NCBI GenBank assembly: GCA_047495785.1
Contig: JBLDXI010000019.1
Location: 62,001 to 126,000 of the forward strand
Reading direction: 5' to 3'
DNA from: Lepidodermella squamata
Taxonomy: Eukaryota > Animalia > Gastrotricha
Length of the DNA: 64,000 nt
In this document: positions 1 through 64,000 of the stretch, piece after piece
How the letters are laid out: each line of letters begins with the position of its first letter
Numbering within the stretch: the first letter of the stretch is position 1
Made by a program: the position numbers and the translations under genes
Notes under the pieces: model-generated
What the model saw: the letters and a program-made list of their open reading frames with translations, nothing else
The model's database searches: none
Told to the model about the DNA's origin: nothing

Positions 1-506
1 TCGTCCAGGATCATGTTAAGCGGACCGTCATCGAACATGATGGTTTGCTCTGATAAAATAATTTAATTAAATATTTCATTCAATGGAAGCTTTCACTTGC
101 CGATGCACCACCAATACTCTTCCTTTGTCTCACCCTTCCAAGCATACACGGGAATACCCTTGGCAGCAATAGCAGCAGCGGCTTCGTCCTATTTGGTTTG
201 AATACCGTTATAAATAGTACATATCCAGAAATATAAAGCGATAAATACCTGGGTAGAGGACATATTGCAGCTTGACCACTGAACCTTGGCGCCCAATTCG
301 ATCAAGGTTTCAATGAGGACAGCAGTTTTAACAGTCATGTGCAAAGTACCACAAATGCGCGCCCCAGCAAGAGGCTTAGATGGACCATAAACTTTGCGAA
401 TCATCATCAAACCGGGCATTTCGTTCTCAGCCAAAGAGATGACTTTGCGACCCAAATCAGCCAAGGAAATATCGGCCACCTTGTACGCGGGATTCTTATC
501 AGCCAT
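1..506 (-). CDS. AHCY: S-adenosylhomocysteine hydrolase, 5' part (exons 506-249, 188-101, 49-<1); runs off the window
   Basis: [42 protein letters not shown]; spliced continuation reads [45 protein letters not shown]. Confidence 0.95.
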
Positions 507-1648
507 AATATAGACTCAAGTTGAGACCAATTTAATTCAATCGAAGTCTAGAAAAGTGGATAATCATGCAATGCTTACAGAAAGCACAAGACCCTTCAAT
601 ATCAAGTTTAGTATGCTTAGACTGATCGACTGCAATATTTCGTTTATTAGAAGCGCATAGGGGAAGGTCTTCTCGGAGCAAGAACCTTTTTGCAACCGCT
701 AGCCCCTGGCGACGCAGAAAAGACAGTCGAGCTTGGTGTTTTGACCTTGGATTTCTATTCAATGCGCCTTCGCTGGAACGTCACCATCAGCGAAGTGCAA
801 CAGTGAAATCAACGGCGATCTCGTGACCTTAAATATACATTTGTATATACATTTGTATCGGCGTCGGCGCGTCAAAAAATACACTCGCGCTTTTACCCGG
901 CGTGGTCTGCTGTAGAGGTTATTTACATAAAAGTAAGCAGCGCTGCAAAAATTTCTGTAGCCCGGTAATCTGTTACAGGAAGGCTCGAGGTGGAAGACAA
1001 ATTAGCATTAAAGTAACATGAACGTGTGCTTTCGACAATAAATTTAAACTAGGATACTAGAGCTGAAAGTAGTGCACTCAATGCTTATATTATGAAAGCA
1101 GAGCGCTAATTCTATATTATATTGAGCGCAATGTTCGCACCGTTAACTAGAACGATCGAAATGAACTAGTTTTATTTTACGTCATTTAGGTGTATGTGAT
1201 AGTATTTGGTTTCAAAGTGAAAACAGACGGCCTCGCTCTTGAGCAACAAAGTCATTGATTCATTTCAAGTCCTTTCAGCCTGAGCAAGCATGTTTTACGA
1301 TCACGAAGTACCAATGCCCAGCTGAGATAGAGGAGGGAGGATAGACCAGTCTTTTGTTTCTCCCATGCACCGTGGGAAAGGTCCAAGCTGCCAATCTCAA
1401 TCTCGCGATCCACCGTAGTAGAGCTTCGGCCAAAGGCAGTTCAAGTATGTTGTAATGCTGTAAAGCGTAAAGCCCGGCCAAGCCACAATCACACATACAC
1501 CATAGAGGGCTGCCACGCCAACATCATGCCGAACTCGAACAAGCTTCTCCCCTTACTTTTTAAAACATACTTTTAAAAACTCCTGCTTAATTTGCAATCT
1601 CGATTAAAATGGGCAAATAATCCAATAGAGATGAGAGAGTAGCGAACG

Positions 1649-2580
1649 ATGGTATTCACCCCTATCGTCAAATCGAGAAGTATAGTTCTATCGTTGGCCT
1701 TGCTCAATCAACTACTACATCGAATAGAAGCGAAAAAAAGCAAAAAGCCGACTGCTCCGGCCAACAATGTGGACAGCCAACTTCCACCGACAACACCAAG
1801 ACAGCTGACTTGGTTGGAGCAAGCCTATGTAATGGAACCGTATATACATTACAAGCACCCGAGGGGACTGATGTTTATAAGAAGACGCGGGGTCAAAGCG
1901 AAAACTATTAGCGAGAAGATATCAAAGTTTCTTGTTAGAGTCATCGACTTATCACCATTCAACCAGGATTTAAAGTCCGAAATGGCAGCGTATCGCGATA
2001 AAACACACAAGTTTCACTATGGGGAACATATTCTTCCTGGAGTGATCACGGAAGGGGAGAAAAGGTATATAAGCTACTTTTCTACGCTAAAACGTTATCC
2101 GAATTATTCAAGTATGACGACAAGTATGATTACCTTAAAAGCATTGAATGGGCCACGCGAGGCAGCGAAGTTGAAACTCAGCCGACGGAAGAAACGCCCT
2201 TAGAGCCAGTAGAGCCGACGTTCACATGGAGAAAAGCTGGCTGGGTTATTGCCAGCATAGTTGCCAGTGTGATTGTATCAGCCGCAACAGTGGCATTGTT
2301 CGTTTATGTCGTCAACTCAATTCGAGCCAATGATATGAAGACAAGAATGCAGCAGCTTAATAACGCAAATAACACTAGATCATCGTACGCCGAGGGACGA
2401 CTCATCCGTTCGGTATCGAATTTACTTCGTGGCTCGGTAAATTTGAAAATGCTAGAACGGTTTGAGGAAAAGGATCATTTCCCGAGACCCATCGGAAGAT
2501 TAGCTACAAGTGATCGATTCGTACTGCTCAGCTACCTGAGGGACGATTCAATAGACAACTATGATCCTCTTAGTGATTAA
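1649..2580 (+). CDS. Unknown protein with hydrophobic N-terminus and a C-terminal TM segment; apparently split by a frameshift near 2050-2070
   Basis: 184-aa ORF in frame 2 overlaps a frame-1 open stretch 2002-2580 containing WVIASIVASVIVSAATVALFVYVV; no homolog recognised. Confidence 0.35.
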
Positions 2581-2727
2581 TGTTAAGAGAATAAAACTAA
2601 TTCCCATTTGTTCGATTTTTCAATCACACTATTCCTCCATTCCTTTACGAGCTTCGAAATGTGGCAAAGGATTTTTTGAATGAGGCCTTGCCTTTCTCCG
2701 CACTGCGAAATACCGCAAACTAATGTA

Positions 2728-2897
2728 CAGGGTGGCGACAAAATTCCGCAGAATTCGATGCGCATCAGTTTAATGAAGAGTTTTAAGAAGTTAAAGAATT
2801 TCAAGCAGTCTTTTGCCAATGGAACTCCTCAATTTCTTAAACTCATTAAAAGGATGCGCATCGAATTCGCCTTCTGCGGAATTTTTTGGCCACCCTG
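2728..2897. mobile_element. Tc1/mariner-type MITE, 170 bp
   Basis: TA|CAGGGTGGC...GCCACCCTG|TA termini; imperfect inverted repeat continues inward (AAAATTCCGCAGAA, GAATTCGATGCGCATC). Confidence 0.85.
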
Positions 2898-3304
2898 TAT
2901 AATTCGGGTCACGCACCCGCTTTTTCCGAAGCCGACAAATTACGTCACGTAACTTCTCCGAATGATCGAAACGATGTTTAATAATGAGTACACGATTTTA
3001 ATTTATAGCGAAGAGAGATACGCGAGAAACAGGTTTCTCTGTTGCTTTTTATTATTCTTGTTCCGTCACCGGTAACTCCTGAGTGGAAAATCATTATCAA
3101 TAAATTTTGAACAAGAAACACGTGGAGCTGATGAAAGTGGCCACGATAAGCGAAAGGAAATTCATGGTACAATTGCATGAAATATATCGGAACTGATAAG
3201 ACCTCGTTCTCACACCTGAATTCGTAGAGTCACATGGGGCATTTTCGTCAACATTGATGAAATATATTTGCCTAATACTTATCGGGTTTCTAAAAGGGTA
3301 ACAC

Positions 3305-4085
3305 ATGTCTGATTTATCGAAACCAGCAGAAGCGTCGCCTGAAAATAGCCGACAAAGCCTGCAAGCTGTAGTCAATTTCACAAATCGAGCCCCCACTGGT
3401 CAAAATAACAATCCTCCGCCTGAGTATAGCGAGGTTCACGGTCCTAGCGCGACCATTACCTTCCATCCAGTTAGCCCTCCTCAGGGTCCGGTTGTGGTTG
3501 TGACATCGCCAGCCCAATGCCTGCCTCCCCTATCCGCTGCGGAGGTGTTTCAGTCCCGGATAATAACTGGTTACGGCTTACTCCGTTTTGCCCAAATGGT
3601 GAGCTTGATTGGCGCATCCACCTTGATACAATTTTTTGACTGACATTACAGGTTTTTTCGTTAATTGACTTTTCAATTTTGTGCGGCTTGTTTTCTTACG
3701 TCTGGTCGTGGTTTTATTGGGTATGGCTGTTGATTTTACCGATCTGCAGCCTCGGCTCGTCGATTAACCAGCTCATCAACCACGCGAATCGTTCCTGGGC
3801 TTACGAAGGCGGGTCCGACATAGGATTCGGCATCCTATACGTCATCCACGCTGCCTGTATCGGGCTGGTTTATTACGACTATTATCGATTCGATCACTTC
3901 TTCTATACAGAGACAATTAATGCTGGCATTGTAGGTCGCATCCCTAGTTTATGTGGAATTATGTATTTAATTTTTCCTTGCAACAGGTATTTAGCAGTTT
4001 TCTCGCCGTTTTTTACATAGTCGCGAGTTGCAGCACCTATGGAGGGCATTGGCTAAATCGGAACATGTTCACAAGATTGCAGTGA
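3305..4085 (+). CDS. MARVEL-like 4-TM protein A (exons 3305-3598, 3652-3930, 3987-4085)
   Basis: GT-AG phase-0 introns join in frame; PPPEY N-terminus, RIITGYGLLRFAQ motif, four hydrophobic segments. Confidence 0.8.
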
Positions 4086-4399
4086 CATTTTGGCAGAAAA
4101 GTTGATAAAGAAAACTCATTTATCTTTGCTTTTGAAAATAATTTAGCTATTTTATCGATACTTTTTAACGTTTGTTTGCGTCTTCAACATAAAACTGTCT
4201 GGCAATTAGTCTTGAGAATAAAGATGAACAATACTACTTGGTACTCCTAAGGACTCTCGTACCTAAATGGTACAAGAAGCAGTCGCGCTATCAAGGCCAT
4301 AGGATATAGGCCAAAGGATTGATAAGATAACAGTTTTTACAGATGAGCGTTCCAGTGCGTATTTGTTCAGAATCGTCTAGAATCTTCTTAGCTGAAGAG

Positions 4400-5145
4400 A
4401 TGGAAACAAACAGCAACTTACCGTACGAAACCTTGCCCTCCCATGGCGCCGCTGTTGTTTTCATGGAAACCCCATCTCAGCCTGCTCAGCCAGCGCGTAA
4501 GCCAGTCAGTCAAGTTTTCGCCGAGCGAATTCGAACACCGTATGGAATCGCTCGAGTCTTACAACTTGTAAATCGCAAATTAATCATAAATAAACGTTGA
4601 GGACAATTTAACTTGAAATTCAAAATTTGCAGGTCATTTCGATGGTGCTATTTGGAATGTGGTTAGCTTTGCTCGCGCAGTATCAATCACAACTGGCAGC
4701 TGTGCTATACACCGGTCCTTTGTGGGTACTTGGCATGTCTATGATTATTATGCCAGCTGGAACAATATCTACTCTTCTATTTCAATTGCTTTATTGGAAA
4801 AATGAGACTTGGGCCTACAAGTGGGGTAATGATATCGGCTTCGCTGTTGGCAACGTCATAAATGCCGGCCTAGGGTCTATCATGTACCTTGTTGTCATTC
4901 CAACTATGGTCGGCTCTGGAATTTCTGTTGAATACTATGCAATCTACTCGGAATCATACATCACCCTTATATTTGCTAGCATGGTAAAACCAAAGGCTAA
5001 TTTCAATTTCGAATTTAATAATTTTTATTGCTTGGGTTTGTAGGGTGTTACAATATTGATGGCGGTTACGCATGTCGTCGTTGGCTGTAGCATTTGCAAA
5101 TTTCACTGTTTGGATAAAAATTTACCTTCAGCGAGACAATCATGA
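4400..5145 (+). CDS. MARVEL-like 4-TM protein B (exons 4400-4567, 4633-4983, 5044-5145)
   Basis: VFAERIRTPYGIARVLQL, WAYxWGxDIGF, C-terminal HCLDKNLP; same intron positions as paralogs. Confidence 0.85.
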
Positions 5146-5664
5146 TCAAAATCGCTACTTACATTTCGAAAAATTCCGAAAGTGTGCCATTGCGTTGTTA
5201 TAATTGGTGACTGAATAAAAACCAACAAAATATCACGTGATTTTCTTATCCCTCGTCTGCCATAATTTTTTCAGTTATTCCCAATAGTTTGACAATATTC
5301 ATGGGAAAACTCGTTTACTACCTACGTTCGGTGAGTTTTTGAAAATTCGCTGTTGGAGTCCTTCCTCTTATTTTATCAAGAATAGGCGTTGAAGGCAATG
5401 ACTTCAAGTCCGGTTTTAACGCCCTATCAGCCGTTTTTTGTTTAGAATTGAGCTATGAATGTCTCGGCAGATAATGAATCCGAATTAATCCAGATGATTC
5501 ACTGGCTGCTTGCACCAGAAAAAACGGATGGTGCGTGGGTTCTTTATCGCGCGGATTCTTATCAATATATTTCCCCCTCGTTTCGCCTTATATTATCGAC
5601 CAAAATCCAGCATTTCATCGCCCATTTACCGCCCATTATTTTATTTTTTTGAACCTCTCTTCCT

Positions 5665-6599
5665 ATGGATCCAACCAAACAAGGGGAAGTTCAGCCAGGT
5701 GGCGTAGCCACTGTGTCCTATGCAGCTCCAGCGGGTCAAATGCCACCAGCCCCTAACTATAGTGTCTACCAGCCTCAACAACAAGCTTATCCATACCCGC
5801 AGCAGCCTGGTCAGCAGGTCTACAGCCAGTACCCGCAGCAGCCTGGTCAAGCTGTTTACTATGCCCAGCAGCAACCTGGGGCTGTAGCCTACCAACCGGG
5901 GGCTCAACAGGTCGTCATCATGTCTGGTGGGGCGCCAACGAGCTACCCAGCGCTTACACGTAGGCCTGCCGGGGAGGTTTTCGCTGAGCGGATTAGAACA
6001 CCCTATGGATTTCTTCGAGTTCTCCAGCTGGTAATGAAATTCACGCTAAAAAATCGTTAATTATCGAAGGTTTTTCCAGCTTTTGTCTATTGTAATTCTT
6101 GGCTTATGGGCGGGATTGCTCGCTCAAGAACAAGATACTTCATCGACCAATCTTAAATGGCTAGGTTGGGAATGCTGGTACTATTGGCTGGAGATGCTTA
6201 TTTTGCCCCTTGCGAGTATCGCCACTGCTCTGCAACAGCTTTTCAGCTGGAACGCTCGATCCTGGGCATATGGAGGTGGCTCTGACATTGGATATGGCTT
6301 TGGATATCTGATTTACACTGCCGTCATCGCCATCATCTATATGGTTTTCTACCCGATCATAGCTAGTCCGTATAATAAATGGTTATACTACTGGCAGCTT
6401 TTTTCCCCAAGTTACCTTGAGCTTGTTTACGCAAACATGGTTAGTTTAATTCAAAATAGGGTTCAGCAACATTTTAACCAATTTTTCTACCTTTTTTCAG
6501 GCTATTAGTGGAATCATGTCCTTCCTCTATTTCATTGCTGGCTTCAGCATTTCATGCTGTCATTGCTTGGACTTCAATTTGCCGACGCCGCGTTACTAA
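5665..6599 (+). CDS. MARVEL-like 4-TM protein C with P/Q/Y-rich N-terminus (exons 5665-6030, 6080-6439, 6501-6599)
   Basis: YPQQPGQ repeats, VFAERIRTPYGFLRVLQL, WAYGGGSDIGY, HCLDFNLP; AATAAA near 6743. Confidence 0.85.
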
Positions 6600-7161
6600 A
6601 CCAAACCTCGAGCCATGTATCGGGTATCGAAGAACCAAGCTACATAAAATCTGATTACCAGTGAATTATAGCGTCTTTTTGCTTTAGGTATAGTATTAGG
6701 CCTTATACGCGCTAATCTTATGCTTCTATTTTCATGCTGCGGAATAAAGATTATAATGGAATTCGATTCCAAAGATGTTTAACCATGGACATCAGGGGCG
6801 CCAATCTGGATTGACGAACTGTGGTAGCCTTTTCGTGGCTTAATCGAACACATATTTTGTCTCATTTCAGTCAAAGTTCGACCCATCCTGAATCCAAGAA
6901 ACTTGAAGGATAGAGCTCAGAAATTTGAAAGCACAATTTGTCGTAGCTGACAACAAATTGAATATCATCATATGACCATTCCGCCTGAAATAGACAAAAT
7001 GTGGCTGTTTTAGCAATGCTAAAAATAAACTTTTATCACTTATTATCTTTCGCTCGGTGCTACCGCATTTCCAGGAAATTTCTGCCTTGATATCATCGCG
7101 TTGCGTTTTTGTTCGCTGTAAATGACATAATTTTTTTCAAAAAGCAAGAACACTTTCAAGC

Positions 7162-10100
7162 ATGGATCCTGGTTTTCTAAGAAGAGCGGACGATGCTGAC
7201 TGCCGAGGTATGCTGGCGGTTGATGATCCAACCAAATTCCTCGACAACGATTATTTTCTAACCTACAACCCGCCGAAGAAGGATCAAAACGTGATCGTTA
7301 TCAGGTTGCTGCACACTGAGGATAGGTCGAACGAAACTGCCGAGGCGGCGACTGATTCAACTGAAATAACGGAGGTGGAAAATCAACCAGACACTGGCAC
7401 AGTGATCGTTGATGGGTCACTCGAAAAAGTTGAAGATTTAACTAGGACGGTGACACCGTGTTATCGTTTCATGCGGATTTCGCAAACGGTAATTTTGATG
7501 CAATTTCAATCCGTAACGAGGGGTAACTTTGGACAAACAATGACTTTTGAAGATTGAATATCAGGTATTGCCTAACACTTCGAAATTGAACCAAAATCGA
7601 AATCAGTGTGTGAAGTACAGCGGGTACCGAACCCTCCGGCTCGAGAGGTCCAAGTGTGAAAACCCAAAAAACCGAAAATTTCTTGGTCCCACAAATTTAT
7701 GATCCTGCTTCTTACTATGTACGAAACCTTGCAGATGTTTTATCTGATTTTCGGCCGTTTGACTAATTTGTACGCTCATTTACTCATGCAGCGCCTTATT
7801 AGTTTTAAGAATCCTCTAGAGAAATTTTGAAGAAAATTAACCCTTATTTCATGGCCATAAGGACGATTTCGGAATTCTGCCCTTTCTGCATGTTCACAGC
7901 TCGGTTAATTTGTCGAATTTCTGTGTCTCCTTTTGTACAGTACTACTTTTGGATGTTGCCTACAAGAATCTGAAACCCAAATTTCATTATTCCGTTGCTT
8001 CTCGGAAAGCGATCAATTTCAAAATGTCAAGCCGAGAGGTGTTTTTTTTATTACCGTATTTAGTCGTATAAAGGCCGCACCCCGAATAAAGGCCGCACTC
8101 GATTAATCGCCGCAAAAAAATGACTTTTCAATAAAACACGCGCAATAAAGGCCGCACTCGAATAATCGCCGCGCGAGTAACAACATCCTTGTCTCTAGCA
8201 CTCCACCGCGACGCCGGAGGCGCCCAAGTACCCCGGGACCCCCAGGCAACATGTAATCTGTCAGAATTTTGGAGTGAGCGCATGAAAGTGAAGGCTTAAT
8301 CCGAGATAATTACTTCTCCAACAGCTACCTCACGGTCACTCCATGAGTGTCGACACGCTCAGCGGTCACGTAAAAATGTAAGAACGGGTAAATGGAAGAA
8401 ATAAAGGCCGCACTCAAATAAACGCCGCATTCGAATAATCGCCGCATTTTTACGCCGTTTCCGAAAAACAGGAAAATTAGTAGCCGCGGCCTTTATCTAA
8501 TTTTATCTAATCGAATAAATCGACATCTCAGGCATTTTTCCGCTAGATCTGACTTGACAGCCGTGTCCGACAGGGTCCCATTGACTACCTATTCCATTTT
8601 TATGACTTTTTATGTAAAACTGGCAAAACAGTAACCTGGCTGACGAATCCTATGAATTCATCCGGATGAATCTATACTCAAAAAACTAGGGTGACTGAAA
8701 TTTTCAGTGAATTCAGAACCTGATGCGAACTATGCGCCCAAGTGCCTAGTTTGGCATACGGTTGTCGATTTTCCGAATAGTTTTTTTCATTTGTCGGAAA
8801 ATTCAAAAATTCTTGCTTGACTGAATAAAAATTCGGCCGTGAAAAGGAACGGGTGAGCTGAGTTTTATGGACATGGATAAGGTAGATGAAGAATGTGTAC
8901 TGCAAATTGTAAATTTTGCATACCCAATTTTACACATGAGAGGTTCGGGTAGGTTCGGTGGCTTTGGCTTTTACTAATCTCATCCTATTGTTTATCATTG
9001 GGTTATGAAAGAGCGAGATGAAAGCGAAAATCATAGCGCTTAGAAAATGTCCATTCCAAATTTCAGTTATGAGGTAGATTTTAAGGAAGATTTTAAGCTG
9101 GGTTCCAAATTGGGCTGAGCTCATAAATTTTTTTCAAAAACATCCCATACACCTTGAACAATGTGCCATTCAAAAGCTGTTAAAACTGAGAAATATCTGT
9201 GTACAATATCGGTGTTTTTGCCTTTTCCGGCTTAGCAAAGCGCTATTCACATGCGAAAATTGTCCAAAGTTACCCTGTCCGCGATCATAATCGTGTTACC
9301 TTAATATGAATCAATGTGTTTTTATGCCAGATCTTGGCAATACTCTTGGTAGCTTGTTGGATATGTTTGATCATTCTGGAACCTCGTCAGCCAGCTGCTG
9401 ATCAATACGGATCGCGCTGGTTCTTATTGTTGCCCATGTTGTTACCCCCCATCTTCAGTGTCATAACAGCCATCGGTCAAATGGCGACGATCCGCAGGCA
9501 GTCGTGCTGCCACAAGGCCGTAACCGACATCTTGTGGGCAATTTTCTACGCGCCGTACACTGCTGCCTTGTTCTTAATAATGTTTTACGACCTTGTCTAT
9601 CCTCGTGATGGGATATATTGGAATCACGACGTTGCTTATATTGTGCTCTTTTGCTTATCTACGGTAAAAATCCTTCCCATTTGTCGTCGAACAAATGAAA
9701 CCCGCTATATCTCAAGCTATTTAATCGTAGAAAATGAAATTTCACTAAATTTTGATTCCGATTTATTTGAAAGGTGTATCAAACAACACCTCTGAATTAA
9801 CGAGACACATCCATTTCCGATTTCATCAGACAGATCTACTGGCGAAAATATATTTTCGCGTTAACAACAAAGGAGCTTGAGAGTCATCAGGGTCGCTGAG
9901 AAAATGAGCTTCTAAGTTTACGGGTGCCAATTTCAAAAAATGCACGCTAAAAAATTCAGTTTTATTGCACCAATTAATGATTCGTCGCGCAATAACTTCC
10001 GATGTTATTTTCTTATACGCAGTCGATTTTTTGGGGTAATCTGAGATCTGAGGTAAGGAATCTTGCTAGGTATTCAAATCAAGCTAGTGCTTCCGAAATC

Positions 10101-11476
10101 GATGAACCTGTTCAGCAAATACTTTGAGGGTCTTCTGTCTTTTGAGGTGGATGGGAGACTTCTAGAGATCTGAATTTTGAAAATTCAAAATCCTCAACAA
10201 AAGCCGAGTAAGGACATCCTGGAATCCGAATAATACTTTAATCCGCAGCAAATTCATACTCTTTTCGCAGCAATTTTTTTTATTTTCTTCGTAGCATCTT
10301 CAATTTGTCTCCTAATCTTAGGAATCGTACGCTTACGAATAGATGATGATTAGGGCTATCGAACAAGCCCAAAATCGTTCGTTTAAGATTGGCCAATTTG
10401 GGGATATGATGAAAATTCTGAAGACATCTTACTTATGTTTCACAAATCGCACTATTGGTGAAACTTCAAGAGGGATCACTCGGCAAAATTAGTGCCAAAC
10501 GATAGCCCTCGAATCACACTATCAATTGGCATCGAGAATAACTTCTCATCAAACGTAGCCTGGTGTCCATGCGATTGAATAAAAACAATTTGTGGAGGGT
10601 TTTTTTTTATTCGCAACACTCCGAACAGTATATACTGTATTTCGTGTATTGTCGTTCGAAAATAGCACTTTCTACAAAAAATGCAATAATTTCCACGCGT
10701 TCGTAAATTCGCTATATTTTATACTGTATAAAGTGTATTTTTCCAGCACATAATTTTTGAATCTGTGCAAAAATGCAGAAATTATACGACATTCGCAAAT
10801 GTGACTTTATTAATCAGGCGAAATCGATGTGGAGGGTTCGACTCCTCGTGGGGTCAAGCCATTTTTTTCTTCTAATTTTCGCCCCGGCACTTTTTATGCG
10901 CACAAGCAGCCCCATTTCTACACTTTGCACACTTTTTCTGGCTGTATATTTTGTAGGGAAAATAGGGCTGTATTTTCTGTATTTTTTAATCGAATCCGTA
11001 GAAAATACAGGAGAAATACAGTATTTCTGTAGTGAATTTTCGAATGCAACAAACTGTAGCTGTAGCTGTATTTTTTGTTGCGAATAAAAAAAAACCCCTC
11101 TGCGGAAAAGAGTATGAATTTGCTGCGGAAAGAAGAGCGAAAGAAGTACCGTCCAGGAATCCAAGAATCGTCCCTATTCAAGTCAACTCACTTTTCGCCA
11201 TTTGCTAGAAAATACAGAAAATACGCCAAAACTCACTTGGTCATTTTTTTTATTGGTTGAGTGCAAAAAGAGCCATATAGGGATAAACGGGTTTCATTAG
11301 CTCTTCGACGTTATCTCATTTTCGCAATCGTAATTTACATCATGTTTTAATTATAGGCTTTTTCGGGTCTGATGACGGTGTTTTACGTCATTTCAGCATG
11401 CGTGGCTTGTTGCAGTGGGGGCGGAGTGAAGGTCGACTCATTCAAAGCAGAGCAGGGCGAGTCGAAAGAACAATGA
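7162..11476 (+). CDS. MARVEL-like 4-TM protein D with two repeat-inflated introns (exons 7162-7488, 9331-9663, 11357-11476)
   Basis: RTVTPCYRFMRISQT|GT, TM-rich exon 2 and exon 3 AFSGLMTVFYVISAC match paralog exon structure. Confidence 0.75.
7521..9275. mobile_element. Non-autonomous DNA-transposon relic filling intron 1 of gene D
   Basis: Perfect 16-bp inverted repeat GGGTAACTTTGGACAA (7521-7536) / TTGTCCAAAGTTACCC (9260-9275); no transposase ORF. Confidence 0.55.
8054..8496. mobile_element. MITE with subterminal ATAAAGGCCGCA / ATAATCGCCGCA repeats; right terminus eroded
   Basis: Begins TA|CCGTATTT; about eight direct copies of the motif and one inverted copy GCGGCCTTTAT near 8486. Confidence 0.7.
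9685..11310. mobile_element. Nested inverted-repeat elements filling intron 2 of gene D
   Basis: IR pairs: AATGAAACCCG 9694-9704 / 11288-11298; CCGCAGCAAATTCATACTCTTTT from 10243 / ending 11128; GGG(T)nATTCGCAACA from 10597 / 11076-11097. Confidence 0.6.
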
Positions 11477-11969
11477 CATCACAGCCTCGTTGGATAACCC
11501 GGATTGCGATGGCAGAGCGCTTTGGCTGCAAATTTTAGCTCTTGTGAACAATTGCCGCCGCTATTGATTAATTGATTAAGGATTTTTTGAAGAAAAAAGT
11601 GAATATCGAAATGCTTTTCAATATGCACGCATCGCAGGATTTCTAACGTGTTAGCCAACAGAAAATAACAACAAGAGAAAATAAACAGGAAAAAAGTTTA
11701 AATGAATCGTATTTTTTCACCTCAAATTGGCATGTGTTTCATAATATCGTCCTATCGCACGGAATTTTCACTATTTTTAAGGCGATCGACTGAATATTCT
11801 AAAGACTGGCACCATTCTCAACGAGTCTCTCAGTCAAATGACTACTTATCTCCTATGAAAGTGGTCGGGTCCCCTTAACAGAGATAAGATAAAAACAGAT
11901 TTGCCTGAATGTCTCCGACCCAATGAGTCCAGAAATTCTCGTCTTTTACTTAGTAATAAAATATCACTG

Positions 11970-12685
11970 ATGGAAGAATCGAGTCCCGTACCTTACAGTC
12001 AACTTGATGACAGCGGGAACCCTGCCGAACCTGCTGGCAATGTCGTACGTCTTAATATGGAACCCGTAGAGCCGGCGCCTAGCGGAGTTCGCATTCGTGT
12101 GCCAGGGTTAGCCGTGTTTTTCCGACGCGTAAAAACATTCTATGGAATCATGCGCCTTCTTCAAATTGTAAAATCAAACTTGCTAAATGAAATTTTAATA
12201 AATTTTTCTCTAAAAAAACCAGCTTTTGCCGCTAGCATTAATTGGGATTTACCAATACCTGTACTCCACCGTAGTCGACAGATTTTACTATTGGCTCGAA
12301 TTGCCTATTCTACCGCTAATTAGCGCAGGTTTCGCCAGTCGTCAGCTATTTTTGCGGTCGAATACAACATGGGCCCGTAGTGATTGCAGCGATGTTGTCT
12401 TCGCGATTGCTTACATCTTTCAAGGCGGCCTCGTCGCCTGCATCTACTACATTTTCTACCCTCTGATCGACTACGGCGAGATTATTGTTGTCTTCCCAGA
12501 TGCCGTCATAACCACCGCCTTCGTTGCAGCCGTAAGTTGGGTTTCGAAATCGGGGATTCTTTCATCATTTTTTGTTTAAATAGGGAATCAGCGGATTTGT
12601 CTCTTTGACCTATTTCATCGTACTCCTGAGCCAATGTAGCTGTTTTAACCATTGTTTTGACTGCAATATGCCTCAAGACTCATGA
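11970..12685 (+). CDS. MARVEL-like 4-TM protein E (exons 11970-12167, 12223-12531, 12584-12685)
   Basis: RVKTFYGIMRLLQI, YYWLELPILP, WARSDCSDV, HCFDCNMP. Confidence 0.85.
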
Positions 12686-12826
12686 AAGGATGAAGCCCTT
12701 AGTTGTCGAGAATTTACAAAAAAATAAATGCTTTCGGATATAACATTTAGACTCTGATAACGGAACTGATAAGTTTTAATTATCAGTTTTTGCCTTCCCT
12801 AATAGTTTTTTAAGGTAGATTTAGTA

Positions 12827-14024
12827 ATGTCAACTGCTGTTCTTCCTCTAACTTGTGGCTTTCGCCACTACCACTGGGGTAAAATCGGCTCAGCTAGTAA
12901 AGTCGCTGAATTAGGAATAGCCGGTGGCCACTTGGCAGAAATTTCCGAGACCGAACACTACGCCGAGATATGGATGGCTTCCCATGCCAGATGCCCGTCA
13001 AAACTGACGGCGACTGGCGAACTTCTCAGCTCATGGCTTCAGAGAAACGGAACTCCAAACGGCCAGCTGCCGTTTTTGTTCAAAGTCCTATCGATTGGGA
13101 AAACGCTCGAGGTTCAAATCCACCCTAATAGGAGCGATGCGGTGAAGCTTCATGCAGCTCGGCCTGATTTGTACCCAGATTCGAATCATAAACCTGAGAT
13201 GATTGTAGCCCTAACTCCTCTTGAAGCCATGGCCTTCTTTCGACCGGCTAAATTAGTGGCTGAGTTTTGCAATCGATACCCAAGCCTTGGGAAATTGGTT
13301 GGAAAATCAGATATTTTCGACTTGGAAAATTCCAACCAACCTGGCAACGCCCTTCGGGCTGCATTTAGTCAAGTTTTGAAGGCCGATCAAGCCTTAATCG
13401 AGGAATCAATAGGTAGTTTAGTTCAGCAGCTGAGCGAAATCAATCGAGATTTGTCTGATCTGGAGAAGCTTTTCCTCCGATTGACCCGGGAATTCCCAGG
13501 CGATTCCGGTTGTTTTTCGCCATTTTTCATGAACTACTTCACCATGTCACCAGGTCAAGTCTTATTTATCGAGGCCAATATGCCGCATGCTTTCATCTCA
13601 GGCGACTGCATGGAGTGTATGGCTTGCAGTGATAACGTTATAATAAGCGGTCTGGTTGGAAAATCGCAATTTGCTGGCAACGTTGACGTTGATTCTTTCC
13701 TTCAACAAGCTAATTTCGACCTTCAAATCGACGGATCAGAACTTTGCCAGCCTAAGCAAATCGCCCCAGGTGTTGTCGAATTTTTACCACCGTTACCTGA
13801 CTTCAAAATTGTTCAATTCGAAACGACAGAAATCATTGATTGTGTGAATATTGGACCGTTCAATTCGCATGCAATTTTTATTGTAGTTGAGGGATCGGCT
13901 AAAAACGGACTTGATTGTCAGCAAAGGTTCGATTTGCTTTGTTCAAGCTGAGAATCAAGTCAAATTCGAGTCAACCCCCAAGGCAGAACACTTCAAAGGA
14001 TTTGCTGCAACCAGCAACGAATGA
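12827..14024 (+). CDS. MPI: Mannose-6-phosphate isomerase (type I PMI) homolog, intronless; C-terminus continues in another frame after ~13905
   Basis: YHWGKIG, YAEIWMASH, LPFLFKVLS, QIHP, DSNHKPEM, FPGDSGCF, PHAFISGDCMECMACSDN. Confidence 0.9.
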
Positions 14025-14088
14025 CAATAACAAATATTATAAAATAAAATGAAATATTGAAAATATTGAAAGGTATTGATTACTTGTA

Positions 14089-14416
14089 CAGCGTGTCCCA
14101 GAAGTTGTGCAACTATTGTTTAATTAGGCAATTTTTTTTAGACAATTCAAATATTTTGTTAATTAAACCCACCGAGAGAATATTCCATCTTTTATCCGAG
14201 ATTTAGCCCAAGAATTATAAAATTATAACCGGAGAAAACCTGGAATATCCCGATGGTAACTGGTAATTTTCGGTAATTTTACGCGGTTGGACCAAATTTC
14301 TCCGAACTTTTTTAATCCTATTAACAATAAGTGACTTACTTATTGATTACTATTCTCGTGATTTTTCGTCTGTCATTTTAGTTTTTCTTAGCTTGCTTTA
14401 CTTATGGGACACGCTG
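14089..14416. mobile_element. Tc1/mariner-type MITE
   Basis: TA|CAGCGTGTCCCAGAAG ... CTTATGGGACACGCTG|TG terminal inverted repeats. Confidence 0.75.
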
Positions 14417-14608
14417 TGGAATTACTTTCGAATGTGTTCGGCAATTCCACCTAAACCTTGTGAGATCACAAAGATGTTACGCTGCTTGTAAATCATGCAA
14501 CAGAATTGAGGTGAGAGTATATATATGTCGGTTCGGAAACGCTAAATTATCAAATCATTCTCAGCTTTTTGAATAATTTACCTATTTATTTCGATTTTTG
14601 CGAGCAGA

Positions 14609-15545
14609 ATGGGTGGTACAGCTTGGATTGTAGTCGGCGCAGTTGGAACCGCTATGGTTGTAACTGCCTTAATTGCGTTGGCGATCACACAAATGCAACA
14701 AGGTAAAAGACCTATTCCAATTTTGCTATTTTTAATAATTTGCTGTCAATTTTAGGTGCGAAAATGAAGGAGCAGGCTAGGTTGGCTGGAAAGGAGGCGC
14801 TGTTACCGAAGCCCTCCGTCGGCATAGGCAAGAAGGTGATGGCAAAATTACAAGGAAATTACACATCAAGCGAATCGGACGAATCGCCCGAAAATCCGAT
14901 GGTCGGCAAACTGCTCAACAAAACCGGCCTTGCCCCCGTGCTGAATCGACTGAAGGAGAAAATAGCGAATAAAACCGCCGTCGCTCGCAGCCGGTCGATG
15001 AACAAGCTGAGTCGAAAATTGACGGGCAAAACTGGCGAGAAGAACGAAACTCAAACGCCTGGGTTGGCTCGCGGGACTCTGCTGGCGATTAGCAATGTTC
15101 CGCTGATTCCGATCACAATCAGCGATTTCAACATTTCCACGATTGAAACTGCGCCGGTGGTTCTGCCAGCTGATTGGGCGTTGAATGCCTTGCGGTCGAC
15201 AACGCCTCGGCCGCGGCCTACCGGCTACTTCCCTTCGACACATTTTTCGCGAACTACGACTGCATCTAGGGTGACTGCAACCGTGCCAACCATTCTCGAA
15301 CGATTTGCTTTAGTGCCGATGAGAGCGATGACTACCACCCACCGGTCGATTATGATCCCGGCGCTTCGGCCGGCGTCTGGGTCTGACAACGAGCTAGCCC
15401 CTATCGAATTTTTTCCAAACACCGGCAGTATCCGCTACCTGAATAAGTAAGTTTTAGTGGCGGAAATGTTTGATTTATATAGTTAATCGCGTCTTTTATT
15501 TACAGAAAACGCCGCCACGTGGTCTCAGCGTCGCCTTCCGCTTGA
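14609..15545 (+). CDS. Unknown protein with N-terminal signal/anchor and Thr/Pro-rich region, paralog 1 (exons 14609-14702, 14756-15446, 15506-15545)
   Basis: AWIVVGAVGTAMVVTALIALAITQM; shares LLNKTGLAPV, ILERxALVP, FFPxTGSIRYL, KRRHV and intron positions with 17054-18028. Confidence 0.85.
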
Positions 15546-17053
15546 TCGAGTGATGTGAACAACTCTTTTTGTTCCAAAACTTCCAAGCTATTAATATCAA
15601 TTGCGGAGAACAATTTAATAAAATAAAACTAAAGTATTATCTCATTGTTCTTTTTGAAGCATTAGTTTCCCAGCCGATGATTAAACATTTAAGGTGGTAA
15701 CATGAACAGGCTTGCTGATTCAAAGGAATCAAGGTTATACGCGGATGATTCACGCTAAAATTTGGCAAGATTTTGTTATTTTTTTTCGGAAAAGTCTCAG
15801 TTCGAGCCTCATTCCGAGATGAATAATGCCAAACACCAAACAATATTGGTAAAATTATTGAAAAAATCCAAAGTATCACTGAGACCGAAATTACAAAAGA
15901 AAGCAATTTGAACTTGAGCCATACATTTTTTCAAAAATAGCAAAAATGGATACATTTAAAATGATGATTAATCATTCAATTCTATTTTCGAAGCCCTAAC
16001 TTCAAGCCATTGCTTTGCTTTGAGAATTCGCCAGAAATCACGGTGAGCTGCTAAAAATGAATGCAAATAATTACAGCTTTGTTGGTATGAGCACGGCTTT
16101 CCGTTAGCTCCATTTTCTAATCGATTGAATGGGATTCAAAGGAAATGTTGTTGCTGGATAAAACCTGGCAAATAAATTGAGCCCAGAAACCTTTACCGCC
16201 TATTATCCATGAATTTAGCCTTCAGAATGCGTCTCTCCAAAATCCAAATAAATCCTAAGTCATCATTACCTCCATATTCTCATGTGCAATGTTCTACGTT
16301 TTCTTGGGAATAACCCGTCAGTGTGCGAAGTAGGATTCTTGAGCTGAGGTGTTATTTTCCGGTGCCCAGCCTTTCCTGTGGTTGGCAACTCGAATGTGCC
16401 GACAGCAGCCCCAGCAACCCTGTACTTCTCGCCCTGGTTTCATTGGATGAAGCAAAATTGAATGAAAACTGGATGATAATAGTATGAAGGTCTCTATTCG
16501 ATAAGATCCAATATAATTCAGTAATTGTCTACCGGCAAATAGAAAAATCTTTTGTCTTAAATCTTAAACGGTTGGGAATTTCAATATACATGAACTAGCC
16601 GATAGATAATCGATGTCAGCATGCGCAAATATATACATGCTTGGGCTGATTTCCAGGATCCTCAAGGAAAGCTTTTAAAATTCGGGAACAGGTAACAATC
16701 GATGATTAGGACGTATTTTGGAGCGAAGCCGGCCTTTGATTTTGAAACTACCGTTTTAGCCATTCAAATTAATTTTCTTCACCAAATCACCAGCTAGTCT
16801 TCGCATCTCGTGAATATCTAGGGTCGATCGGGAGAAATTTTGTTACGATGATTGTATCGATATTACGCCTTCGAAAATCGCCGTAATTCAGCAGAGTTAT
16901 ACAACTTCATGTATCTAACAATCCTTTGCTCCATTACGCAACAACCAGATCATTCGGTATTTAACTCAGCTCGATATTCCAGTTTAGCATCAGTTCAACT
17001 CATTTCCCTTGGATAAATATATATTTATTTCATTTATTTTGATCTCAGCAGAA

Positions 17054-18028
17054 ATGAGCACGGCTTGGATTATTGTCGGCGCTGTTGGTACAGCTCTCGT
17101 TTTGACTGCTTTAGTTGGTTTGGCTGTCACTCAAATGAAACTAAGTAAGCTCAATTTATATCGATAATTTCTCTTTTTTAAATAATTATTTTCCAAAGAT
17201 GCCCAAGAAAAGGCCTTGGCGACGGCAGAGTCGGCTGGGAAAGCGGCCCAGTTGGCGAAACAAGCCGCCATTGGGACAACCAGTGCTAAACCCGACCTCA
17301 AAGAAGCGGTGAAAAAACCAGCTGAAGGGCTCGCGAAAAATTTCATCGATAAGGCCAATCACACTGCGCAAAATCTGCTCAACAAAACCGGCCTCGCTCC
17401 TGTTTTCAAGCACCTGAAGGACAAGGTCACGAATCGAACCGAATCAGCCCGAAATGAAGCCGAAGATCGCGAGCGCAATGAAACGGCGGTTCATGAAGTT
17501 TCAAACCGAACCATGACGCTGATACCTGGCAACTTTTCGAATCTTGGCCCGATTTCGTTCCTTCCGGTTGCGGTTGCTGATTTCAACGTGACCAATTTCG
17601 AGACGGTACCCCTGCTGCCGATTAACTGGGTCGAAATTGCGCTGCAATCGACTACGTCCAGGCCTCGTGCTACTACAGCCCGGTTTACTACGACAACGCC
17701 TCAACCGAGGACAACCCGGCCGTTTGTTACTGCTACGACGCCGAGCATTCTCGAACGACTGGCCCTGGTCCCGATTCGGACGACTACCCATCGACCGATT
17801 TTAATCCCGGCTCTGAAACCGGCTTCTGGTGCTGCTAATGAACTCGTCCCCGCTGAGTCGACCATGGAATTCTTCCCGGATACCGGCAGCATTCGATACC
17901 TGAAGCGACGATTCGGAAATGAGTAAGTTGGTCGCATGCTATTTTGATCATTTCGATTTTATCTCGTTAATTGTTTTAGCAAGCGACGCCACGTGGCCTA
18001 CTACCCTCAGCCGGCAGCCTCGGCCTGA
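17054..18028 (+). CDS. Paralog 2 of the above (exons 17054-17144, 17199-17922, 17980-18028)
   Basis: MSTAWIIVGAVGTALVLTALVGLAVTQM; same conserved blocks and intron phases. Confidence 0.85.
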
Positions 18029-18445
18029 AAACCCGGAAAACTTTCACGAACTTTTATCATAAATTTGTTGAGATTTTTACTCACGATGAAAAGCGCCTTG
18101 ATTCCGAGTGGAAATGTCAGAATAAACTGAACTGATTTTTCTTAACTTTAATGGGGTCTTATTTCGGTAATAATGCTCAGTTTCAAGATGAACTAATTTT
18201 CTAGGGCTCTTAGCACGGCAAATATTCCTGAAGACATACGTAACTGGTGTCAATCACTGTGAATAAACACCTTTCACCTGGTAGGTAATCATGAAGGGCT
18301 CGCAAAATTGGGTTATTTCAGACGACCAGCTGTTTAATTTAAACGAGGGTCAAAGGTCGATTTTTAGCGAGCTGAAATAATTTAAAATCGCAAAGAAAAA
18401 GGAAGGAAGTTTCCAAACAATTTTAGAGGTATGTTTGTTGAGAGA

Positions 18446-18503
18446 TTTGAACCTTCGAAACCTTTGAAATTTTGAACCTTTGAACCTTTGAACCTTTTTG
18501 AAC
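18446..18503. repeat. Short tandem repeat (TTTGAACC)n
   Basis: About six imperfect units visible. Confidence 0.6.
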
Positions 18504-18955
18504 TCAGTGATGTTCGTGATTATTATTTGAATTTCGATAATTTTTCGATATTTGAATGTTACCGGAACATAACATCGAAGACGACGAACCATTATTCTCA
18601 GACTGGTCCTTTTTCAAGTCTATTTCATGTTTTGGTTGTCATTTGAAAGATGGATTTTATTAAAAGGAATTTTTTAGATTTACCGGGATCAATGAGCTTA
18701 TGTTCAATTACAAAGTGTCCGACTCCTTTTTGTCTGAAATAAGACCGCCAGGGCTGCAGTATTTTGAATTTTTCAATCCAGGCACCAGATTTCATGTTTA
18801 TTTTTGCGTAGAAGCAAGTCCTGTTTCAGTCGCAAGTCTCCAGGGGCCACATGTTGGCCATAGTTTATAAAGCCCCATGGATCACGCAAAATCTTCATCA
18901 CTCGACATTTTTGTTTTGATTTTTCGTAATATTCTTTTCAATTTGCTGGCTATAA

Positions 18956-20119
18956 ATGGGCGAAAAACTCGCCGTTGTTGCAGCTTTTTCACTGCTGATC
19001 GTCGCCTCTAGTTGGGCAGCTCCGGTCAAGGTGAAACCGACAGTCAAGCCAGGTTCAACCGGGGATCGCAATTCAGGTAAGATTTTTTAAACTAAATCAT
19101 TTTCCGCCTTAGGAATTTTCCTGCTTATTTTAGAAACGTTTCCTTACGATGAAACCGGCTCAAGTGGCAGCAATGCTTTGCGAGCCGAAGACGGTGAATC
19201 GTTGACGATAATTGGCGACAGCGATCTGAACCCGAATGTTGAACAACTGCCTGCCGAGCCTGTCACCCAAATCGAAACCACTGCGACACCTGATTTGGCA
19301 GCAACTCAACCTATTACAAACCCGCCAGCTGCTGCAGCCGGGCCAGACAACACAGGCCGCAACTACGCCCCGCCTGGCCAACCGGCTGTTTACCAGCCGC
19401 CGGGTGCTCCGCAGCCTGGTTACTACCCTGCCGCTCCTCAGCAACCTGGAGCTGGATACCCGAACCAACCTGTGGGCTACTACCCGCCACCTGGTCAGGA
19501 CCCTGCTAGAGCTCAACAACCCGGCTACTACCCACCGCCCCAACAAGGTGCTCCAGGTGCTCAACCCGGCTACTACCCGCCTGCTGGTCAGGATCCTGCT
19601 GGAGCTCAGCAACCCGGCTACTACCCACCGCCGCAACAGGGCGCTCCTGGTGCTCAACCCGGCTACTACCCGCCCCCTCAACCAGGTGCTCAGCCAGGCT
19701 ATTACTACCCAGTCGCTCCTGGAGCACCCGGCAGCTACTACCAACCACCAGCTGGCGGCGCTCAACAGCACAGCGGTAATTTCTACCCGCCGCCGGGCCA
19801 GTACAACCCCTATCAGCCTCCGGGTGCTCCGGCTCCGGCGCCCGGGCCCTTCGTGCCGCCGCCTGCCGACCGAAAGCCGTTCCAATACAATGGCGCCTAC
19901 TACCAGCGCGTGACGTTCAAAATGCCTTCAACACGGCCATCTCACACAACAACATTGCAAACCTGGGTGTCTAAATCGCGCGGTACAGGCGAGGCTGGTA
20001 AAGATTTGTAAGTTATTTATGATTTTAAATTAGCTAAAATTCATGTTTAATTCTTTTACAGTTTCGTCAACAGCGGCAATAGTGTCGGCGGCTTTTTCTC
20101 TGGTCTTTTCGGCCGTTGA
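18956..20119 (+). CDS. Secreted Pro/Gln/Gly/Tyr-rich repeat protein (exons 18956-19076, 19134-20007, 20062-20119)
   Basis: Signal peptide MGEKLAVVAAFSLLIVASSWA; QPGYYPP repeats; ends GGFFSGLFGR*; AATAAA near 20157. Confidence 0.85.
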
Positions 20120-20267
20120 AGAAAACTGAAATTTCTTGTTTTGTTGAGAGGTCGCGAATAAAATGTTTTAATCGGAAATCCGGTCTTTTCACAATTTTTA
20201 TTTGAATTGAAAAATGCAGTAACGCATGGCAGTTTGATTAGAAAAATTGAGAAGTGAAGATTTGTTG

Positions 20268-21189
20268 TCAAGAAAATGAGTCCAGAGCTTCACGATGCTG
20301 TTTGACGCAAAACATATCTGCAATTGCCGTAGTCACATAGCAAGCGGCTAACACCGATCCGATCCCCTAAGAAAACAATTTGCAAAATTACAAAAAATAT
20401 TAATTAATATTAATTGGCACTTACAATTCCAGCAAATAACAGCAGTTCAACAACCTGGCCGTTCTCTTCCTCGTGACTGATTGTCGAGGCGACGTGGAAC
20501 ATTAAAATGATTGTCAGACACACGAGTGTGTACATAATTGCGAAAAATATGTCCTGGAATTAGGTCAAAATTTTAAAAATAATATTTTTGACACGTTTCA
20601 AAGGTCAAATTACCCCGTTGAAGCATCTAAGGGGAGCTTGCTGAGAGACGATTTGATATACAGCCCGAGCAACTCCTACAGCTAACGCAACTAGAAGCCA
20701 GGCCCAGACGGCAATCATACTTGGATCCAGTATAACAACACTTGCAATAATGCAGAGTTCAGCGACTGAGAAACCCTGGGAAATATAGCGATAAAATATT
20801 GAAATAATTTTATTCAATTTTTATAATACCAATTGCATCATCCGAATTGTGCCTCGCGGCGTCTTGAGCCTATTCAGAACCAACCGCTTCAATCCGACCT
20901 TGACCTTTTTCTTCGGCCCGCTAGGTTCAGGCAGTAGTTCGGTCCCGACTCGTTGCGTGTTTTCATCGAACATCACCTGCCAACCGATGTGTTTAGCATT
21001 GCCTCCGCCCGCCGATTGCGCGCCGTTATCATGCGAGCATTTTAATGAAAGATCTTCTGGCCCGAGGAGCGGGGCTGAAGGCGCGGGAGGCGGCGCTAGA
21101 TTGCCCGGCAGCTCACATTCCGATTTCGTTGAACAATCGACAGGCTCATGAATTTCACGATTAGCGATATCGGGATCAGGCTTTGTCAT
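20268..21189 (-). CDS. MARVEL-like 4-TM protein F (exons 21189-20830, 20775-20614, 20553-20425, 20366-20268)
   Basis: RLKTPRGTIRMMQL|GT motif, four TM segments; one extra intron relative to A-E. Confidence 0.8.
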
Positions 21190-22794
21190 AAAAAGGCCTA
21201 ATAATATGAAAACAAAATCCACCTAAATAATTCTTCCGCAACAAAACTGCATCCTAAATTTGTCTGACAATTTTGTTAAAAAAAATTAAATTAAATAAGC
21301 GCAGTGCAGTCGCGGTAATGTCAGCTGCAGACATTTTTTCTGCATTTTTTGATAAGACAAGTAAAAACGTAGATGAATAGGTTTTGTATCTAAAGAAAAC
21401 TACGATAAAGAGTAGCCGCTTTTTTTGCGTCACGGGTGCGTCGGTCATTTTTCGGCGCGCTTCTGTTTGCTATTACCCACGCTCTTTATATAGATTATAC
21501 TTGTCGCTATTTCGCAGATAAAGCCTGCCGTGAAAGAAGCCGGAACAGTGGGTGAGTAATAGACCGATAATAGCTTGTAAAACGGAATACAAATTTTATA
21601 AGGGTAATGAATTTATCATGCGCTTTTTTATCAATTTAGATGAACATATTTGATGACACGATGATAATGTGCGGCTATAGGAGTTACATTTTATAAAGAC
21701 CTGTACGACGCCAAGTTGTCGCTCGTTGACTTATTCTCTAGGGTAAAAACAAAAAACTGCGGCTGACATTGAAACAAAAAAAGCACACGCACTTGGAGTA
21801 TAGGTATATATGCAAAAGTAATAATGTGGGGTTATTGAGTATAATAGGCCTGATGAATGGTATTGTTTGCTTAACCACAGCCGCGCAAAAAAAGGAAACA
21901 GCGCGAGATTTTTTCATCATCGAATATCGAAGGTAGGTAATATCTATCTCATCAACCTTAAAAAAACCTCATCATTTTAGTTCGCATAAAATATTAGCTA
22001 TAGTAAAAAAAGAGCTGCATTCAACAATTCAGCAGATGTCTTGTAGTAAAAAGAGCCACCGGTAAAATCTACTGAGCCGCATTTAATATCAACTATATCG
22101 CCTTCACCATATGGATGCATTTAATTGATACCATATTGAAAAACCAATCAATATCATCGTGTTAGATGATACGATATAGCTGAGGGCTATAATATGCAAT
22201 ACACTAAGTTAATGAAATATTTACTGTTAAGCATGATTATTTTTCTGGAGAAAAATTGCATTAGTAAAACAAGGTCGAGCCGCTGGCTGAAAAAAAACTG
22301 CCAGCTACCTTTTTTTATTTCGCTTGCCTGTGTCAATGACGCACATCATTTTGCGTCAATTTGCATAATTAACAGCACGTCAATAAAAAATGGCTCGCAC
22401 CTAGCCGGCATTTCGCTGGCGTTTGTTACCGCGAATTATCTGACCAGTTTTATCGATTTTTTAACATCATTTTATCGGCTTTTGGCTATGCCACTGCTGA
22501 ATTATCGGCTTGTGCAGCTGACGGGAAAAGTTGAAAAGTTAAAGTGTTGCCGCGTTGTAGTAGCCCGGTCTCGAGATTGAGGTGAGAGAGGCCTCTTAAC
22601 ATTTACTACAAGTTATTCTCTTCATTTGTTATTTGAATACAAAGGTATAAAATGTTGTTGAAAACGCTGCTGTAATTTCGAGAATGAATGCCCCTTGCTC
22701 AAGATATTACGAAATTTCATTAGCGCCGACAATATTATGCTAGTTGCAAGCAAAAGTCACCTGTGGGACTCGTTGTTATCACAACAAAACAACA

Positions 22795-24092
22795 ATGTTT
22801 AAAATACAAACAGTTGCCAATGTTTTATTTATCAGCGTTATTTCGCTCACTAATTTATCACTCGGCTCTCCAATAAACGACGATTTTACTTATCAAATAG
22901 CAGGCTTGGATGGCGATGAGGCAGGCTGCTTGTTGCCGAGTTCAGTTGAAAATGGATCACTTCGCAAGAAGGATGGCGAATTCTATCATTCGCCGTTTAA
23001 CAACACGGATATAGCTCCGTTTGGCACGAAAATTTACCTGGCTTGTGACAGAAATCACACGGCACCTGAAGGCAGGCAAGAGTTCGATTGCGATCCTGAT
23101 AGCGGCTTATGGCGGCCTGAAATTCCTTCAAAATGTATCTTCAAAATGGAAGGTATCACAAAATCGCGATAAAATTTATAAAACTTTTCCTACAAAATTA
23201 TATTAAGGAGGATTTTTTATCATTTCAATCCTCTTGAATATTTCTTAATAATTTATTTTCTCGAAAAAAAAATTTAAAATTATTTTCTCGAAATTGTCAC
23301 CAAAATAAAAGCTTGGATATTTTTCAAGATGGGCGCTTGAATTTAAAAAAAATTAAAATTAAAATTTGGAATTGTTAAAGATCGTCCTCTTTGTCATCCA
23401 ATTCAAAGAATTTTCTGATTTTTTTATTGAATTATTGTTTTTTTTATTTAGAATTCGAGCCATTGACAGTTATTGCCGATTTATGGGACAATGCCACTGT
23501 TCCTTACGTGTTTTCGGATCTATTTCCAGCTGAATTATCCAACCGAGTTAAAGCAGCCATGCTCAAAATCAGCTCAAACACCTGCGTGAAATTTAAGAAT
23601 CTAGCGGACAACAGTTACGAAGACCCGGTTGAAAATTACGTCGAAATTCACTACGACGAAACAGATGATCGATGCGTGTCATCCTTCGGCCGAGTCAACT
23701 ACGCTGAGCCGCAAACAATCACCCTAGGACCGTCATGCTTCATCGAACAGAGCGGGATTTACTTCACGCTATTGTCAACTCTCGGCCTTATTCAAGAGCA
23801 CCGGCGGCCGGATCGCGATGAACATATCGACGTTATTTGGGATAATATCGACAAAAAGGCGTGGTTTATGTTCGAAAAGTACGATGTGGCTGACGATCGG
23901 TTACTAGCGCTGCCTTACGACCTGAAATCAGTCATGCATTTCGGTCAGAAAGAGTATGCTAGGAAACCTGGTTTGGTAACCATCCAACCGAAAAACGTCG
24001 ACTCAGTCTTCGATTCGAAAAACGAACCAACATCGACCGATTACATGAAAATTTCGGCGTTGTATTGTGTCAAATTCAGGAATTTGTCGTAA
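22795..24092 (+). CDS. Secreted Sushi/CCP + inactive astacin-like protein (exons 22795-23152, 23452-24092)
   Basis: Signal peptide; CLLPSSVENG..C..C..W..P..C; astacin blocks TCVKF, CVSSFGR, EHRRPDRD, PYDLKSVMHF. Confidence 0.9.
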
Positions 24093-24689
24093 AAAATAAA
24101 AATTTGCATTATCAAATGTTGATAATTTTGTTCTCATTAAATCTCCGTACTCAACAATTTTAGGTACATATTTCAGAGCAATTTTCCAGTGGATTTAATT
24201 TGAATAATGGCCGAAATTCTACCTGCCGATTAATTGAGGAATGTTTATTGTAAACGCATCTAGCTTGTTGTTATCGTGCAACTTTTTGCAACAGGATGTT
24301 TCTTCTCACTTGCTTGTAATTTAGCGGCTGTTAAAAAGTTCGCATTTTTTGTAAACACTCATAACAGAACAATGCCGGGATTAAACTACGCGCATACCTT
24401 TATTGCAACACGCGACATCAGGTGACAATCGCGCAGCAGCAGACGTCGGCTAGCAAATTTTTGGGCACGCCGCGAAGGATTTCGGGATCATCCTGCTAAA
24501 CAAGCTGTCTCAACTTGACAATAACAGCACGCATGGTATCTCGTTGCGCACTTTTTCGCCGTCGTTTTTTCCCCAGTATTTATTAGCATTTTATAGTTTG
24601 TACTTAATTTTGTGGCCTTGACTGACTGTAATCTGACTGATGAAACCTCTCTTGTCGTCATAGTTTCAGCCATCAATTATACATTTATC

Positions 24690-27600
24690 ATGATTGGCTG
24701 TCTACAAGTTGGACCGACTTATTTCCTGATCCTAACGCTGGTTGCGCTGGCTAAAAACGCGTTTTCGGAAAATGTAAGTTCATGAAAGTACGAAAGGAGT
24801 ACTAATCAATATGGGTTGGTGAAAGTTTGCGTACCTACATAACTCATCGAGATCTATTCCCAGAAAAATCAGCAAGTTCGCAACCCTCACAGTTTGGGAG
24901 ATGCGCGTGGTGTTCAAATTAGTACCTGTTCAAAATTGTACCGGAGTACGGTAGAGAATTTATTAACGAGCCAAAACTAAAACGTAAAAAAAACGTGACA
25001 TTTAGCAGAGCGTAGTTTCGATCTACAGACCTCTGGGTTATGGGCCCAGCGCGCTTCCACTGCGCCACTCTGCTTGTCTGAATTTAATCGGATTTCCTCA
25101 TATTATCAAACAACTTGGCATACAAAGACTCTCCTATCCTCATCAAGAGACCCCCAAGACCACAGTCCCCCAAAGACTCACAGGGAATTCAGGAATTCTG
25201 GTTTTGAGCAATTGCACACATCCTTGAACCTTTACCAGCTTGAAGCTCGTGCCCAAATGGACCATCTTCTATGAATTCCACGAATTTCACATCAATAAAT
25301 GAAGTTTTCATCTGACCCACCTTTGGCTATTATGATATCTACTTTGAGGAGAACTAGTAGTGGATCTCGAAATATCTGTGAATCTACGAATTTTACAGTC
25401 CGGCTCAGTAGCTTAGTGGTAGAGCGTCTGTCTCGTAAACAGAAGATCGCGGGTTCAATTCCCGCCTGGGCCTAGTCTCTCTTTTATACTCCCTACTAGA
25501 AATATCAAGAGTGAAACAAGCAGACTTGATCATGTTTACTGAAGCTTCTAACGGCTGGAAGCAGTGGCGTGCTTCTGTAACTCAGCGACTTGAGAGCCGG
25601 GCTTGGCGAATGGGTGGCCGGTGGGAGCCCTGTCTGCGGATGTCACATGTCGATCGAGCGCCCCGTGTAAGTACGCCATCAACATGGTCGGTGCGGCGGA
25701 GGCCGTACTGCCCAGGTTGCGTAATGACACGTCAAAGGTCAGGTCCTGACGGAAGCAGCCTAACGATGTGCGTGGTGAGCGGTACCGGGACAGTGCTTGT
25801 GAATGTGCGCCGTAGTCAGCCCATCGGTTCACGCGGACCCAAATCTTTTTTTCTAATTTTTTCTAATTTTTTTAATTATTAAATTTCGTTGTTACTTATT
25901 TATTTTTTTATTTATTTTTTATTTTTTTAGATTGAAGGCTGCTCGTTGCCGAAAATTGAAAACGGCGCTTTGACTAACTTGAATGGCGAAAAATATGTCC
26001 TTCCTTCAGCCCCTTTTGACGCCCGGCTGCGAATTGCCTGCAAGCGAAATTTCGTTGTCCGGGGCTGGGGTCAATTTGTCTGCACCCGATCTGGCCGCTG
26101 GTCGCCCGAACCCGGTGACTGCAAACCCGGCCGGCGCCAGACCAGCTACCCTGAGGACTATCGGTACCACGTTGCTGAGTTATGGCTCAACAAAACTGTA
26201 TCCTACGAAATATCGCCGGAATTGAAGTCGGATTTCGCGACTAGCATGACGCAGGCGATGAAACTTGTCGCAAGCAACACCTGTCTATCTTTTCGTGATA
26301 TCAGCAAGGATCGCCTACCCGACGGCCTTGTTCGAATCCAGCCGGATGACAGTGGCAGCGAAAGGTGCTCAGCCTCGTTTGGCAAGGCCCCCGAAGGCCG
26401 GCAAACCATCGATTTAGCTTCCTCTTGCTTCTCAGATTCAACCCAAGTTTATTTTACGCTGTTATCAACTATCGGCCTCGTTCAGGAACATCGCCGACCT
26501 GACCGTGATGACTACATTGAAATAGTTTGGGCTAACATAGCTGACAACGCGAAATTTTTGTTCGAAAAGCATCGAATAATCGACGAACGAATCGCAGCCT
26601 TGCCATATGAGTTCTCGTCAGTCATGCATTTCTCTGCTACGGAGTATGCTAAATCGCCAGGTCTCGTGACGATTCGACTGAGAAACAGCACGCAGTCAAG
26701 GTCGTTTGGCGGCAAGGTTCCTACCAAAACAGACTTCGATAAACTTAACGCTCTATACTGCGCTTCACCCCGGAATGATAACGAAGATCTTGGTACCTCA
26801 AGATCGCCAGTATTGCTAGCTGGAATGTCCTCAACGAGCTCTACTGTAACATCGACTACTACTACAACTACCAGGCCAACCACTACTACTAGTACTACAA
26901 CTACCACCACTAGGCCAAGCACCTTGAAAGTTGAAACCACGACCTTGAGAAGTACGACTACAACCCCAGTGCCAACAACTGTTCGATCGACTGCAGCCGC
27001 GACTACGACCTCGGTACCAACAACTGTCCGATCAACTTCAGCCGCGACTTCAACGGCAAAATTGACCACAGTTAGAATCCCTGAAACATCACTCGCTACA
27101 TCCTCTGTTCGGCTCGTTACGAATCAAACTCAGACCACGATTCTGCCACGAAACGGCTCAGTTACAACGCTGAAACCCACGATAGCTAGTACTTCGACGA
27201 TGAAGGCTGATGTTCCTTTAACTACAGTCAGGGCAATTCTTACAACGGTTTCGACTTCGCCGATGACTTCCACTAGGCCTTCTTTGCCATTGACAACAGC
27301 TGTAGTTACCAGCAGAGAGACTGAAACTTCTCGTCCGCGAGAAAACGTGACAACTAACTTAGTTCCTACTACGGTTGTAGGCCCGAGAAGCAACTATAGC
27401 ACTACGATTTCGGCCAGTTCAACCAAAGCCCCTTCTATGTTGACTACTAGAAGCTTCAGGCCTGATAATTCAACAATTAAATTTGAAAATTTTACTACAG
27501 CGAGCTCGGGAAATTTCATCAATATTACGACCAAAGCATCTCCAACGTCATCAACTCGATTTTTCGGGTTAGATATTGCAAATCCTGGCAATTCGTCAGC

Positions 27601-29446
27601 CACGACAAAAGCTGCTTTGATATCAACGCCCAGACCTGATAATGTCACAGTAATTGTGACCACCGCCGCAAATAAAATCTCAACAAAAAGTCCTGAGGGT
27701 ACGACCAGAGCATCTTTATTGTCAACAACTGCAAGCTTCAGCCTCAACAATGCGACCACAGCTTCTCCAAACAGGGCATTGAACCTTTCGACAACTTCAG
27801 CTGTTCCAGTTCGGACTTCAACTTCAGGGATTTCGACAAATGCCACCACTTTGAGAACTACGCCGATTACTACAACAACGACAAAGGTTAATCTTACCAG
27901 TCAAAGTCAAATGACAACAACGTTGAGGACTACAGCTGCCGTGCAAAATGTAACAACGACACCGTATTCCAGCACCGTATCCTTACTCTCAACAACCGGA
28001 AGACTCACCATCAATAATGCGACCATTAAATTCGAAAATTTAACGACCACGCCTTCGCCAATGCGGGCGTTTAACTCTTCGACAACTTCTGCTGTAACAG
28101 TGCGGGCTTCGACTTCAGGCATTTCAACAAATGCCACTACGTTGAGTACTTCAAAGCCTATGATGGCTACTACTACGGCAAAGGCTAATTTTACCATTTT
28201 GAATGTGACCAGTCAAGGCCAAGTGACAACAACGTCGAGGATCGCAACAACAAGCACTACGTTGAGGATTTTAGGCTTTATTTCAGCAAATGAATCCAAT
28301 CCGGAAGTTATTAACGCTACTCAGAGCAATCGAACTACTTCGAGATTGATTCCCAATTATTCTTCTACTTCCGCTCCAGTGAACGTTTCAGCAACTTCAA
28401 TGGGAACTACAACTTCAATTATTAATATTGCCAATTTAACGACTACTAATAGACGAAATTCATCAGAGCTAATGACTACGGCATCTCCCAGAAATTCTAC
28501 AACAACCCTCTATTCCGGGTCTACGTTTAGGATTAACGCTACTCTGGACAATCAAACGGCTACGACCACTATGGCTCCTCCGAAAAATTCAACGGTTTGG
28601 CTGAACCAAAATAATACAGTAGTATCGGTCCTGGAGCGAAAGCGAACTTCTCCCTATAGTGCCACTACATCACGAGCTGTAGTAACCACCCAAAAATGGA
28701 GCAATCTCACAAACATTTCGGATGCTACCATTGGAACATCGAAGTCTGTTTTGCCGCTTATTAACGTAACAACTTCTGCTGCTACTACAGCAAGGACGAT
28801 GACAACGATTCCGCCACGTAAAACGAGTGATTTGAATTCCACAATATCAAATGCCACAAGAACTCTGATACCAAGTCTTGCTACGAATCTTACGGGGCTT
28901 GATTCAGTTGGCAATTTTCGAGTTTCAACCTCAAAGCCTGCCAATCTTACGTTGAATCAAACAATCGCTGTAACTACATCAGTCATTATTCCATCAACAA
29001 CAGCTCGACCTTACTTCCCCAACCTAATGACAAACGCAAGTGTTGGCTTGACGACTCCGACTTCAAATTATTCGAAGCTGAATAGCACTTCCGGACTACG
29101 GCAATTTAATTCTACGACACTGCCTCCCATGAATAGAAATGATAGTATTGTTGGAGGCAATGATGAACTTCGTAACAAATCAAGTTCTAGTCTGGTCACA
29201 CGGCTGAATTCCAACTCAACTAATGTTCTACCTGTTACGACCATGAGCCCGAATAGAAACATGACTTTGGCTTCTCTGGTCAACTTGATGAACTCGACGC
29301 GAATATGGCTGGCTGGAGAAACAAATTCGACCTTGGCAGTGAAGATTCCGATTTCGAGAGGATACAATGAAACTGTAACTGAGAGAATTCTGTCAAATAA
29401 TACAACGGTCGCTAGTGAGAATTTCACATTATCTGCTAGATTTTGA
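24690..29446 (+). CDS. Secreted Sushi + inactive astacin-like + long Ser/Thr mucin protein (exons 24690-24773, 25931-29446)
   Basis: Signal-peptide exon ends AAT|GTAAGT; acceptor TTTTAG at 25930 in frame with 1166-aa ORF; EHRRPDRDDY, SVMHF; ~890-aa T/S-rich tail. Confidence 0.9.
25003..25074 (-). tRNA. Initiator tRNA-Met(CAT)
   Basis: AGCAGAGTGGCGCAGTGGAAGCGCGCTGGGCCCATAACCCAG...GATCGAAAC; A1:U72, three G:C anticodon-stem pairs, eukaryotic initiator T-loop. Confidence 0.97.
25357..25382 (+). promoter_or_regulatory. Conserved motif upstream of tRNA-Thr (also 49487-49512, 53112-53137, 59047-59072 on minus)
   Basis: GTAGTGGATC-x-AAATATCTGTGAA-like, at -45..-20 in all four cassettes while flanks diverge; function inferred. 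Confidence 0.5.
25402..25473 (+). tRNA. tRNA-Thr(CGT), cassette 1
   Basis: 72-nt cloverleaf; anticodon arm TCTGT-CTCGTAA-ACAGA; GGTTCAATTCC B box. Confidence 0.96.
25553..25846 (+). ncRNA. RN7SL: 7SL / SRP RNA, cassette 1
   Basis: ~294 nt; Alu 5' domain with UGU turn, TAAGTACGCCATCAACATGG, helix 6 with GGAG loop, CCAGGTTGC, helix 8 CAGG...AGCA, TGTGAAT, oligo-T terminator. Confidence 0.93.
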
Positions 29447-31685
29447 AACTAACTTGCGGTATAGAAAATTTTCGGTATTTAAATAAATATTTTTCTTCTT
29501 TATTACTTGTATTTTCGAGAAATAATTTCCTGTGGCTTTGACCTACTTTGCATTCGCATTGAAAACAGAAATTTAATTGCTGGATTGCGTTAATTTTCGC
29601 CAAACTGCGAGATGACCCACATTATGCAGGTCACGAAATTCTACCATCATTAAATTATTCACTGGGACTGAGGGCCATTCCAGTCCGTGTCTATGAACAC
29701 TCGTCCCAAGTTCCTCAAGATAATTTTTTCACGCTGAGCCTAAATTGAAAGGAATGTGCTCCGTGACTTTTCTTTAAAAAACGAAGAGCGACGCTTTATG
29801 ATAGCAACGGTTGCCAAGTTGCTGAAAAACTTGATTATTTCGCTTCCAATTTTTCTCCTCGGCGATGTGTCATGGTAAAGGCATTTTAGAAAATGGAGCG
29901 ATGGTGTTTGAAATCCTGATGATGCCCGAAATTATTCCCCATAAAGGCTGAATGACATACCTTTTATTCGAGTGCTTTGTATTTTCAAATTATTCATCGT
30001 TGCTGAGCAAATAGCAGCAGTATTTAGAATTTCCGGCTGAAATTTGCGGCAGCAGACAAGAGCTCGCAGTGTAAATCGCATACAACAACAATTCATATGC
30101 ACAGCTAAATATTTTGTTTTTGTCCACTTCATTACTCGAGATTAATGATAACATTTTTATTAGGCGCATCGAACCAGGTTTTGAGTCACCCCGCAATTGC
30201 AGCAGGATGCGCAGCAAACGATGCTTGACTAAATCGCAATAAAATGGAAAAGAAATCACGGGAAAAAGATACAACGAAACAATGAAAATCAATATTTGTA
30301 GGCCAAACAAAGGAAGCCGTATTGCCAAGTACTACTCGTCGGTCAAAAACAGTCGAAATTGCTTGTAATTTCCTGCCGCATTCTGTATTTTCATTACAAA
30401 TACATAATATAAATCTTACCTTTTCACTCTTACAAATAGTTTGTAAAAAAAACGCGACATTCTATTTTGCACTTTCATAGCGGAAAAACAATCAATTAGT
30501 TCGCGGCTAAATGTTACCAGATAGCAGCCCAGCTTGTAAATGTATCATGAGAATTTTATTAAATTATTAGATCGCGAGTAATACGATCGTTTTTTTCGCA
30601 ATGTGATAAGTATTGTTCGTAATGAAAAATATTCGAATTATCGATCATTTTTATTGTCCGACAAACACACTCCAGGGATCAAATGGCTTACAATACTGTA
30701 GAGCTGAAAATATTTCACAGCAAACATCCTCATGGATTTTTCGCGCGCGATACACACGCGTCAATATATATATGTCGAAATTTCTATGTTTTCACTTGCA
30801 ATCTACCCTATCCTCATTTTCGATGCATTTTTTAGTCATGCGTGAGAGAAACAAGGCATAATTACACATGCCACGCTATGAATTTTAGGAAATTATAGCA
30901 CCTGAGATGGTTTTTTTTGTATTTTAGACCTCTTTAATGTATCAATTACCAGCACGACCGGTTTTTAGCTCGCAATAACAACATCGCAATACCGGCAATT
31001 ATCGAGTGTTTTTTCCGTCCGTCAAGGCGAAGAAATTCGGCGGCGGGTGCGAAGTCGTTGGAGAAAAGAGCGGCGCTTGTGCGCGCACGGTGCGCGCTTT
31101 CACAACGCGCTGTATATCGAAATAATATACCACGCGCGTAAAAACACACACACAATCACCAAGTGCATGCAAAATTTCGCAAATGACGGCCGCTCGACGT
31201 TCGATCAGTACGCTGCTAAAAACAAGGCAAGTGTATTCGATAATTATTGCCCATATATATTTTTTCAGTTTTTTCGCAGCGCTATTTATTGTTTGAAGTA
31301 TTGTTATTATTACTTTTTCCGCCATTATAATAGCCGCCTATACCCGAACCGCCCTGGCAACCAGCGCGCAACCAACCGCGGCGAGTAAATATTACTTACA
31401 TAGATGACGCGCGACGAAAGTTTGCCTTTTATTATTTCGAACTGTGCACGCGCAGCCACGCGGCGCTCCCTCGTCAATAATGCGATTCGGCGTGTCCTCC
31501 TCCATAATATTATTCATAATCCGCCATTGTAAATTTGTAGGAAAAAAAACCGCGCGCCATAAAGGAACGGCGCGCAATTCTACCCGCGCCTCTCGTTGTC
31601 ATTTTTGAAGACGCGCGAGGGACGTTGCCGCTTTAAAAAAATTTGAATTTTTTATCACTTCCTCTGTCGAAAAAACTCGACGGCC

Positions 31686-33893
31686 ATGGCCGATAAAGTC
31701 GAATTCGTGAAACAGTTTTGCGAAAGCAAGGGCAAATCGCTGATAGAAAGTGCAAGCAACGCGCTGCCCGCTTCCATTAACGGGTCTATTTCGAACGTCA
31801 TAACAACGGCTAATAACGTTATTTCAAAAACGTCTAGCCGCGAACGCCTGGCGATGCAGCAGGCCGAGTACGGCTTCAAGGTCGTCATGGTCGGCGATTC
31901 GGCGGTTGGCAAGACGAGCGTGTTGAACCGGCTGACGGAGAATTTTTTCAACAACGCTTTCACGCCGACTATCGGCATTGATTTCAAGCTGCAAGTGTTC
32001 AGCATCGATGGCAAGAAGGTGCGCCTGCAAATTTGGGACACGGCGGGCCAGGAGAAGTTCAAATCGATAACAACGAGTTATTACCGAAGCGCTGATGGCG
32101 TTATACTCTTCTACGACGTCAGCGATCGCCGGAGCTTTCAAAACATGGAGAATTGGATGAAATCTGTTGAGGAGGTGGGTTACGCCTACCCTAAAATATG
32201 TCAGTTGTACCTAATTAATAATTGATAATTATTTATAGTGCTGCAGTAAAACTGCCGTTAAAATGGTGATTGGCAACAAATCCGAGCTATACGAAACCCG
32301 TCAAGTGCAGCCTAATGAAGGCAGAGCCGTGAGTATTTGCTTAAAATTAAATCCTAGGTTGAATCTTTTATTATCCGAGGATTTTGATTAGGTCGCGTAA
32401 ATAACAAGACAGCAAAATTGATCTCAAAATTTTCAAATGGTTTTGATTATATAATTGCCCTTTTCTGGTCCTTACCATCATTTCCCCTGGAACTCGGAAT
32501 TTTCAATTGAAACAAGCTGGGCAAACCCTAAATTTACGGTTCCAGCTGTCGGTCCAGCTGTCCTCATTGGTTTTCTATACTGGCAGTTTAGAAACCTTGC
32601 TGAAGGTTATTCTGAAGTTTCGCGAGATCCAGGTGGAACAAAATATCATAGGGATCGTTGTGATCGATTAGGACAGAATAGCAAGCTACCCATCCTGATC
32701 GCCTGATCTCAAAACCTGCCCTTTAACGGATATTTCAATTTCCCCAAAATAATCATGAATTTTTGTCACCAAGCAATTTCATCCGGGGCCAGGGCCTCCT
32801 TTTTGATACACCTTAATTTTGGTCGCTCTCGAGGTCTACTCCAAGTATCATCCGGCGGCATCGCATCTGGCTTGCCAACCTTACGGTTTATGCTCAAAAT
32901 TAGGTATTTGACCTACTTATCTTGTATACAAGATATTCTTCATTTCGGGTCTCATGTCGATATAGGAAAAAATCATGAGTGAATGATTTAAATCGATAGA
33001 TGAAATCAGCTCCCAGGCTGAACTATGGCTTCTAATGAACCGGCCTTCGGAAAGTTCAAGGGTTCACCAGAGCTAAATTCTGCAGATATCGTTGATTGGG
33101 AGCTTCGAAGAAACGAAGGGAATTATTTGTGGGGTATTTAGCCTTGAGGTGCGGCGACAAAACAGCAACTTCGCGAAACAGCTAATGCGACAAAACAGCA
33201 ATTTTTTATTTCGCGACAAAACAGCGAAAACTTAATATGTAAAAGATGCATCGTGTTTCTGCTGTTTTGTCGCGTTTGCTGTTTTGGGTATTTGCTGTTA
33301 TGACGGTCTGAAGTATCGAATTTGGGTAACTTTTAGGCTTTAACTTCTTTAAATTCTTTAACTTTAACTTCTTGGACTAGTGTGCTTAAAAATTGCAGTG
33401 AAATTTCCGAAATATATATTGAAAATCATAACATTCTGTAAGATGAAAAGGTACTAATGAGAACAATTTTTCCAAGTAAATTTGCAAAATAAATTGAGAT
33501 TTTGTCATTTTAATCTGTTTTTTCATTTCTGTTTGAAACGGGTTGACATCCATTGATAGTTTATAAGTGCCTTTGTACCATCGGTTTCATCTAAATTCAA
33601 AGTCGAATAAATCTGACGGTGCTAGGAAACAATTTACTCAGTGAAAAAGTCTCATGCCCGAATTTGTATTTATCTTCCAGTTTGCGAGCGAGCATGAAGC
33701 TATTTTCTACGAAGTGAGTGCGTCGACGGGCGTCAACATCGCTGAAGCTTTCACGGAGATAGCGCGGACTTTGAAACGGCGGCGCGACTCAGCCCAGGCC
33801 GATGGGCCCATCGCCATCGACAATGCATCGGTTCTACTCGACGAAGCTGACGTGCAACGAAATAAATTAACAAGTTGCTGCAAATTTTTATAG
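31686..33893 (+). CDS. Rab GTPase of the Rab8/10/13/15-like group with N-terminal extension (exons 31686-32174, 32239-32328, 33681-33893)
   Basis: GDSAVGKT, TIGIDFK, LQIWDTAGQEKF, YYRSADG, GNKSE, EVSAS, C-terminal CCKFL. Confidence 0.92.
33153..33300. repeat. Intronic GCGACAAAACAGC direct and inverted repeats (MITE-like relic)
   Basis: Three direct copies, then inverted GCTGTTTTGTCGCG and partial copies. Confidence 0.6.
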
Positions 33894-35150
33894 CTATATT
33901 TATATGATATCAATAAGTTATGCGTGCAAAATTATGGCCGTTATTTTTGTTAAATCCAGTCAGCCTCTCTCTCCATGATGTTGTTTCCAATCGCAAAACG
34001 CATTTCATCATCGAAGCAGAATGTCGAAATTCGAATTGACCGTTAATAATTCATAAAAATAGCTGCGTCTTATGTGTGCTAAAAATGTTTATTTTGGAAC
34101 GAAATTGTTGAAAGAAATTCGCATTTTACTGCCTTTAATTTTTCGCCGCTCCGTCACGATGAAATTTGAATAAAAACATAACTTCAAAAATCAACTTTGT
34201 TAGATGCTTTTCCGGATCTGAAGTATTTTTAGGGTTCCAACACTAATTTTGAGACTACAGCGCTAGATTTCCACTAAATATGGTTTTTCGAGTTTCACAT
34301 CTTCACTAGAATCTAAATTTTCTGCTGTCAAGCCTAGCCGATAGCGTATTTCGCGCTATAAGTTGTCAGTTTACGAGTGATACTTCAGCCAGCAGAGCCG
34401 TATTCGATTCAAAGTATCGGTTTTACAAATCAGTGATTTTTCCGATATCAGCCGTCTTGGAACCCAACAAATTCTCTACGTAGCTTGGGGCGCCAGGTAG
34501 GTGACATAAGAAATCCTAGGTTCAGGGAGGTTTCAGTATCGATCAAAGAACGAAAACGCCGAAATCGTAAAGAATCTGAAAATATATCGCTTCAATTTAG
34601 TGTTGAAACCTCATTTTTAGTTAGGCAATTATTTTGACCCAGTTTTTTTCCAGCAGCTTTCATGAGATCCGAAAGCAGCCTAGGACAGAGGTGAGGGGCG
34701 TCACTTGACGGAAAACTTAGTTGCGAATTCAGACCATCTTGAAGCCAGGGATCAATTGCAATTTAAGTAAAAAATATCGATAAATCAATCAATCAAAAAT
34801 CTGAACAAATCAATCCTGAAATATCTGAAATCGCCATATTCTTCAGCACCATCGATTTACTAGTAGTTCTAGCCCATTTCGGGTACTCTGAAAGACTTCT
34901 GCTTGAAAGAGGCATCGAAATTTTCAGTGCATCGGAAAAACCTTTGCCCATATGGCAGCCCAAATTGACGATATTAACCACATTGGCCAACCCAATTGTC
35001 AAACTGAATACACATGGGTTTTCGGCCATGGCGAATCTTTATTTTTCAAAATCAAGACATCACCAACTATCACGGTTCATAAAAAAGCCATCAGAAATAT
35101 ATTAAAGTATGTAAAAATCGATAAATCAATCACCGAAATATTATCGATAA

Positions 35151-38100
35151 CTATCGATTCGATAATCTTGACGCGATTTCTGACCTCGGCATCTTCTTCA
35201 TCGCCATCGATTGTAATTCCCTCAACATCTTTTCCTGCTTCTTCAACACAAAGTTCTTCTTCCGAACGAGGAAGATGCAGCCGAGTATGACGAGGATCAG
35301 GACGAGGCAAGCGCTGCCTGAAACTACACCAACAATGATCGAGAACTCGTCCTTACTTACGCTATCGACAACTTCCATGTCGCATTTATCACCCACCCAT
35401 CCAGATTGACATCTTTAAAAAATGAATTGAGAAATGAAACCAAGTATTTAAAAAACTTACGCGCAGAAGGGATTTTCGCCGACGAGAACGCAAGTGCCCT
35501 TTTCACCGCACACAACAGCATTGCATTTAGAAACGCATTGACCTGGCTTGGAAATGAAACCAGACGGGCAAACGTCGCAAGTGGTTCCCGTGAAGCCGTT
35601 GACGCAGGAGCACAAGAAGCCGGTTTCGGTGAGCGTGCACTTGCCATCATTCTTGCAAGGTTTGTCATCACAAGCACTGACACACTTGCCGTTGACCAAG
35701 TCGTAGCCTGCGCGGCATCTTTCGCAGTTTTCACCTTCGAAATTGTCCCTACAGCGACATATTGGGCCAGAACCCGTCGGGGCGCAAGTACCACCGTTTT
35801 GACAAGGACTGTGGTCACATTGGGCTGTAAATTAGGGTTTCGAGAGGAGACAACAAACAGGATCACGATAAATACTTACACGTGCATTTGTCATTATCTT
35901 CGACGAAGAATTCGTTACAGATGCATTCGTAGTCATCAGAGCCAGCGGTACGGACACATTTCGAGTTCGGCTTAGATTTTTCGCACTCGCTTTGGCAGTT
36001 GTCGTCGCAGGTAGTAAGTGATTTCGGGTTCGTAATGAATCCCTTGCGACAATCGCATTTCGTAACGCCGTTGACCGCGTCGAACTTGCAGGTAGTCGAA
36101 TGCGCGTCGCACTTGTCATCGGTGTCACATGGGTCCTCAACGGCGGCTGATATAGAGGCGACATCAACACCCTTGACGCCTTCGATGGATAGGCCGGAGT
36201 CGAAATAGGACTTCTGCGCAGCTACAACATCTGCAGGGTTCAAGTCGCTGTCCGAATTGGCGACGTAATCGGCTTCAATAGGATCCTGAGCTCGGGCGTC
36301 CACGCTGCGTTTCACCAAGGAAGCCTTACCGTTCTTTAGCTTTCGGATAACGATCGATGTCACGCTAAGCTTCAAATCGGTAAGATACCAATCATATAAC
36401 TAAAGAAAATAGGATGATTTATGCAAATCTAGATTGATGAATGGTTTACATTCTTCTGAAGAACAGCGGTTACATCTTTGAATTCCTGTGAACTAGGATT
36501 GGCAAGTTCGCTCGACCAGCCGACTTCACAGTTTCCAACCAGGACGGCATCGAACTTGATCTTTGCAGCCACTTGTCTAGGCACCTTGACGCAAGTCTGG
36601 AAGTTGGTCGCGCTTTCTGGGCCGTAACCACTCTTGCAGCTACAAGCCCATGAGCCAGGGGTGTTCGTGCACTGGAAGGCCGAGCCGTACTTGAAACAGT
36701 CGTGGGTGCCAAGTAGGCACTCGTCAACATCGACGCAGACCGTGCTACTGCCTGGCTGCGGGTTGAAGCCTGGCTTACAGCGGCACTGGAACGAGCCATC
36801 AGTTGCGAGGTAGCAGTTTCCGTTTGTGCAGTATTCAGCTGGGCATATCTTCGGTCGGCAGACGCCGCTAGTTTCAGCAAAACCTGACGGGCACTGCGAA
36901 TGCACAGATGTAGTAACAATTGATGGAATGAGTGTAACCTACTTTCATTCTTATCGCGGACGAAAATCGGCCGAGATTTATAGTCAGGGGCACAGAATCC
37001 AGAAGCCTCGCAAACGCAGGTGAAAAGTGCTGGAGACCACACTGTGGAAACTTTGCCAACTGTTGCGATAAACTTGACGTAGGGTGCATCAGTCATATTG
37101 CGGACGTTATCGCGTAGTTCTATCGTAGCGGTAACGCCGAAATCGCCATTCTTCGGGTCGAAGGCGTACCAATCGCTGTTCAGATTTGTCTCGAGATCAA
37201 AGGTCAAGCCCTCTACATTTTCATCCGCCATCTTCACGTCAATCTTGAACTGGCGGCCAAAGTCGGTTAGCTGCCATTCGAACGAGCGTTCGATGTTATC
37301 GATGACAGGGCGCTTCAGCACAGCAAACGTTTGAGCGGTCAATAGCTTCTCGCCGAAATCACGAGTGGCACCAGCAATCTTCTTGCTTTGAGTAACAGCG
37401 TAGTCGAACTGGCACGCCTTGTCTGTGCCGCAAACTTCAGCAATGTCATTTGGTGCGTTCGGCAAGTTGTCGTTGAAGAATGGCTCATAGTCGTCGTCAC
37501 TGTTGATCGCCTCAAATTGCGGGCCAGATTTGTACGAGAACAGAGACTGATCGCTGGTCTTCAATTTGACTAAAAATTTCGAGAAAATTGCTTTAAAAGA
37601 GCGCATGTTCAACTATACTAACATTGCTGGGCGAATTTGTAGGCCGACGTGTCATTGGTCCAAATATCTACTGACTCAGCAGCGTCGCCTTCGCAGTCGA
37701 CATGTGGCTCGGCGTCAATGTTGAACGACGTCATCAGACCGCAAGTGTCATTGTTCGATTGTTCGGCCATGTTACGGGGCACTGAGACACGCATGTTGAA
37801 GTAAGAGCCGTCGATGTGATAGATGTGGAAAGCAAGGCCGTTGCTGGTTACGATGCCAATGAAGTTCTCTTCGGACCAGACATCGTAAGAAGAACCGTCG
37901 ACTACATCGTGTAGGAATGGCAGATTGATGCTCGGGAGGTCGACGAAATTGCCGTTCTTGTACACCAAGATATTGCTGCCCTCTCTGAAACAAGTTTGAA
38001 TGTGTAAATAAAGTATAGGTTATTTAAAGGAAAATCACTGACTGCAAAACTTCGAGCTTGTCGCCATTTTGGCCGATTTGAATAGCAACACCAGTCAAGA

Positions 38101-41100
38101 AAGTGGCTTTCGCATAATTCTCACGGAAGGCGAAGCGTCCCTGAGCATTGATGTCACTGATATTTGGAGTAAATAGTCGATCTGAAAGAGCGTTTTAATT
38201 ACGTACCCAAGGTCAGGATCGGATTTCAGCGTTTTAAGCAGAGTGTACTCGCCTCGGCCGTTGAATGTGATCTGACGGTTGATCTTGTCGCCACGGTGGT
38301 AAGGCATACCAATGTGAGGATCACCGCGGATGAACGCGATAATCGGCTGGTCGTAGTATTCGGGCGAAATGAATTCGGCCTTGTTTCGCAGTTGATATTC
38401 CTCACAGTAGGGCGAGTAGCGACAGCATGGGTCGAAGAGGGCCTCCTGCTGCGCACGGAACTCCTTCATCTGGAACCAGGAGCCGACGTGACCTCGGCGC
38501 CAGCCAAGAAACGATCCAGTTTTCCTGAGTCAGTTTTACAAGAATGATCTTAAAATGTATATGAATAACTGCCTACATGTCGTAGCAACAGAACGATCGG
38601 ACTTGATATTCTTTGTTCGTCTTCACGTCCTTGACTTTGTTCCAGAAGCTGCCGCCGTAGCACATGGCTTCGCCCAGTTGGATCTCACGCTGCCAGCGGG
38701 CGTCCAGGTTCATTTGAGTCTCAAAAGCCGGGCAAGCTGAGTGTCGAGTAAGGCCACTCTCGGCATTGTCAATGTTATTAATGATGGATTGCAACTCGAG
38801 AGGGTATTTTGTCGCATCAGAGATACATTTACGGTTTTCAACAAAATTCAAAGGCTCGCCAAATGCAGTAACAAGACGACCGCGAAGTTCTGAAAAAAAC
38901 GAATTTCATTATTTCTATTTGATCAAGCCAAAAAATCTAGTTAGCTATGAACGATAATCCAACCCTAATTTCAAAACTTGAAAAAACGATTTCCAACAAG
39001 GTTAGAACTGCTGAGCTGTTACTTCACTTACGAGGATTCGGCCGGTTGAAGACTTCCTGGAAATTTGATGGGTCGTTATTAATTGGCAGAGGTTCGAATC
39101 GAATTTCCTCGCTACCAATGGTATATCCAATACGAGGCTGAAGTTCAGGCGATTGTGCGAAGGTCGGGAACTGATTGTCACTAGGATTCTCCAAGTAATT
39201 GAAAATAGCAAAGGAGAAAGCAGAGTTGGCGCCCATCACCAGCTGGAAGGTGACTTGTTTATCGTTGAAAAGTGAGGCTGGAGCTGGGACGACCTTGACC
39301 CAAGTCAGGATCAAGACCGAAAGTGGAACACGATCATTAGGGTCCAGGCCTGGGTTGTCGGCCATTGGATACTGAAGTCTCAGTTGTTCCTTGATCATTG
39401 GGAAGATGGGCTCCCATTTCTTCAAGGTATCTGCGTCATTGTCGTCCAGCGAGTCGTAAGTATCAATCCACAATCCAGAGTCTGGATCAGTGCTAACGTC
39501 AAGATCTGTCCAGAAGGGAGCCACCACGTGGGTGCTCACCTTCAGACCGAAATACTTGAACGGTGTAGGGTGGTCAAGACCGACGAAGCCGTCGAAGCCA
39601 GGCTGTTTTACAAGAAAAGTAAACTAAAAAAAGTAACACAAGCTTTTCGGCACTTACGTAAGCGTAGTGAAGGATAGCGCCACCGTTTTCGCGGCCACCC
39701 CAGTAAGAGAAGCCACCGCGGATAGGAAGGCCGGGATGAACATAGTCGCCATCCTTGATAAGCACCTGATCGGCGCCACCAAGCTTGTACGGGTAGAGCA
39801 TTTTGCTGCGTTTGGCATAGCAAATCTTGCTGGAACCGTCAGCATCGTCGTAGTCACCACCGCACACGCACTTGTACCCGCCTGGGACGTTGACGCACTC
39901 GGCAACATCAGGGCAGTTATAGGTGTTTCCTATGCACTCGTCAATATCTGTTTTCGAGATCAATATTTAAACAGTTTTCATTCGTTGAAAGCTTTACCGT
40001 CGCAAGTCTTGCCAGTAGCGTTCCAACGATAGCCGGCATCACACAAGCATTCGTAGGTCCTATCGTAGTTCTTGCAGCCGTAAGCATTGAGGACATCAGA
40101 GCAAGACTTAGCGAGCTCGCAGTTCGCTGTTAAAAAATTATTAATATTTTGGCTCGAATTTTTAAAAGCGAATCGCTTACATTGACATTTCTTGCCATCA
40201 CCCTGGAATCCAGGCTTGCAAGTGCACTGGAACTGGGTCGAGCTAATAGGAGCGCAGTTAGCATTAGGATCGCAGCTGTCAGGTTTGCAGACTGGCGGAG
40301 CAGCTGTAAAATTCAAGTTTTATACCACAAATTATAGATTGAAACTGTTTAGACAACTTACGGACGCATTTGCCAGTATCAGCGCTGGGAATAGTTCCGG
40401 TAGCACAGATGCACTTGGGCACGGCGGCTGGGTCCACTGGGTCGCGTTGACATTGCGAGTTCGGGTCCTTGACCGTGCACTGTTTGCCGCAAACGTCAGC
40501 GCAAGTGTAGCGACCGGTGTTCGGATCGCGACGAGTTTCGTAGCCAAGTTCAATGTTACATGTGCACTGCGCACCTGCGCCCAATCGGCCGCTCTGCGAG
40601 CACGTGCTGATCTTGGCAATGTCACGGCACGGGCTGAAGTCAGTGCCGCAAATGTCCTTGAAAGTCGGGCTCGTCATCGAGTCTTGGATATGAACCATAA
40701 CACCGACGCTGTTTACTTGGCTGTAGTAGAGGCGAAGAGCTGACTCAAACGCAGAGATCTGCAGTGCCTTGTTGGCGTGAGCCTCGAATTCGACGAAGAA
40801 TCCGTTGTTCTTTTGGGCTTCACGAACAGTTCGAATGTATATGCCAACAACATCGCTTTTGATTATCGTCAGAGCGTTTTGTAGCTGGACAACAAATCGA
40901 ACAATTTTAGACTAATAAACTCAAGTTTTCGCATACATCTGCCATAACGGCTCGGGCGAATTTCTGATAAGTGACAGATTCTTTCTTAGCAAGGTCGCTG
41001 AAATAGCTGACGAGTTCACCGTCTGGCTTGTAGAATTTATCGAAAGACAGGCTGCTGACGTAAGTGTAGCGGACTACATTTCAAGATTAGTAATTAGAAT

Positions 41101-44100
41101 TAGGAATAAGTTAACAACAATGTAGCACAAACTTTGTTCGCAAGATTCGAGTTCGAGAAGAGTTGAGTCCTTCTTGAAGCGAGGGGTGTAACCAGGCGCG
41201 CAGCTGCATACGTACTGACCCAGCGGAGCCGAAGTGCAGACTTTGCCGTCGCCAATGCATGGATTGTTAGTCAAGCAGCGGTTTTCGTCTATATTGTCGA
41301 AATAAATCAAAGCCTTTCAAAAATCGATATAAAATTTAGCCTTACATCTACAGGTCTTGTCAGCAAGCTGAGTGGAGCCAGGCGGGCACACGCATGTTGC
41401 GAAACCGTTGACGTTCGCGCACACGTAATTGGTACCGCACTTGTAGTCATTACAGGGATCATTGATCAGGCAATGGAAGCCATCACCCTTGGTGCCGAAC
41501 GGGCAGTTCACACAAGAGAATGCCTCCCTGGTGAAGCCAGAACTCTTGGTCTTGTAGCAGGCAACGCCCGGGTAGCAAGGTCCAGTTGTACAAGCATTGT
41601 ACTCTTCATCGCAGAACTTGCCCGTTTGGGACGGGAAGCAAGTACAGCGAGCGACGGAGTAGCGTTGGACTGAAAGTAAATGAGGTTTTATATCGGGACG
41701 TAACATAATTTTGCTATTCATAAAGCGTTATTCCTATGATGCTTAAAGTTCTTACAGTTATCAGTTGGAATGACGCCGAGGTTGGCGGCATCGCGGTCAT
41801 CGGAAAAGTCGCAAGAACGTTCGTCCCGGCAGTTGCAAATGCGAATGGCGACCGGTGAGAAAACTGCTGCTCCGGACTCGCCGCGTTTAGCGACGATGTA
41901 GAAGGAGAATGGACCCTTGTACAATAAGGTATCCTTAGCCTCCTGAGTCAGTACGACAATGATTTTGCCATTTCGCGGGTCGATGTTGTAAAGGCGAGAT
42001 GGGAAGTCGGTGTCAAGAGAGAATTGGAGGTCTGGGGTCAGTCCGTCAACCCTTGGCGTGAATGTGATGAAACCCGAGGCAGCCTGAATGTTGATGAGCC
42101 AAATAAACGGATTGTTGACGAAACGCGGCGGTCGTTCCACTGCAAAAAATCATGATGTTACAGAATAAAAGCTATAACTAAAAGATGGATATCTCACTTT
42201 CTTGTTTGCGTCGCTCCTGAACGAGCTGAGACTCGCGAAGAGTGTACTCGGCAAGTTTCTCGTCCTTGGTGATTTCGAAATCGTAAGCACAAGCGATGTT
42301 ACCTTTACACAATTGCATGCTATCGACGATGGAGGGTTTGCCACTTTCGTAGAAGGTCTTTGGCACAAAGTCATACTCAGTGTCAGCGACTGGAGCTTTG
42401 AACAGGGAATCTGCTCTTGCGGCCTTGACAGACCACATTTTTCCGAAGTTTTCAAAGTAATCCTTGTCGCCGACCAGGGTAAGACCGTTGTCTTTGTACT
42501 CTTTCGGAGTGTATTTGGTCTTCCCATCAGGCAGTGTGTAGCCAGCCAGTAAGCCGGTGCTATCTTTAAGGTGGTTGCGAGGCAGGCGAATGCGAAGATG
42601 CAAATATGGCGCGCTTGTTGCCGTCTTGACAAACAAAACCTCGAAACGTAGACCGTCAACGTAAGTCACCATGACTGATCTTACAACATCGCTTTCGACG
42701 GTTGAGAAAATCTCACCAGTCTTGTCGAAGTCTCCCTTTTGCAAGAAATCGTCGTTCTTGAGGTCGAGTACCTTATCCGCTCTAGTCATCGACAACTTGC
42801 CGTCGCTGTCGAGCTCAACGATAATCCGATCGTACGAGCCAACTTTCCAGGCGACGCTTGAAAGAGCTGAGCCGTCATCGCCAGTGCCAACGAAGCGGCC
42901 TTGGAGCGAGATTTTCTCGGATTTGAACAGGACGTAGTCGCCACGGCCCTTGAATGTAACTGCAGCGCCTTCAAAGTTGATCATATGCGGGTCACCGAAA
43001 ACGCCAGCAGAAACCGGAGCCTGGTAACCGTCGACGTAAGACGACGGAACGATGTAGTTAGCAAGTATGCAGTGAGATGATTTTACGCAACACGCATCGA
43101 GAGTCTCCCTTTGCAACTGGTCAAACTCTTCGACGATCATGTGCGAGGTTCCCGAGGCTTGCAGCAGCAGAGCTTCGTCGCGGTAGCAGCAGTACGGTCG
43201 AATGTTGGCGGTCTTCTTATTGCTATTTCCATCAGAGTATTCAAGCGGGGATGTAAAGCGTTTGACGTAGCAGCGACGTCCGATCGGATCAAATAGAGGC
43301 TGGAAACGGTCATCGAGACGCACCTGAGCTTCCGTCCACGGGCACGGATCGACGCCACCACGGCTGAGAGCAATGTGGATGTAGTTGAGCTCGATCATTT
43401 CTTTACTGTCTTCTTTATTAGCCAAGGTGTCGAAGCAGTGGCGGTCATTCTCGGTTGAAACCTTTTTACTATTTGCGACGAGGTATACATGGCGACCAGG
43501 AGGGACTGCAATTTAAAGAAATTTAATGACAAAGGGTAAACCGCACTACAACTGGTGACTTACGGGCAACACGGCCTTTGTAGGCTAGCAATTGGCTCGG
43601 AACGAAAGCACGACAATCAGTGTTAGTTTCGCCGATGCTGACGCGGTTTAAGCAGAATCTGCGAGTTCCAGCCTGGAATCCGACGAAACCACGATGTGGG
43701 TAGCGCAATTGAGTGTTGTCCCAGCTCTGGTCATCCCAGCTAGGTACAGAAGTTGATGAAGGGTCGTAATTGACCATTATAACCGTCGCAGTGCCGTCCG
43801 AAGCAAGAACCATTTGCATGGTCACGTGATCAAGGGTGTTGAAGGGTTTCAGCTTCAAATCATTCCACGTAATGATAAGAATTGTATTCGGGTTGAAGTT
43901 CTGAGAATCGACTGAATCAAAGCCGGCAAAGTTGTACGGCGGGTAGGTGGCCTGGGCAACATGAACCGACTTGCGAATCTGCTCGATAACAATCTGCCAC
44001 TTCTCACTCATTGGCACTGAAGTAGTCGAGTCGTAGAATTGAAGCTTCAGGTTGCGAGTATCGAACACGAAATCAGCCCATAGAGGCGCAGCGATGTAGC

Positions 44101-47100
44101 CGTAAGTGTTCGGGAAAAAGCTGCGGAATTCTGTGACTGTCATGTTCTTACCGAAGGTAACAACACCATTCGGGGCCACGAAGATCTTAAACTGCTTCGT
44201 ATCGAAAAATGGGAACCCGACTGGGATGCCAATTTTGTAGTGACCTAGCCGCTCTTCGAGGTTGATCACGTCAGAGATTGGTTCGTTATCGCCACGGCAT
44301 AACAGAACGTCGGGAACACAGATATCGGGCTGCGGCTTAAGTGCTTCCACGTAACCATCAGCGCACTTGCATTGACGGGTGCCATCATTGTTGTCGATGC
44401 ACTCGGCATTGTCACCACACGGCTTTCCAGCGCAAGCATCGATCTCTGTGAAAATCATTTTATAGGGTTGTTAATCTTTAGCAATCAATAGCCTTACTTT
44501 CGCAAACGATGGCTGAGTTCAAAACGTAGCCCTTCTTGCAAAGGCATAGAGGGCCAATCTGAGCGAGGTCGCGACAGCTATGGGAGCTTGTTTTATCGCA
44601 AGATCGGGCATAACAGTAGCTTGAGCATGAGGTCTCTGTGTTGAGGACGAAACCAGCGTTGCAGCGGCACTGTTTGCTATTGTCGCCATTCTGACAAGTA
44701 GCGAAGTATGAATCACAGCCGCCAGCCGCGCAGAAGTCCGTGACTTTCAACACTGAAACGTTTCATCAAGCTATAAGATTTAGTTATCAGGGATATATTT
44801 TGAAACTAACGGCTCAATGTCGTTTTGGTGGAGTCGATTCCTTTCAATCCTGCAGCTTCGCCGTTACGAGAATCGATGTAAGTCTTCATACGAGCCGCCA
44901 AGCTGTCAACGTTGTATTCGCGGTCCGGATAGACCTTGAAAGAAACCTTGACCAAATCGCCAGCTTTCTCGAACTTATAGATGTAGGTATACAAATCCAA
45001 GCGAGTAGGTTCGAACAACTTGACGAGGTCCTCAAGCTGCAAGATTCATCGTTCATTACAGATTCATTTTTTTCGAAATAAATTACCCGGGGCTCCATAA
45101 GTCTGGCAGTCTTCGGGAAAGCCTCAGAGTCAGGCCGGGCAAGGTCGCTGATCCAACCTATCCACTGCTTTGTCTGAGGATCCCAGAACTGGCTATATGT
45201 CAGCGAAAGCATGTAAGTTAGATCGGCTGGGGTGCAGCCCAAACGCTGGGTCAAACCAAGGTTTGGCTTGAAACCAGCTTCGCTGTACAAAAATAAGTAA
45301 GAAAAGCCGTTTATTTCGCGTCAATGTGTTACCATTCACAGTAGTAACCGCCAAGAGTGTTATGGCACAATGCCTTTGGATCCGGGCACGAATTTGGTAA
45401 GTCGCATTCGTTCTGATCGATACATTTCTTTCCGTCCCTGGCGAGAACATAGCCAGGGTTACAGGTGCAGGTCGCTCCTACGACAGCGTCAAAAACGCAG
45501 TTCTGTTCGCAACCGTTGTCCTTAGGGCAGTCGTTCAGCTTGCAAATATGGCCATTGCCAGTGAAGCCTGATTTGCACTTGCATATGTAGCCACTGGGTT
45601 CATCTTTATTCACCGTGCACTCGCCATTTTCTCCGCAAGGATTGTTCGAGCAGACATTGATATCGCCCTGACAGAAGCGATTTTTAGCATTAGCTGGGCA
45701 GTGGCATGGCAACAGGTAATAATGATCGATACTTGATTTGCGGTACAGTGATGTATGGTTGTTCGGGAAGTCGTAGCCACACTGCTCTTCTCTGTCACAA
45801 GCGCAAACGTAGATGACAGGAGAGTACAAGCTTCGGGCTGAAATTCCTTCTGAAAAAAATCACAGATGTAATCAGGTCTTCGAGGCTAGCAGAAAATATT
45901 TACCGGTATTCTTGTAGGAATACAAGTCGATGAAGTAGCTGTTGAATCGCCAGGTGTCCGGTGCTCTTGTTGTATCAATGTAGAAATCGCCGGTTTTCGT
46001 ATTAAGCGTGTACATCGTGTCTGGGATATCAGTTATCAACCCGTAGCCATCAGGCGTAATCTTCTTTGGATCGGCATCTGCCGGAAGGTGGATATTGGCC
46101 TCGTCATATTGTACGTAATCTGACAAAGAGCCGGAGAAAGACTTGTGTACGCTGAGGTACAGATCGTGGGGCGCATTCCACTGGGGTGTTCGAGCGGCAA
46201 AAGCACGGCGTTCGTTCGATATGATCTGGCCGCATTCGTAAGTATCAGCCGAAATTGTGTTGCTGCCAGTCAACAGTTGGTCGTATTGGCAAGCGGCATC
46301 GCCCTTGCAGTCGCAAAACTTGTCCATATTTTCAACATTGCTGGAAGTTATGTATATTTCAAAGAATCGAATTTCATAGGGATGAATATCTTACATAGCC
46401 TTTGATAATTCTTGCCACAGAGCTGGAACAAACTTTTCCCAGTCAGCATTCAGCGTATCCCAGGTTTCGCCATCCGAAGTTGGGAACGTGAAAATCGAAT
46501 CATCTTTGGACTTGATACGATAAGACTCGGCGAACTTCTTAACTTCCTCAGGGCTAGTAGGATTCGCTTCGACGTTAACTACTTCCCGCTTAGACTTCCA
46601 GTCCTCCTCTGGATCAGGCTGATCGACAATGTAGGTAAGCTTACCGTCGCCGTCGCCAATAAGTCCTTCAGGGCTATTCACTTGAATGCTTGCTCCTGGC
46701 AGGGCAACACTGAGACGTAGCAGAACTTCGTCGACTAGTCTCACCTGGAACGTGTACATAATTGTCTCCAATTTGCAGGCGATGTCGCAGAAGTTCAAGT
46801 TGCAACCAACGACGAACGTTGTGCTGTTCTCGGCGAAATATGGCTCGATGGTTTGCACCGCGCCATCGATTAGTAGCTCGATTTTTTTAGCCCTAGTGAT
46901 GCGAACCTCAGCAGTACGATCCTCATAGTCAAACCATGAGTCAACATCTTTAGGCAAATTGCAACGCACGGCAATGGCTGTGATGAAACTTGTCTTCTGT
47001 CCCTCGAAAACGTGCTCGGTCATGCGTATTTGAACGTCCAGTCTGATCGACATTTCACTTCAATCAAAGTTAGCTCAACTTGCTAAGAACTTACGGATTG

Positions 47101-48970
47101 CTTCTCAGCCTCATGTACTGGAACTCGCCAATTCCGTTGAAGCTGTACTCGGTTGCGCCCAGCGTTTTGAAGTGACCCGCGCCTCTCGTGTAGGATTTGG
47201 GCGGTGGTGGATAGCGGTGGCATGAAACAGGCTTGTAGATGTCCTGGAAAACTTCGCACAGATCGGCGAAGGCACAGCACGACGTCTTAAGGCGATAGAA
47301 GTCAGCCTCGTAACCTTTAGGAACGATACCACCTGCGCCTGGTCCAGCAGTAACTAACGCGCCCGCCCTGAACAAAAAACAGCAATAAACAGGATCTTAT
47401 ATGAACTTTCGTTTTTCACTCACTTATCGTAGCAGCAATAGGCACGAGCCATATAACTCTTGTCTTTCCTCTCAACCCAGTTCGAAAACCTAGAAATGTG
47501 GCAAGAGCTGATGTGGTCAGGTTGAAATTCAAAGTTGGCTGGCAGGTAGTGCGTGTCAGCGTAGGCTTGTTGTTCGATGCAGGGGCAAACAAGGTCCGGA
47601 TCTTTCGAGTTACCTTCCTCGTCCACGGAAACGACACCGAAGTCGCCATGCTCGGCAAACTGCTTAGCAGCTTCCTTCATGCACACGGGATTGGAGTCAC
47701 TGCTAAACGGTGGGCCGAAAACCTTATAAATACGGCCACGCTGTGTCAGGAAAGACATCTTTGCGCAAACATTATCTATGTAAAATGGATCTTGGAAAAG
47801 CTGATTGACATAGTCGATGGGTTGGCGAGTTGCCGAATTTTCACCGGCAAAACCGATGTAGACGTTTTCTAGTGGGAGGGTCCATTCAGTCCATTTCGGA
47901 TCTTCAGCGTAAGACATGAAGCCGAACGAACTAGCTCCATCAGTCACAAGAACGGCTTGGAATGTGATACGTGACTTGTCTTCAGGTTGGAAGGTACCCG
48001 GGGCCTGGACATCAACCCAAGTTGCGATGATTAGTTGAGTTGGATTGAAATCAGGAATGTTTATTTCATCAACCCATCCGTAGAATTTTGGAGTTTGCTT
48101 TCTCATTTCACTGAAAGTTTTCACGTCTTCAGATCCCGTATTTCCGTAGTAACTGATATGGTCAATGAACAAGCCAGAACCAGACTTTTTAGTCGGCTCA
48201 AGATCAGTCCAGAACGGCGCGACGAACTTGATGAAACGATGAGTTGGGAAGGCGTCTCCACCTAAGAAAGGCGCGGCACGAGTTTCGAAAGTTATCAGCC
48301 CATCAAAATGAATGAAGATGTCAAAGAAGAGATCGCCGAAGTATGGGAAACCTCCAGGCACTTTAACGTGAAGAATGTCATCGCCTTTGTCAGAGAACTG
48401 GGCGTCCGAGATGTTGTACTGAATGATCGAGTCTGGGTAACAGGTTTTGCCGTCTCCTAAATAGCCGAAGCCATCGATTCCGGGGAAGTCTTCAGTGCTA
48501 TAGCAACACTGGCAGGAGTAGCTGCCGACTTTGTTCGTGCATGAGGCATACGGGCTGCAGACCCGCTCTTTACATTCGTCTTTGTCGACGCACAGCCCAA
48601 CCTCACTCCATTGATAGCCTTCGGCGCAGGCACATCTGTAGGGATCTTCCATCGATGGCTTGTCCATGCAGGCAACCGCGTTCTCCGAGCATGTCGTATT
48701 TCCAGTGGTGCAGTAGCTTATGCAGTCTTTGCCGTCGCCGGAAAAGCCGCCGTTGCACTTACACTGAACAACGCTGAGATCGCACTGACCGAAATCTGAA
48801 CAGCCTTGGTTCGGCTTGCCAGGGTCGCATATCACTACAGAAACGAATCAAAGCATTTTTCTATACTTAGATTATAAAACTGGAGGTTTACAGTCTTGCG
48901 CCCGAATCGCCGTAAACATGCAGGCTGACAGCAGGAGACAAATGCTACTGCTGCGCGTCAGCCGCTTCAT
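35151..48970 (-). CDS. Giant single-pass MUC4/SUSD2-like protein, roughly 28 short introns: signal peptide, three [EGF-NIDO-AMOP-vWD-EGF-SEA] blocks, EGF repeats, TM, short basic tail
   Basis: MKRLTRSSSICLLLSACMFTAIRA; APFWTDL / APLWADF NIDO motifs; CCY AMOP motifs; GDPH; cbEGF DxDEC; WSSELANPSSQEF SEA; TM IIVGVVSGSACLVLILVILGCIFLV. Confidence 0.9.
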
Positions 48971-49411
48971 CAATAATATGTCTCTTAAAATCTATCCTAA
49001 GAAAGTTATTCATGAAGTTGGTTGACTCTATTCGAAGTTCGAAGAAGCTCTCGGATTTAGCAAATCAATTCCCTCTGTTCGAAGTAATTTTGACTTATCG
49101 GGAATTGTCACCAAGCATAAAAAATGTAAATAGCACTGCACTACTGTTTTTTATCTCTCTAATGAGTTGAATTTCTCAAGACGATCGCTTATCTCTCTGG
49201 CGCTGATAGTGCTTTGTTCATAGCAGGCATGGTACCGCCAAGTACCAACCCTGTGACATTTGGAAGCAAACAACACCTATTTTTAATTGCCACCAAATTG
49301 TCGCAGCAGCAACCCGTTCCATGCATCTCTGATGCGTTTTATGAAAGATAATTTATTACAATCTGTCGTACAGGGTACAGGGCATGGATATTACTTCGAA
49401 ATAATCGATCA

Positions 49412-49458
49412 TTCCTGTTGGTCTGGTGGTTGGGATTCCGCGTTCTCACCGCGGCGGC
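49412..49458 (+). pseudogene. 5' fragment of tRNA-Glu(CTC)
   Basis: TTCCTGTTGGTCTGGTGGTTGGGATTCCGCGTTCTCACCGCGGCGGC resembles the tRNA-Glu 5' two-thirds; T-arm and 3' acceptor strand absent. Confidence 0.75.
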
Positions 49459-49531
49459 TATTATGATCCCTACTTCTCTAGACGTTGTAGTGGATCCCAA
49501 AGTTACTGTGAATCTATGAATTTTCCTCTCA

Positions 49532-49603
49532 GGCTCAGTAGCTTAGTGGTAGAGCGTCTGTCTCGTAAACAGAAGATCGCGGGTTCAATTCCCGCCTGGG
49601 CCT
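49532..49603 (+). tRNA. tRNA-Thr(CGT), cassette 2
   Basis: Same sequence as 25402-25473. Confidence 0.96.
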
Positions 49604-49682
49604 AGTCTCTCTTTTATACTCCCTACTAGAAATATCAAGAGTGAAACAAGCAGACTTGATCATGTTTACTGAAGCTTCTAAC

Positions 49683-49976
49683 GGCTGGAAGCAGTGGCGT
49701 GCTTCTGTGACTCAGCGACTTGAGGGCCGGGCTTGGCGAATGGGTGGCCGGTGGGAGCCCTGTCTGCGGATGTCACATGTCGATCGAGCGCCCCGTGTAA
49801 GTACGCCATCAACATGGTCGGTGCGGCGGAGGCCGTACTGCCCAGGTTGCGTAATGACACGTCAAAGGTCAGGTCCTGACGGAAGCAGCCTAACGATGTG
49901 CGTGGTGAGCGGTACCGGGACAGTGCTTGTGAATGTGCGCCGCAGTCAGCCCATCGGTTCACACGGACCCAAATCT
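49683..49976 (+). ncRNA. RN7SL: 7SL / SRP RNA, cassette 2
   Basis: Near-identical to 25553-25846; oligo-T terminator. Confidence 0.93.
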
Positions 49977-50493
49977 TTTTTCAGGATTTTTATTCAAATT
50001 ATTCATTCGAATTTTTTAGTTTAATTTCAACTTAATTTTGTTGGAAATATGTCTGCAGACTCCAGACGTAAGTGTCCATGGGGGAAATGCTAATAAGTAT
50101 AGCGGTGAAGTAGGGTGGCGGTATTAATGTCTGGCAGAATCGATTCACGGACGCGTTTTCAATGGAATAAGCCCAAGTGGTGAAATGGCGGAAACTAGGA
50201 GAGCCAATCTAGCTAATTGAATACATATGCTGAGCATTGCTTAAGTCACCGTAATCAGAGTTAAATTGAGCTGCCTGCTACCTCCTCTTAGCACTTTCAC
50301 GATTGATTCTCTCCGATGATATCTACATAACATAAAATGCAAGTCGAACTTATACTGTCGTAAATTGGAATGGAAAGGACAATATCCGTTTTTCATTACG
50401 AAATGCTTTCGTCAAAATGCTTCATCAAACCCCAATAGGGTACAGACATTCAACCGCAAAGAAGTCTCAAATCAGTCTCAAGTCTCAAAAGAA

Positions 50494-52827
50494 ATGTTTT
50501 TACTTATGAAAATGATTATCGTCTTAGGCCTTCTCTACCTAGCTGAGGCCGAATCCCAGAAACATAAGCTGAGGATGTTGGCACTGTGGTGGCTTCCTAG
50601 ATACCCAGCCTGCAATGCTACCTTCCAACTACTAATGGACCATGCCAACAATCGAAGTGACATTCTACCCGACTACGATCTCGAGCAAGAAGTTCGAGAT
50701 CAAGGTCCAGCTAATGCGAACATCATCAAATTTTTCGAGCAAACACTGCCCCTAAACACCTACTTCGCACCGATAATGACTGGCCCAACTGGAGACTGCA
50801 ACTACAACGCCTTAACTTTGAAGGCACTCGGAGTCGCTGAAATCACAAATGGCTGCTCAGGCCCGTTGATATGGTCAAGAAGGAAGAGTCTTTACGACAA
50901 TTTATTCGTGACAACAATGCCACAACTTCGCTACGTTGTCGCTGTTCACGATATCATTACAAAAATCGGAAAATGGCAGCAGGTTTCGATTTTTACAAGC
51001 TCATACAATGGCAACAACTACATGACGGCTCTATCAATTCAATCCTACGTCAATTCACGAGGAATCGACGTGGTTCAATTTCTGAATATTCACTGGTTAG
51101 AGGATGTGGATAGCGTAACAGTTGCAGCTATGCTCCCGAGTAGGATTATCATTGTTGCCCTTATTTCTGGTTACGACTGCCAGATCTTTTTATGCGCCGC
51201 TTATTTCGCCGGTATCAGACCTCCCTTATACGCGTTTATTGGTCTTGGAGATGGCTGTTTCACTCTAACTTTGAGCAATTCGACAATATTACCAGGGACC
51301 TGCCAGGATGATAGGTCTGTTATGCTTTTCCAACTTAAAGGCCTGTTTTCGGCCGGATTGTCCACAAGTGGACCTGGCTCGAATGTTAAAACTACCTTCG
51401 GCTACACGATCGCGAATTTCGATCAATCTTTGAGAGCTTTTACGGCGAATAAAACCGACATTTCATTCGATTATGCATCGCGATACACCTGCCATGACGT
51501 CATCATGCACGCGATATTGACACTGAACGAGTCTGATACGGTTTTGAAACAGCAATATCGTCTTTCTTTAAAAGACTGGAGCACACATCGAGAAACAGTC
51601 TTCAAGGTTGTCAAGGACGCTGCGTCGAACCTTAAATTCGTTGGTGCGAGGGTGGGACGCTTGACCTGGGACGAAAATGGCGAACTCAATGAAGACATGT
51701 TTGTAAAACAGGTCGTTGGAAGAGAAATTCGGTCGATTGCCAAATTAGAGTACAATGAAAACAACACCGCTTCAGGGCATCAGGGCGTCTACAGCTTCAA
51801 GTTGATTGAACAACCAGTTTTCGCTACTCGCTCCGGAGGACCCCCTAAAGATTTGTCGGCGATCGAACGTAGGATCGCTCAATGCGGTGATATGTTGATA
51901 ATTTCTAGCTTAATCGTAGCTGCGCTAGTTTCCATTGCGCAGATCGGCGTTTTCTCGAAGTCTCTTATGAATGGCGCGAAGGTTGAAGGATACCAGCTGT
52001 TTTACGGGGTTAAGGCTAAAACTGGCGTTTTGCTGGCGCTTCTACTTACAAATGCATCCTCTGTTCTCATTTTAGTTGGGGCTGACTACTTTCCGGCGAT
52101 AGAATGTCAACTGAGACCTTTGTTTGCTGCTTTGGGACCGAGTTATTTACACAGCTTCCTTGTCAGTCTCTTATTGACCTTCGCGAAATTCTTTACCTTC
52201 AGACGAATACGGCGAAGAAAAGCCTTCATTGTTGCTAGAAGAGCACAGTCATGGGGCATTATCCCTAAGTCCCTAACAATGGACTTTGAAATTACATCGA
52301 ATCCTCGAAGAACCGTTCGACAAGTAATTGCTGTTTTCGGCATTATTTTCCTGCCTTGTGTGTTTAATTTGATTGTGTGGATATCTGTTGATAGTTTGCT
52401 GTTGCGACTGTCAACATCCGAGACAGCGTTTGACGACGAGGGCGATACCTATTTCACTGTCACGTGGCCCGTCTGTGGTTCCGCCAATGGAAAATTCTGG
52501 ATTGCAGCTCTTTCAGGTTACCATGCGTTTCTACTTGTTCTCGCGAATGGAATATCTCTTGGGTTGCGCCGAAAATCTTTTCCGAGAGTTGTCAAGTTCA
52601 GCGTCCGCTTGTTTCGGCTAGCTTCGCTAAACGCACTAGGCAATTTGGCGGCGATTGTTTTAATCATTTCAGTCCTCTCAAATTCGAAGATTCACTGTGT
52701 TCAACCGGCCATTATTTGCTTCGGCTTACTGACTTACTCGCTTATTACCGGTCTAATTTTGTTGTTTCCTCACCCACTGAGCAATAGAAGACTGCACCAC
52801 AGGAGGTCGGCGATAGTTCCTAACTAG
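50494..52827 (+). CDS. Class C GPCR, GABA-B-receptor-like, intronless
   Basis: Signal peptide; Venus-flytrap motif NNRSDILPDYDL; PPKD linker with no cysteine-rich domain; seven hydrophobic segments ending LLFP. Confidence 0.85.
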   Translation: MFLLMKMIIVLGLLYLAEAESQKHKLRMLALWWLPRYPACNATFQLLMDHANNRSDILPDYDLEQEVRDQGPANANIIKFFEQTLPLNTYFAPIMTGPTGDCNYNALTLKALGVAEITNGCSGPLIWSRRKSLYDNLFVTTMPQLRYVVAVHDIITKIGKWQQVSIFTSSYNGNNYMTALSIQSYVNSRGIDVVQFLNIHWLEDVDSVTVAAMLPSRIIIVALISGYDCQIFLCAAYFAGIRPPLYAFIGLGDGCFTLTLSNSTILPGTCQDDRSVMLFQLKGLFSAGLSTSGPGSNVKTTFGYTIANFDQSLRAFTANKTDISFDYASRYTCHDVIMHAILTLNESDTVLKQQYRLSLKDWSTHRETVFKVVKDAASNLKFVGARVGRLTWDENGELNEDMFVKQVVGREIRSIAKLEYNENNTASGHQGVYSFKLIEQPVFATRSGGPPKDLSAIERRIAQCGDMLIISSLIVAALVSIAQIGVFSKSLMNGAKVEGYQLFYGVKAKTGVLLALLLTNASSVLILVGADYFPAIECQLRPLFAALGPSYLHSFLVSLLLTFAKFFTFRRIRRRKAFIVARRAQSWGIIPKSLTMDFEITSNPRRTVRQVIAVFGIIFLPCVFNLIVWISVDSLLLRLSTSETAFDDEGDTYFTVTWPVCGSANGKFWIAALSGYHAFLLVLANGISLGLRRKSFPRVVKFSVRLFRLASLNALGNLAAIVLIISVLSNSKIHCVQPAIICFGLLTYSLITGLILLFPHPLSNRRLHHRRSAIVPN

Positions 52828-52914
52828 GATTTAAACGAATTTAAACGAATTGATTACTTCAAGGATGGCTAGTTCGTAGTGGCAATAGAAGAAATTATTT
52901 AAGAAAAGGATAAC

Positions 52915-52986
52915 TAGCAGAGCGTAGTTTCGATCTACAGACCTCTGGGTTATGGGCCCAGCGCGCTTCCACTGCGCCACTCTGCT
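52915..52986 (-). tRNA. Initiator tRNA-Met(CAT)
   Basis: Same sequence as 25003-25074. Confidence 0.97.
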
Positions 52987-53155
52987 TGTCTGAGTTTGAT
53001 GATGCCTCCTTAACTCACAATTCACAAAATTTTAAATTCACATTTAGCAGCATCCGATGTTTTATCCAAGTTTTGATCACAGCCACCAGTGAACCTATTT
53101 GAGTAGACGTTGTAGTGGATCCCCAAATATCTGTGAAACTAGAATTGTCCAGCCC

Positions 53156-53227
53156 GGCTCAGTAGCTTAGTGGTAGAGCGTCTGTCTCGTAAACAGAAGA
53201 TCGCGGGTTCAATTCCCGCCTGGGCCT
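53156..53227 (+). tRNA. tRNA-Thr(CGT), cassette 3
   Basis: Same sequence as 25402-25473. Confidence 0.96.
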
Positions 53228-53307
53228 TGTCTCTCTTTTATTATCTTTGCTCCGAAAATTCATGACTGAAAAAGAAGGGATTGAACATGTTTACAGAAGC
53301 TTCTAAT

Positions 53308-53601
53308 GGCTGGAAGCAGTGGCGTGCTTCTGTGACTCAGCGACTTGAGGGCCGGGCTTGGCGAATGGGTGGCCGGTGGGAGCCCTGTCTGCGGATGTCA
53401 CATGTCGATCGAGCGCCCCGTGTAAGTACGCCATCAACATGGTCGGTGCGGCGGAGGCCGTACTGCCCAGGTTGCGTAATGACACGTCAAAGGTCAGGTC
53501 CTGACGGAAGCAGCCTAACGATGTGCGTGGTGAGCGGTACCGGGACAGTGCTTGTGAATGTGCGCCGCAGTCAGCCCATCGGTTCATCTGAACCCAAATC
53601 T
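53308..53601 (+). ncRNA. RN7SL: 7SL / SRP RNA, cassette 3 (3' variant TTCATCTGAACCC)
   Basis: Near-identical to other copies; oligo-T terminator. Confidence 0.92.
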
Positions 53602-53863
53602 TTTTTCTAATTTTTGAATTAGATTCAAATTACCTATCAGCTACCAAGTTTATATTTTCCGTCTTTTTTAATTATTGAAGTTGTGCGTCATATGAGTCCA
53701 ACGTTTTGAGGGCATTACAAAGTCAAGAACGATCATTGATCGCGCTATGAGATGAGATTTTTAAATTAAAATAATTCTTACATCACGATGAGAATAAAAA
53801 GGTAAAAGGAAATTAAGAGTTGTATAAACACCACTGTTGTTGATGGCTGAACAAACAAGCCGG

Positions 53864-55356
53864 CTAGCCTATGCGAATGTCAGACTTGATAGATACATAG
53901 AACAGAACGTTGATGCCGATGAAAACAAACGAAATGACGAAAAATAAAACGGTATCCAACAGATCGATCAACCGTGTTCCAGACTTGATGCAAATGCAGC
54001 AATTCGACTTCAAGCGTCGAGCCATGGTGTCATCCTCGTTATTTGTCAGACGAAGCATTGTCAAGCTGTACAGGGTTGTTAGTACGGCTGTTGTTAGCTG
54101 AGCTCCGAAGTACATATCAATGTACAGCACCTCAGATGTCATCGGCAATTTTCCCGAGAAAATACTTTGGAAAAAGGCAAAAGCAAGGAAAACTGTCATA
54201 GAAAACGCCGCTCTGTCCGTTGAATTAGAAGGCAGCAATAGACTAGCGACTTCGAGAATAGCCAGCAGTGTTGTTGGTATGAAAATCGGCGCGATGAATG
54301 TGTCGTGTTGACGGGAAAAGATGAAATTGAACGTTAGTTCGCCATCATCGATTTCGAACAGGTGGAAATCTACGGGGTTCCAGCCAGAATTTTCGAAAAT
54401 TCTCGCAAACTCCCTGTTCTTTGCATTGGCGGCCAAACTAAGGTCCCTTTTCAGCTTAAATCCGACTCCTCTTATTGTGATGTTACACGACTGGGTATCG
54501 AAGGGATACTTTTGAAAGTTTAGACTGCAAATGGAATCGAATCGACCGGCTGCCATCCATGAGGCTCGGCCATCACTCGCGAGCGAGACAAAATCGCCGT
54601 ACCTTCAAATACGCATTACTTTTTTGAACAAATGAAAGAATACAGTTACTTGGTCATTGAGTTGTCGCTTGATCGAAAATTGGAGTTGACATGCCTAACA
54701 TCAGGCTGCCAAACCAATTCCTTCGTGTACATACACGTGTTAATTGTAAGGCTAGCGGTATTATTTGTTGCATTCCACTTTGCGCAGTTGCCCCAAACCC
54801 AGCTGAAGTTGAATGATGCGATGAGCCTGAATCTGTAAAATAAATATTAGGATGCTATGATGGATCAGCAATTCTTCAAAGCTAACTCTTGGTCCATATC
54901 GCTTAATCCTATGAAGAGTTTGGGCTCGAAAGACACGGATACGTTTTCCGGCACGTTTGGGCTAACATCGGAAAAAGCGGCGTGGTATGCCATAACCACG
55001 CAGTTTTTCGCCAACTGTTGGCAAAACAAGTCTCCAGCATCCGTCGGTTCGTTCGGGCGCCCTGATTGCGAAGCAGACCCTGGTGCATTACGGCCAACAG
55101 CATCAGGCGGTCCTCCATTCTGGGCACCCCCTGTGTTTTGATCTTGGCCCGAGCTATTGGGTGGTGTACCTCCGGTTCCTGTGGATGTATCTTTGCCTGA
55201 GGGCATGGGTTGGTTCCCAATGTTAATTGCCGTCCCAATGGAGGGACCTTGGCCTGATGAAGACTGTCCTGCACCCGGAGGGCCCCCGAAAACTTGAAAT
55301 TTGGCTGGTGATACCTGAAGAAACATCCCCAAGAGTAAAAAGTTGATATAATACAT
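53864..55356 (-). CDS. Divergent Cys-loop ligand-gated ion channel subunit (exons 55356-54887, 54832-54650, 54602-53864)
   Basis: Signal peptide; VWQPDV; Cys-loop CSLNFQKYPFDTQSC; M1-M4 pattern including LPxNSTDR and LPMTS. Confidence 0.9.
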
Positions 55357-55960
55357 GATGGAATAGAAAGCAAAATCAACTCAGGTGAGGCTTCGAAACA
55401 TGAGTAAACCAACATGAGAATATTGAAAGTTCGCATGGTATTTGATTCGACAGGATATGAACCCACCATTGGCAGCCGGAAATGTGTCAATATTTTCAAT
55501 TTATTTTTATCTCAGGATTAACGCCGTTTTTTCTGTTTTAAGGAATAAGTACGCCGTTCTCACCTTATACCTTTTTCTCTGGCCGTCTCGGCCACGAACC
55601 AGCGCTCGTGATTTAGGTTCAAACCTCCTCAGGGCAAAATACGAAACTCGATGCAAAAAATAACAAATGCTGATAACGCGATATCGAATTTCCTCTATTG
55701 CCGGGTCGGAATAATTTATGTTAAATAGCTAGTAAGCGAGCTAAGCGGGCTGATTAAACATGAAAAGCGATAAGCGTTACACTTGTCGATGATTTTACCC
55801 CCACTCGATTGGCGGAATAGGCGTGTCGCCGTGCTGAATCAATGCATTAGACGACAGTTACGACAACCGGCACGCCCAAATTCATATATAATAGCCCAGG
55901 TGTGAACACGGGCCAGGCTATCACATCGCTTTATTTTCCCAATTAACAAGCTCAACAATC

Positions 55961-56877
55961 ATGATGGTTAAACAATTTTTCACTCGTAAGCCTTGAGCTG
56001 CATTAGTTTCCAACTAATTTTATTAAACTTGATTTATTTAGTTGCAGTTTTCGCTGCAATCTATGTTTCCTGTCAAGCAGCCGATCCGCCGTCGATGGAC
56101 AGTTTGGTCGGTTGGTGGCCATTCGACGCGACGTGGCAGATGAAGGAGAGGAAAAACAACGTAGATGCAACCACTGTATTGAAAGGCGTCATTTCGACGG
56201 ATAAAGGCCCTTTCGACAAGGAGTCGACCTCTTTCACTGTGTCAGAAGACAACGCTAACATTGCGACGTACACCAACCAGGTCATTGGTTCGGATACTGT
56301 GACCTTTGGATTTTGGTTGAAATCGAAAATTGCTCAAGCTGGGGGAATTTTCGCCGCATCTGATGCAACCGGAACAACGTCATTCAGTTATGACACAACC
56401 GGAGCTCTAATTGTCACTCAAAAAATCCTCGACCAGTCTTACACGCTTGTTAAAAAATGGGATGGTGCTATCACAGCGGATACTTGGAAATACTTTGCGT
56501 TCTCGATTACGCCCAATTCGCTGTCATTGTATGACGCGGATGGGAAGAAAACTGAGACAGTGACCATTGCTGCTGGTACCTTTGACAAATTGAGTGTCAC
56601 ATTTGGCCAGGGTTACACGGCTGTGGATAACACTAAGCTTGGAATGTACAAGACTGATGCGATCGCATGCGCTGTTCTTTACAATTCGGGGTTGTCGACT
56701 GCAAGCATGGCCAAATTATCAGCGGTTTGTAACGAAGCCACCGACCCGACTACTGCTGCTCCAACTCAAGCTGCGACAACCCAGGCCGCAGCAACCACGA
56801 CGAATGCAGGTTCATCTTGCGTTCCAGCTGTGATTGTACTAATGTTCGCGTCGATTGCTGCTACTTTCTTAAATTAG
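55961..56877 (+). CDS. ConA-like lectin/glucanase (LamG-type) surface protein 1, possibly GPI-anchored (exons 55961-55985, 56042-56877)
   Basis: Signal peptide; LVGWWPFD, TFGFWLK, WKYFAFS, LYNSGLS; Thr/Ala stalk; hydrophobic C-terminus. Confidence 0.8.
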
Positions 56878-57566
56878 AGAGAAACATTCAGTGTGCGATG
56901 TCTGCTTGCTTTGTTGCGCTAATTACTCCTGTTCGTTGAATAATGGAAAATAAAATCCGCAATAAAAGCTAGTAAATAACAGTACTTTCGCCAAGATTGA
57001 TTAGGAAATCGGGGCAGTAGGCGATGCAGACTGCACGTCAAAAAATATCCGCTAAAAGGGGAACACCCTCTTGTTGCAAAACCTTCCAGAAAAATCTGAT
57101 CGATTCCTGTTTCCATTCGACAGAACAAACTAACTGAGGGATGCAAAAATCGGCAATATCCCACTCGACAATATATTTTACCGGTTCTCGGTATAAGCAA
57201 CGGTCGCTTTAAAAACCAGCAACTTCGCACAGCCAATCCTTCTCCAACTATGCAAACTCGATGCTGATCAGAGCCTCAAGATGGGGGCTAGGTTTTCGGG
57301 CAATCAGTTTGGTCTGAGTTCAGACCCTACATATGCTCGAAATAAATTTGTACATTTGGGTATTTTTCTCACCAAAAAGGTAAGCATTATTACTCAATTA
57401 AAGAGTCTAATTTTATTCGACATTCGTTTTAAATTAGGATGACATGAGGATGCAGTCTCACATCTCACCGTTCCCGATGATAACGCACAGTAACGAAAAA
57501 GATAACGAGTACATGAGACGTTGCCGTACCAGGGTAGTTTGTTTTTCCCAATCCCAACACCACCAA

Positions 57567-58458
57567 ATGGCTCATCAAAAACTACTGTGTATGTTTTTCA
57601 ATTATGAGAATTTTGATTGAACTCAAATTTAAAACTCCAGGTATCATTGTGCTGTTCGCAAATGGTGTGTTAGGCTATGACCCCCCGGTTTCGAATAATT
57701 TAGTTGCGTTCTACCCTCTTGACAAAACCTGGCAACTGAAAGACGCTAAAACGGGAGCGGCGCCTGTGGAAACTTACGAGGCGATACTAAATAAAGAAAA
57801 TGGACCTTTCGGGGAACCAGCGACATCGTATGGAGTTACTTGCGAGGGTTGTAAAATCGCGAGTTACCACGTTGTTGGCATCAACTCAAATTCCATAACC
57901 TTTGCTTTATGGACGAAAAACGTGGCGGGGAAAAGCGCTATTCTTTATAGCTTTGACAATAATGGAAAGATATCCCTTCACTTTGACGCGCCGGACGCTA
58001 TTATTGTGACTCAAAACATCGACGAAAGAGGTCCGCGTGAAATTGCTCGGTGGAACAACAGCATCGATGTAGGAAAGTGGAATTTTATTGTAGCTTCCAT
58101 CACGCCCGGAAATATCAGTCTGTACGGGCAGTCAGGGCAGCTGTTAGAAACAGCTTCGATAGCAACAGCTTTCATGGTTTATTACAATTTGACTCTTGGC
58201 GAGGCGTTAGGCATAGCCGATGGTGATTACTTAGGAATGGCGAAAAAAGATGCTCTAGCTTGCGGATTGTTGTATAACGTGGCATTGTCGAATACGGAGA
58301 TCGCGGATTTAGCTTATGTTTGCAAGCCCAGTGATGTGGAAACGACGACACCAGCCAGAACTGTGACAACGACTGGAACCAACGACGGGCCTGTGATCAA
58401 AAGTGAATGTGTACTGTTTGCCATAGTCGCAGCTTTTCTCCACGTTATGGTGAAATAA
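57567..58458 (+). CDS. ConA-like/LamG surface protein 2 (exons 57567-57588, 57641-58458)
   Basis: LVAFYPLD, TFALWTK, WNFIVAS, LYNVALS; same phase-1 intron and architecture as the paralog. Confidence 0.8.
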
Positions 58459-58582
58459 AGGCTAGCTAAATAAATAAAAGTGACTCGGTTATGGCAATTT
58501 CTCTTCATTTCAGAATAAAACCTTCCTTAGCTAAGGTAAGATTTTTTAATTCGTAAAAAAATGAAAACGTGAGTACGAAAAA

Positions 58583-58876
58583 AGACTTGGGTCCGTGTGG
58601 ACCGATGGGCTGAATGCGGCGCACATTCACAAGCACTGTCCCGGTACCGCTCACCACGCACATCGTTAGGCTGCTTCCGTCAGGACCTGACCTTTGACGT
58701 GTCATTACGCAACCTGGGCAGTACGGCCTCCGCCGCACCGACCATGTTGATGGCGTACTTACACGGGGCGCTCGATCGACATGTGACATCCAGAGACAGG
58801 TCTCCCACCGGCCACCCATTCGCCAAGCCCGGCCCTCAAGTCGCTGAGTCACAGAAGCACGCCACTGCTTCCAGCC
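58583..58876 (-). ncRNA. RN7SL: 7SL / SRP RNA, cassette 4 (most divergent copy)
   Basis: Reverse complement of other copies with a few substitutions; oligo-T terminator. Confidence 0.92.
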
Positions 58877-58956
58877 ATTAGAAGCTTCTGTAAACTTGTT
58901 CAATCCCTTCATTCTCAGTCATGAATTCTCGGATTAAAGATAATAAAAGAGAGACA

Positions 58957-59028
58957 AGGCCCAGGCGGGAATTGAACCCGCGATCTTCTGTTTACGAGAC
59001 AGACGCTCTACCACTAAGCTACTGAGCC
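58957..59028 (-). tRNA. tRNA-Thr(CGT), cassette 4
   Basis: Reverse complement of 25402-25473. Confidence 0.96.
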
Positions 59029-59077
59029 GGGCTGGACAATTCTAGTTTCACAGATATTTGGGGATCCACTACAACGT

Positions 59078-60028
59078 CTATTGAACAAGTACATATGTAC
59101 CATAATAGCCAAGGTGGCTGTAATAAAAGCTCGACTGACCGTTCGGATTGTTCCGACTGCAAGCAGTCAAGTTGTTTACAAAGATGAGGTAGCCATATAA
59201 TTTCGGAAAAGCATAGTGCCATAATAATATAAGGTCTGTGGATTTAAGAAACGCTCCGCTAAATGTCACGTTTTATCAACCTATCGCACTTTATGGCAAG
59301 TATACTGGAATTTATTAAGGATGACTGGTCTGTAAAAACTCAAAACCGGGTAATGTTTAATAGTTTTCTCACAACATGGATCAATACATACAAACAAATC
59401 GCTTTCTTCACACATCATTCTTTACAAGCATTGCTGATAGCCGCCGAGCTGATCGAAACCACGAGTGTAGAATCTGCGTGACCCGGCAGCAAAGCTGGAA
59501 TTTTTCGGTCGTCTTTATTTAGCTGACGATTATTTACTTTTCGTAAAGGGTCCGCTGGCAATGTTTCCGATTTCCCGAAAACATCCCGCTGACCCAAATA
59601 TCCCTGCCTGAATCTGCAGATTCTACACCCCTGATCGAAATTTTGACCACTTCGCTGTCTGTGTCAGTTAACAACCGGTCGACGGTCGAGCAATATTTAT
59701 ATGACTACGCCGTGTACGAGTTTGAAAAATAGAGGGCTCCTAAAACGTAAGTCGCCAAGCCGCCACCAATCGTAGCAATACTCAACAAGATTGAGCTGCA
59801 ATACCAGCACGACGGCACTGCTCGCTGCGTAGCGATTGCCAGCGCTGGCACCCAGAGCGGAAACAACGGGAAAAAGAGAACTGCCGCAACCGCTGATAGC
59901 AGATAAGCCACTTTTCTCAAGAACGGAGAACCAGTCGAGGTATGACGGTAGATTGAGATTCGTTCAGCTGCTGATGAATACCCATTGTCAAACCGAGAAA
60001 TCGTATAGACACATCTTCTCTCAGGCAT
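59078..60028 (-). pseudogene. Possible disrupted membrane-protein gene
   Basis: 107-aa ORF with two hydrophobic segments followed by short coding-like ORFs broken by stops and shifts; no family recognised. Confidence 0.25.
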
Positions 60029-60295
60029 CGACCTGCTTCGAGTTGCCTATATACATGAATAAATCTTGTTTCAAAATTTGATGAAAACTTTCACTTCCGC
60101 CATTAATTTCCCGCAAAGTTGTATGATAAAAAGTGCGGAGTTGGAAGATCGATTCCGAAAATAACTATGTAGTGCTCTAAATATTCAGTAAATTAAGTGC
60201 TATCAGTGAATCTTGTTCGGGGTTTCGGGAAGCATATCCTAACCAAATTTTTTTATCGATTTTCTACATAACTTTGAAAACTACATTGTGTTTCA

Positions 60296-60600
60296 AGTAG
60301 CAAGCTAATCTTTGACCCGCGCGCTGATTGGTAAATGTATTGTTGCTATGACTCCGAGATGAAAAATTTAGTCGTGCGATTCACTAATAAATTATTTCAA
60401 TTATGTAAAATTGACCCTGCCACGCCCTCTGCGCGGTTTCCATTGACCACGGGCGTAAACTCCATATTAATCGCGGTAAATTACTGCGGCAAAAACATTT
60501 GTTGCAAACAATCTTATGGATCACACGGCCGTAATGTTTCATCGGGGAGTCATAGCAACGATCGATTGACCAATCAGCGCGCGTCCACAAATGCTACTAT
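60296..60600. mobile_element. Fold-back (palindromic) element
   Basis: CGCGCGCTGATTGG..GTTGCTATGACTCC..GATGAAA (60318-60364) is mirrored at 60537-60583; outer limits approximate. Confidence 0.75.
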
Positions 60601-61842
60601 TTAGCTCGAGCACAATGTACACTGTTTCAAAGAAATTTCGCTTTTTTTCTTCGAGATAAAAGAAGAAAAGCATAGATAAATATTGTCTCTATCAAACAAG
60701 CCAAACTCTCAAATAAAAGTTGAGTTTTGATACAACCGCTGATTTGGTATCAGCTGTACCGCGGAATCCATATAAAGGCATTCCTGTCTTGAGGCTGATA
60801 AAACACTACCGTGGAAGTATCTAAGACAAGCTTCAAAGAGCATAAGGATAGATGACTATTATAATAAATATTGTGTGACCAGTTGAGTTGTTCTATTTTT
60901 TTCTCCAATTTTTTTTCTTTAATGCTTTTGTATGGATATATCATGCATATAGTAAAAATTGGTCACACAATGAAGCTCCACTTGGCACAGAATCAGAGAA
61001 TTCATTCGGCACCAAATGGGAAAACTTCGACAAATTCGAATATTTGGTTTATTCAATTGAGGGCAACATAAAGCATAACAAACATGGCGGAGTTGCTATC
61101 TACCGGGAAGTTTGTAAGCGGAAGTCGCTTTTAGCGGAAATGCATGTGGCGGACAACGCAATAGCGGAAATTAGCGGAAAAAATTAGCGGAACTTAAAAA
61201 GCGGAAAAATAATCAAACCTACCTTTGCAAATTGTCTTCCAACCATTGTGATCGTAGTAAGTTGATAGTATAAGTACTTGAAGCACAAATCTCCAGATTG
61301 TGATATACTAGCATTCAAAAATTCTCGCTCTTCCTAACAGATCAATCGCGCAATGCTTAGTCAAGAAAGAAGATTTGAGGCAATATTTGGTGAATCGTTG
61401 TAACTTATCACCGTGCTTTGGGTAAATAAAATTTGTGAAACTTGAAATATTTTGTTATAAAGGTCAATTTACAGTTTGCATATTATTGCGAATTGTTTGT
61501 GAAAAGACCCTCACGGCAAATTGTGTAAGATGAATCAGTGAAATGAACCTTAAATGAGCATGTGTGCATGTTTTTCTAGGTTTTCCAATGTTTTGCACCC
61601 TTGACAGTATTTTCGTATGGTGTCGACGTCGTGATTCTTCCCTGGGAGGCCCACGCTTGCACTTGACCACCAACCACCTATCTGGTTTTTCTTATGCCAC
61701 ATGTGTTATTTCTGTTCTACATTTACTAAATTTCCTACATTAAAGGCAGTCAATCTGGAGTAGGCTGGTTAACCTTTAGTTTTACTCAGGAGCAGCTCCA
61801 GGTTCTAGTGTGGCTATACCGGCCTAATTAAATTTAATTATA

Positions 61843-62867
61843 TAGGGTAAGGTTACCTAATTTGCATAAAAATTGTCGACTTTTTTCAAACACTTGCTGT
61901 TCCTCAGCTATGAGGTTCCCCGGGCTCCTATTTTGCGCATAACCGGCCCGAACCCATTTGAGTAAGCTCAAAAAACCGCGAGAACTGATTCGTACCGAGC
62001 TATATCGTTGTTCAAAATGGAAAAGGAAACTTTACGAGGATGCCCCAAATTTGCATAATGACTTCACTTCTTAACCTAAACTGTATTCTACTGTATTTAG
62101 CTCAATTTGGGCGATTACGGGCTACCGCTTTCGACGAATAGTACGAAACACACTGAAGACGTGGTCAAAAGAGAACAAGTGTGAGGGTGACACCGTGATT
62201 TGAAATTGCGGTTTCGATAGGTATTAAAAGAAATTATCAAAAATATCATGCCTACTTTGCGACGATACCCAATGCTCTGCACTCTGCAGGATGAATCTGT
62301 GGACCAAAATGTGTCAATTACTTAATTCAAACACGCTAATTTAAATTTCGATGAATTGGATTCACCTGGCGCTTCTCTCACCAACGCGGAAACTAATACG
62401 TGAAATTCTTAGAAAACCAGTCAGAATGATAAATGACCTTATTTAGCTGCCATATTAGATTGAGAGTTCGACAAGGACAATTAGATCTTATTACTTATCA
62501 CAATTTCATTTGTTTTTTGCAAAGCTCCGTCTTGTTATACTCTAATTAATAAATCTATAAAGCCAGTAACTAAAAGGATTCAAATTCAGCGAGAATGCAG
62601 TTTAGGTTAAGAAGTGAAACTTTCATGCAAATGTACGGCACCATCGAGAGATTGAGAACTTTTTCCATTTTCAACTTTGAACAACGATAGCTCGGTAATC
62701 GGTCACGGTGAGAAATCAGCTCTTGCAGTTTTGTGATCTTACGCTCATAAGGATTCGGACTGTTTATGCCCGAAATGGGAGCCCGGGAGAACCTTGTTGT
62801 TTTAGAATAAAAAGTGGATGTAAAAAGTCAACAATTTTTACGAATATTTAGCTAAAACCATACCCTA
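61843..62867. mobile_element. ~1-kb non-autonomous element with ~250-bp terminal inverted repeats
   Basis: TAGGGTA...TACCCTA ends; mirrored blocks CCCGGGCTCC, TACCGAGCTAT..CGTTGTTCAAA, TTCACTTCTTAACCTAAACTG. Confidence 0.8.
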
Positions 62868-62968
62868 CCGTCGTTTCCTACTGGTATAGCATTTTGTCAT
62901 CAAGTATGAAGATGCAACAGAACAAATACGTAGATGTTATCACGTCGCCTAGATGACAGAATCTTCAA

Positions 62969-63014
62969 ACCTCTGGGTTATGGGCCCAGCGTGCTTCCAC
63001 TGCGCCTCTCTGCT
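62969..63014 (-). pseudogene. Truncated initiator tRNA-Met (5' 46 nt)
   Basis: Matches the iMet 5' part with two substitutions; T-arm missing. Confidence 0.85.
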
Positions 63015-64000
63015 TGTTAGTTCGTAAACACGGTAAATTAAATCAGTTTCCTAATATTTCAACATAACAATTACTTTGGTTTGGATATCTTAGTCACGCA
63101 TGTGCGCGCAAAGTTCACGCTTTATTTTTAGATTTTCCCTAGATGTTCTTAAGGTGGATTCACTAATGTGCGAATTTTCGGATACGAATATTTCGCATAC
63201 GACCGTCGCACTGTCGGGTGCGAAAATCGCATCGTTGTTCATATTCTATCCGACGTTGTCGCGTGTCGTACCGTCGCATCACCGTTTCGTACGACAGTCG
63301 CGCCGAGTGTTCATAAACGCTAGTCAGAGAACAATGTGCGCGTGCGACAAGATTCGACTAGGGCGCGCGCACTGAAACAATGGATTTTGTCGCATGGACC
63401 TGGCCTGTCGCATCGCACGCGCGATTTTGGTGGAATTTCGCGTGTGCGACACGACAGCTTAGAATCGTCCGACAGCAGATAAAACAACGTCCTAGTTCGG
63501 TCCACTTCAAGCGCGCAATCGAAGTATAACAGTGGACAGTGGACTTGTGCGCGAAACCTGGAGGAATAGACAACGCACTATATAAGCACTCTATAAGGCG
63601 CGAAACACCACATCAAAATTTTTAACAAAACGGTGGCCGCGCGCACTAATGTCAAAAGGCTAATTTCGAAAACAATAGCGGCTTTTATACCAAATTAAAA
63701 CTGAAACAATTCTCTATCAAATGACCACGAATTTCATCCTTAATAAATTTAAATAAAAAAGTTGTTAGCGCCCTCAATAGTCCGCGAGGTGGTGCCGTGC
63801 TAGGTGAAAATAATTAAATTATCAAATTTCGATGAAAATACGCGGAAATAGGGTAACTAATGTCGAAAATAACGATTTTTCTGGTTAAAAACTTAGTTGG
63901 ACAAGTTTTTTGCAAATTTGGTTTCCTTTCATATAAAAATTAGCCGCGCGCGACACTGTCTCATCGCCCGCGCGTGTCATTGTTTTGTGCGCATACGACT

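Follow-up and report, generated by a model that had tools for sequence, protein, structure and literature searches.

Do the 7SL genes of the gastrotrich Lepidodermella squamata depart from the GNRA tetraloop expected at the tip of helix 8 in metazoan SRP RNA and, if they do, have the proteins that meet this loop changed along with it? The question arises from a 64,000-nt stretch of contig JBLDXI010000019.1 (C19:62001-126000 of a 121 Mb assembly; hereafter the window). A preliminary description of the window, made from its sequence alone, reported four 7SL copies with a UGAC helix-8 loop and a GGAG helix-6 loop, likened the helix-8 stem to bacterial ones, and proposed a lineage-specific rewiring of the S domain, with possible counterpart changes in SRP19, SRP54 or SRalpha. 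An Rfam scan confirmed both loops in all four copies at the positions given below.

The window contains four full-length Metazoa_SRP (RF00017) genes, which score 173.5–181.8 bits in cmscan against a gathering score of 70 and align over model positions 1–299 of 299. Copy 1 (25554..25848, + strand, 295 nt, 181.8 bits) carries its helix-8 apical tetraloop UGAC at 25747..25750 (+), with base 25748 as loop position 2, and its helix-6 tetraloop GGAG, of the GNAR type, at 25698..25701 (+). On the same strand the helix-8 loop is flanked by GGTCAGGTCC at 25737-25746 and GGAAGCAGCC at 25751-25760. For the remaining copies we combined the model match with an alignment of the copies: copy 2 lies at 49684..49978 (+, 180.4 bits; UGAC at 49877-49880), copy 3 at 53309..53603 (+, 179.4 bits; UGAC at 53502-53505) and copy 4 at 58581..58875 (−, 173.5 bits; UGAC at 58679-58682). 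Helix 8 of each window copy reads GGUCAGGUCC-UGAC-GGAAGCAGCC, helix 6 ends in GGAG, and the alignment shows no differences among the four copies in the S domain, the helix-6 loop included. In the alignment to RF00017, UGAC faces the model's helix-8 GAAA in all four copies, and the third loop base alone agrees with it. The loop consensus of the metazoan model is upper-case GAAA, and only the 3-bp apical stem of helix 8 is variable there; in copy 1 this stem is UCC/GGA and the loop is closed by a C-G pair.

Elsewhere these genes have the expected parts of a 7SL RNA. Helices 3 and 4 of the Alu domain are paired in the window copies, and the UGUNR motif, aligned to the model's CUGUAA, is UGUAA in copy 1 and UGUGA in copies 2–4. 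The helix-6 hairpin folds with z = −4.15. Both internal loops in helix 8, the symmetric (AGG/AGCA) and the asymmetric one, which make up the SRP54 binding site, are present, and a T-run terminator follows copy 1.

The unusual loop is shared by every 7SL gene in the genome. A covariance-model search of the assembly returned 22 full-length 7SL copies distributed over five contigs, all above threshold (161.6–183.3 bits), and the exact pattern CAGGTCC-NNNN-GGAAGCAG occurs at the same 22 places only, against 0 for the reversed control in the whole assembly. The loop is UGAC in 8/22 copies and UAAC in 14/22, on the UCC/GGA stem in either case, with C at position 4 in 22/22, and UGAC is the minority form in the genome: seven UGAC copies lie within ~100 kb of C19 (the four in the window among them) and one lies on C26. 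The GNRA tetraloop with an adenosine at position 4, expected of helix 8 in metazoan SRP RNA, is absent throughout (0/22 full-length copies in the whole assembly). A looser search of the whole assembly for the hairpin CAGG-NNN-GNRA-NNN-AGCAG gave 25 matches against 18 in the control, which is chance level. The sole match with a complementary 3-bp stem, at locus L170, was considered as a hidden GNRA-type 7SL and rejected, having no Rfam match at E up to 1. The presence of U-R-A-C at the same place in all 22 copies argues that the loop is not a product of chance, and the non-GNRA loop, a departure that is genome-wide and holds at the level of the lineage, sits on a 7SL that is canonical in its other parts. 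The preliminary description had advised a look for GNRA-type 7SL genes elsewhere in the genome, with the objection in mind that a canonical GNRA copy could be the expressed one; this objection fails because no GNRA-type 7SL exists in the assembly.

Differences among the 22 copies indicate that these genes are under constraint at the RNA level. All copies are exactly 295 nt long, with no indels in 22/22, and a T-run lies directly 3′ of the gene in every one. The S domain is nearly invariant and the differences cluster in helix 5 and the Alu domain; the GGAG helix-6 loop is the same in 22/22 copies, and helix 8 (columns 175–217) varies only at loop position 2 (8 G, 14 A) and in one singleton at column 216. 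Compensatory double changes are found at pair 53/286 (C-G versus G-C, 7 copies), pair 139/154 (U-A to C-G, 3 copies) and pair 7/20 (1 copy). The UGAC and UAAC variants have an identical predicted minimum-free-energy helix-8 fold, made up of a 6-bp stem, an asymmetric loop, a 4-bp stem, a 4×4 symmetric loop, a 3-bp stem and the tetraloop. One copy, L007, carries the loop G on the backbone of the UAAC subfamily. This combination suggests that the G/A state is not strictly bound to one gene lineage, as expected of an unconstrained N position.

The copies also differ in what lies upstream of them. A tRNA-Thr(CGU) gene at 25402..25473 (+; ARAGORN, with an Rfam tRNA score of 74.8 bits) precedes copy 1 by 80 nt on that strand, and ARAGORN places equivalent tRNA genes by copy 2 (49531-49604, +), copy 3 (53156-53227, +) and copy 4 (58957-59028, −). 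Upstream of the tRNA-Thr/7SL cassette of copy 1 is a divergent tRNA-Met(CAU) at 25003..25074 (−), and a second one occurs at 52915-52986 (−), both found by Rfam and ARAGORN. Across the assembly, 15/22 7SL genes have a same-strand tRNA gene 67–80 nt upstream (13 tRNA-Thr(CGU) and 2 tRNA-Glu(CUC)), and 11 of these 15, including two in the window, have a divergent tRNA-Met(CAU) further upstream. The tRNA-Thr-linked copies share a conserved block, aagtttac.gaagcttct, just 5′ of the 7SL start. Among the seven copies with no upstream tRNA, six (L012, L015, L017, L020, L021 and L022, all of the UAAC type) carry at about −30 (~1465-1475 of the oriented locus) a TATA-like box that reads tataaaa, tataaa or tacaaaa, and L007 has neither an upstream tRNA nor an obvious TATA box. 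The tRNA-linked and TATA-box copies suggest that the same RNA gene occurs with two upstream promoter architectures.

Public sequence runs recover the UAAC form. No public run contains at least half of the sampled words of the stretch, and the runs with partial shares include metatranscriptomes of activated sludge, roots and sediment. Four runs from four studies were aligned to the window, all of them consisting of contigs rather than raw reads, so that minor variants drop out. Base 25748 reads A, which gives UAAC, in 4/4 runs, two of which are on record as RNA. Each of these two RNA-record runs contributes one UAAC contig lying wholly within the gene (X2, 25562-25809; X10, 25601-25831), and the tRNA, spacer and trailer have no coverage in either, a restriction to the gene body that fits a mature RNA. 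The differences of X10 and of a further run, X19, from the window (25606 G>C, 25614 G>C, 25636-25637 GC>CT and 25720 C>T) are the signature of the genome's UAAC subfamily. Two differences in X2 (25610 A>C and 25614 G>T) occur in 0/22 genomic copies, which suggests a related strain or species that also has UAAC. In X19, one contig agrees with the copy-1-specific trailer with zero mismatches, at a depth far higher over the tRNA and the 7SL body than over the spacer, and at 25606 and 25614 contigs with helix-5 letters typical of the UGAC subfamily account for two thirds of the depth. The UGAC loop itself was not seen among the contigs of the four runs; since contigs lose minor variants, its absence there says nothing firm on whether the window copies are silent. 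A separate X19 contig (depth 102, with 26 nt on its shorter side) joins the tRNA-Thr 3′ end at 25473 to 25553, skipping the 79-nt spacer; this weakly supported join could be an assembly or ligation chimera, or reflect another genomic arrangement.

What the loop does in other particles sets the scale of the departure. Binding of SRP19 brings about a non-canonical A-A pair between an A of the helix-8 loop and the third-position A of the helix-6 GNAR loop, by which the two helices are clamped (PMC4615810), and it is the fourth-position adenosine of the helix-8 GNRA tetraloop that clamps the helix-6 loop (PMC4605306, PMC2905702). A structural survey describes this contact as a conserved A:A-G triple, in which the helix-8 A meets the helix-6 A in a trans Watson-Crick/Watson-Crick pair and turns its Hoogsteen edge to the G of its own loop (bioRxiv 10.1101/098723). 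Here both helix-8 members of the triple are replaced (G1>U and A4>C) and helix 6 keeps GGAG, which makes the loop a genuine deviation from what published work regards as universal among eukaryotes. Changing the human 7SL helix-8 loop from GGAA to UUCG, GUAA or GUCG barely affected SRP-SR GTPase or preprolactin targeting in reconstituted SRP, whereas the same changes carried a 20- to 200-fold cost in E. coli; in mammals the loop has no role in receptor recruitment, which has been taken over by the receptor's MoRF element (PMC6781444).

The replacement loop belongs to a class with known GNRA-like members. In ribosomes and phage boxB RNA, UMAC loops, where M is A or C, are known to build GNRA-like motifs (PMC12550061), and that source cites a study of UNAC loops as mimics of GNRA (Zhao et al. 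2012, Biopolymers 97:617). Like the rRNA and boxB tetraloops, the loop of these 7SL genes combines U-N-A-C with a Watson-Crick closing pair. UAAC is a strict UMAC loop; UGAC (N = G) lies outside the strict class and differs only at the N position.

Does the loop tie these genes to bacteria? URRC is a widespread alternative apical loop of bacterial SRP RNAs (PMC4091067), as the preliminary description had noted for some of them, and the 19-mer CAGGUCC-URAC-GGAAGCAG is identical in >120 bacterial species from several phyla, which suggests that this loop class is compatible with the universally conserved SRP54-binding hairpin. That source mentions URRC for bacteria only; here the host RNA is a metazoan-type 7SL. 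The bacterial look of the stem did not hold up, since the same 10+10 nt also flank GGAA in Archaea_SRP as well as Bacteria_small_SRP matches from metagenomes, and a stem shared with archaea and bacteria points to a universal core rather than to bacterial affinity. When metagenome contigs were scanned for this apical hairpin, its loop left free, together with a 3′ UAA, all 6 matches were SRP RNAs of bacteria or archaea whose loops read GGAA or GAAA, with no eukaryotic relative among them. The likeness to bacterial URRC-loop SRP RNAs (4.5S and scRNA types) thus covers an identical 19-nt apical hairpin. Bacterial SRP has no SRP19, helix 6 or Alu-domain proteins, and its loop tethers FtsY electrostatically; by contrast, the RNA described here is a eukaryotic 7SL, and in mammals a protein element of the receptor replaces that tether (PMC6781444).

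Judged from their sequences, the partner proteins look canonical in SRP19, in the M domain of SRP54 and in the NG domain of SRalpha. Searches gave E-values and bit scores only, and the identities to mammalian proteins given here were judged by eye from alignments. SRP19 is encoded by an intact 154-aa gene on the minus strand (C29:13650-13937), which matches mammalian SRP19 with E = 3e-34 and about half of the aligned residues identical by eye. It retains CIYPxYLNxK..EGRRIP and YRGRVRVQLK, and its RNA-binding motifs are identical to the human ones or conservatively changed. The protein collection contains no entry with exactly this SRP19 sequence. Among other features of the genome, 18S rRNA genes were located, and a search for the nematode SL1 RNA, which had no functioning positive control, gave no match. 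A second, inverted SRP19 copy lies 9 kb away near the contig end (the two copies, at 13.6 kb and 4.6 kb of C29, are L023 1378-1842(−) and L024 1359-1824(+)). The two have the same protein sequence except for a 1-nt frameshift after '...TIEEIR' in one of them, which may be a pseudogene or reflect a long-read indel error. We considered whether the second copy is a divergent paralogue matched to one loop type and ruled this out, the frameshift being the only difference.

SRP54 is encoded by two tandem paralogues ~2.5 kb apart, at ~2536-3889 and 4914-6884 of locus L155 (C20:730000-739000). Their N termini and M-domain ends are different, but a long stretch of the G domain is identical in both and suggests gene conversion or a recent duplication. 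In the complete paralogue about four fifths of the 173 aligned M-domain residues equal the mammalian ones by eye, and the SM and GSG RNA-binding motifs are intact. SRalpha is a single 574-aa open frame (L183 1264-2988(−), on C13). Some three quarters of the aligned residues of its NG domain are identical to human by eye, the lysine equivalent to K537 is retained, and alignment with the human protein shows no regained FtsY-like basic cluster in this domain. The C-terminal part of the NG domain has a 13-residue insertion relative to human, GPQANMTGQALVD. The rewiring suggested in the preliminary description thus finds support in one part and not in another: the loop is non-GNRA in 22/22 copies, but the motifs of SRP19, SRP54 and SRalpha appear intact, and inspection of the RNA-binding motifs of SRP19 and SRP54 turned up no changes to match it. 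A subtle compensation at the SRP19 residues that touch the helix-8 loop is conceivable, with nothing pointing to it.

These results bear on several explanations. That the loop is an artefact, through assembly or sequencing error or through bacterial sequence mimicking URRC, draws on the frequency of the same 19-mer in bacteria, and is effectively refuted: the 22 independent copies are spread over five contigs, each of them is a complete 7SL of metazoan type including its Alu domain, and UAAC recurs independently in four public runs, which come from four studies. Bacterial contamination and horizontal transfer are likewise ruled out by the full metazoan Alu and S-domain architecture. Co-evolved rewiring, in which URRC alters the closure of the S domain or the meeting of SRP with its receptor and SRP19, SRP54 or SRalpha has lineage-specific changes to match, has three points in its favour: both helix-8 bases of the conserved A:A-G triple have changed (bioRxiv 10.1101/098723), co-evolution of helix 8 and Srp54 has a precedent in basidiomycetes (PMC4605306), and in this genome SRP19 is present in a second copy and SRP54 as two tandem paralogues. 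We nevertheless consider it very unlikely. The RNA-binding motifs of SRP19, the M domain of SRP54 and the NG domain of SRalpha show the mammalian-like identities described above, with the K537 equivalent kept and no basic cluster regained; the helix-6 loop remains GGAG; the second SRP19 copy differs by its 1-nt frameshift only; and the loop plays no part in mammalian receptor recruitment (PMC6781444).

A narrower alternative concerns the window itself, whose UGAC copies would be a recently amplified cluster, silent or minor, with the working SRP RNA being the UAAC form encoded elsewhere. UGAC accounts for only 8/22 copies, seven of them within ~100 kb of one contig, and A is the sole letter at 25748 in four runs, two of them RNA, where the differences found alongside it mark the UAAC subfamily. 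However, these runs are contigs from which minor variants have dropped out, so that absence proves nothing; the UGAC copies, which are intact, retain compensatory pairing and share their upstream tRNA cassette and T-run terminator with UAAC copies; and X19 contains contigs with UGAC-subfamily helix-5 letters at two thirds of the depth at 25606 and 25614. We regard a silent cluster as unlikely. The best reading, and the one we hold to be probable, is that the loop is a tolerated mimic of GNRA and that the SRP of this animal is canonical in other respects.

If the loop is such a tolerated mimic, these would be functional, Pol III-transcribed invertebrate SRP RNA genes in which, in this lineage, U-N-A-C has replaced the helix-8 GNRA, as UAAC in most copies and as UGAC in the window cluster. 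Loops of the UNAC/UMAC class are known structural mimics of GNRA, with a U1-C4 contact in place of the sheared G1-A4 pair; here loop position 2, whether G or A, would be a free N position. By analogy with these loops, the hairpin is most likely GNRA-like in shape and still clamped by SRP19 beside the helix-6 GGAG. In place of the canonical A(h6):A(h8)-G(h8) triple there would then be A:C-U, or no triple at all. On their Watson-Crick edges C and A present an identical pattern of amino donor and ring-nitrogen acceptor, from which we infer that an A:C contact with the helix-6 A is conceivable. Given that eukaryotic SRP does without loop-based receptor recruitment and that loop mutations are tolerated in vitro, the substitution would probably be tolerated and near-neutral, and a near-neutral substitution would need no compensating change in SRP19, SRP54 or SRalpha. 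Loss of the clamp could be less innocuous in vivo, where assembly is nucleolar, than in vitro assays on pre-assembled SRP suggest.

Like metazoan SRP RNA (RF00017, for example human 7SL), these genes have an Alu domain with UGUNR, helix 5, a helix 6 with a GNAR (GGAG) loop, the symmetric AGG/AGCA and asymmetric loops of helix 8, a T-run as Pol III terminator, and SRP19, SRP54 and SRalpha partners of canonical form. They differ from it in the apical loop of helix 8, which is U-R-A-C and not GNRA, and in that most copies lie 67–80 nt behind a tRNA gene. SRP RNAs of Basidiomycota offer a parallel as a lineage-specific change in an otherwise universal helix 8. There, however, the Srp54-binding internal loops are altered and the M domain of Srp54 has matching changes (PMC4605306), whereas here the apical loop alone differs and the proteins look unchanged.

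For SRP biology, the genome offers a natural mutant: 22/22 genes lack both helix-8 bases of the clamp, and SRP19, SRP54 and SRalpha appear canonical. In reviews, the helix-8 GNRA and its adenosine clamp with helix 6 are described as features which all SRP RNAs of eukaryotes and archaea conserve and which are key to SRP19-driven assembly. A stronger claim, which we put forward tentatively and think unlikely, is that this is a natural eukaryotic exception to the helix-6/helix-8 adenosine clamp, in which the SRP19-bound A:A-G has become A:C-U or has been abandoned with SRP19 unchanged; if true, the clamp would be dispensable or replaceable in vivo. On the reading of a tolerated mimic, the genes would lend in vivo support to the in vitro mutagenesis of human SRP, according to which dependence on the sequence of the loop has been lost in the eukaryotic particle, and would provide a test case for how far UNAC can replace GNRA in an RNA-RNA-protein kissing contact. 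On the stronger claim, pools of SRP RNA that are used differently might in addition be told apart by loop isoform (UGAC or UAAC) and by promoter type (tRNA-linked or TATA-box). For annotation, SRP RNA gene finders that require GNRA would under-score such genes. The overall biological consequence is probably small: a known RNA has here a variant that is genuine, though modest, and as a quirk of the lineage it is real.

Follow-up and report, generated by a model that had tools for sequence, protein, structure and literature searches.

Within the window, a stretch of 64,000 nucleotides of contig JBLDXI010000019.1 from the gastrotrich Lepidodermella squamata, four full-length 7SL genes are found, all of which match the Rfam model Metazoa_SRP (RF00017) from position 1 to 299 of 299 and pass its gathering score of 70 with 173.5-181.8 bits (Table 1). 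Each of them is preceded, at a distance of 80-81 nt, by an intact tRNA-Thr(CGT) gene and ends in a run of six or seven T, and the order motif, tRNA-Thr, spacer, full-length 7SL and T run, which an earlier note on this DNA had proposed for all four units, is borne out, the tRNA calls being those of ARAGORN and Rfam. The initiator tRNA-Met genes described as lying head-to-head upstream of units 1 and 3 are likewise present. The genes in the neighbourhood are those of an animal. Both have a CAT anticodon, an A1:U72 pair, three G:C pairs closing the anticodon stem and, as read from the sequence, the T-loop GATCGAAAC with A54 and A60, and since we take A1:U72, the three G:C pairs and A54/A60 to be initiator hallmarks, both genes are classed as initiators. 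In unit 2, a truncated tRNA-Glu(CTC)-like fragment occupies the place of the sequence found on the initiator side of the other units, and the 7SL of unit 4 has one broken pair (81:262, C-U). The 5' flank motif of the type seen in unit 1 is common to C19 type-A cassettes only and is absent upstream of solo tRNA-Thr genes, and the spacer of the same unit holds a block of conserved sequence that spans roughly -31 to -1 relative to 7SL and is devoid of a TATA box.

Table 1. Features of the four tRNA-Thr/7SL units, in positions of the window; the 7SL genes score 173-182 bits.
Feature	Position	Strand	Remarks
Initiator tRNA-Met(CAT), unit 1 side	25003..25074	-	55.2 bits; ARAGORN and Rfam; divergent, 327 nt from tRNA-Thr
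Conserved 5' flank (motif) of tRNA-Thr, unit 1	25346..25401	+	shared by C19 type-A cassettes only
tRNA-Thr(CGT), unit 1	25402..25473	+	74.8 bits; ARAGORN and Rfam
Spacer, unit 1	25474..25553	+	80 nt; T4 run at 25482-25485
7SL, unit 1, type A	25554..25852 with T run (model match 25554-25848)	+	181.8 bits
Truncated tRNA-Glu(CTC)-like 5' fragment upstream of unit 2	49414..49458	+	no T-arm, no B box
tRNA-Thr(CGT), unit 2	49532..49603	+	ARAGORN and Rfam
Spacer, unit 2	49604..49683	+	80 nt; T4 run present
7SL, unit 2, type A	49684..49982 with T run (model match 49684-49978)	+	180.4 bits
Initiator tRNA-Met(CAT), unit 3 side	52915..52986	-	ARAGORN and Rfam; divergent, 169 nt from tRNA-Thr
tRNA-Thr(CGT), unit 3	53156..53227	+	ARAGORN and Rfam
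Spacer, unit 3	53228..53308	+	81 nt; T4 run present
7SL, unit 3, type A	53309..53607 with T run (model match 53309-53603)	+	179.4 bits
7SL, unit 4, type A	58577..58875 with T run (model match 58581-58875)	-	173.5 bits
Spacer, unit 4	58876..58956	-	81 nt
tRNA-Thr(CGT), unit 4	58957..59028	-	ARAGORN and Rfam

Conservation among the four units of the window extends about 55-85 nt upstream of tRNA-Thr, and unit 4 is as a whole a 509-nt inverted copy of unit 3 (96%) with sharp ends. Both observations point to copying as DNA, and a cassette of about 0.5-0.75 kb would have been spread around the genome as a DNA piece in this manner. An origin as a 7SL-derived SINE by retroposition is therefore ruled out, as had been argued from the untranscribed flank: this flank was copied along with the genes, and at the unit ends no A-rich tail was seen after the 7SL copies, which end in the T run.

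Genome-wide, RF00017 recovers 22 copies of 7SL (161.6-183.3 bits), 15 of which lie behind a tRNA gene, always on the same strand, namely 13 behind tRNA-Thr(CGT) and two behind tRNA-Glu(CTC); the other seven are solo genes with no tRNA within 1.5 kb. The notion that 7SL does not occur without the tRNA, nor tRNA-Thr without 7SL, thus holds inside the window but not in the genome, where the solo genes are found and where most of the at least 40 identical copies of tRNA-Thr(CGT) are not beside a 7SL gene. Identical copies of the initiator tRNA likewise number at least 40, most of them not near a 7SL gene, and the coupled supply of initiator tRNA, tRNA-Thr and SRP RNA that had been suggested finds no support, both tRNAs being encoded for the most part elsewhere. 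The spacers of the linked genes fall into three classes without detectable homology to each other, all of 67-81 nt. Among the 7SL paralogues compensatory pair changes are seen at 53:286 (C-G to G-C, seven copies), 139:154 (U-A to C-G, three copies) and 7:20 (A-U to G-C, one copy), and these show evolution as functional RNAs in linked and solo lineages alike.

We can conclude that the 7SL genes of this animal lie mostly (15/22) some 70-80 bases behind a tRNA gene, and that this arrangement is real and undescribed in animals. The literature yielded only the trypanosomatid precedent and nothing for animals or rotifers, in agreement with the earlier note, whose author knew of no such arrangement in animals, and likewise no published description was found of 7SL as a regular member of tandem Pol III arrays in an animal. 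Metagenome contigs scanned with a pattern for the 7SL 5' end, or with the 3' half of tRNA-Thr followed by a gap and a 7SL motif, gave no match.

The regions directly upstream of linked and solo 7SL genes differ, since TATAAAA with at most one mismatch is found at -31 or -29 in five of the seven solo genes (a sixth being TATA-like) and in none of the 15 linked genes, a contrast that is suggestive only because it comes from few independent lineages, about 3/4 solo versus 0/3 linked. The two Glu-linked genes are merely A/T-rich at this position, and the Thr spacers have the conserved block at about -31 to -1. At the start, 20 of the 22 genes, linked and solo alike, share an almost identical context, ATG and then GCTGG. 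In having a TATA box at about -30 most of the solo genes resemble the type 3 promoters of U6, RNase P and MRP in this genome, but none of the 7SL genes has the octamer-like element that these carry at about -74. This element, ATGCAAAT, occurs at RNase P and MRP, and almost all of the 28 U6 genes have it in variant form. The 500 nt ahead of each of the 22 7SL genes contain no copy of it on either strand and no same-strand variant one step removed, and a canonical type 3 promoter is thereby ruled out for 7SL. The 7SL of unit 1 furthermore contains words that resemble an A box (at +51) and a B box (at +99), but these were given no weight, since the word at +51 is absent from type B and located inside a helix.

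In this genome Pol III genes are in general packed tightly head to tail, and the linkage of tRNA and 7SL follows this pattern. Gaps of 65-89 nt separate 26 of 37 distinct same-strand tRNA-tRNA pairs of many kinds, including Leu(TAG)-to-iMet pairs, and recur in multi-tRNA arrays, and amplification of Pol III genes as cassettes is widespread. The units accordingly resemble tandem tRNA arrays and other Pol III clusters in their head-to-tail order, their short regular spacers and their amplification as blocks, but differ from tandem tRNA arrays in that the downstream member is a 295-nt 7SL gene and not a tRNA. The U6 genes possess a promoter of their own, made up of the octamer at -74 and a TATA-like box; even so, six of the 28 are preceded on the same strand by an intact tRNA, which ends at -111 to -198, and seven of 28 have a B box on the same strand versus 0.3 expected, the opposite strand having none. 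Linkage can hence arise without promoter dependence, since tRNA-tRNA pairs share the spacing and U6 genes with complete promoters share the neighbourhood, and the gap of 67-81 nt is probably as short as it can be while still accommodating both the terminator of the upstream gene and a TFIIIB site for the downstream one.

Taking these observations together, we lean, without great assurance, towards regarding the units as compact head-to-tail cassettes of separate Pol III genes that were copied as DNA and in which help from the tRNA is possible. In such a cassette an outward-facing initiator tRNA-Met would be followed by tRNA-Thr and this in turn by 7SL; the internal A and B boxes of the tRNA gene would drive its transcription, which would end in the T run that lies 9-13 nt past the gene, and 7SL would start independently about 55-70 nt further on, by way of the conserved spacer block just upstream together with elements inside the gene. 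The adjoining tRNA gene may help to load the Pol III machinery, either through bound TFIIIC and TFIIIB or through a polymerase handed over after termination. Such help may exist because the linked genes are devoid of the TATA box that solo genes have, and it is favoured by this contrast as well as by the fact that the three non-homologous spacers have so similar a length and that tRNA-Thr is 100% identical in 12 of the 13 Thr cassettes despite the divergence of their spacers, but it need not be essential.

A stronger role, in which the tRNA is an essential external promoter and TFIIIC on its A and B boxes is required by the TATA-less linked genes, seems doubtful to us, and equally doubtful is the corollary that the cassettes are an animal analogue of the trypanosomatid system, tandem instead of divergent. 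In trypanosomatids the companion tRNA is found within about 100 bp upstream of 7SL at a conserved distance, various tRNAs can serve, the orientation is divergent with box A some 104-106 bp ahead of the gene, and mutation has shown that boxes A and B are required (PMC4950102). The cassettes resemble the 7SL and snRNA genes of T. brucei, Leishmania and Leptomonas in that a tRNA is located directly upstream at a conserved distance, here in 15/22 genes and at 67-81 nt, but in trypanosomatids box A is nearer to the gene, whereas here all 15 pairs are tandem and the B box is nearer (-89 to -103, as against -132 to -146 for the A box); seven of the 22 7SL genes furthermore have no companion tRNA. An essential promoter would agree with the constant strand of the linked genes, with three non-homologous spacers placing the B box within the same short interval, with two different tRNAs, Thr and Glu, holding the same position, with the TATA box being missing from linked genes and found in most solo ones, and with the fact that all 7SL genes lack the octamer on which U6, RNase P and MRP draw. 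It would also agree with the finding that the tRNA is intact in 14 of 15 cassettes, whereas several copies of the tRNA-Glu ahead of U6 are decayed. However, ordinary tRNA-tRNA pairs have the same spacing and need no external promoter, the same association is seen at U6 genes whose promoters are complete, and the tRNA may persist simply as a working tRNA gene. In a tandem arrangement, moreover, TFIIIC normally positions TFIIIB upstream of the tRNA gene and not downstream of it. The wider notion that tRNA genes or surviving B boxes, placed upstream in the same orientation, act as promoter or enhancer modules on Pol III genes other than tRNA genes is for us similarly tentative, and so is its specific form, in which the TATA-less 7SL genes would depend on such a module and some U6 genes would be boosted by one.

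That tRNA and 7SL form a dicistron, as the earlier note had considered, is quite improbable. Pol III would here pass a weak T4 terminator, and RNase Z together with 5' trimming would free 7SL from a precursor made up of tRNA, spacer and 7SL. Eleven of the 13 Thr cassettes indeed have only a T4, most spacers are without a back-up T run, and T4, which comes first in 24% of tRNA flanks, is the weakest of the terminator classes here. Dicistronic Pol III units are known in the form of plant tRNA-snoRNA and gammaherpesvirus 68 tRNA-like-pre-miRNA transcripts, and in human cells canonical terminators are read through in vivo; T4 terminates efficiently in human assays (PMC3141230). The cassettes are like these dicistrons in that one strand carries a tRNA followed by another small RNA, but the dicistrons have no effective terminator between their parts, whereas a T4-T7 run starting 2-13 nt past the tRNA is found in 15 of 15 linked spacers and a conserved block in promoter position precedes 7SL. 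Since each linked tRNA has its own T run, as do 119 of 120 distinct tRNA 3' flanks in the genome (at a median of 9 nt), and since the Glu spacers hold six runs of at least four T, a T6-T7 and five more, a dicistron is unlikely; in L016 a T5 at -8 to -4 lies directly ahead of 7SL, L004 also has a T run just before the gene, and the start context of linked genes is that of solo genes. We furthermore know of no 5'-processing route for 7SL. Some read-through of T4 into 7SL may nonetheless occur in the main Thr lineage.

There is likewise little probability that the linked copies are largely redundant passengers, amplified by the process that amplifies tRNA blocks in this genome, with most cellular 7SL stemming from the solo TATA-box genes. 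Broken base pairs are confined to Thr-linked copies (5/13 versus 0/9 of the others), the solo genes have canonical TATA boxes, and Pol III cassettes are amplified widely, all of which such a reading would explain. It is however in poor agreement with the compensated change at 53:286 in type A 7SL, a type made up of linked copies only, with the absence of any broken pair from eight of the 13 Thr-linked and both Glu-linked copies, and with the retention of terminators, start context and spacer block by the linked genes.

Activation of 7SL genes differs between lineages, as mammals use internal and upstream elements, plants a USE and a TATA box and trypanosomatids companion tRNAs. The genome of L. 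squamata offers a natural experiment in this respect, since one RNA is encoded behind tRNA-Thr, behind tRNA-Glu or behind a TATA box without a tRNA, and the diagnostic letters of the 7SL types would allow RNA reads to assign the output to each promoter type. Type A, whose copies are all tRNA-linked, is marked by its letters at positions 53, 61, 83-84, 195, 259 and 286, and type C, the type of solo TATA genes, by those at 58, 62, 139, 144 and 154. If the tRNA is necessary, Pol III promoters borne by tRNAs would have arisen twice, the second time in a new geometry, and if tRNA genes indeed act as promoter modules, the cassettes would be an independent and differently oriented counterpart of the trypanosomatid system, the sole one that we found described. 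If the tRNA is not necessary, the arrangement still documents that Pol III genes are packed closely and at very regular distances (65-89 nt), a point of relevance to how space is shared among TFIIIC, TFIIIB and the terminating polymerase.

ARAGORN calls six tRNA genes in the window, four tRNA-Thr(CGT) and two tRNA-Met(CAT), and the Rfam model Metazoa_SRP finds four 7SL genes (see table), fully in agreement with the earlier note's description of four tRNA-Thr/7SL units and two divergent initiator tRNA genes. The SRP identity of the 7SL element is likewise borne out, since all four matches cover the whole model (1-299 of 299) and score 173.5-181.8 bits, where the gathering score is 70.

Pol III genes of the four window cassettes (window positions)
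Feature	Position	Strand	Source
tRNA-Thr(CGT) unit 1	25402-25473	+	ARAGORN
tRNA-Thr(CGT) unit 2	49532-49603	+	ARAGORN
tRNA-Thr(CGT) unit 3	53156-53227	+	ARAGORN
tRNA-Thr(CGT) unit 4	58957-59028	-	ARAGORN
tRNA-Met(CAT), unit 1 side	25003-25074	-	ARAGORN
tRNA-Met(CAT), unit 3 side	52915-52986	-	ARAGORN
7SL unit 1	25554-25848	+	Rfam Metazoa_SRP
7SL unit 2	49684-49978	+	Rfam Metazoa_SRP
7SL unit 3	53309-53603	+	Rfam Metazoa_SRP
7SL unit 4	58581-58875	-	Rfam Metazoa_SRP

In each unit 7SL lies 80-81 nt downstream of tRNA-Thr on the same strand and ends in a T6-T7 run, and about 55-85 nt 5' of tRNA-Thr are common to all four. Both tRNA-Met genes read as initiator-type (iMet), with A1:U72, three G:C anticodon-stem pairs and the T-loop GATCGAAAC. 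Unit 4 is an inverted copy of unit 3 (509 nt, 96% identity, sharp ends), and the neighbouring genes are of animal type (astacin, NIDO/EGF, ANF-type receptor). Upstream of unit 2 a mutated and truncated tRNA-Glu(CTC)-like 5' fragment without T-arm (49414-49458, +) adjoins the conserved 5' flank of tRNA-Thr, which suggests that Glu-type and Thr-type cassettes have recombined. A partial iMet copy at 62960-63011 (-) has three mismatches to the intact gene until the start of the T-arm and diverges thereafter; it is a broken gene without B box, and 59100-64000 holds no ORF of at least 120 aa.

Searching the 121 Mb assembly, in which the window is C19:62001-126000, with RF00017 gave 22 full-length 7SL genes, a count that is probably near complete, since only 3 of the 25 candidates scored failed. 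Thirteen follow a tRNA-Thr(CGT) of the same strand, in two others (L008 and L009) tRNA-Glu(CTC) takes that position, and seven are solo, with no tRNA found within 1.5 kb by ARAGORN or a permissive Rfam scan, although some of the cassettes found on separate contigs may be allelic or homeologous and the independent loci thus fewer than counted. Upstream of the L009 tRNA-Glu, by about 100 nt and on the same strand, lies a tRNA-Thr(TGT) (L009:2034-2105, -), making this a three-gene head-to-tail array. Divergent iMet genes accompany 10 of the 13 Thr cassettes at 169-327 nt. The exclusive pairing of 7SL with tRNA-Thr that the earlier note observed therefore holds within the window but not genome-wide: besides the solo 7SL genes, tRNA-Thr(CGT) and iMet each occur in at least 40 identical copies, and among the matches listed most of these lie away from any 7SL. 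For the same reason there is little to support a coupled supply of iMet, tRNA-Thr and SRP RNA.

Could the upstream tRNA be required for transcription of the linked 7SL genes? We regard this as rather unlikely, though several observations argue for it. The linked spacers form three classes without detectable mutual homology, namely main Thr, the Thr spacer of locus L011, and Glu (z scores of at least 5.6 within the main class, at most 2.7 for L011 and 2.5 for Glu to others), and all are 67-81 nt long (68-81, 71 and 67-72 nt, respectively; those of L008 and L016 both measure 72 nt), which places the tRNA B box at -89 to -103 relative to 7SL, with its A box at -132 to -146. TATAAAA, with at most one mismatch, is found at -31 or -29 in five of the seven solo genes, and a sixth is TATA-like, whereas none of the 15 linked genes has a TATA box, the Glu-linked ones being merely A/T-rich at that position. 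None of the 22 genes carries the octamer-like element (ATATGCAAAT with G or T, then AG) that U6 (28 genes), RNase P RNA and MRP RNA share at about -74, along with a TATA-like box at about -30. Furthermore, 12 of the 13 Thr cassettes share a tRNA-Thr of 100% identity despite diverged spacers; the sole damaged tRNA among the 15 cassettes (L014:1354-1423) has a 2-nt deletion beside the anticodon loop.

However, the same spacing is found between ordinary tRNA neighbours, since 26 of 37 distinct same-strand pairs at the tRNA-Thr and iMet loci (L023-L082) have gaps of 65-89 nt, among them Lys-to-Ala, Arg-to-Lys, Gly-to-Gln and Gln-to-Ala, as well as a Leu(TAG)-to-iMet pair (spacer about 70 nt) in at least 15 copies. 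Some loci (e.g. L063, L065, L070 and L074) are arrays that combine 7-9 different tRNAs. U6 genes have the same kind of tRNA neighbourhood in spite of their full external promoter: in six of the 28 an intact tRNA (Ser, Gln or Glu) on the same strand ends at -111 to -198, a little past the octamer, and seven have a same-strand B box (0.3 expected from shuffles; none on the opposite strand), which in six of these lies at -128 to -139, in some within decayed tRNA-Glu fragments. Several U6 genes other than the six with an intact tRNA retain only such a decayed fragment, the B box still at -128 to -139. The tRNA-tRNA spacing and the U6 neighbourhood together indicate that in this genome linkage and regular spacing need no promoter dependence to arise. 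The TATA contrast, moreover, amounts to roughly 3/4 solo versus 0/3 linked when counted by independent lineages, and is then only suggestive.

Joint transcription of tRNA and 7SL as a dicistron, which the earlier note had proposed as one option, is very improbable. A T run lies 3' of the tRNA in all 15 cassettes, and the start context, ATG then GCTGG, is the same in 20 of the 22 7SL genes whether linked or solo (TTG in L007 and L021); a conserved block at about -31 to -1 in 12 homologous Thr spacers occupies the position expected of a promoter element. Read-through appears impossible in the Glu cassettes, where T6-T7 after the tRNA is followed by five more runs of at least T4. T runs also stand a few bases ahead of 7SL in the cassettes L016 (T5) and L004 (T4). 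In the Thr cassettes the run starts 9-13 nt past the tRNA and is mostly T4 (11, with T5 in 2), at the weak end for this genome, in which 119 of 120 distinct tRNA 3' flanks have a run of at least T4 within 60 nt (median 9 nt); 24% have T4 as their first run, 41% T5, 25% T6 and 9% a longer one. In human assays T4 terminates efficiently, read-through being "very poorly represented" in vitro, but in vivo even T5 lets some through (PMC3141230). Read-through would be a minor route at most in the Thr cassettes, and we conclude on sequence grounds that tRNA and 7SL are separate transcription units.

Compared over positions 1501-1795 of each locus (L001-L022), type A 7SL comprises all seven copies on contig C19 at 47-150 kb, all tRNA-linked and including the window's four, type B eight tRNA-linked and three solo copies, and type C three solo copies on contig C42; the divergent solo copy L021 falls outside these. 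Type A is restricted to this 100-kb stretch. The two main types are 5-6% apart, including one compensated pair, and the compensatory changes separating types (53:286 C-G to G-C, 139:154 U-A to C-G, 7:20 A-U to G-C) indicate that RNA-structure constraint acted on linked and solo lineages alike. Five Thr-linked copies, unit 4 included, show single broken pairs, and none of the nine copies not linked to tRNA-Thr does; that the linked copies are largely redundant nonetheless strikes us as highly doubtful. Solo L012 differs from Thr-linked L001 only at position 280, yet upstream, from -4 on, the two flanks are unrelated, a pattern that suggests gene conversion confined to the transcribed region.

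The nearest known system is the companion tRNA of trypanosomatids, which is divergent, has its box A about 104-106 bp upstream and is needed as proven by mutation (PMC4950102). The L. squamata cassettes differ in their tandem orientation and in box order, and so resemble this system without belonging to it. We found no description of the arrangement in animals in the literature, and no relatives in metagenome contigs by sequence-pattern scans.

We lean towards the view that the cassettes are compact sets of independent Pol III genes, duplicated as DNA, possibly with some help from the tRNA. Judging from established Pol III footprints, 7SL would sit at the closest workable distance behind the tRNA, with room for the tRNA terminator and the 7SL TFIIIB site. 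Any help from the tRNA may consist in a higher 7SL output, brought about by local TFIIIC and TFIIIB or, alternatively, by the handing over of a terminating polymerase, and would explain how the linked 7SL genes manage without a TATA box.
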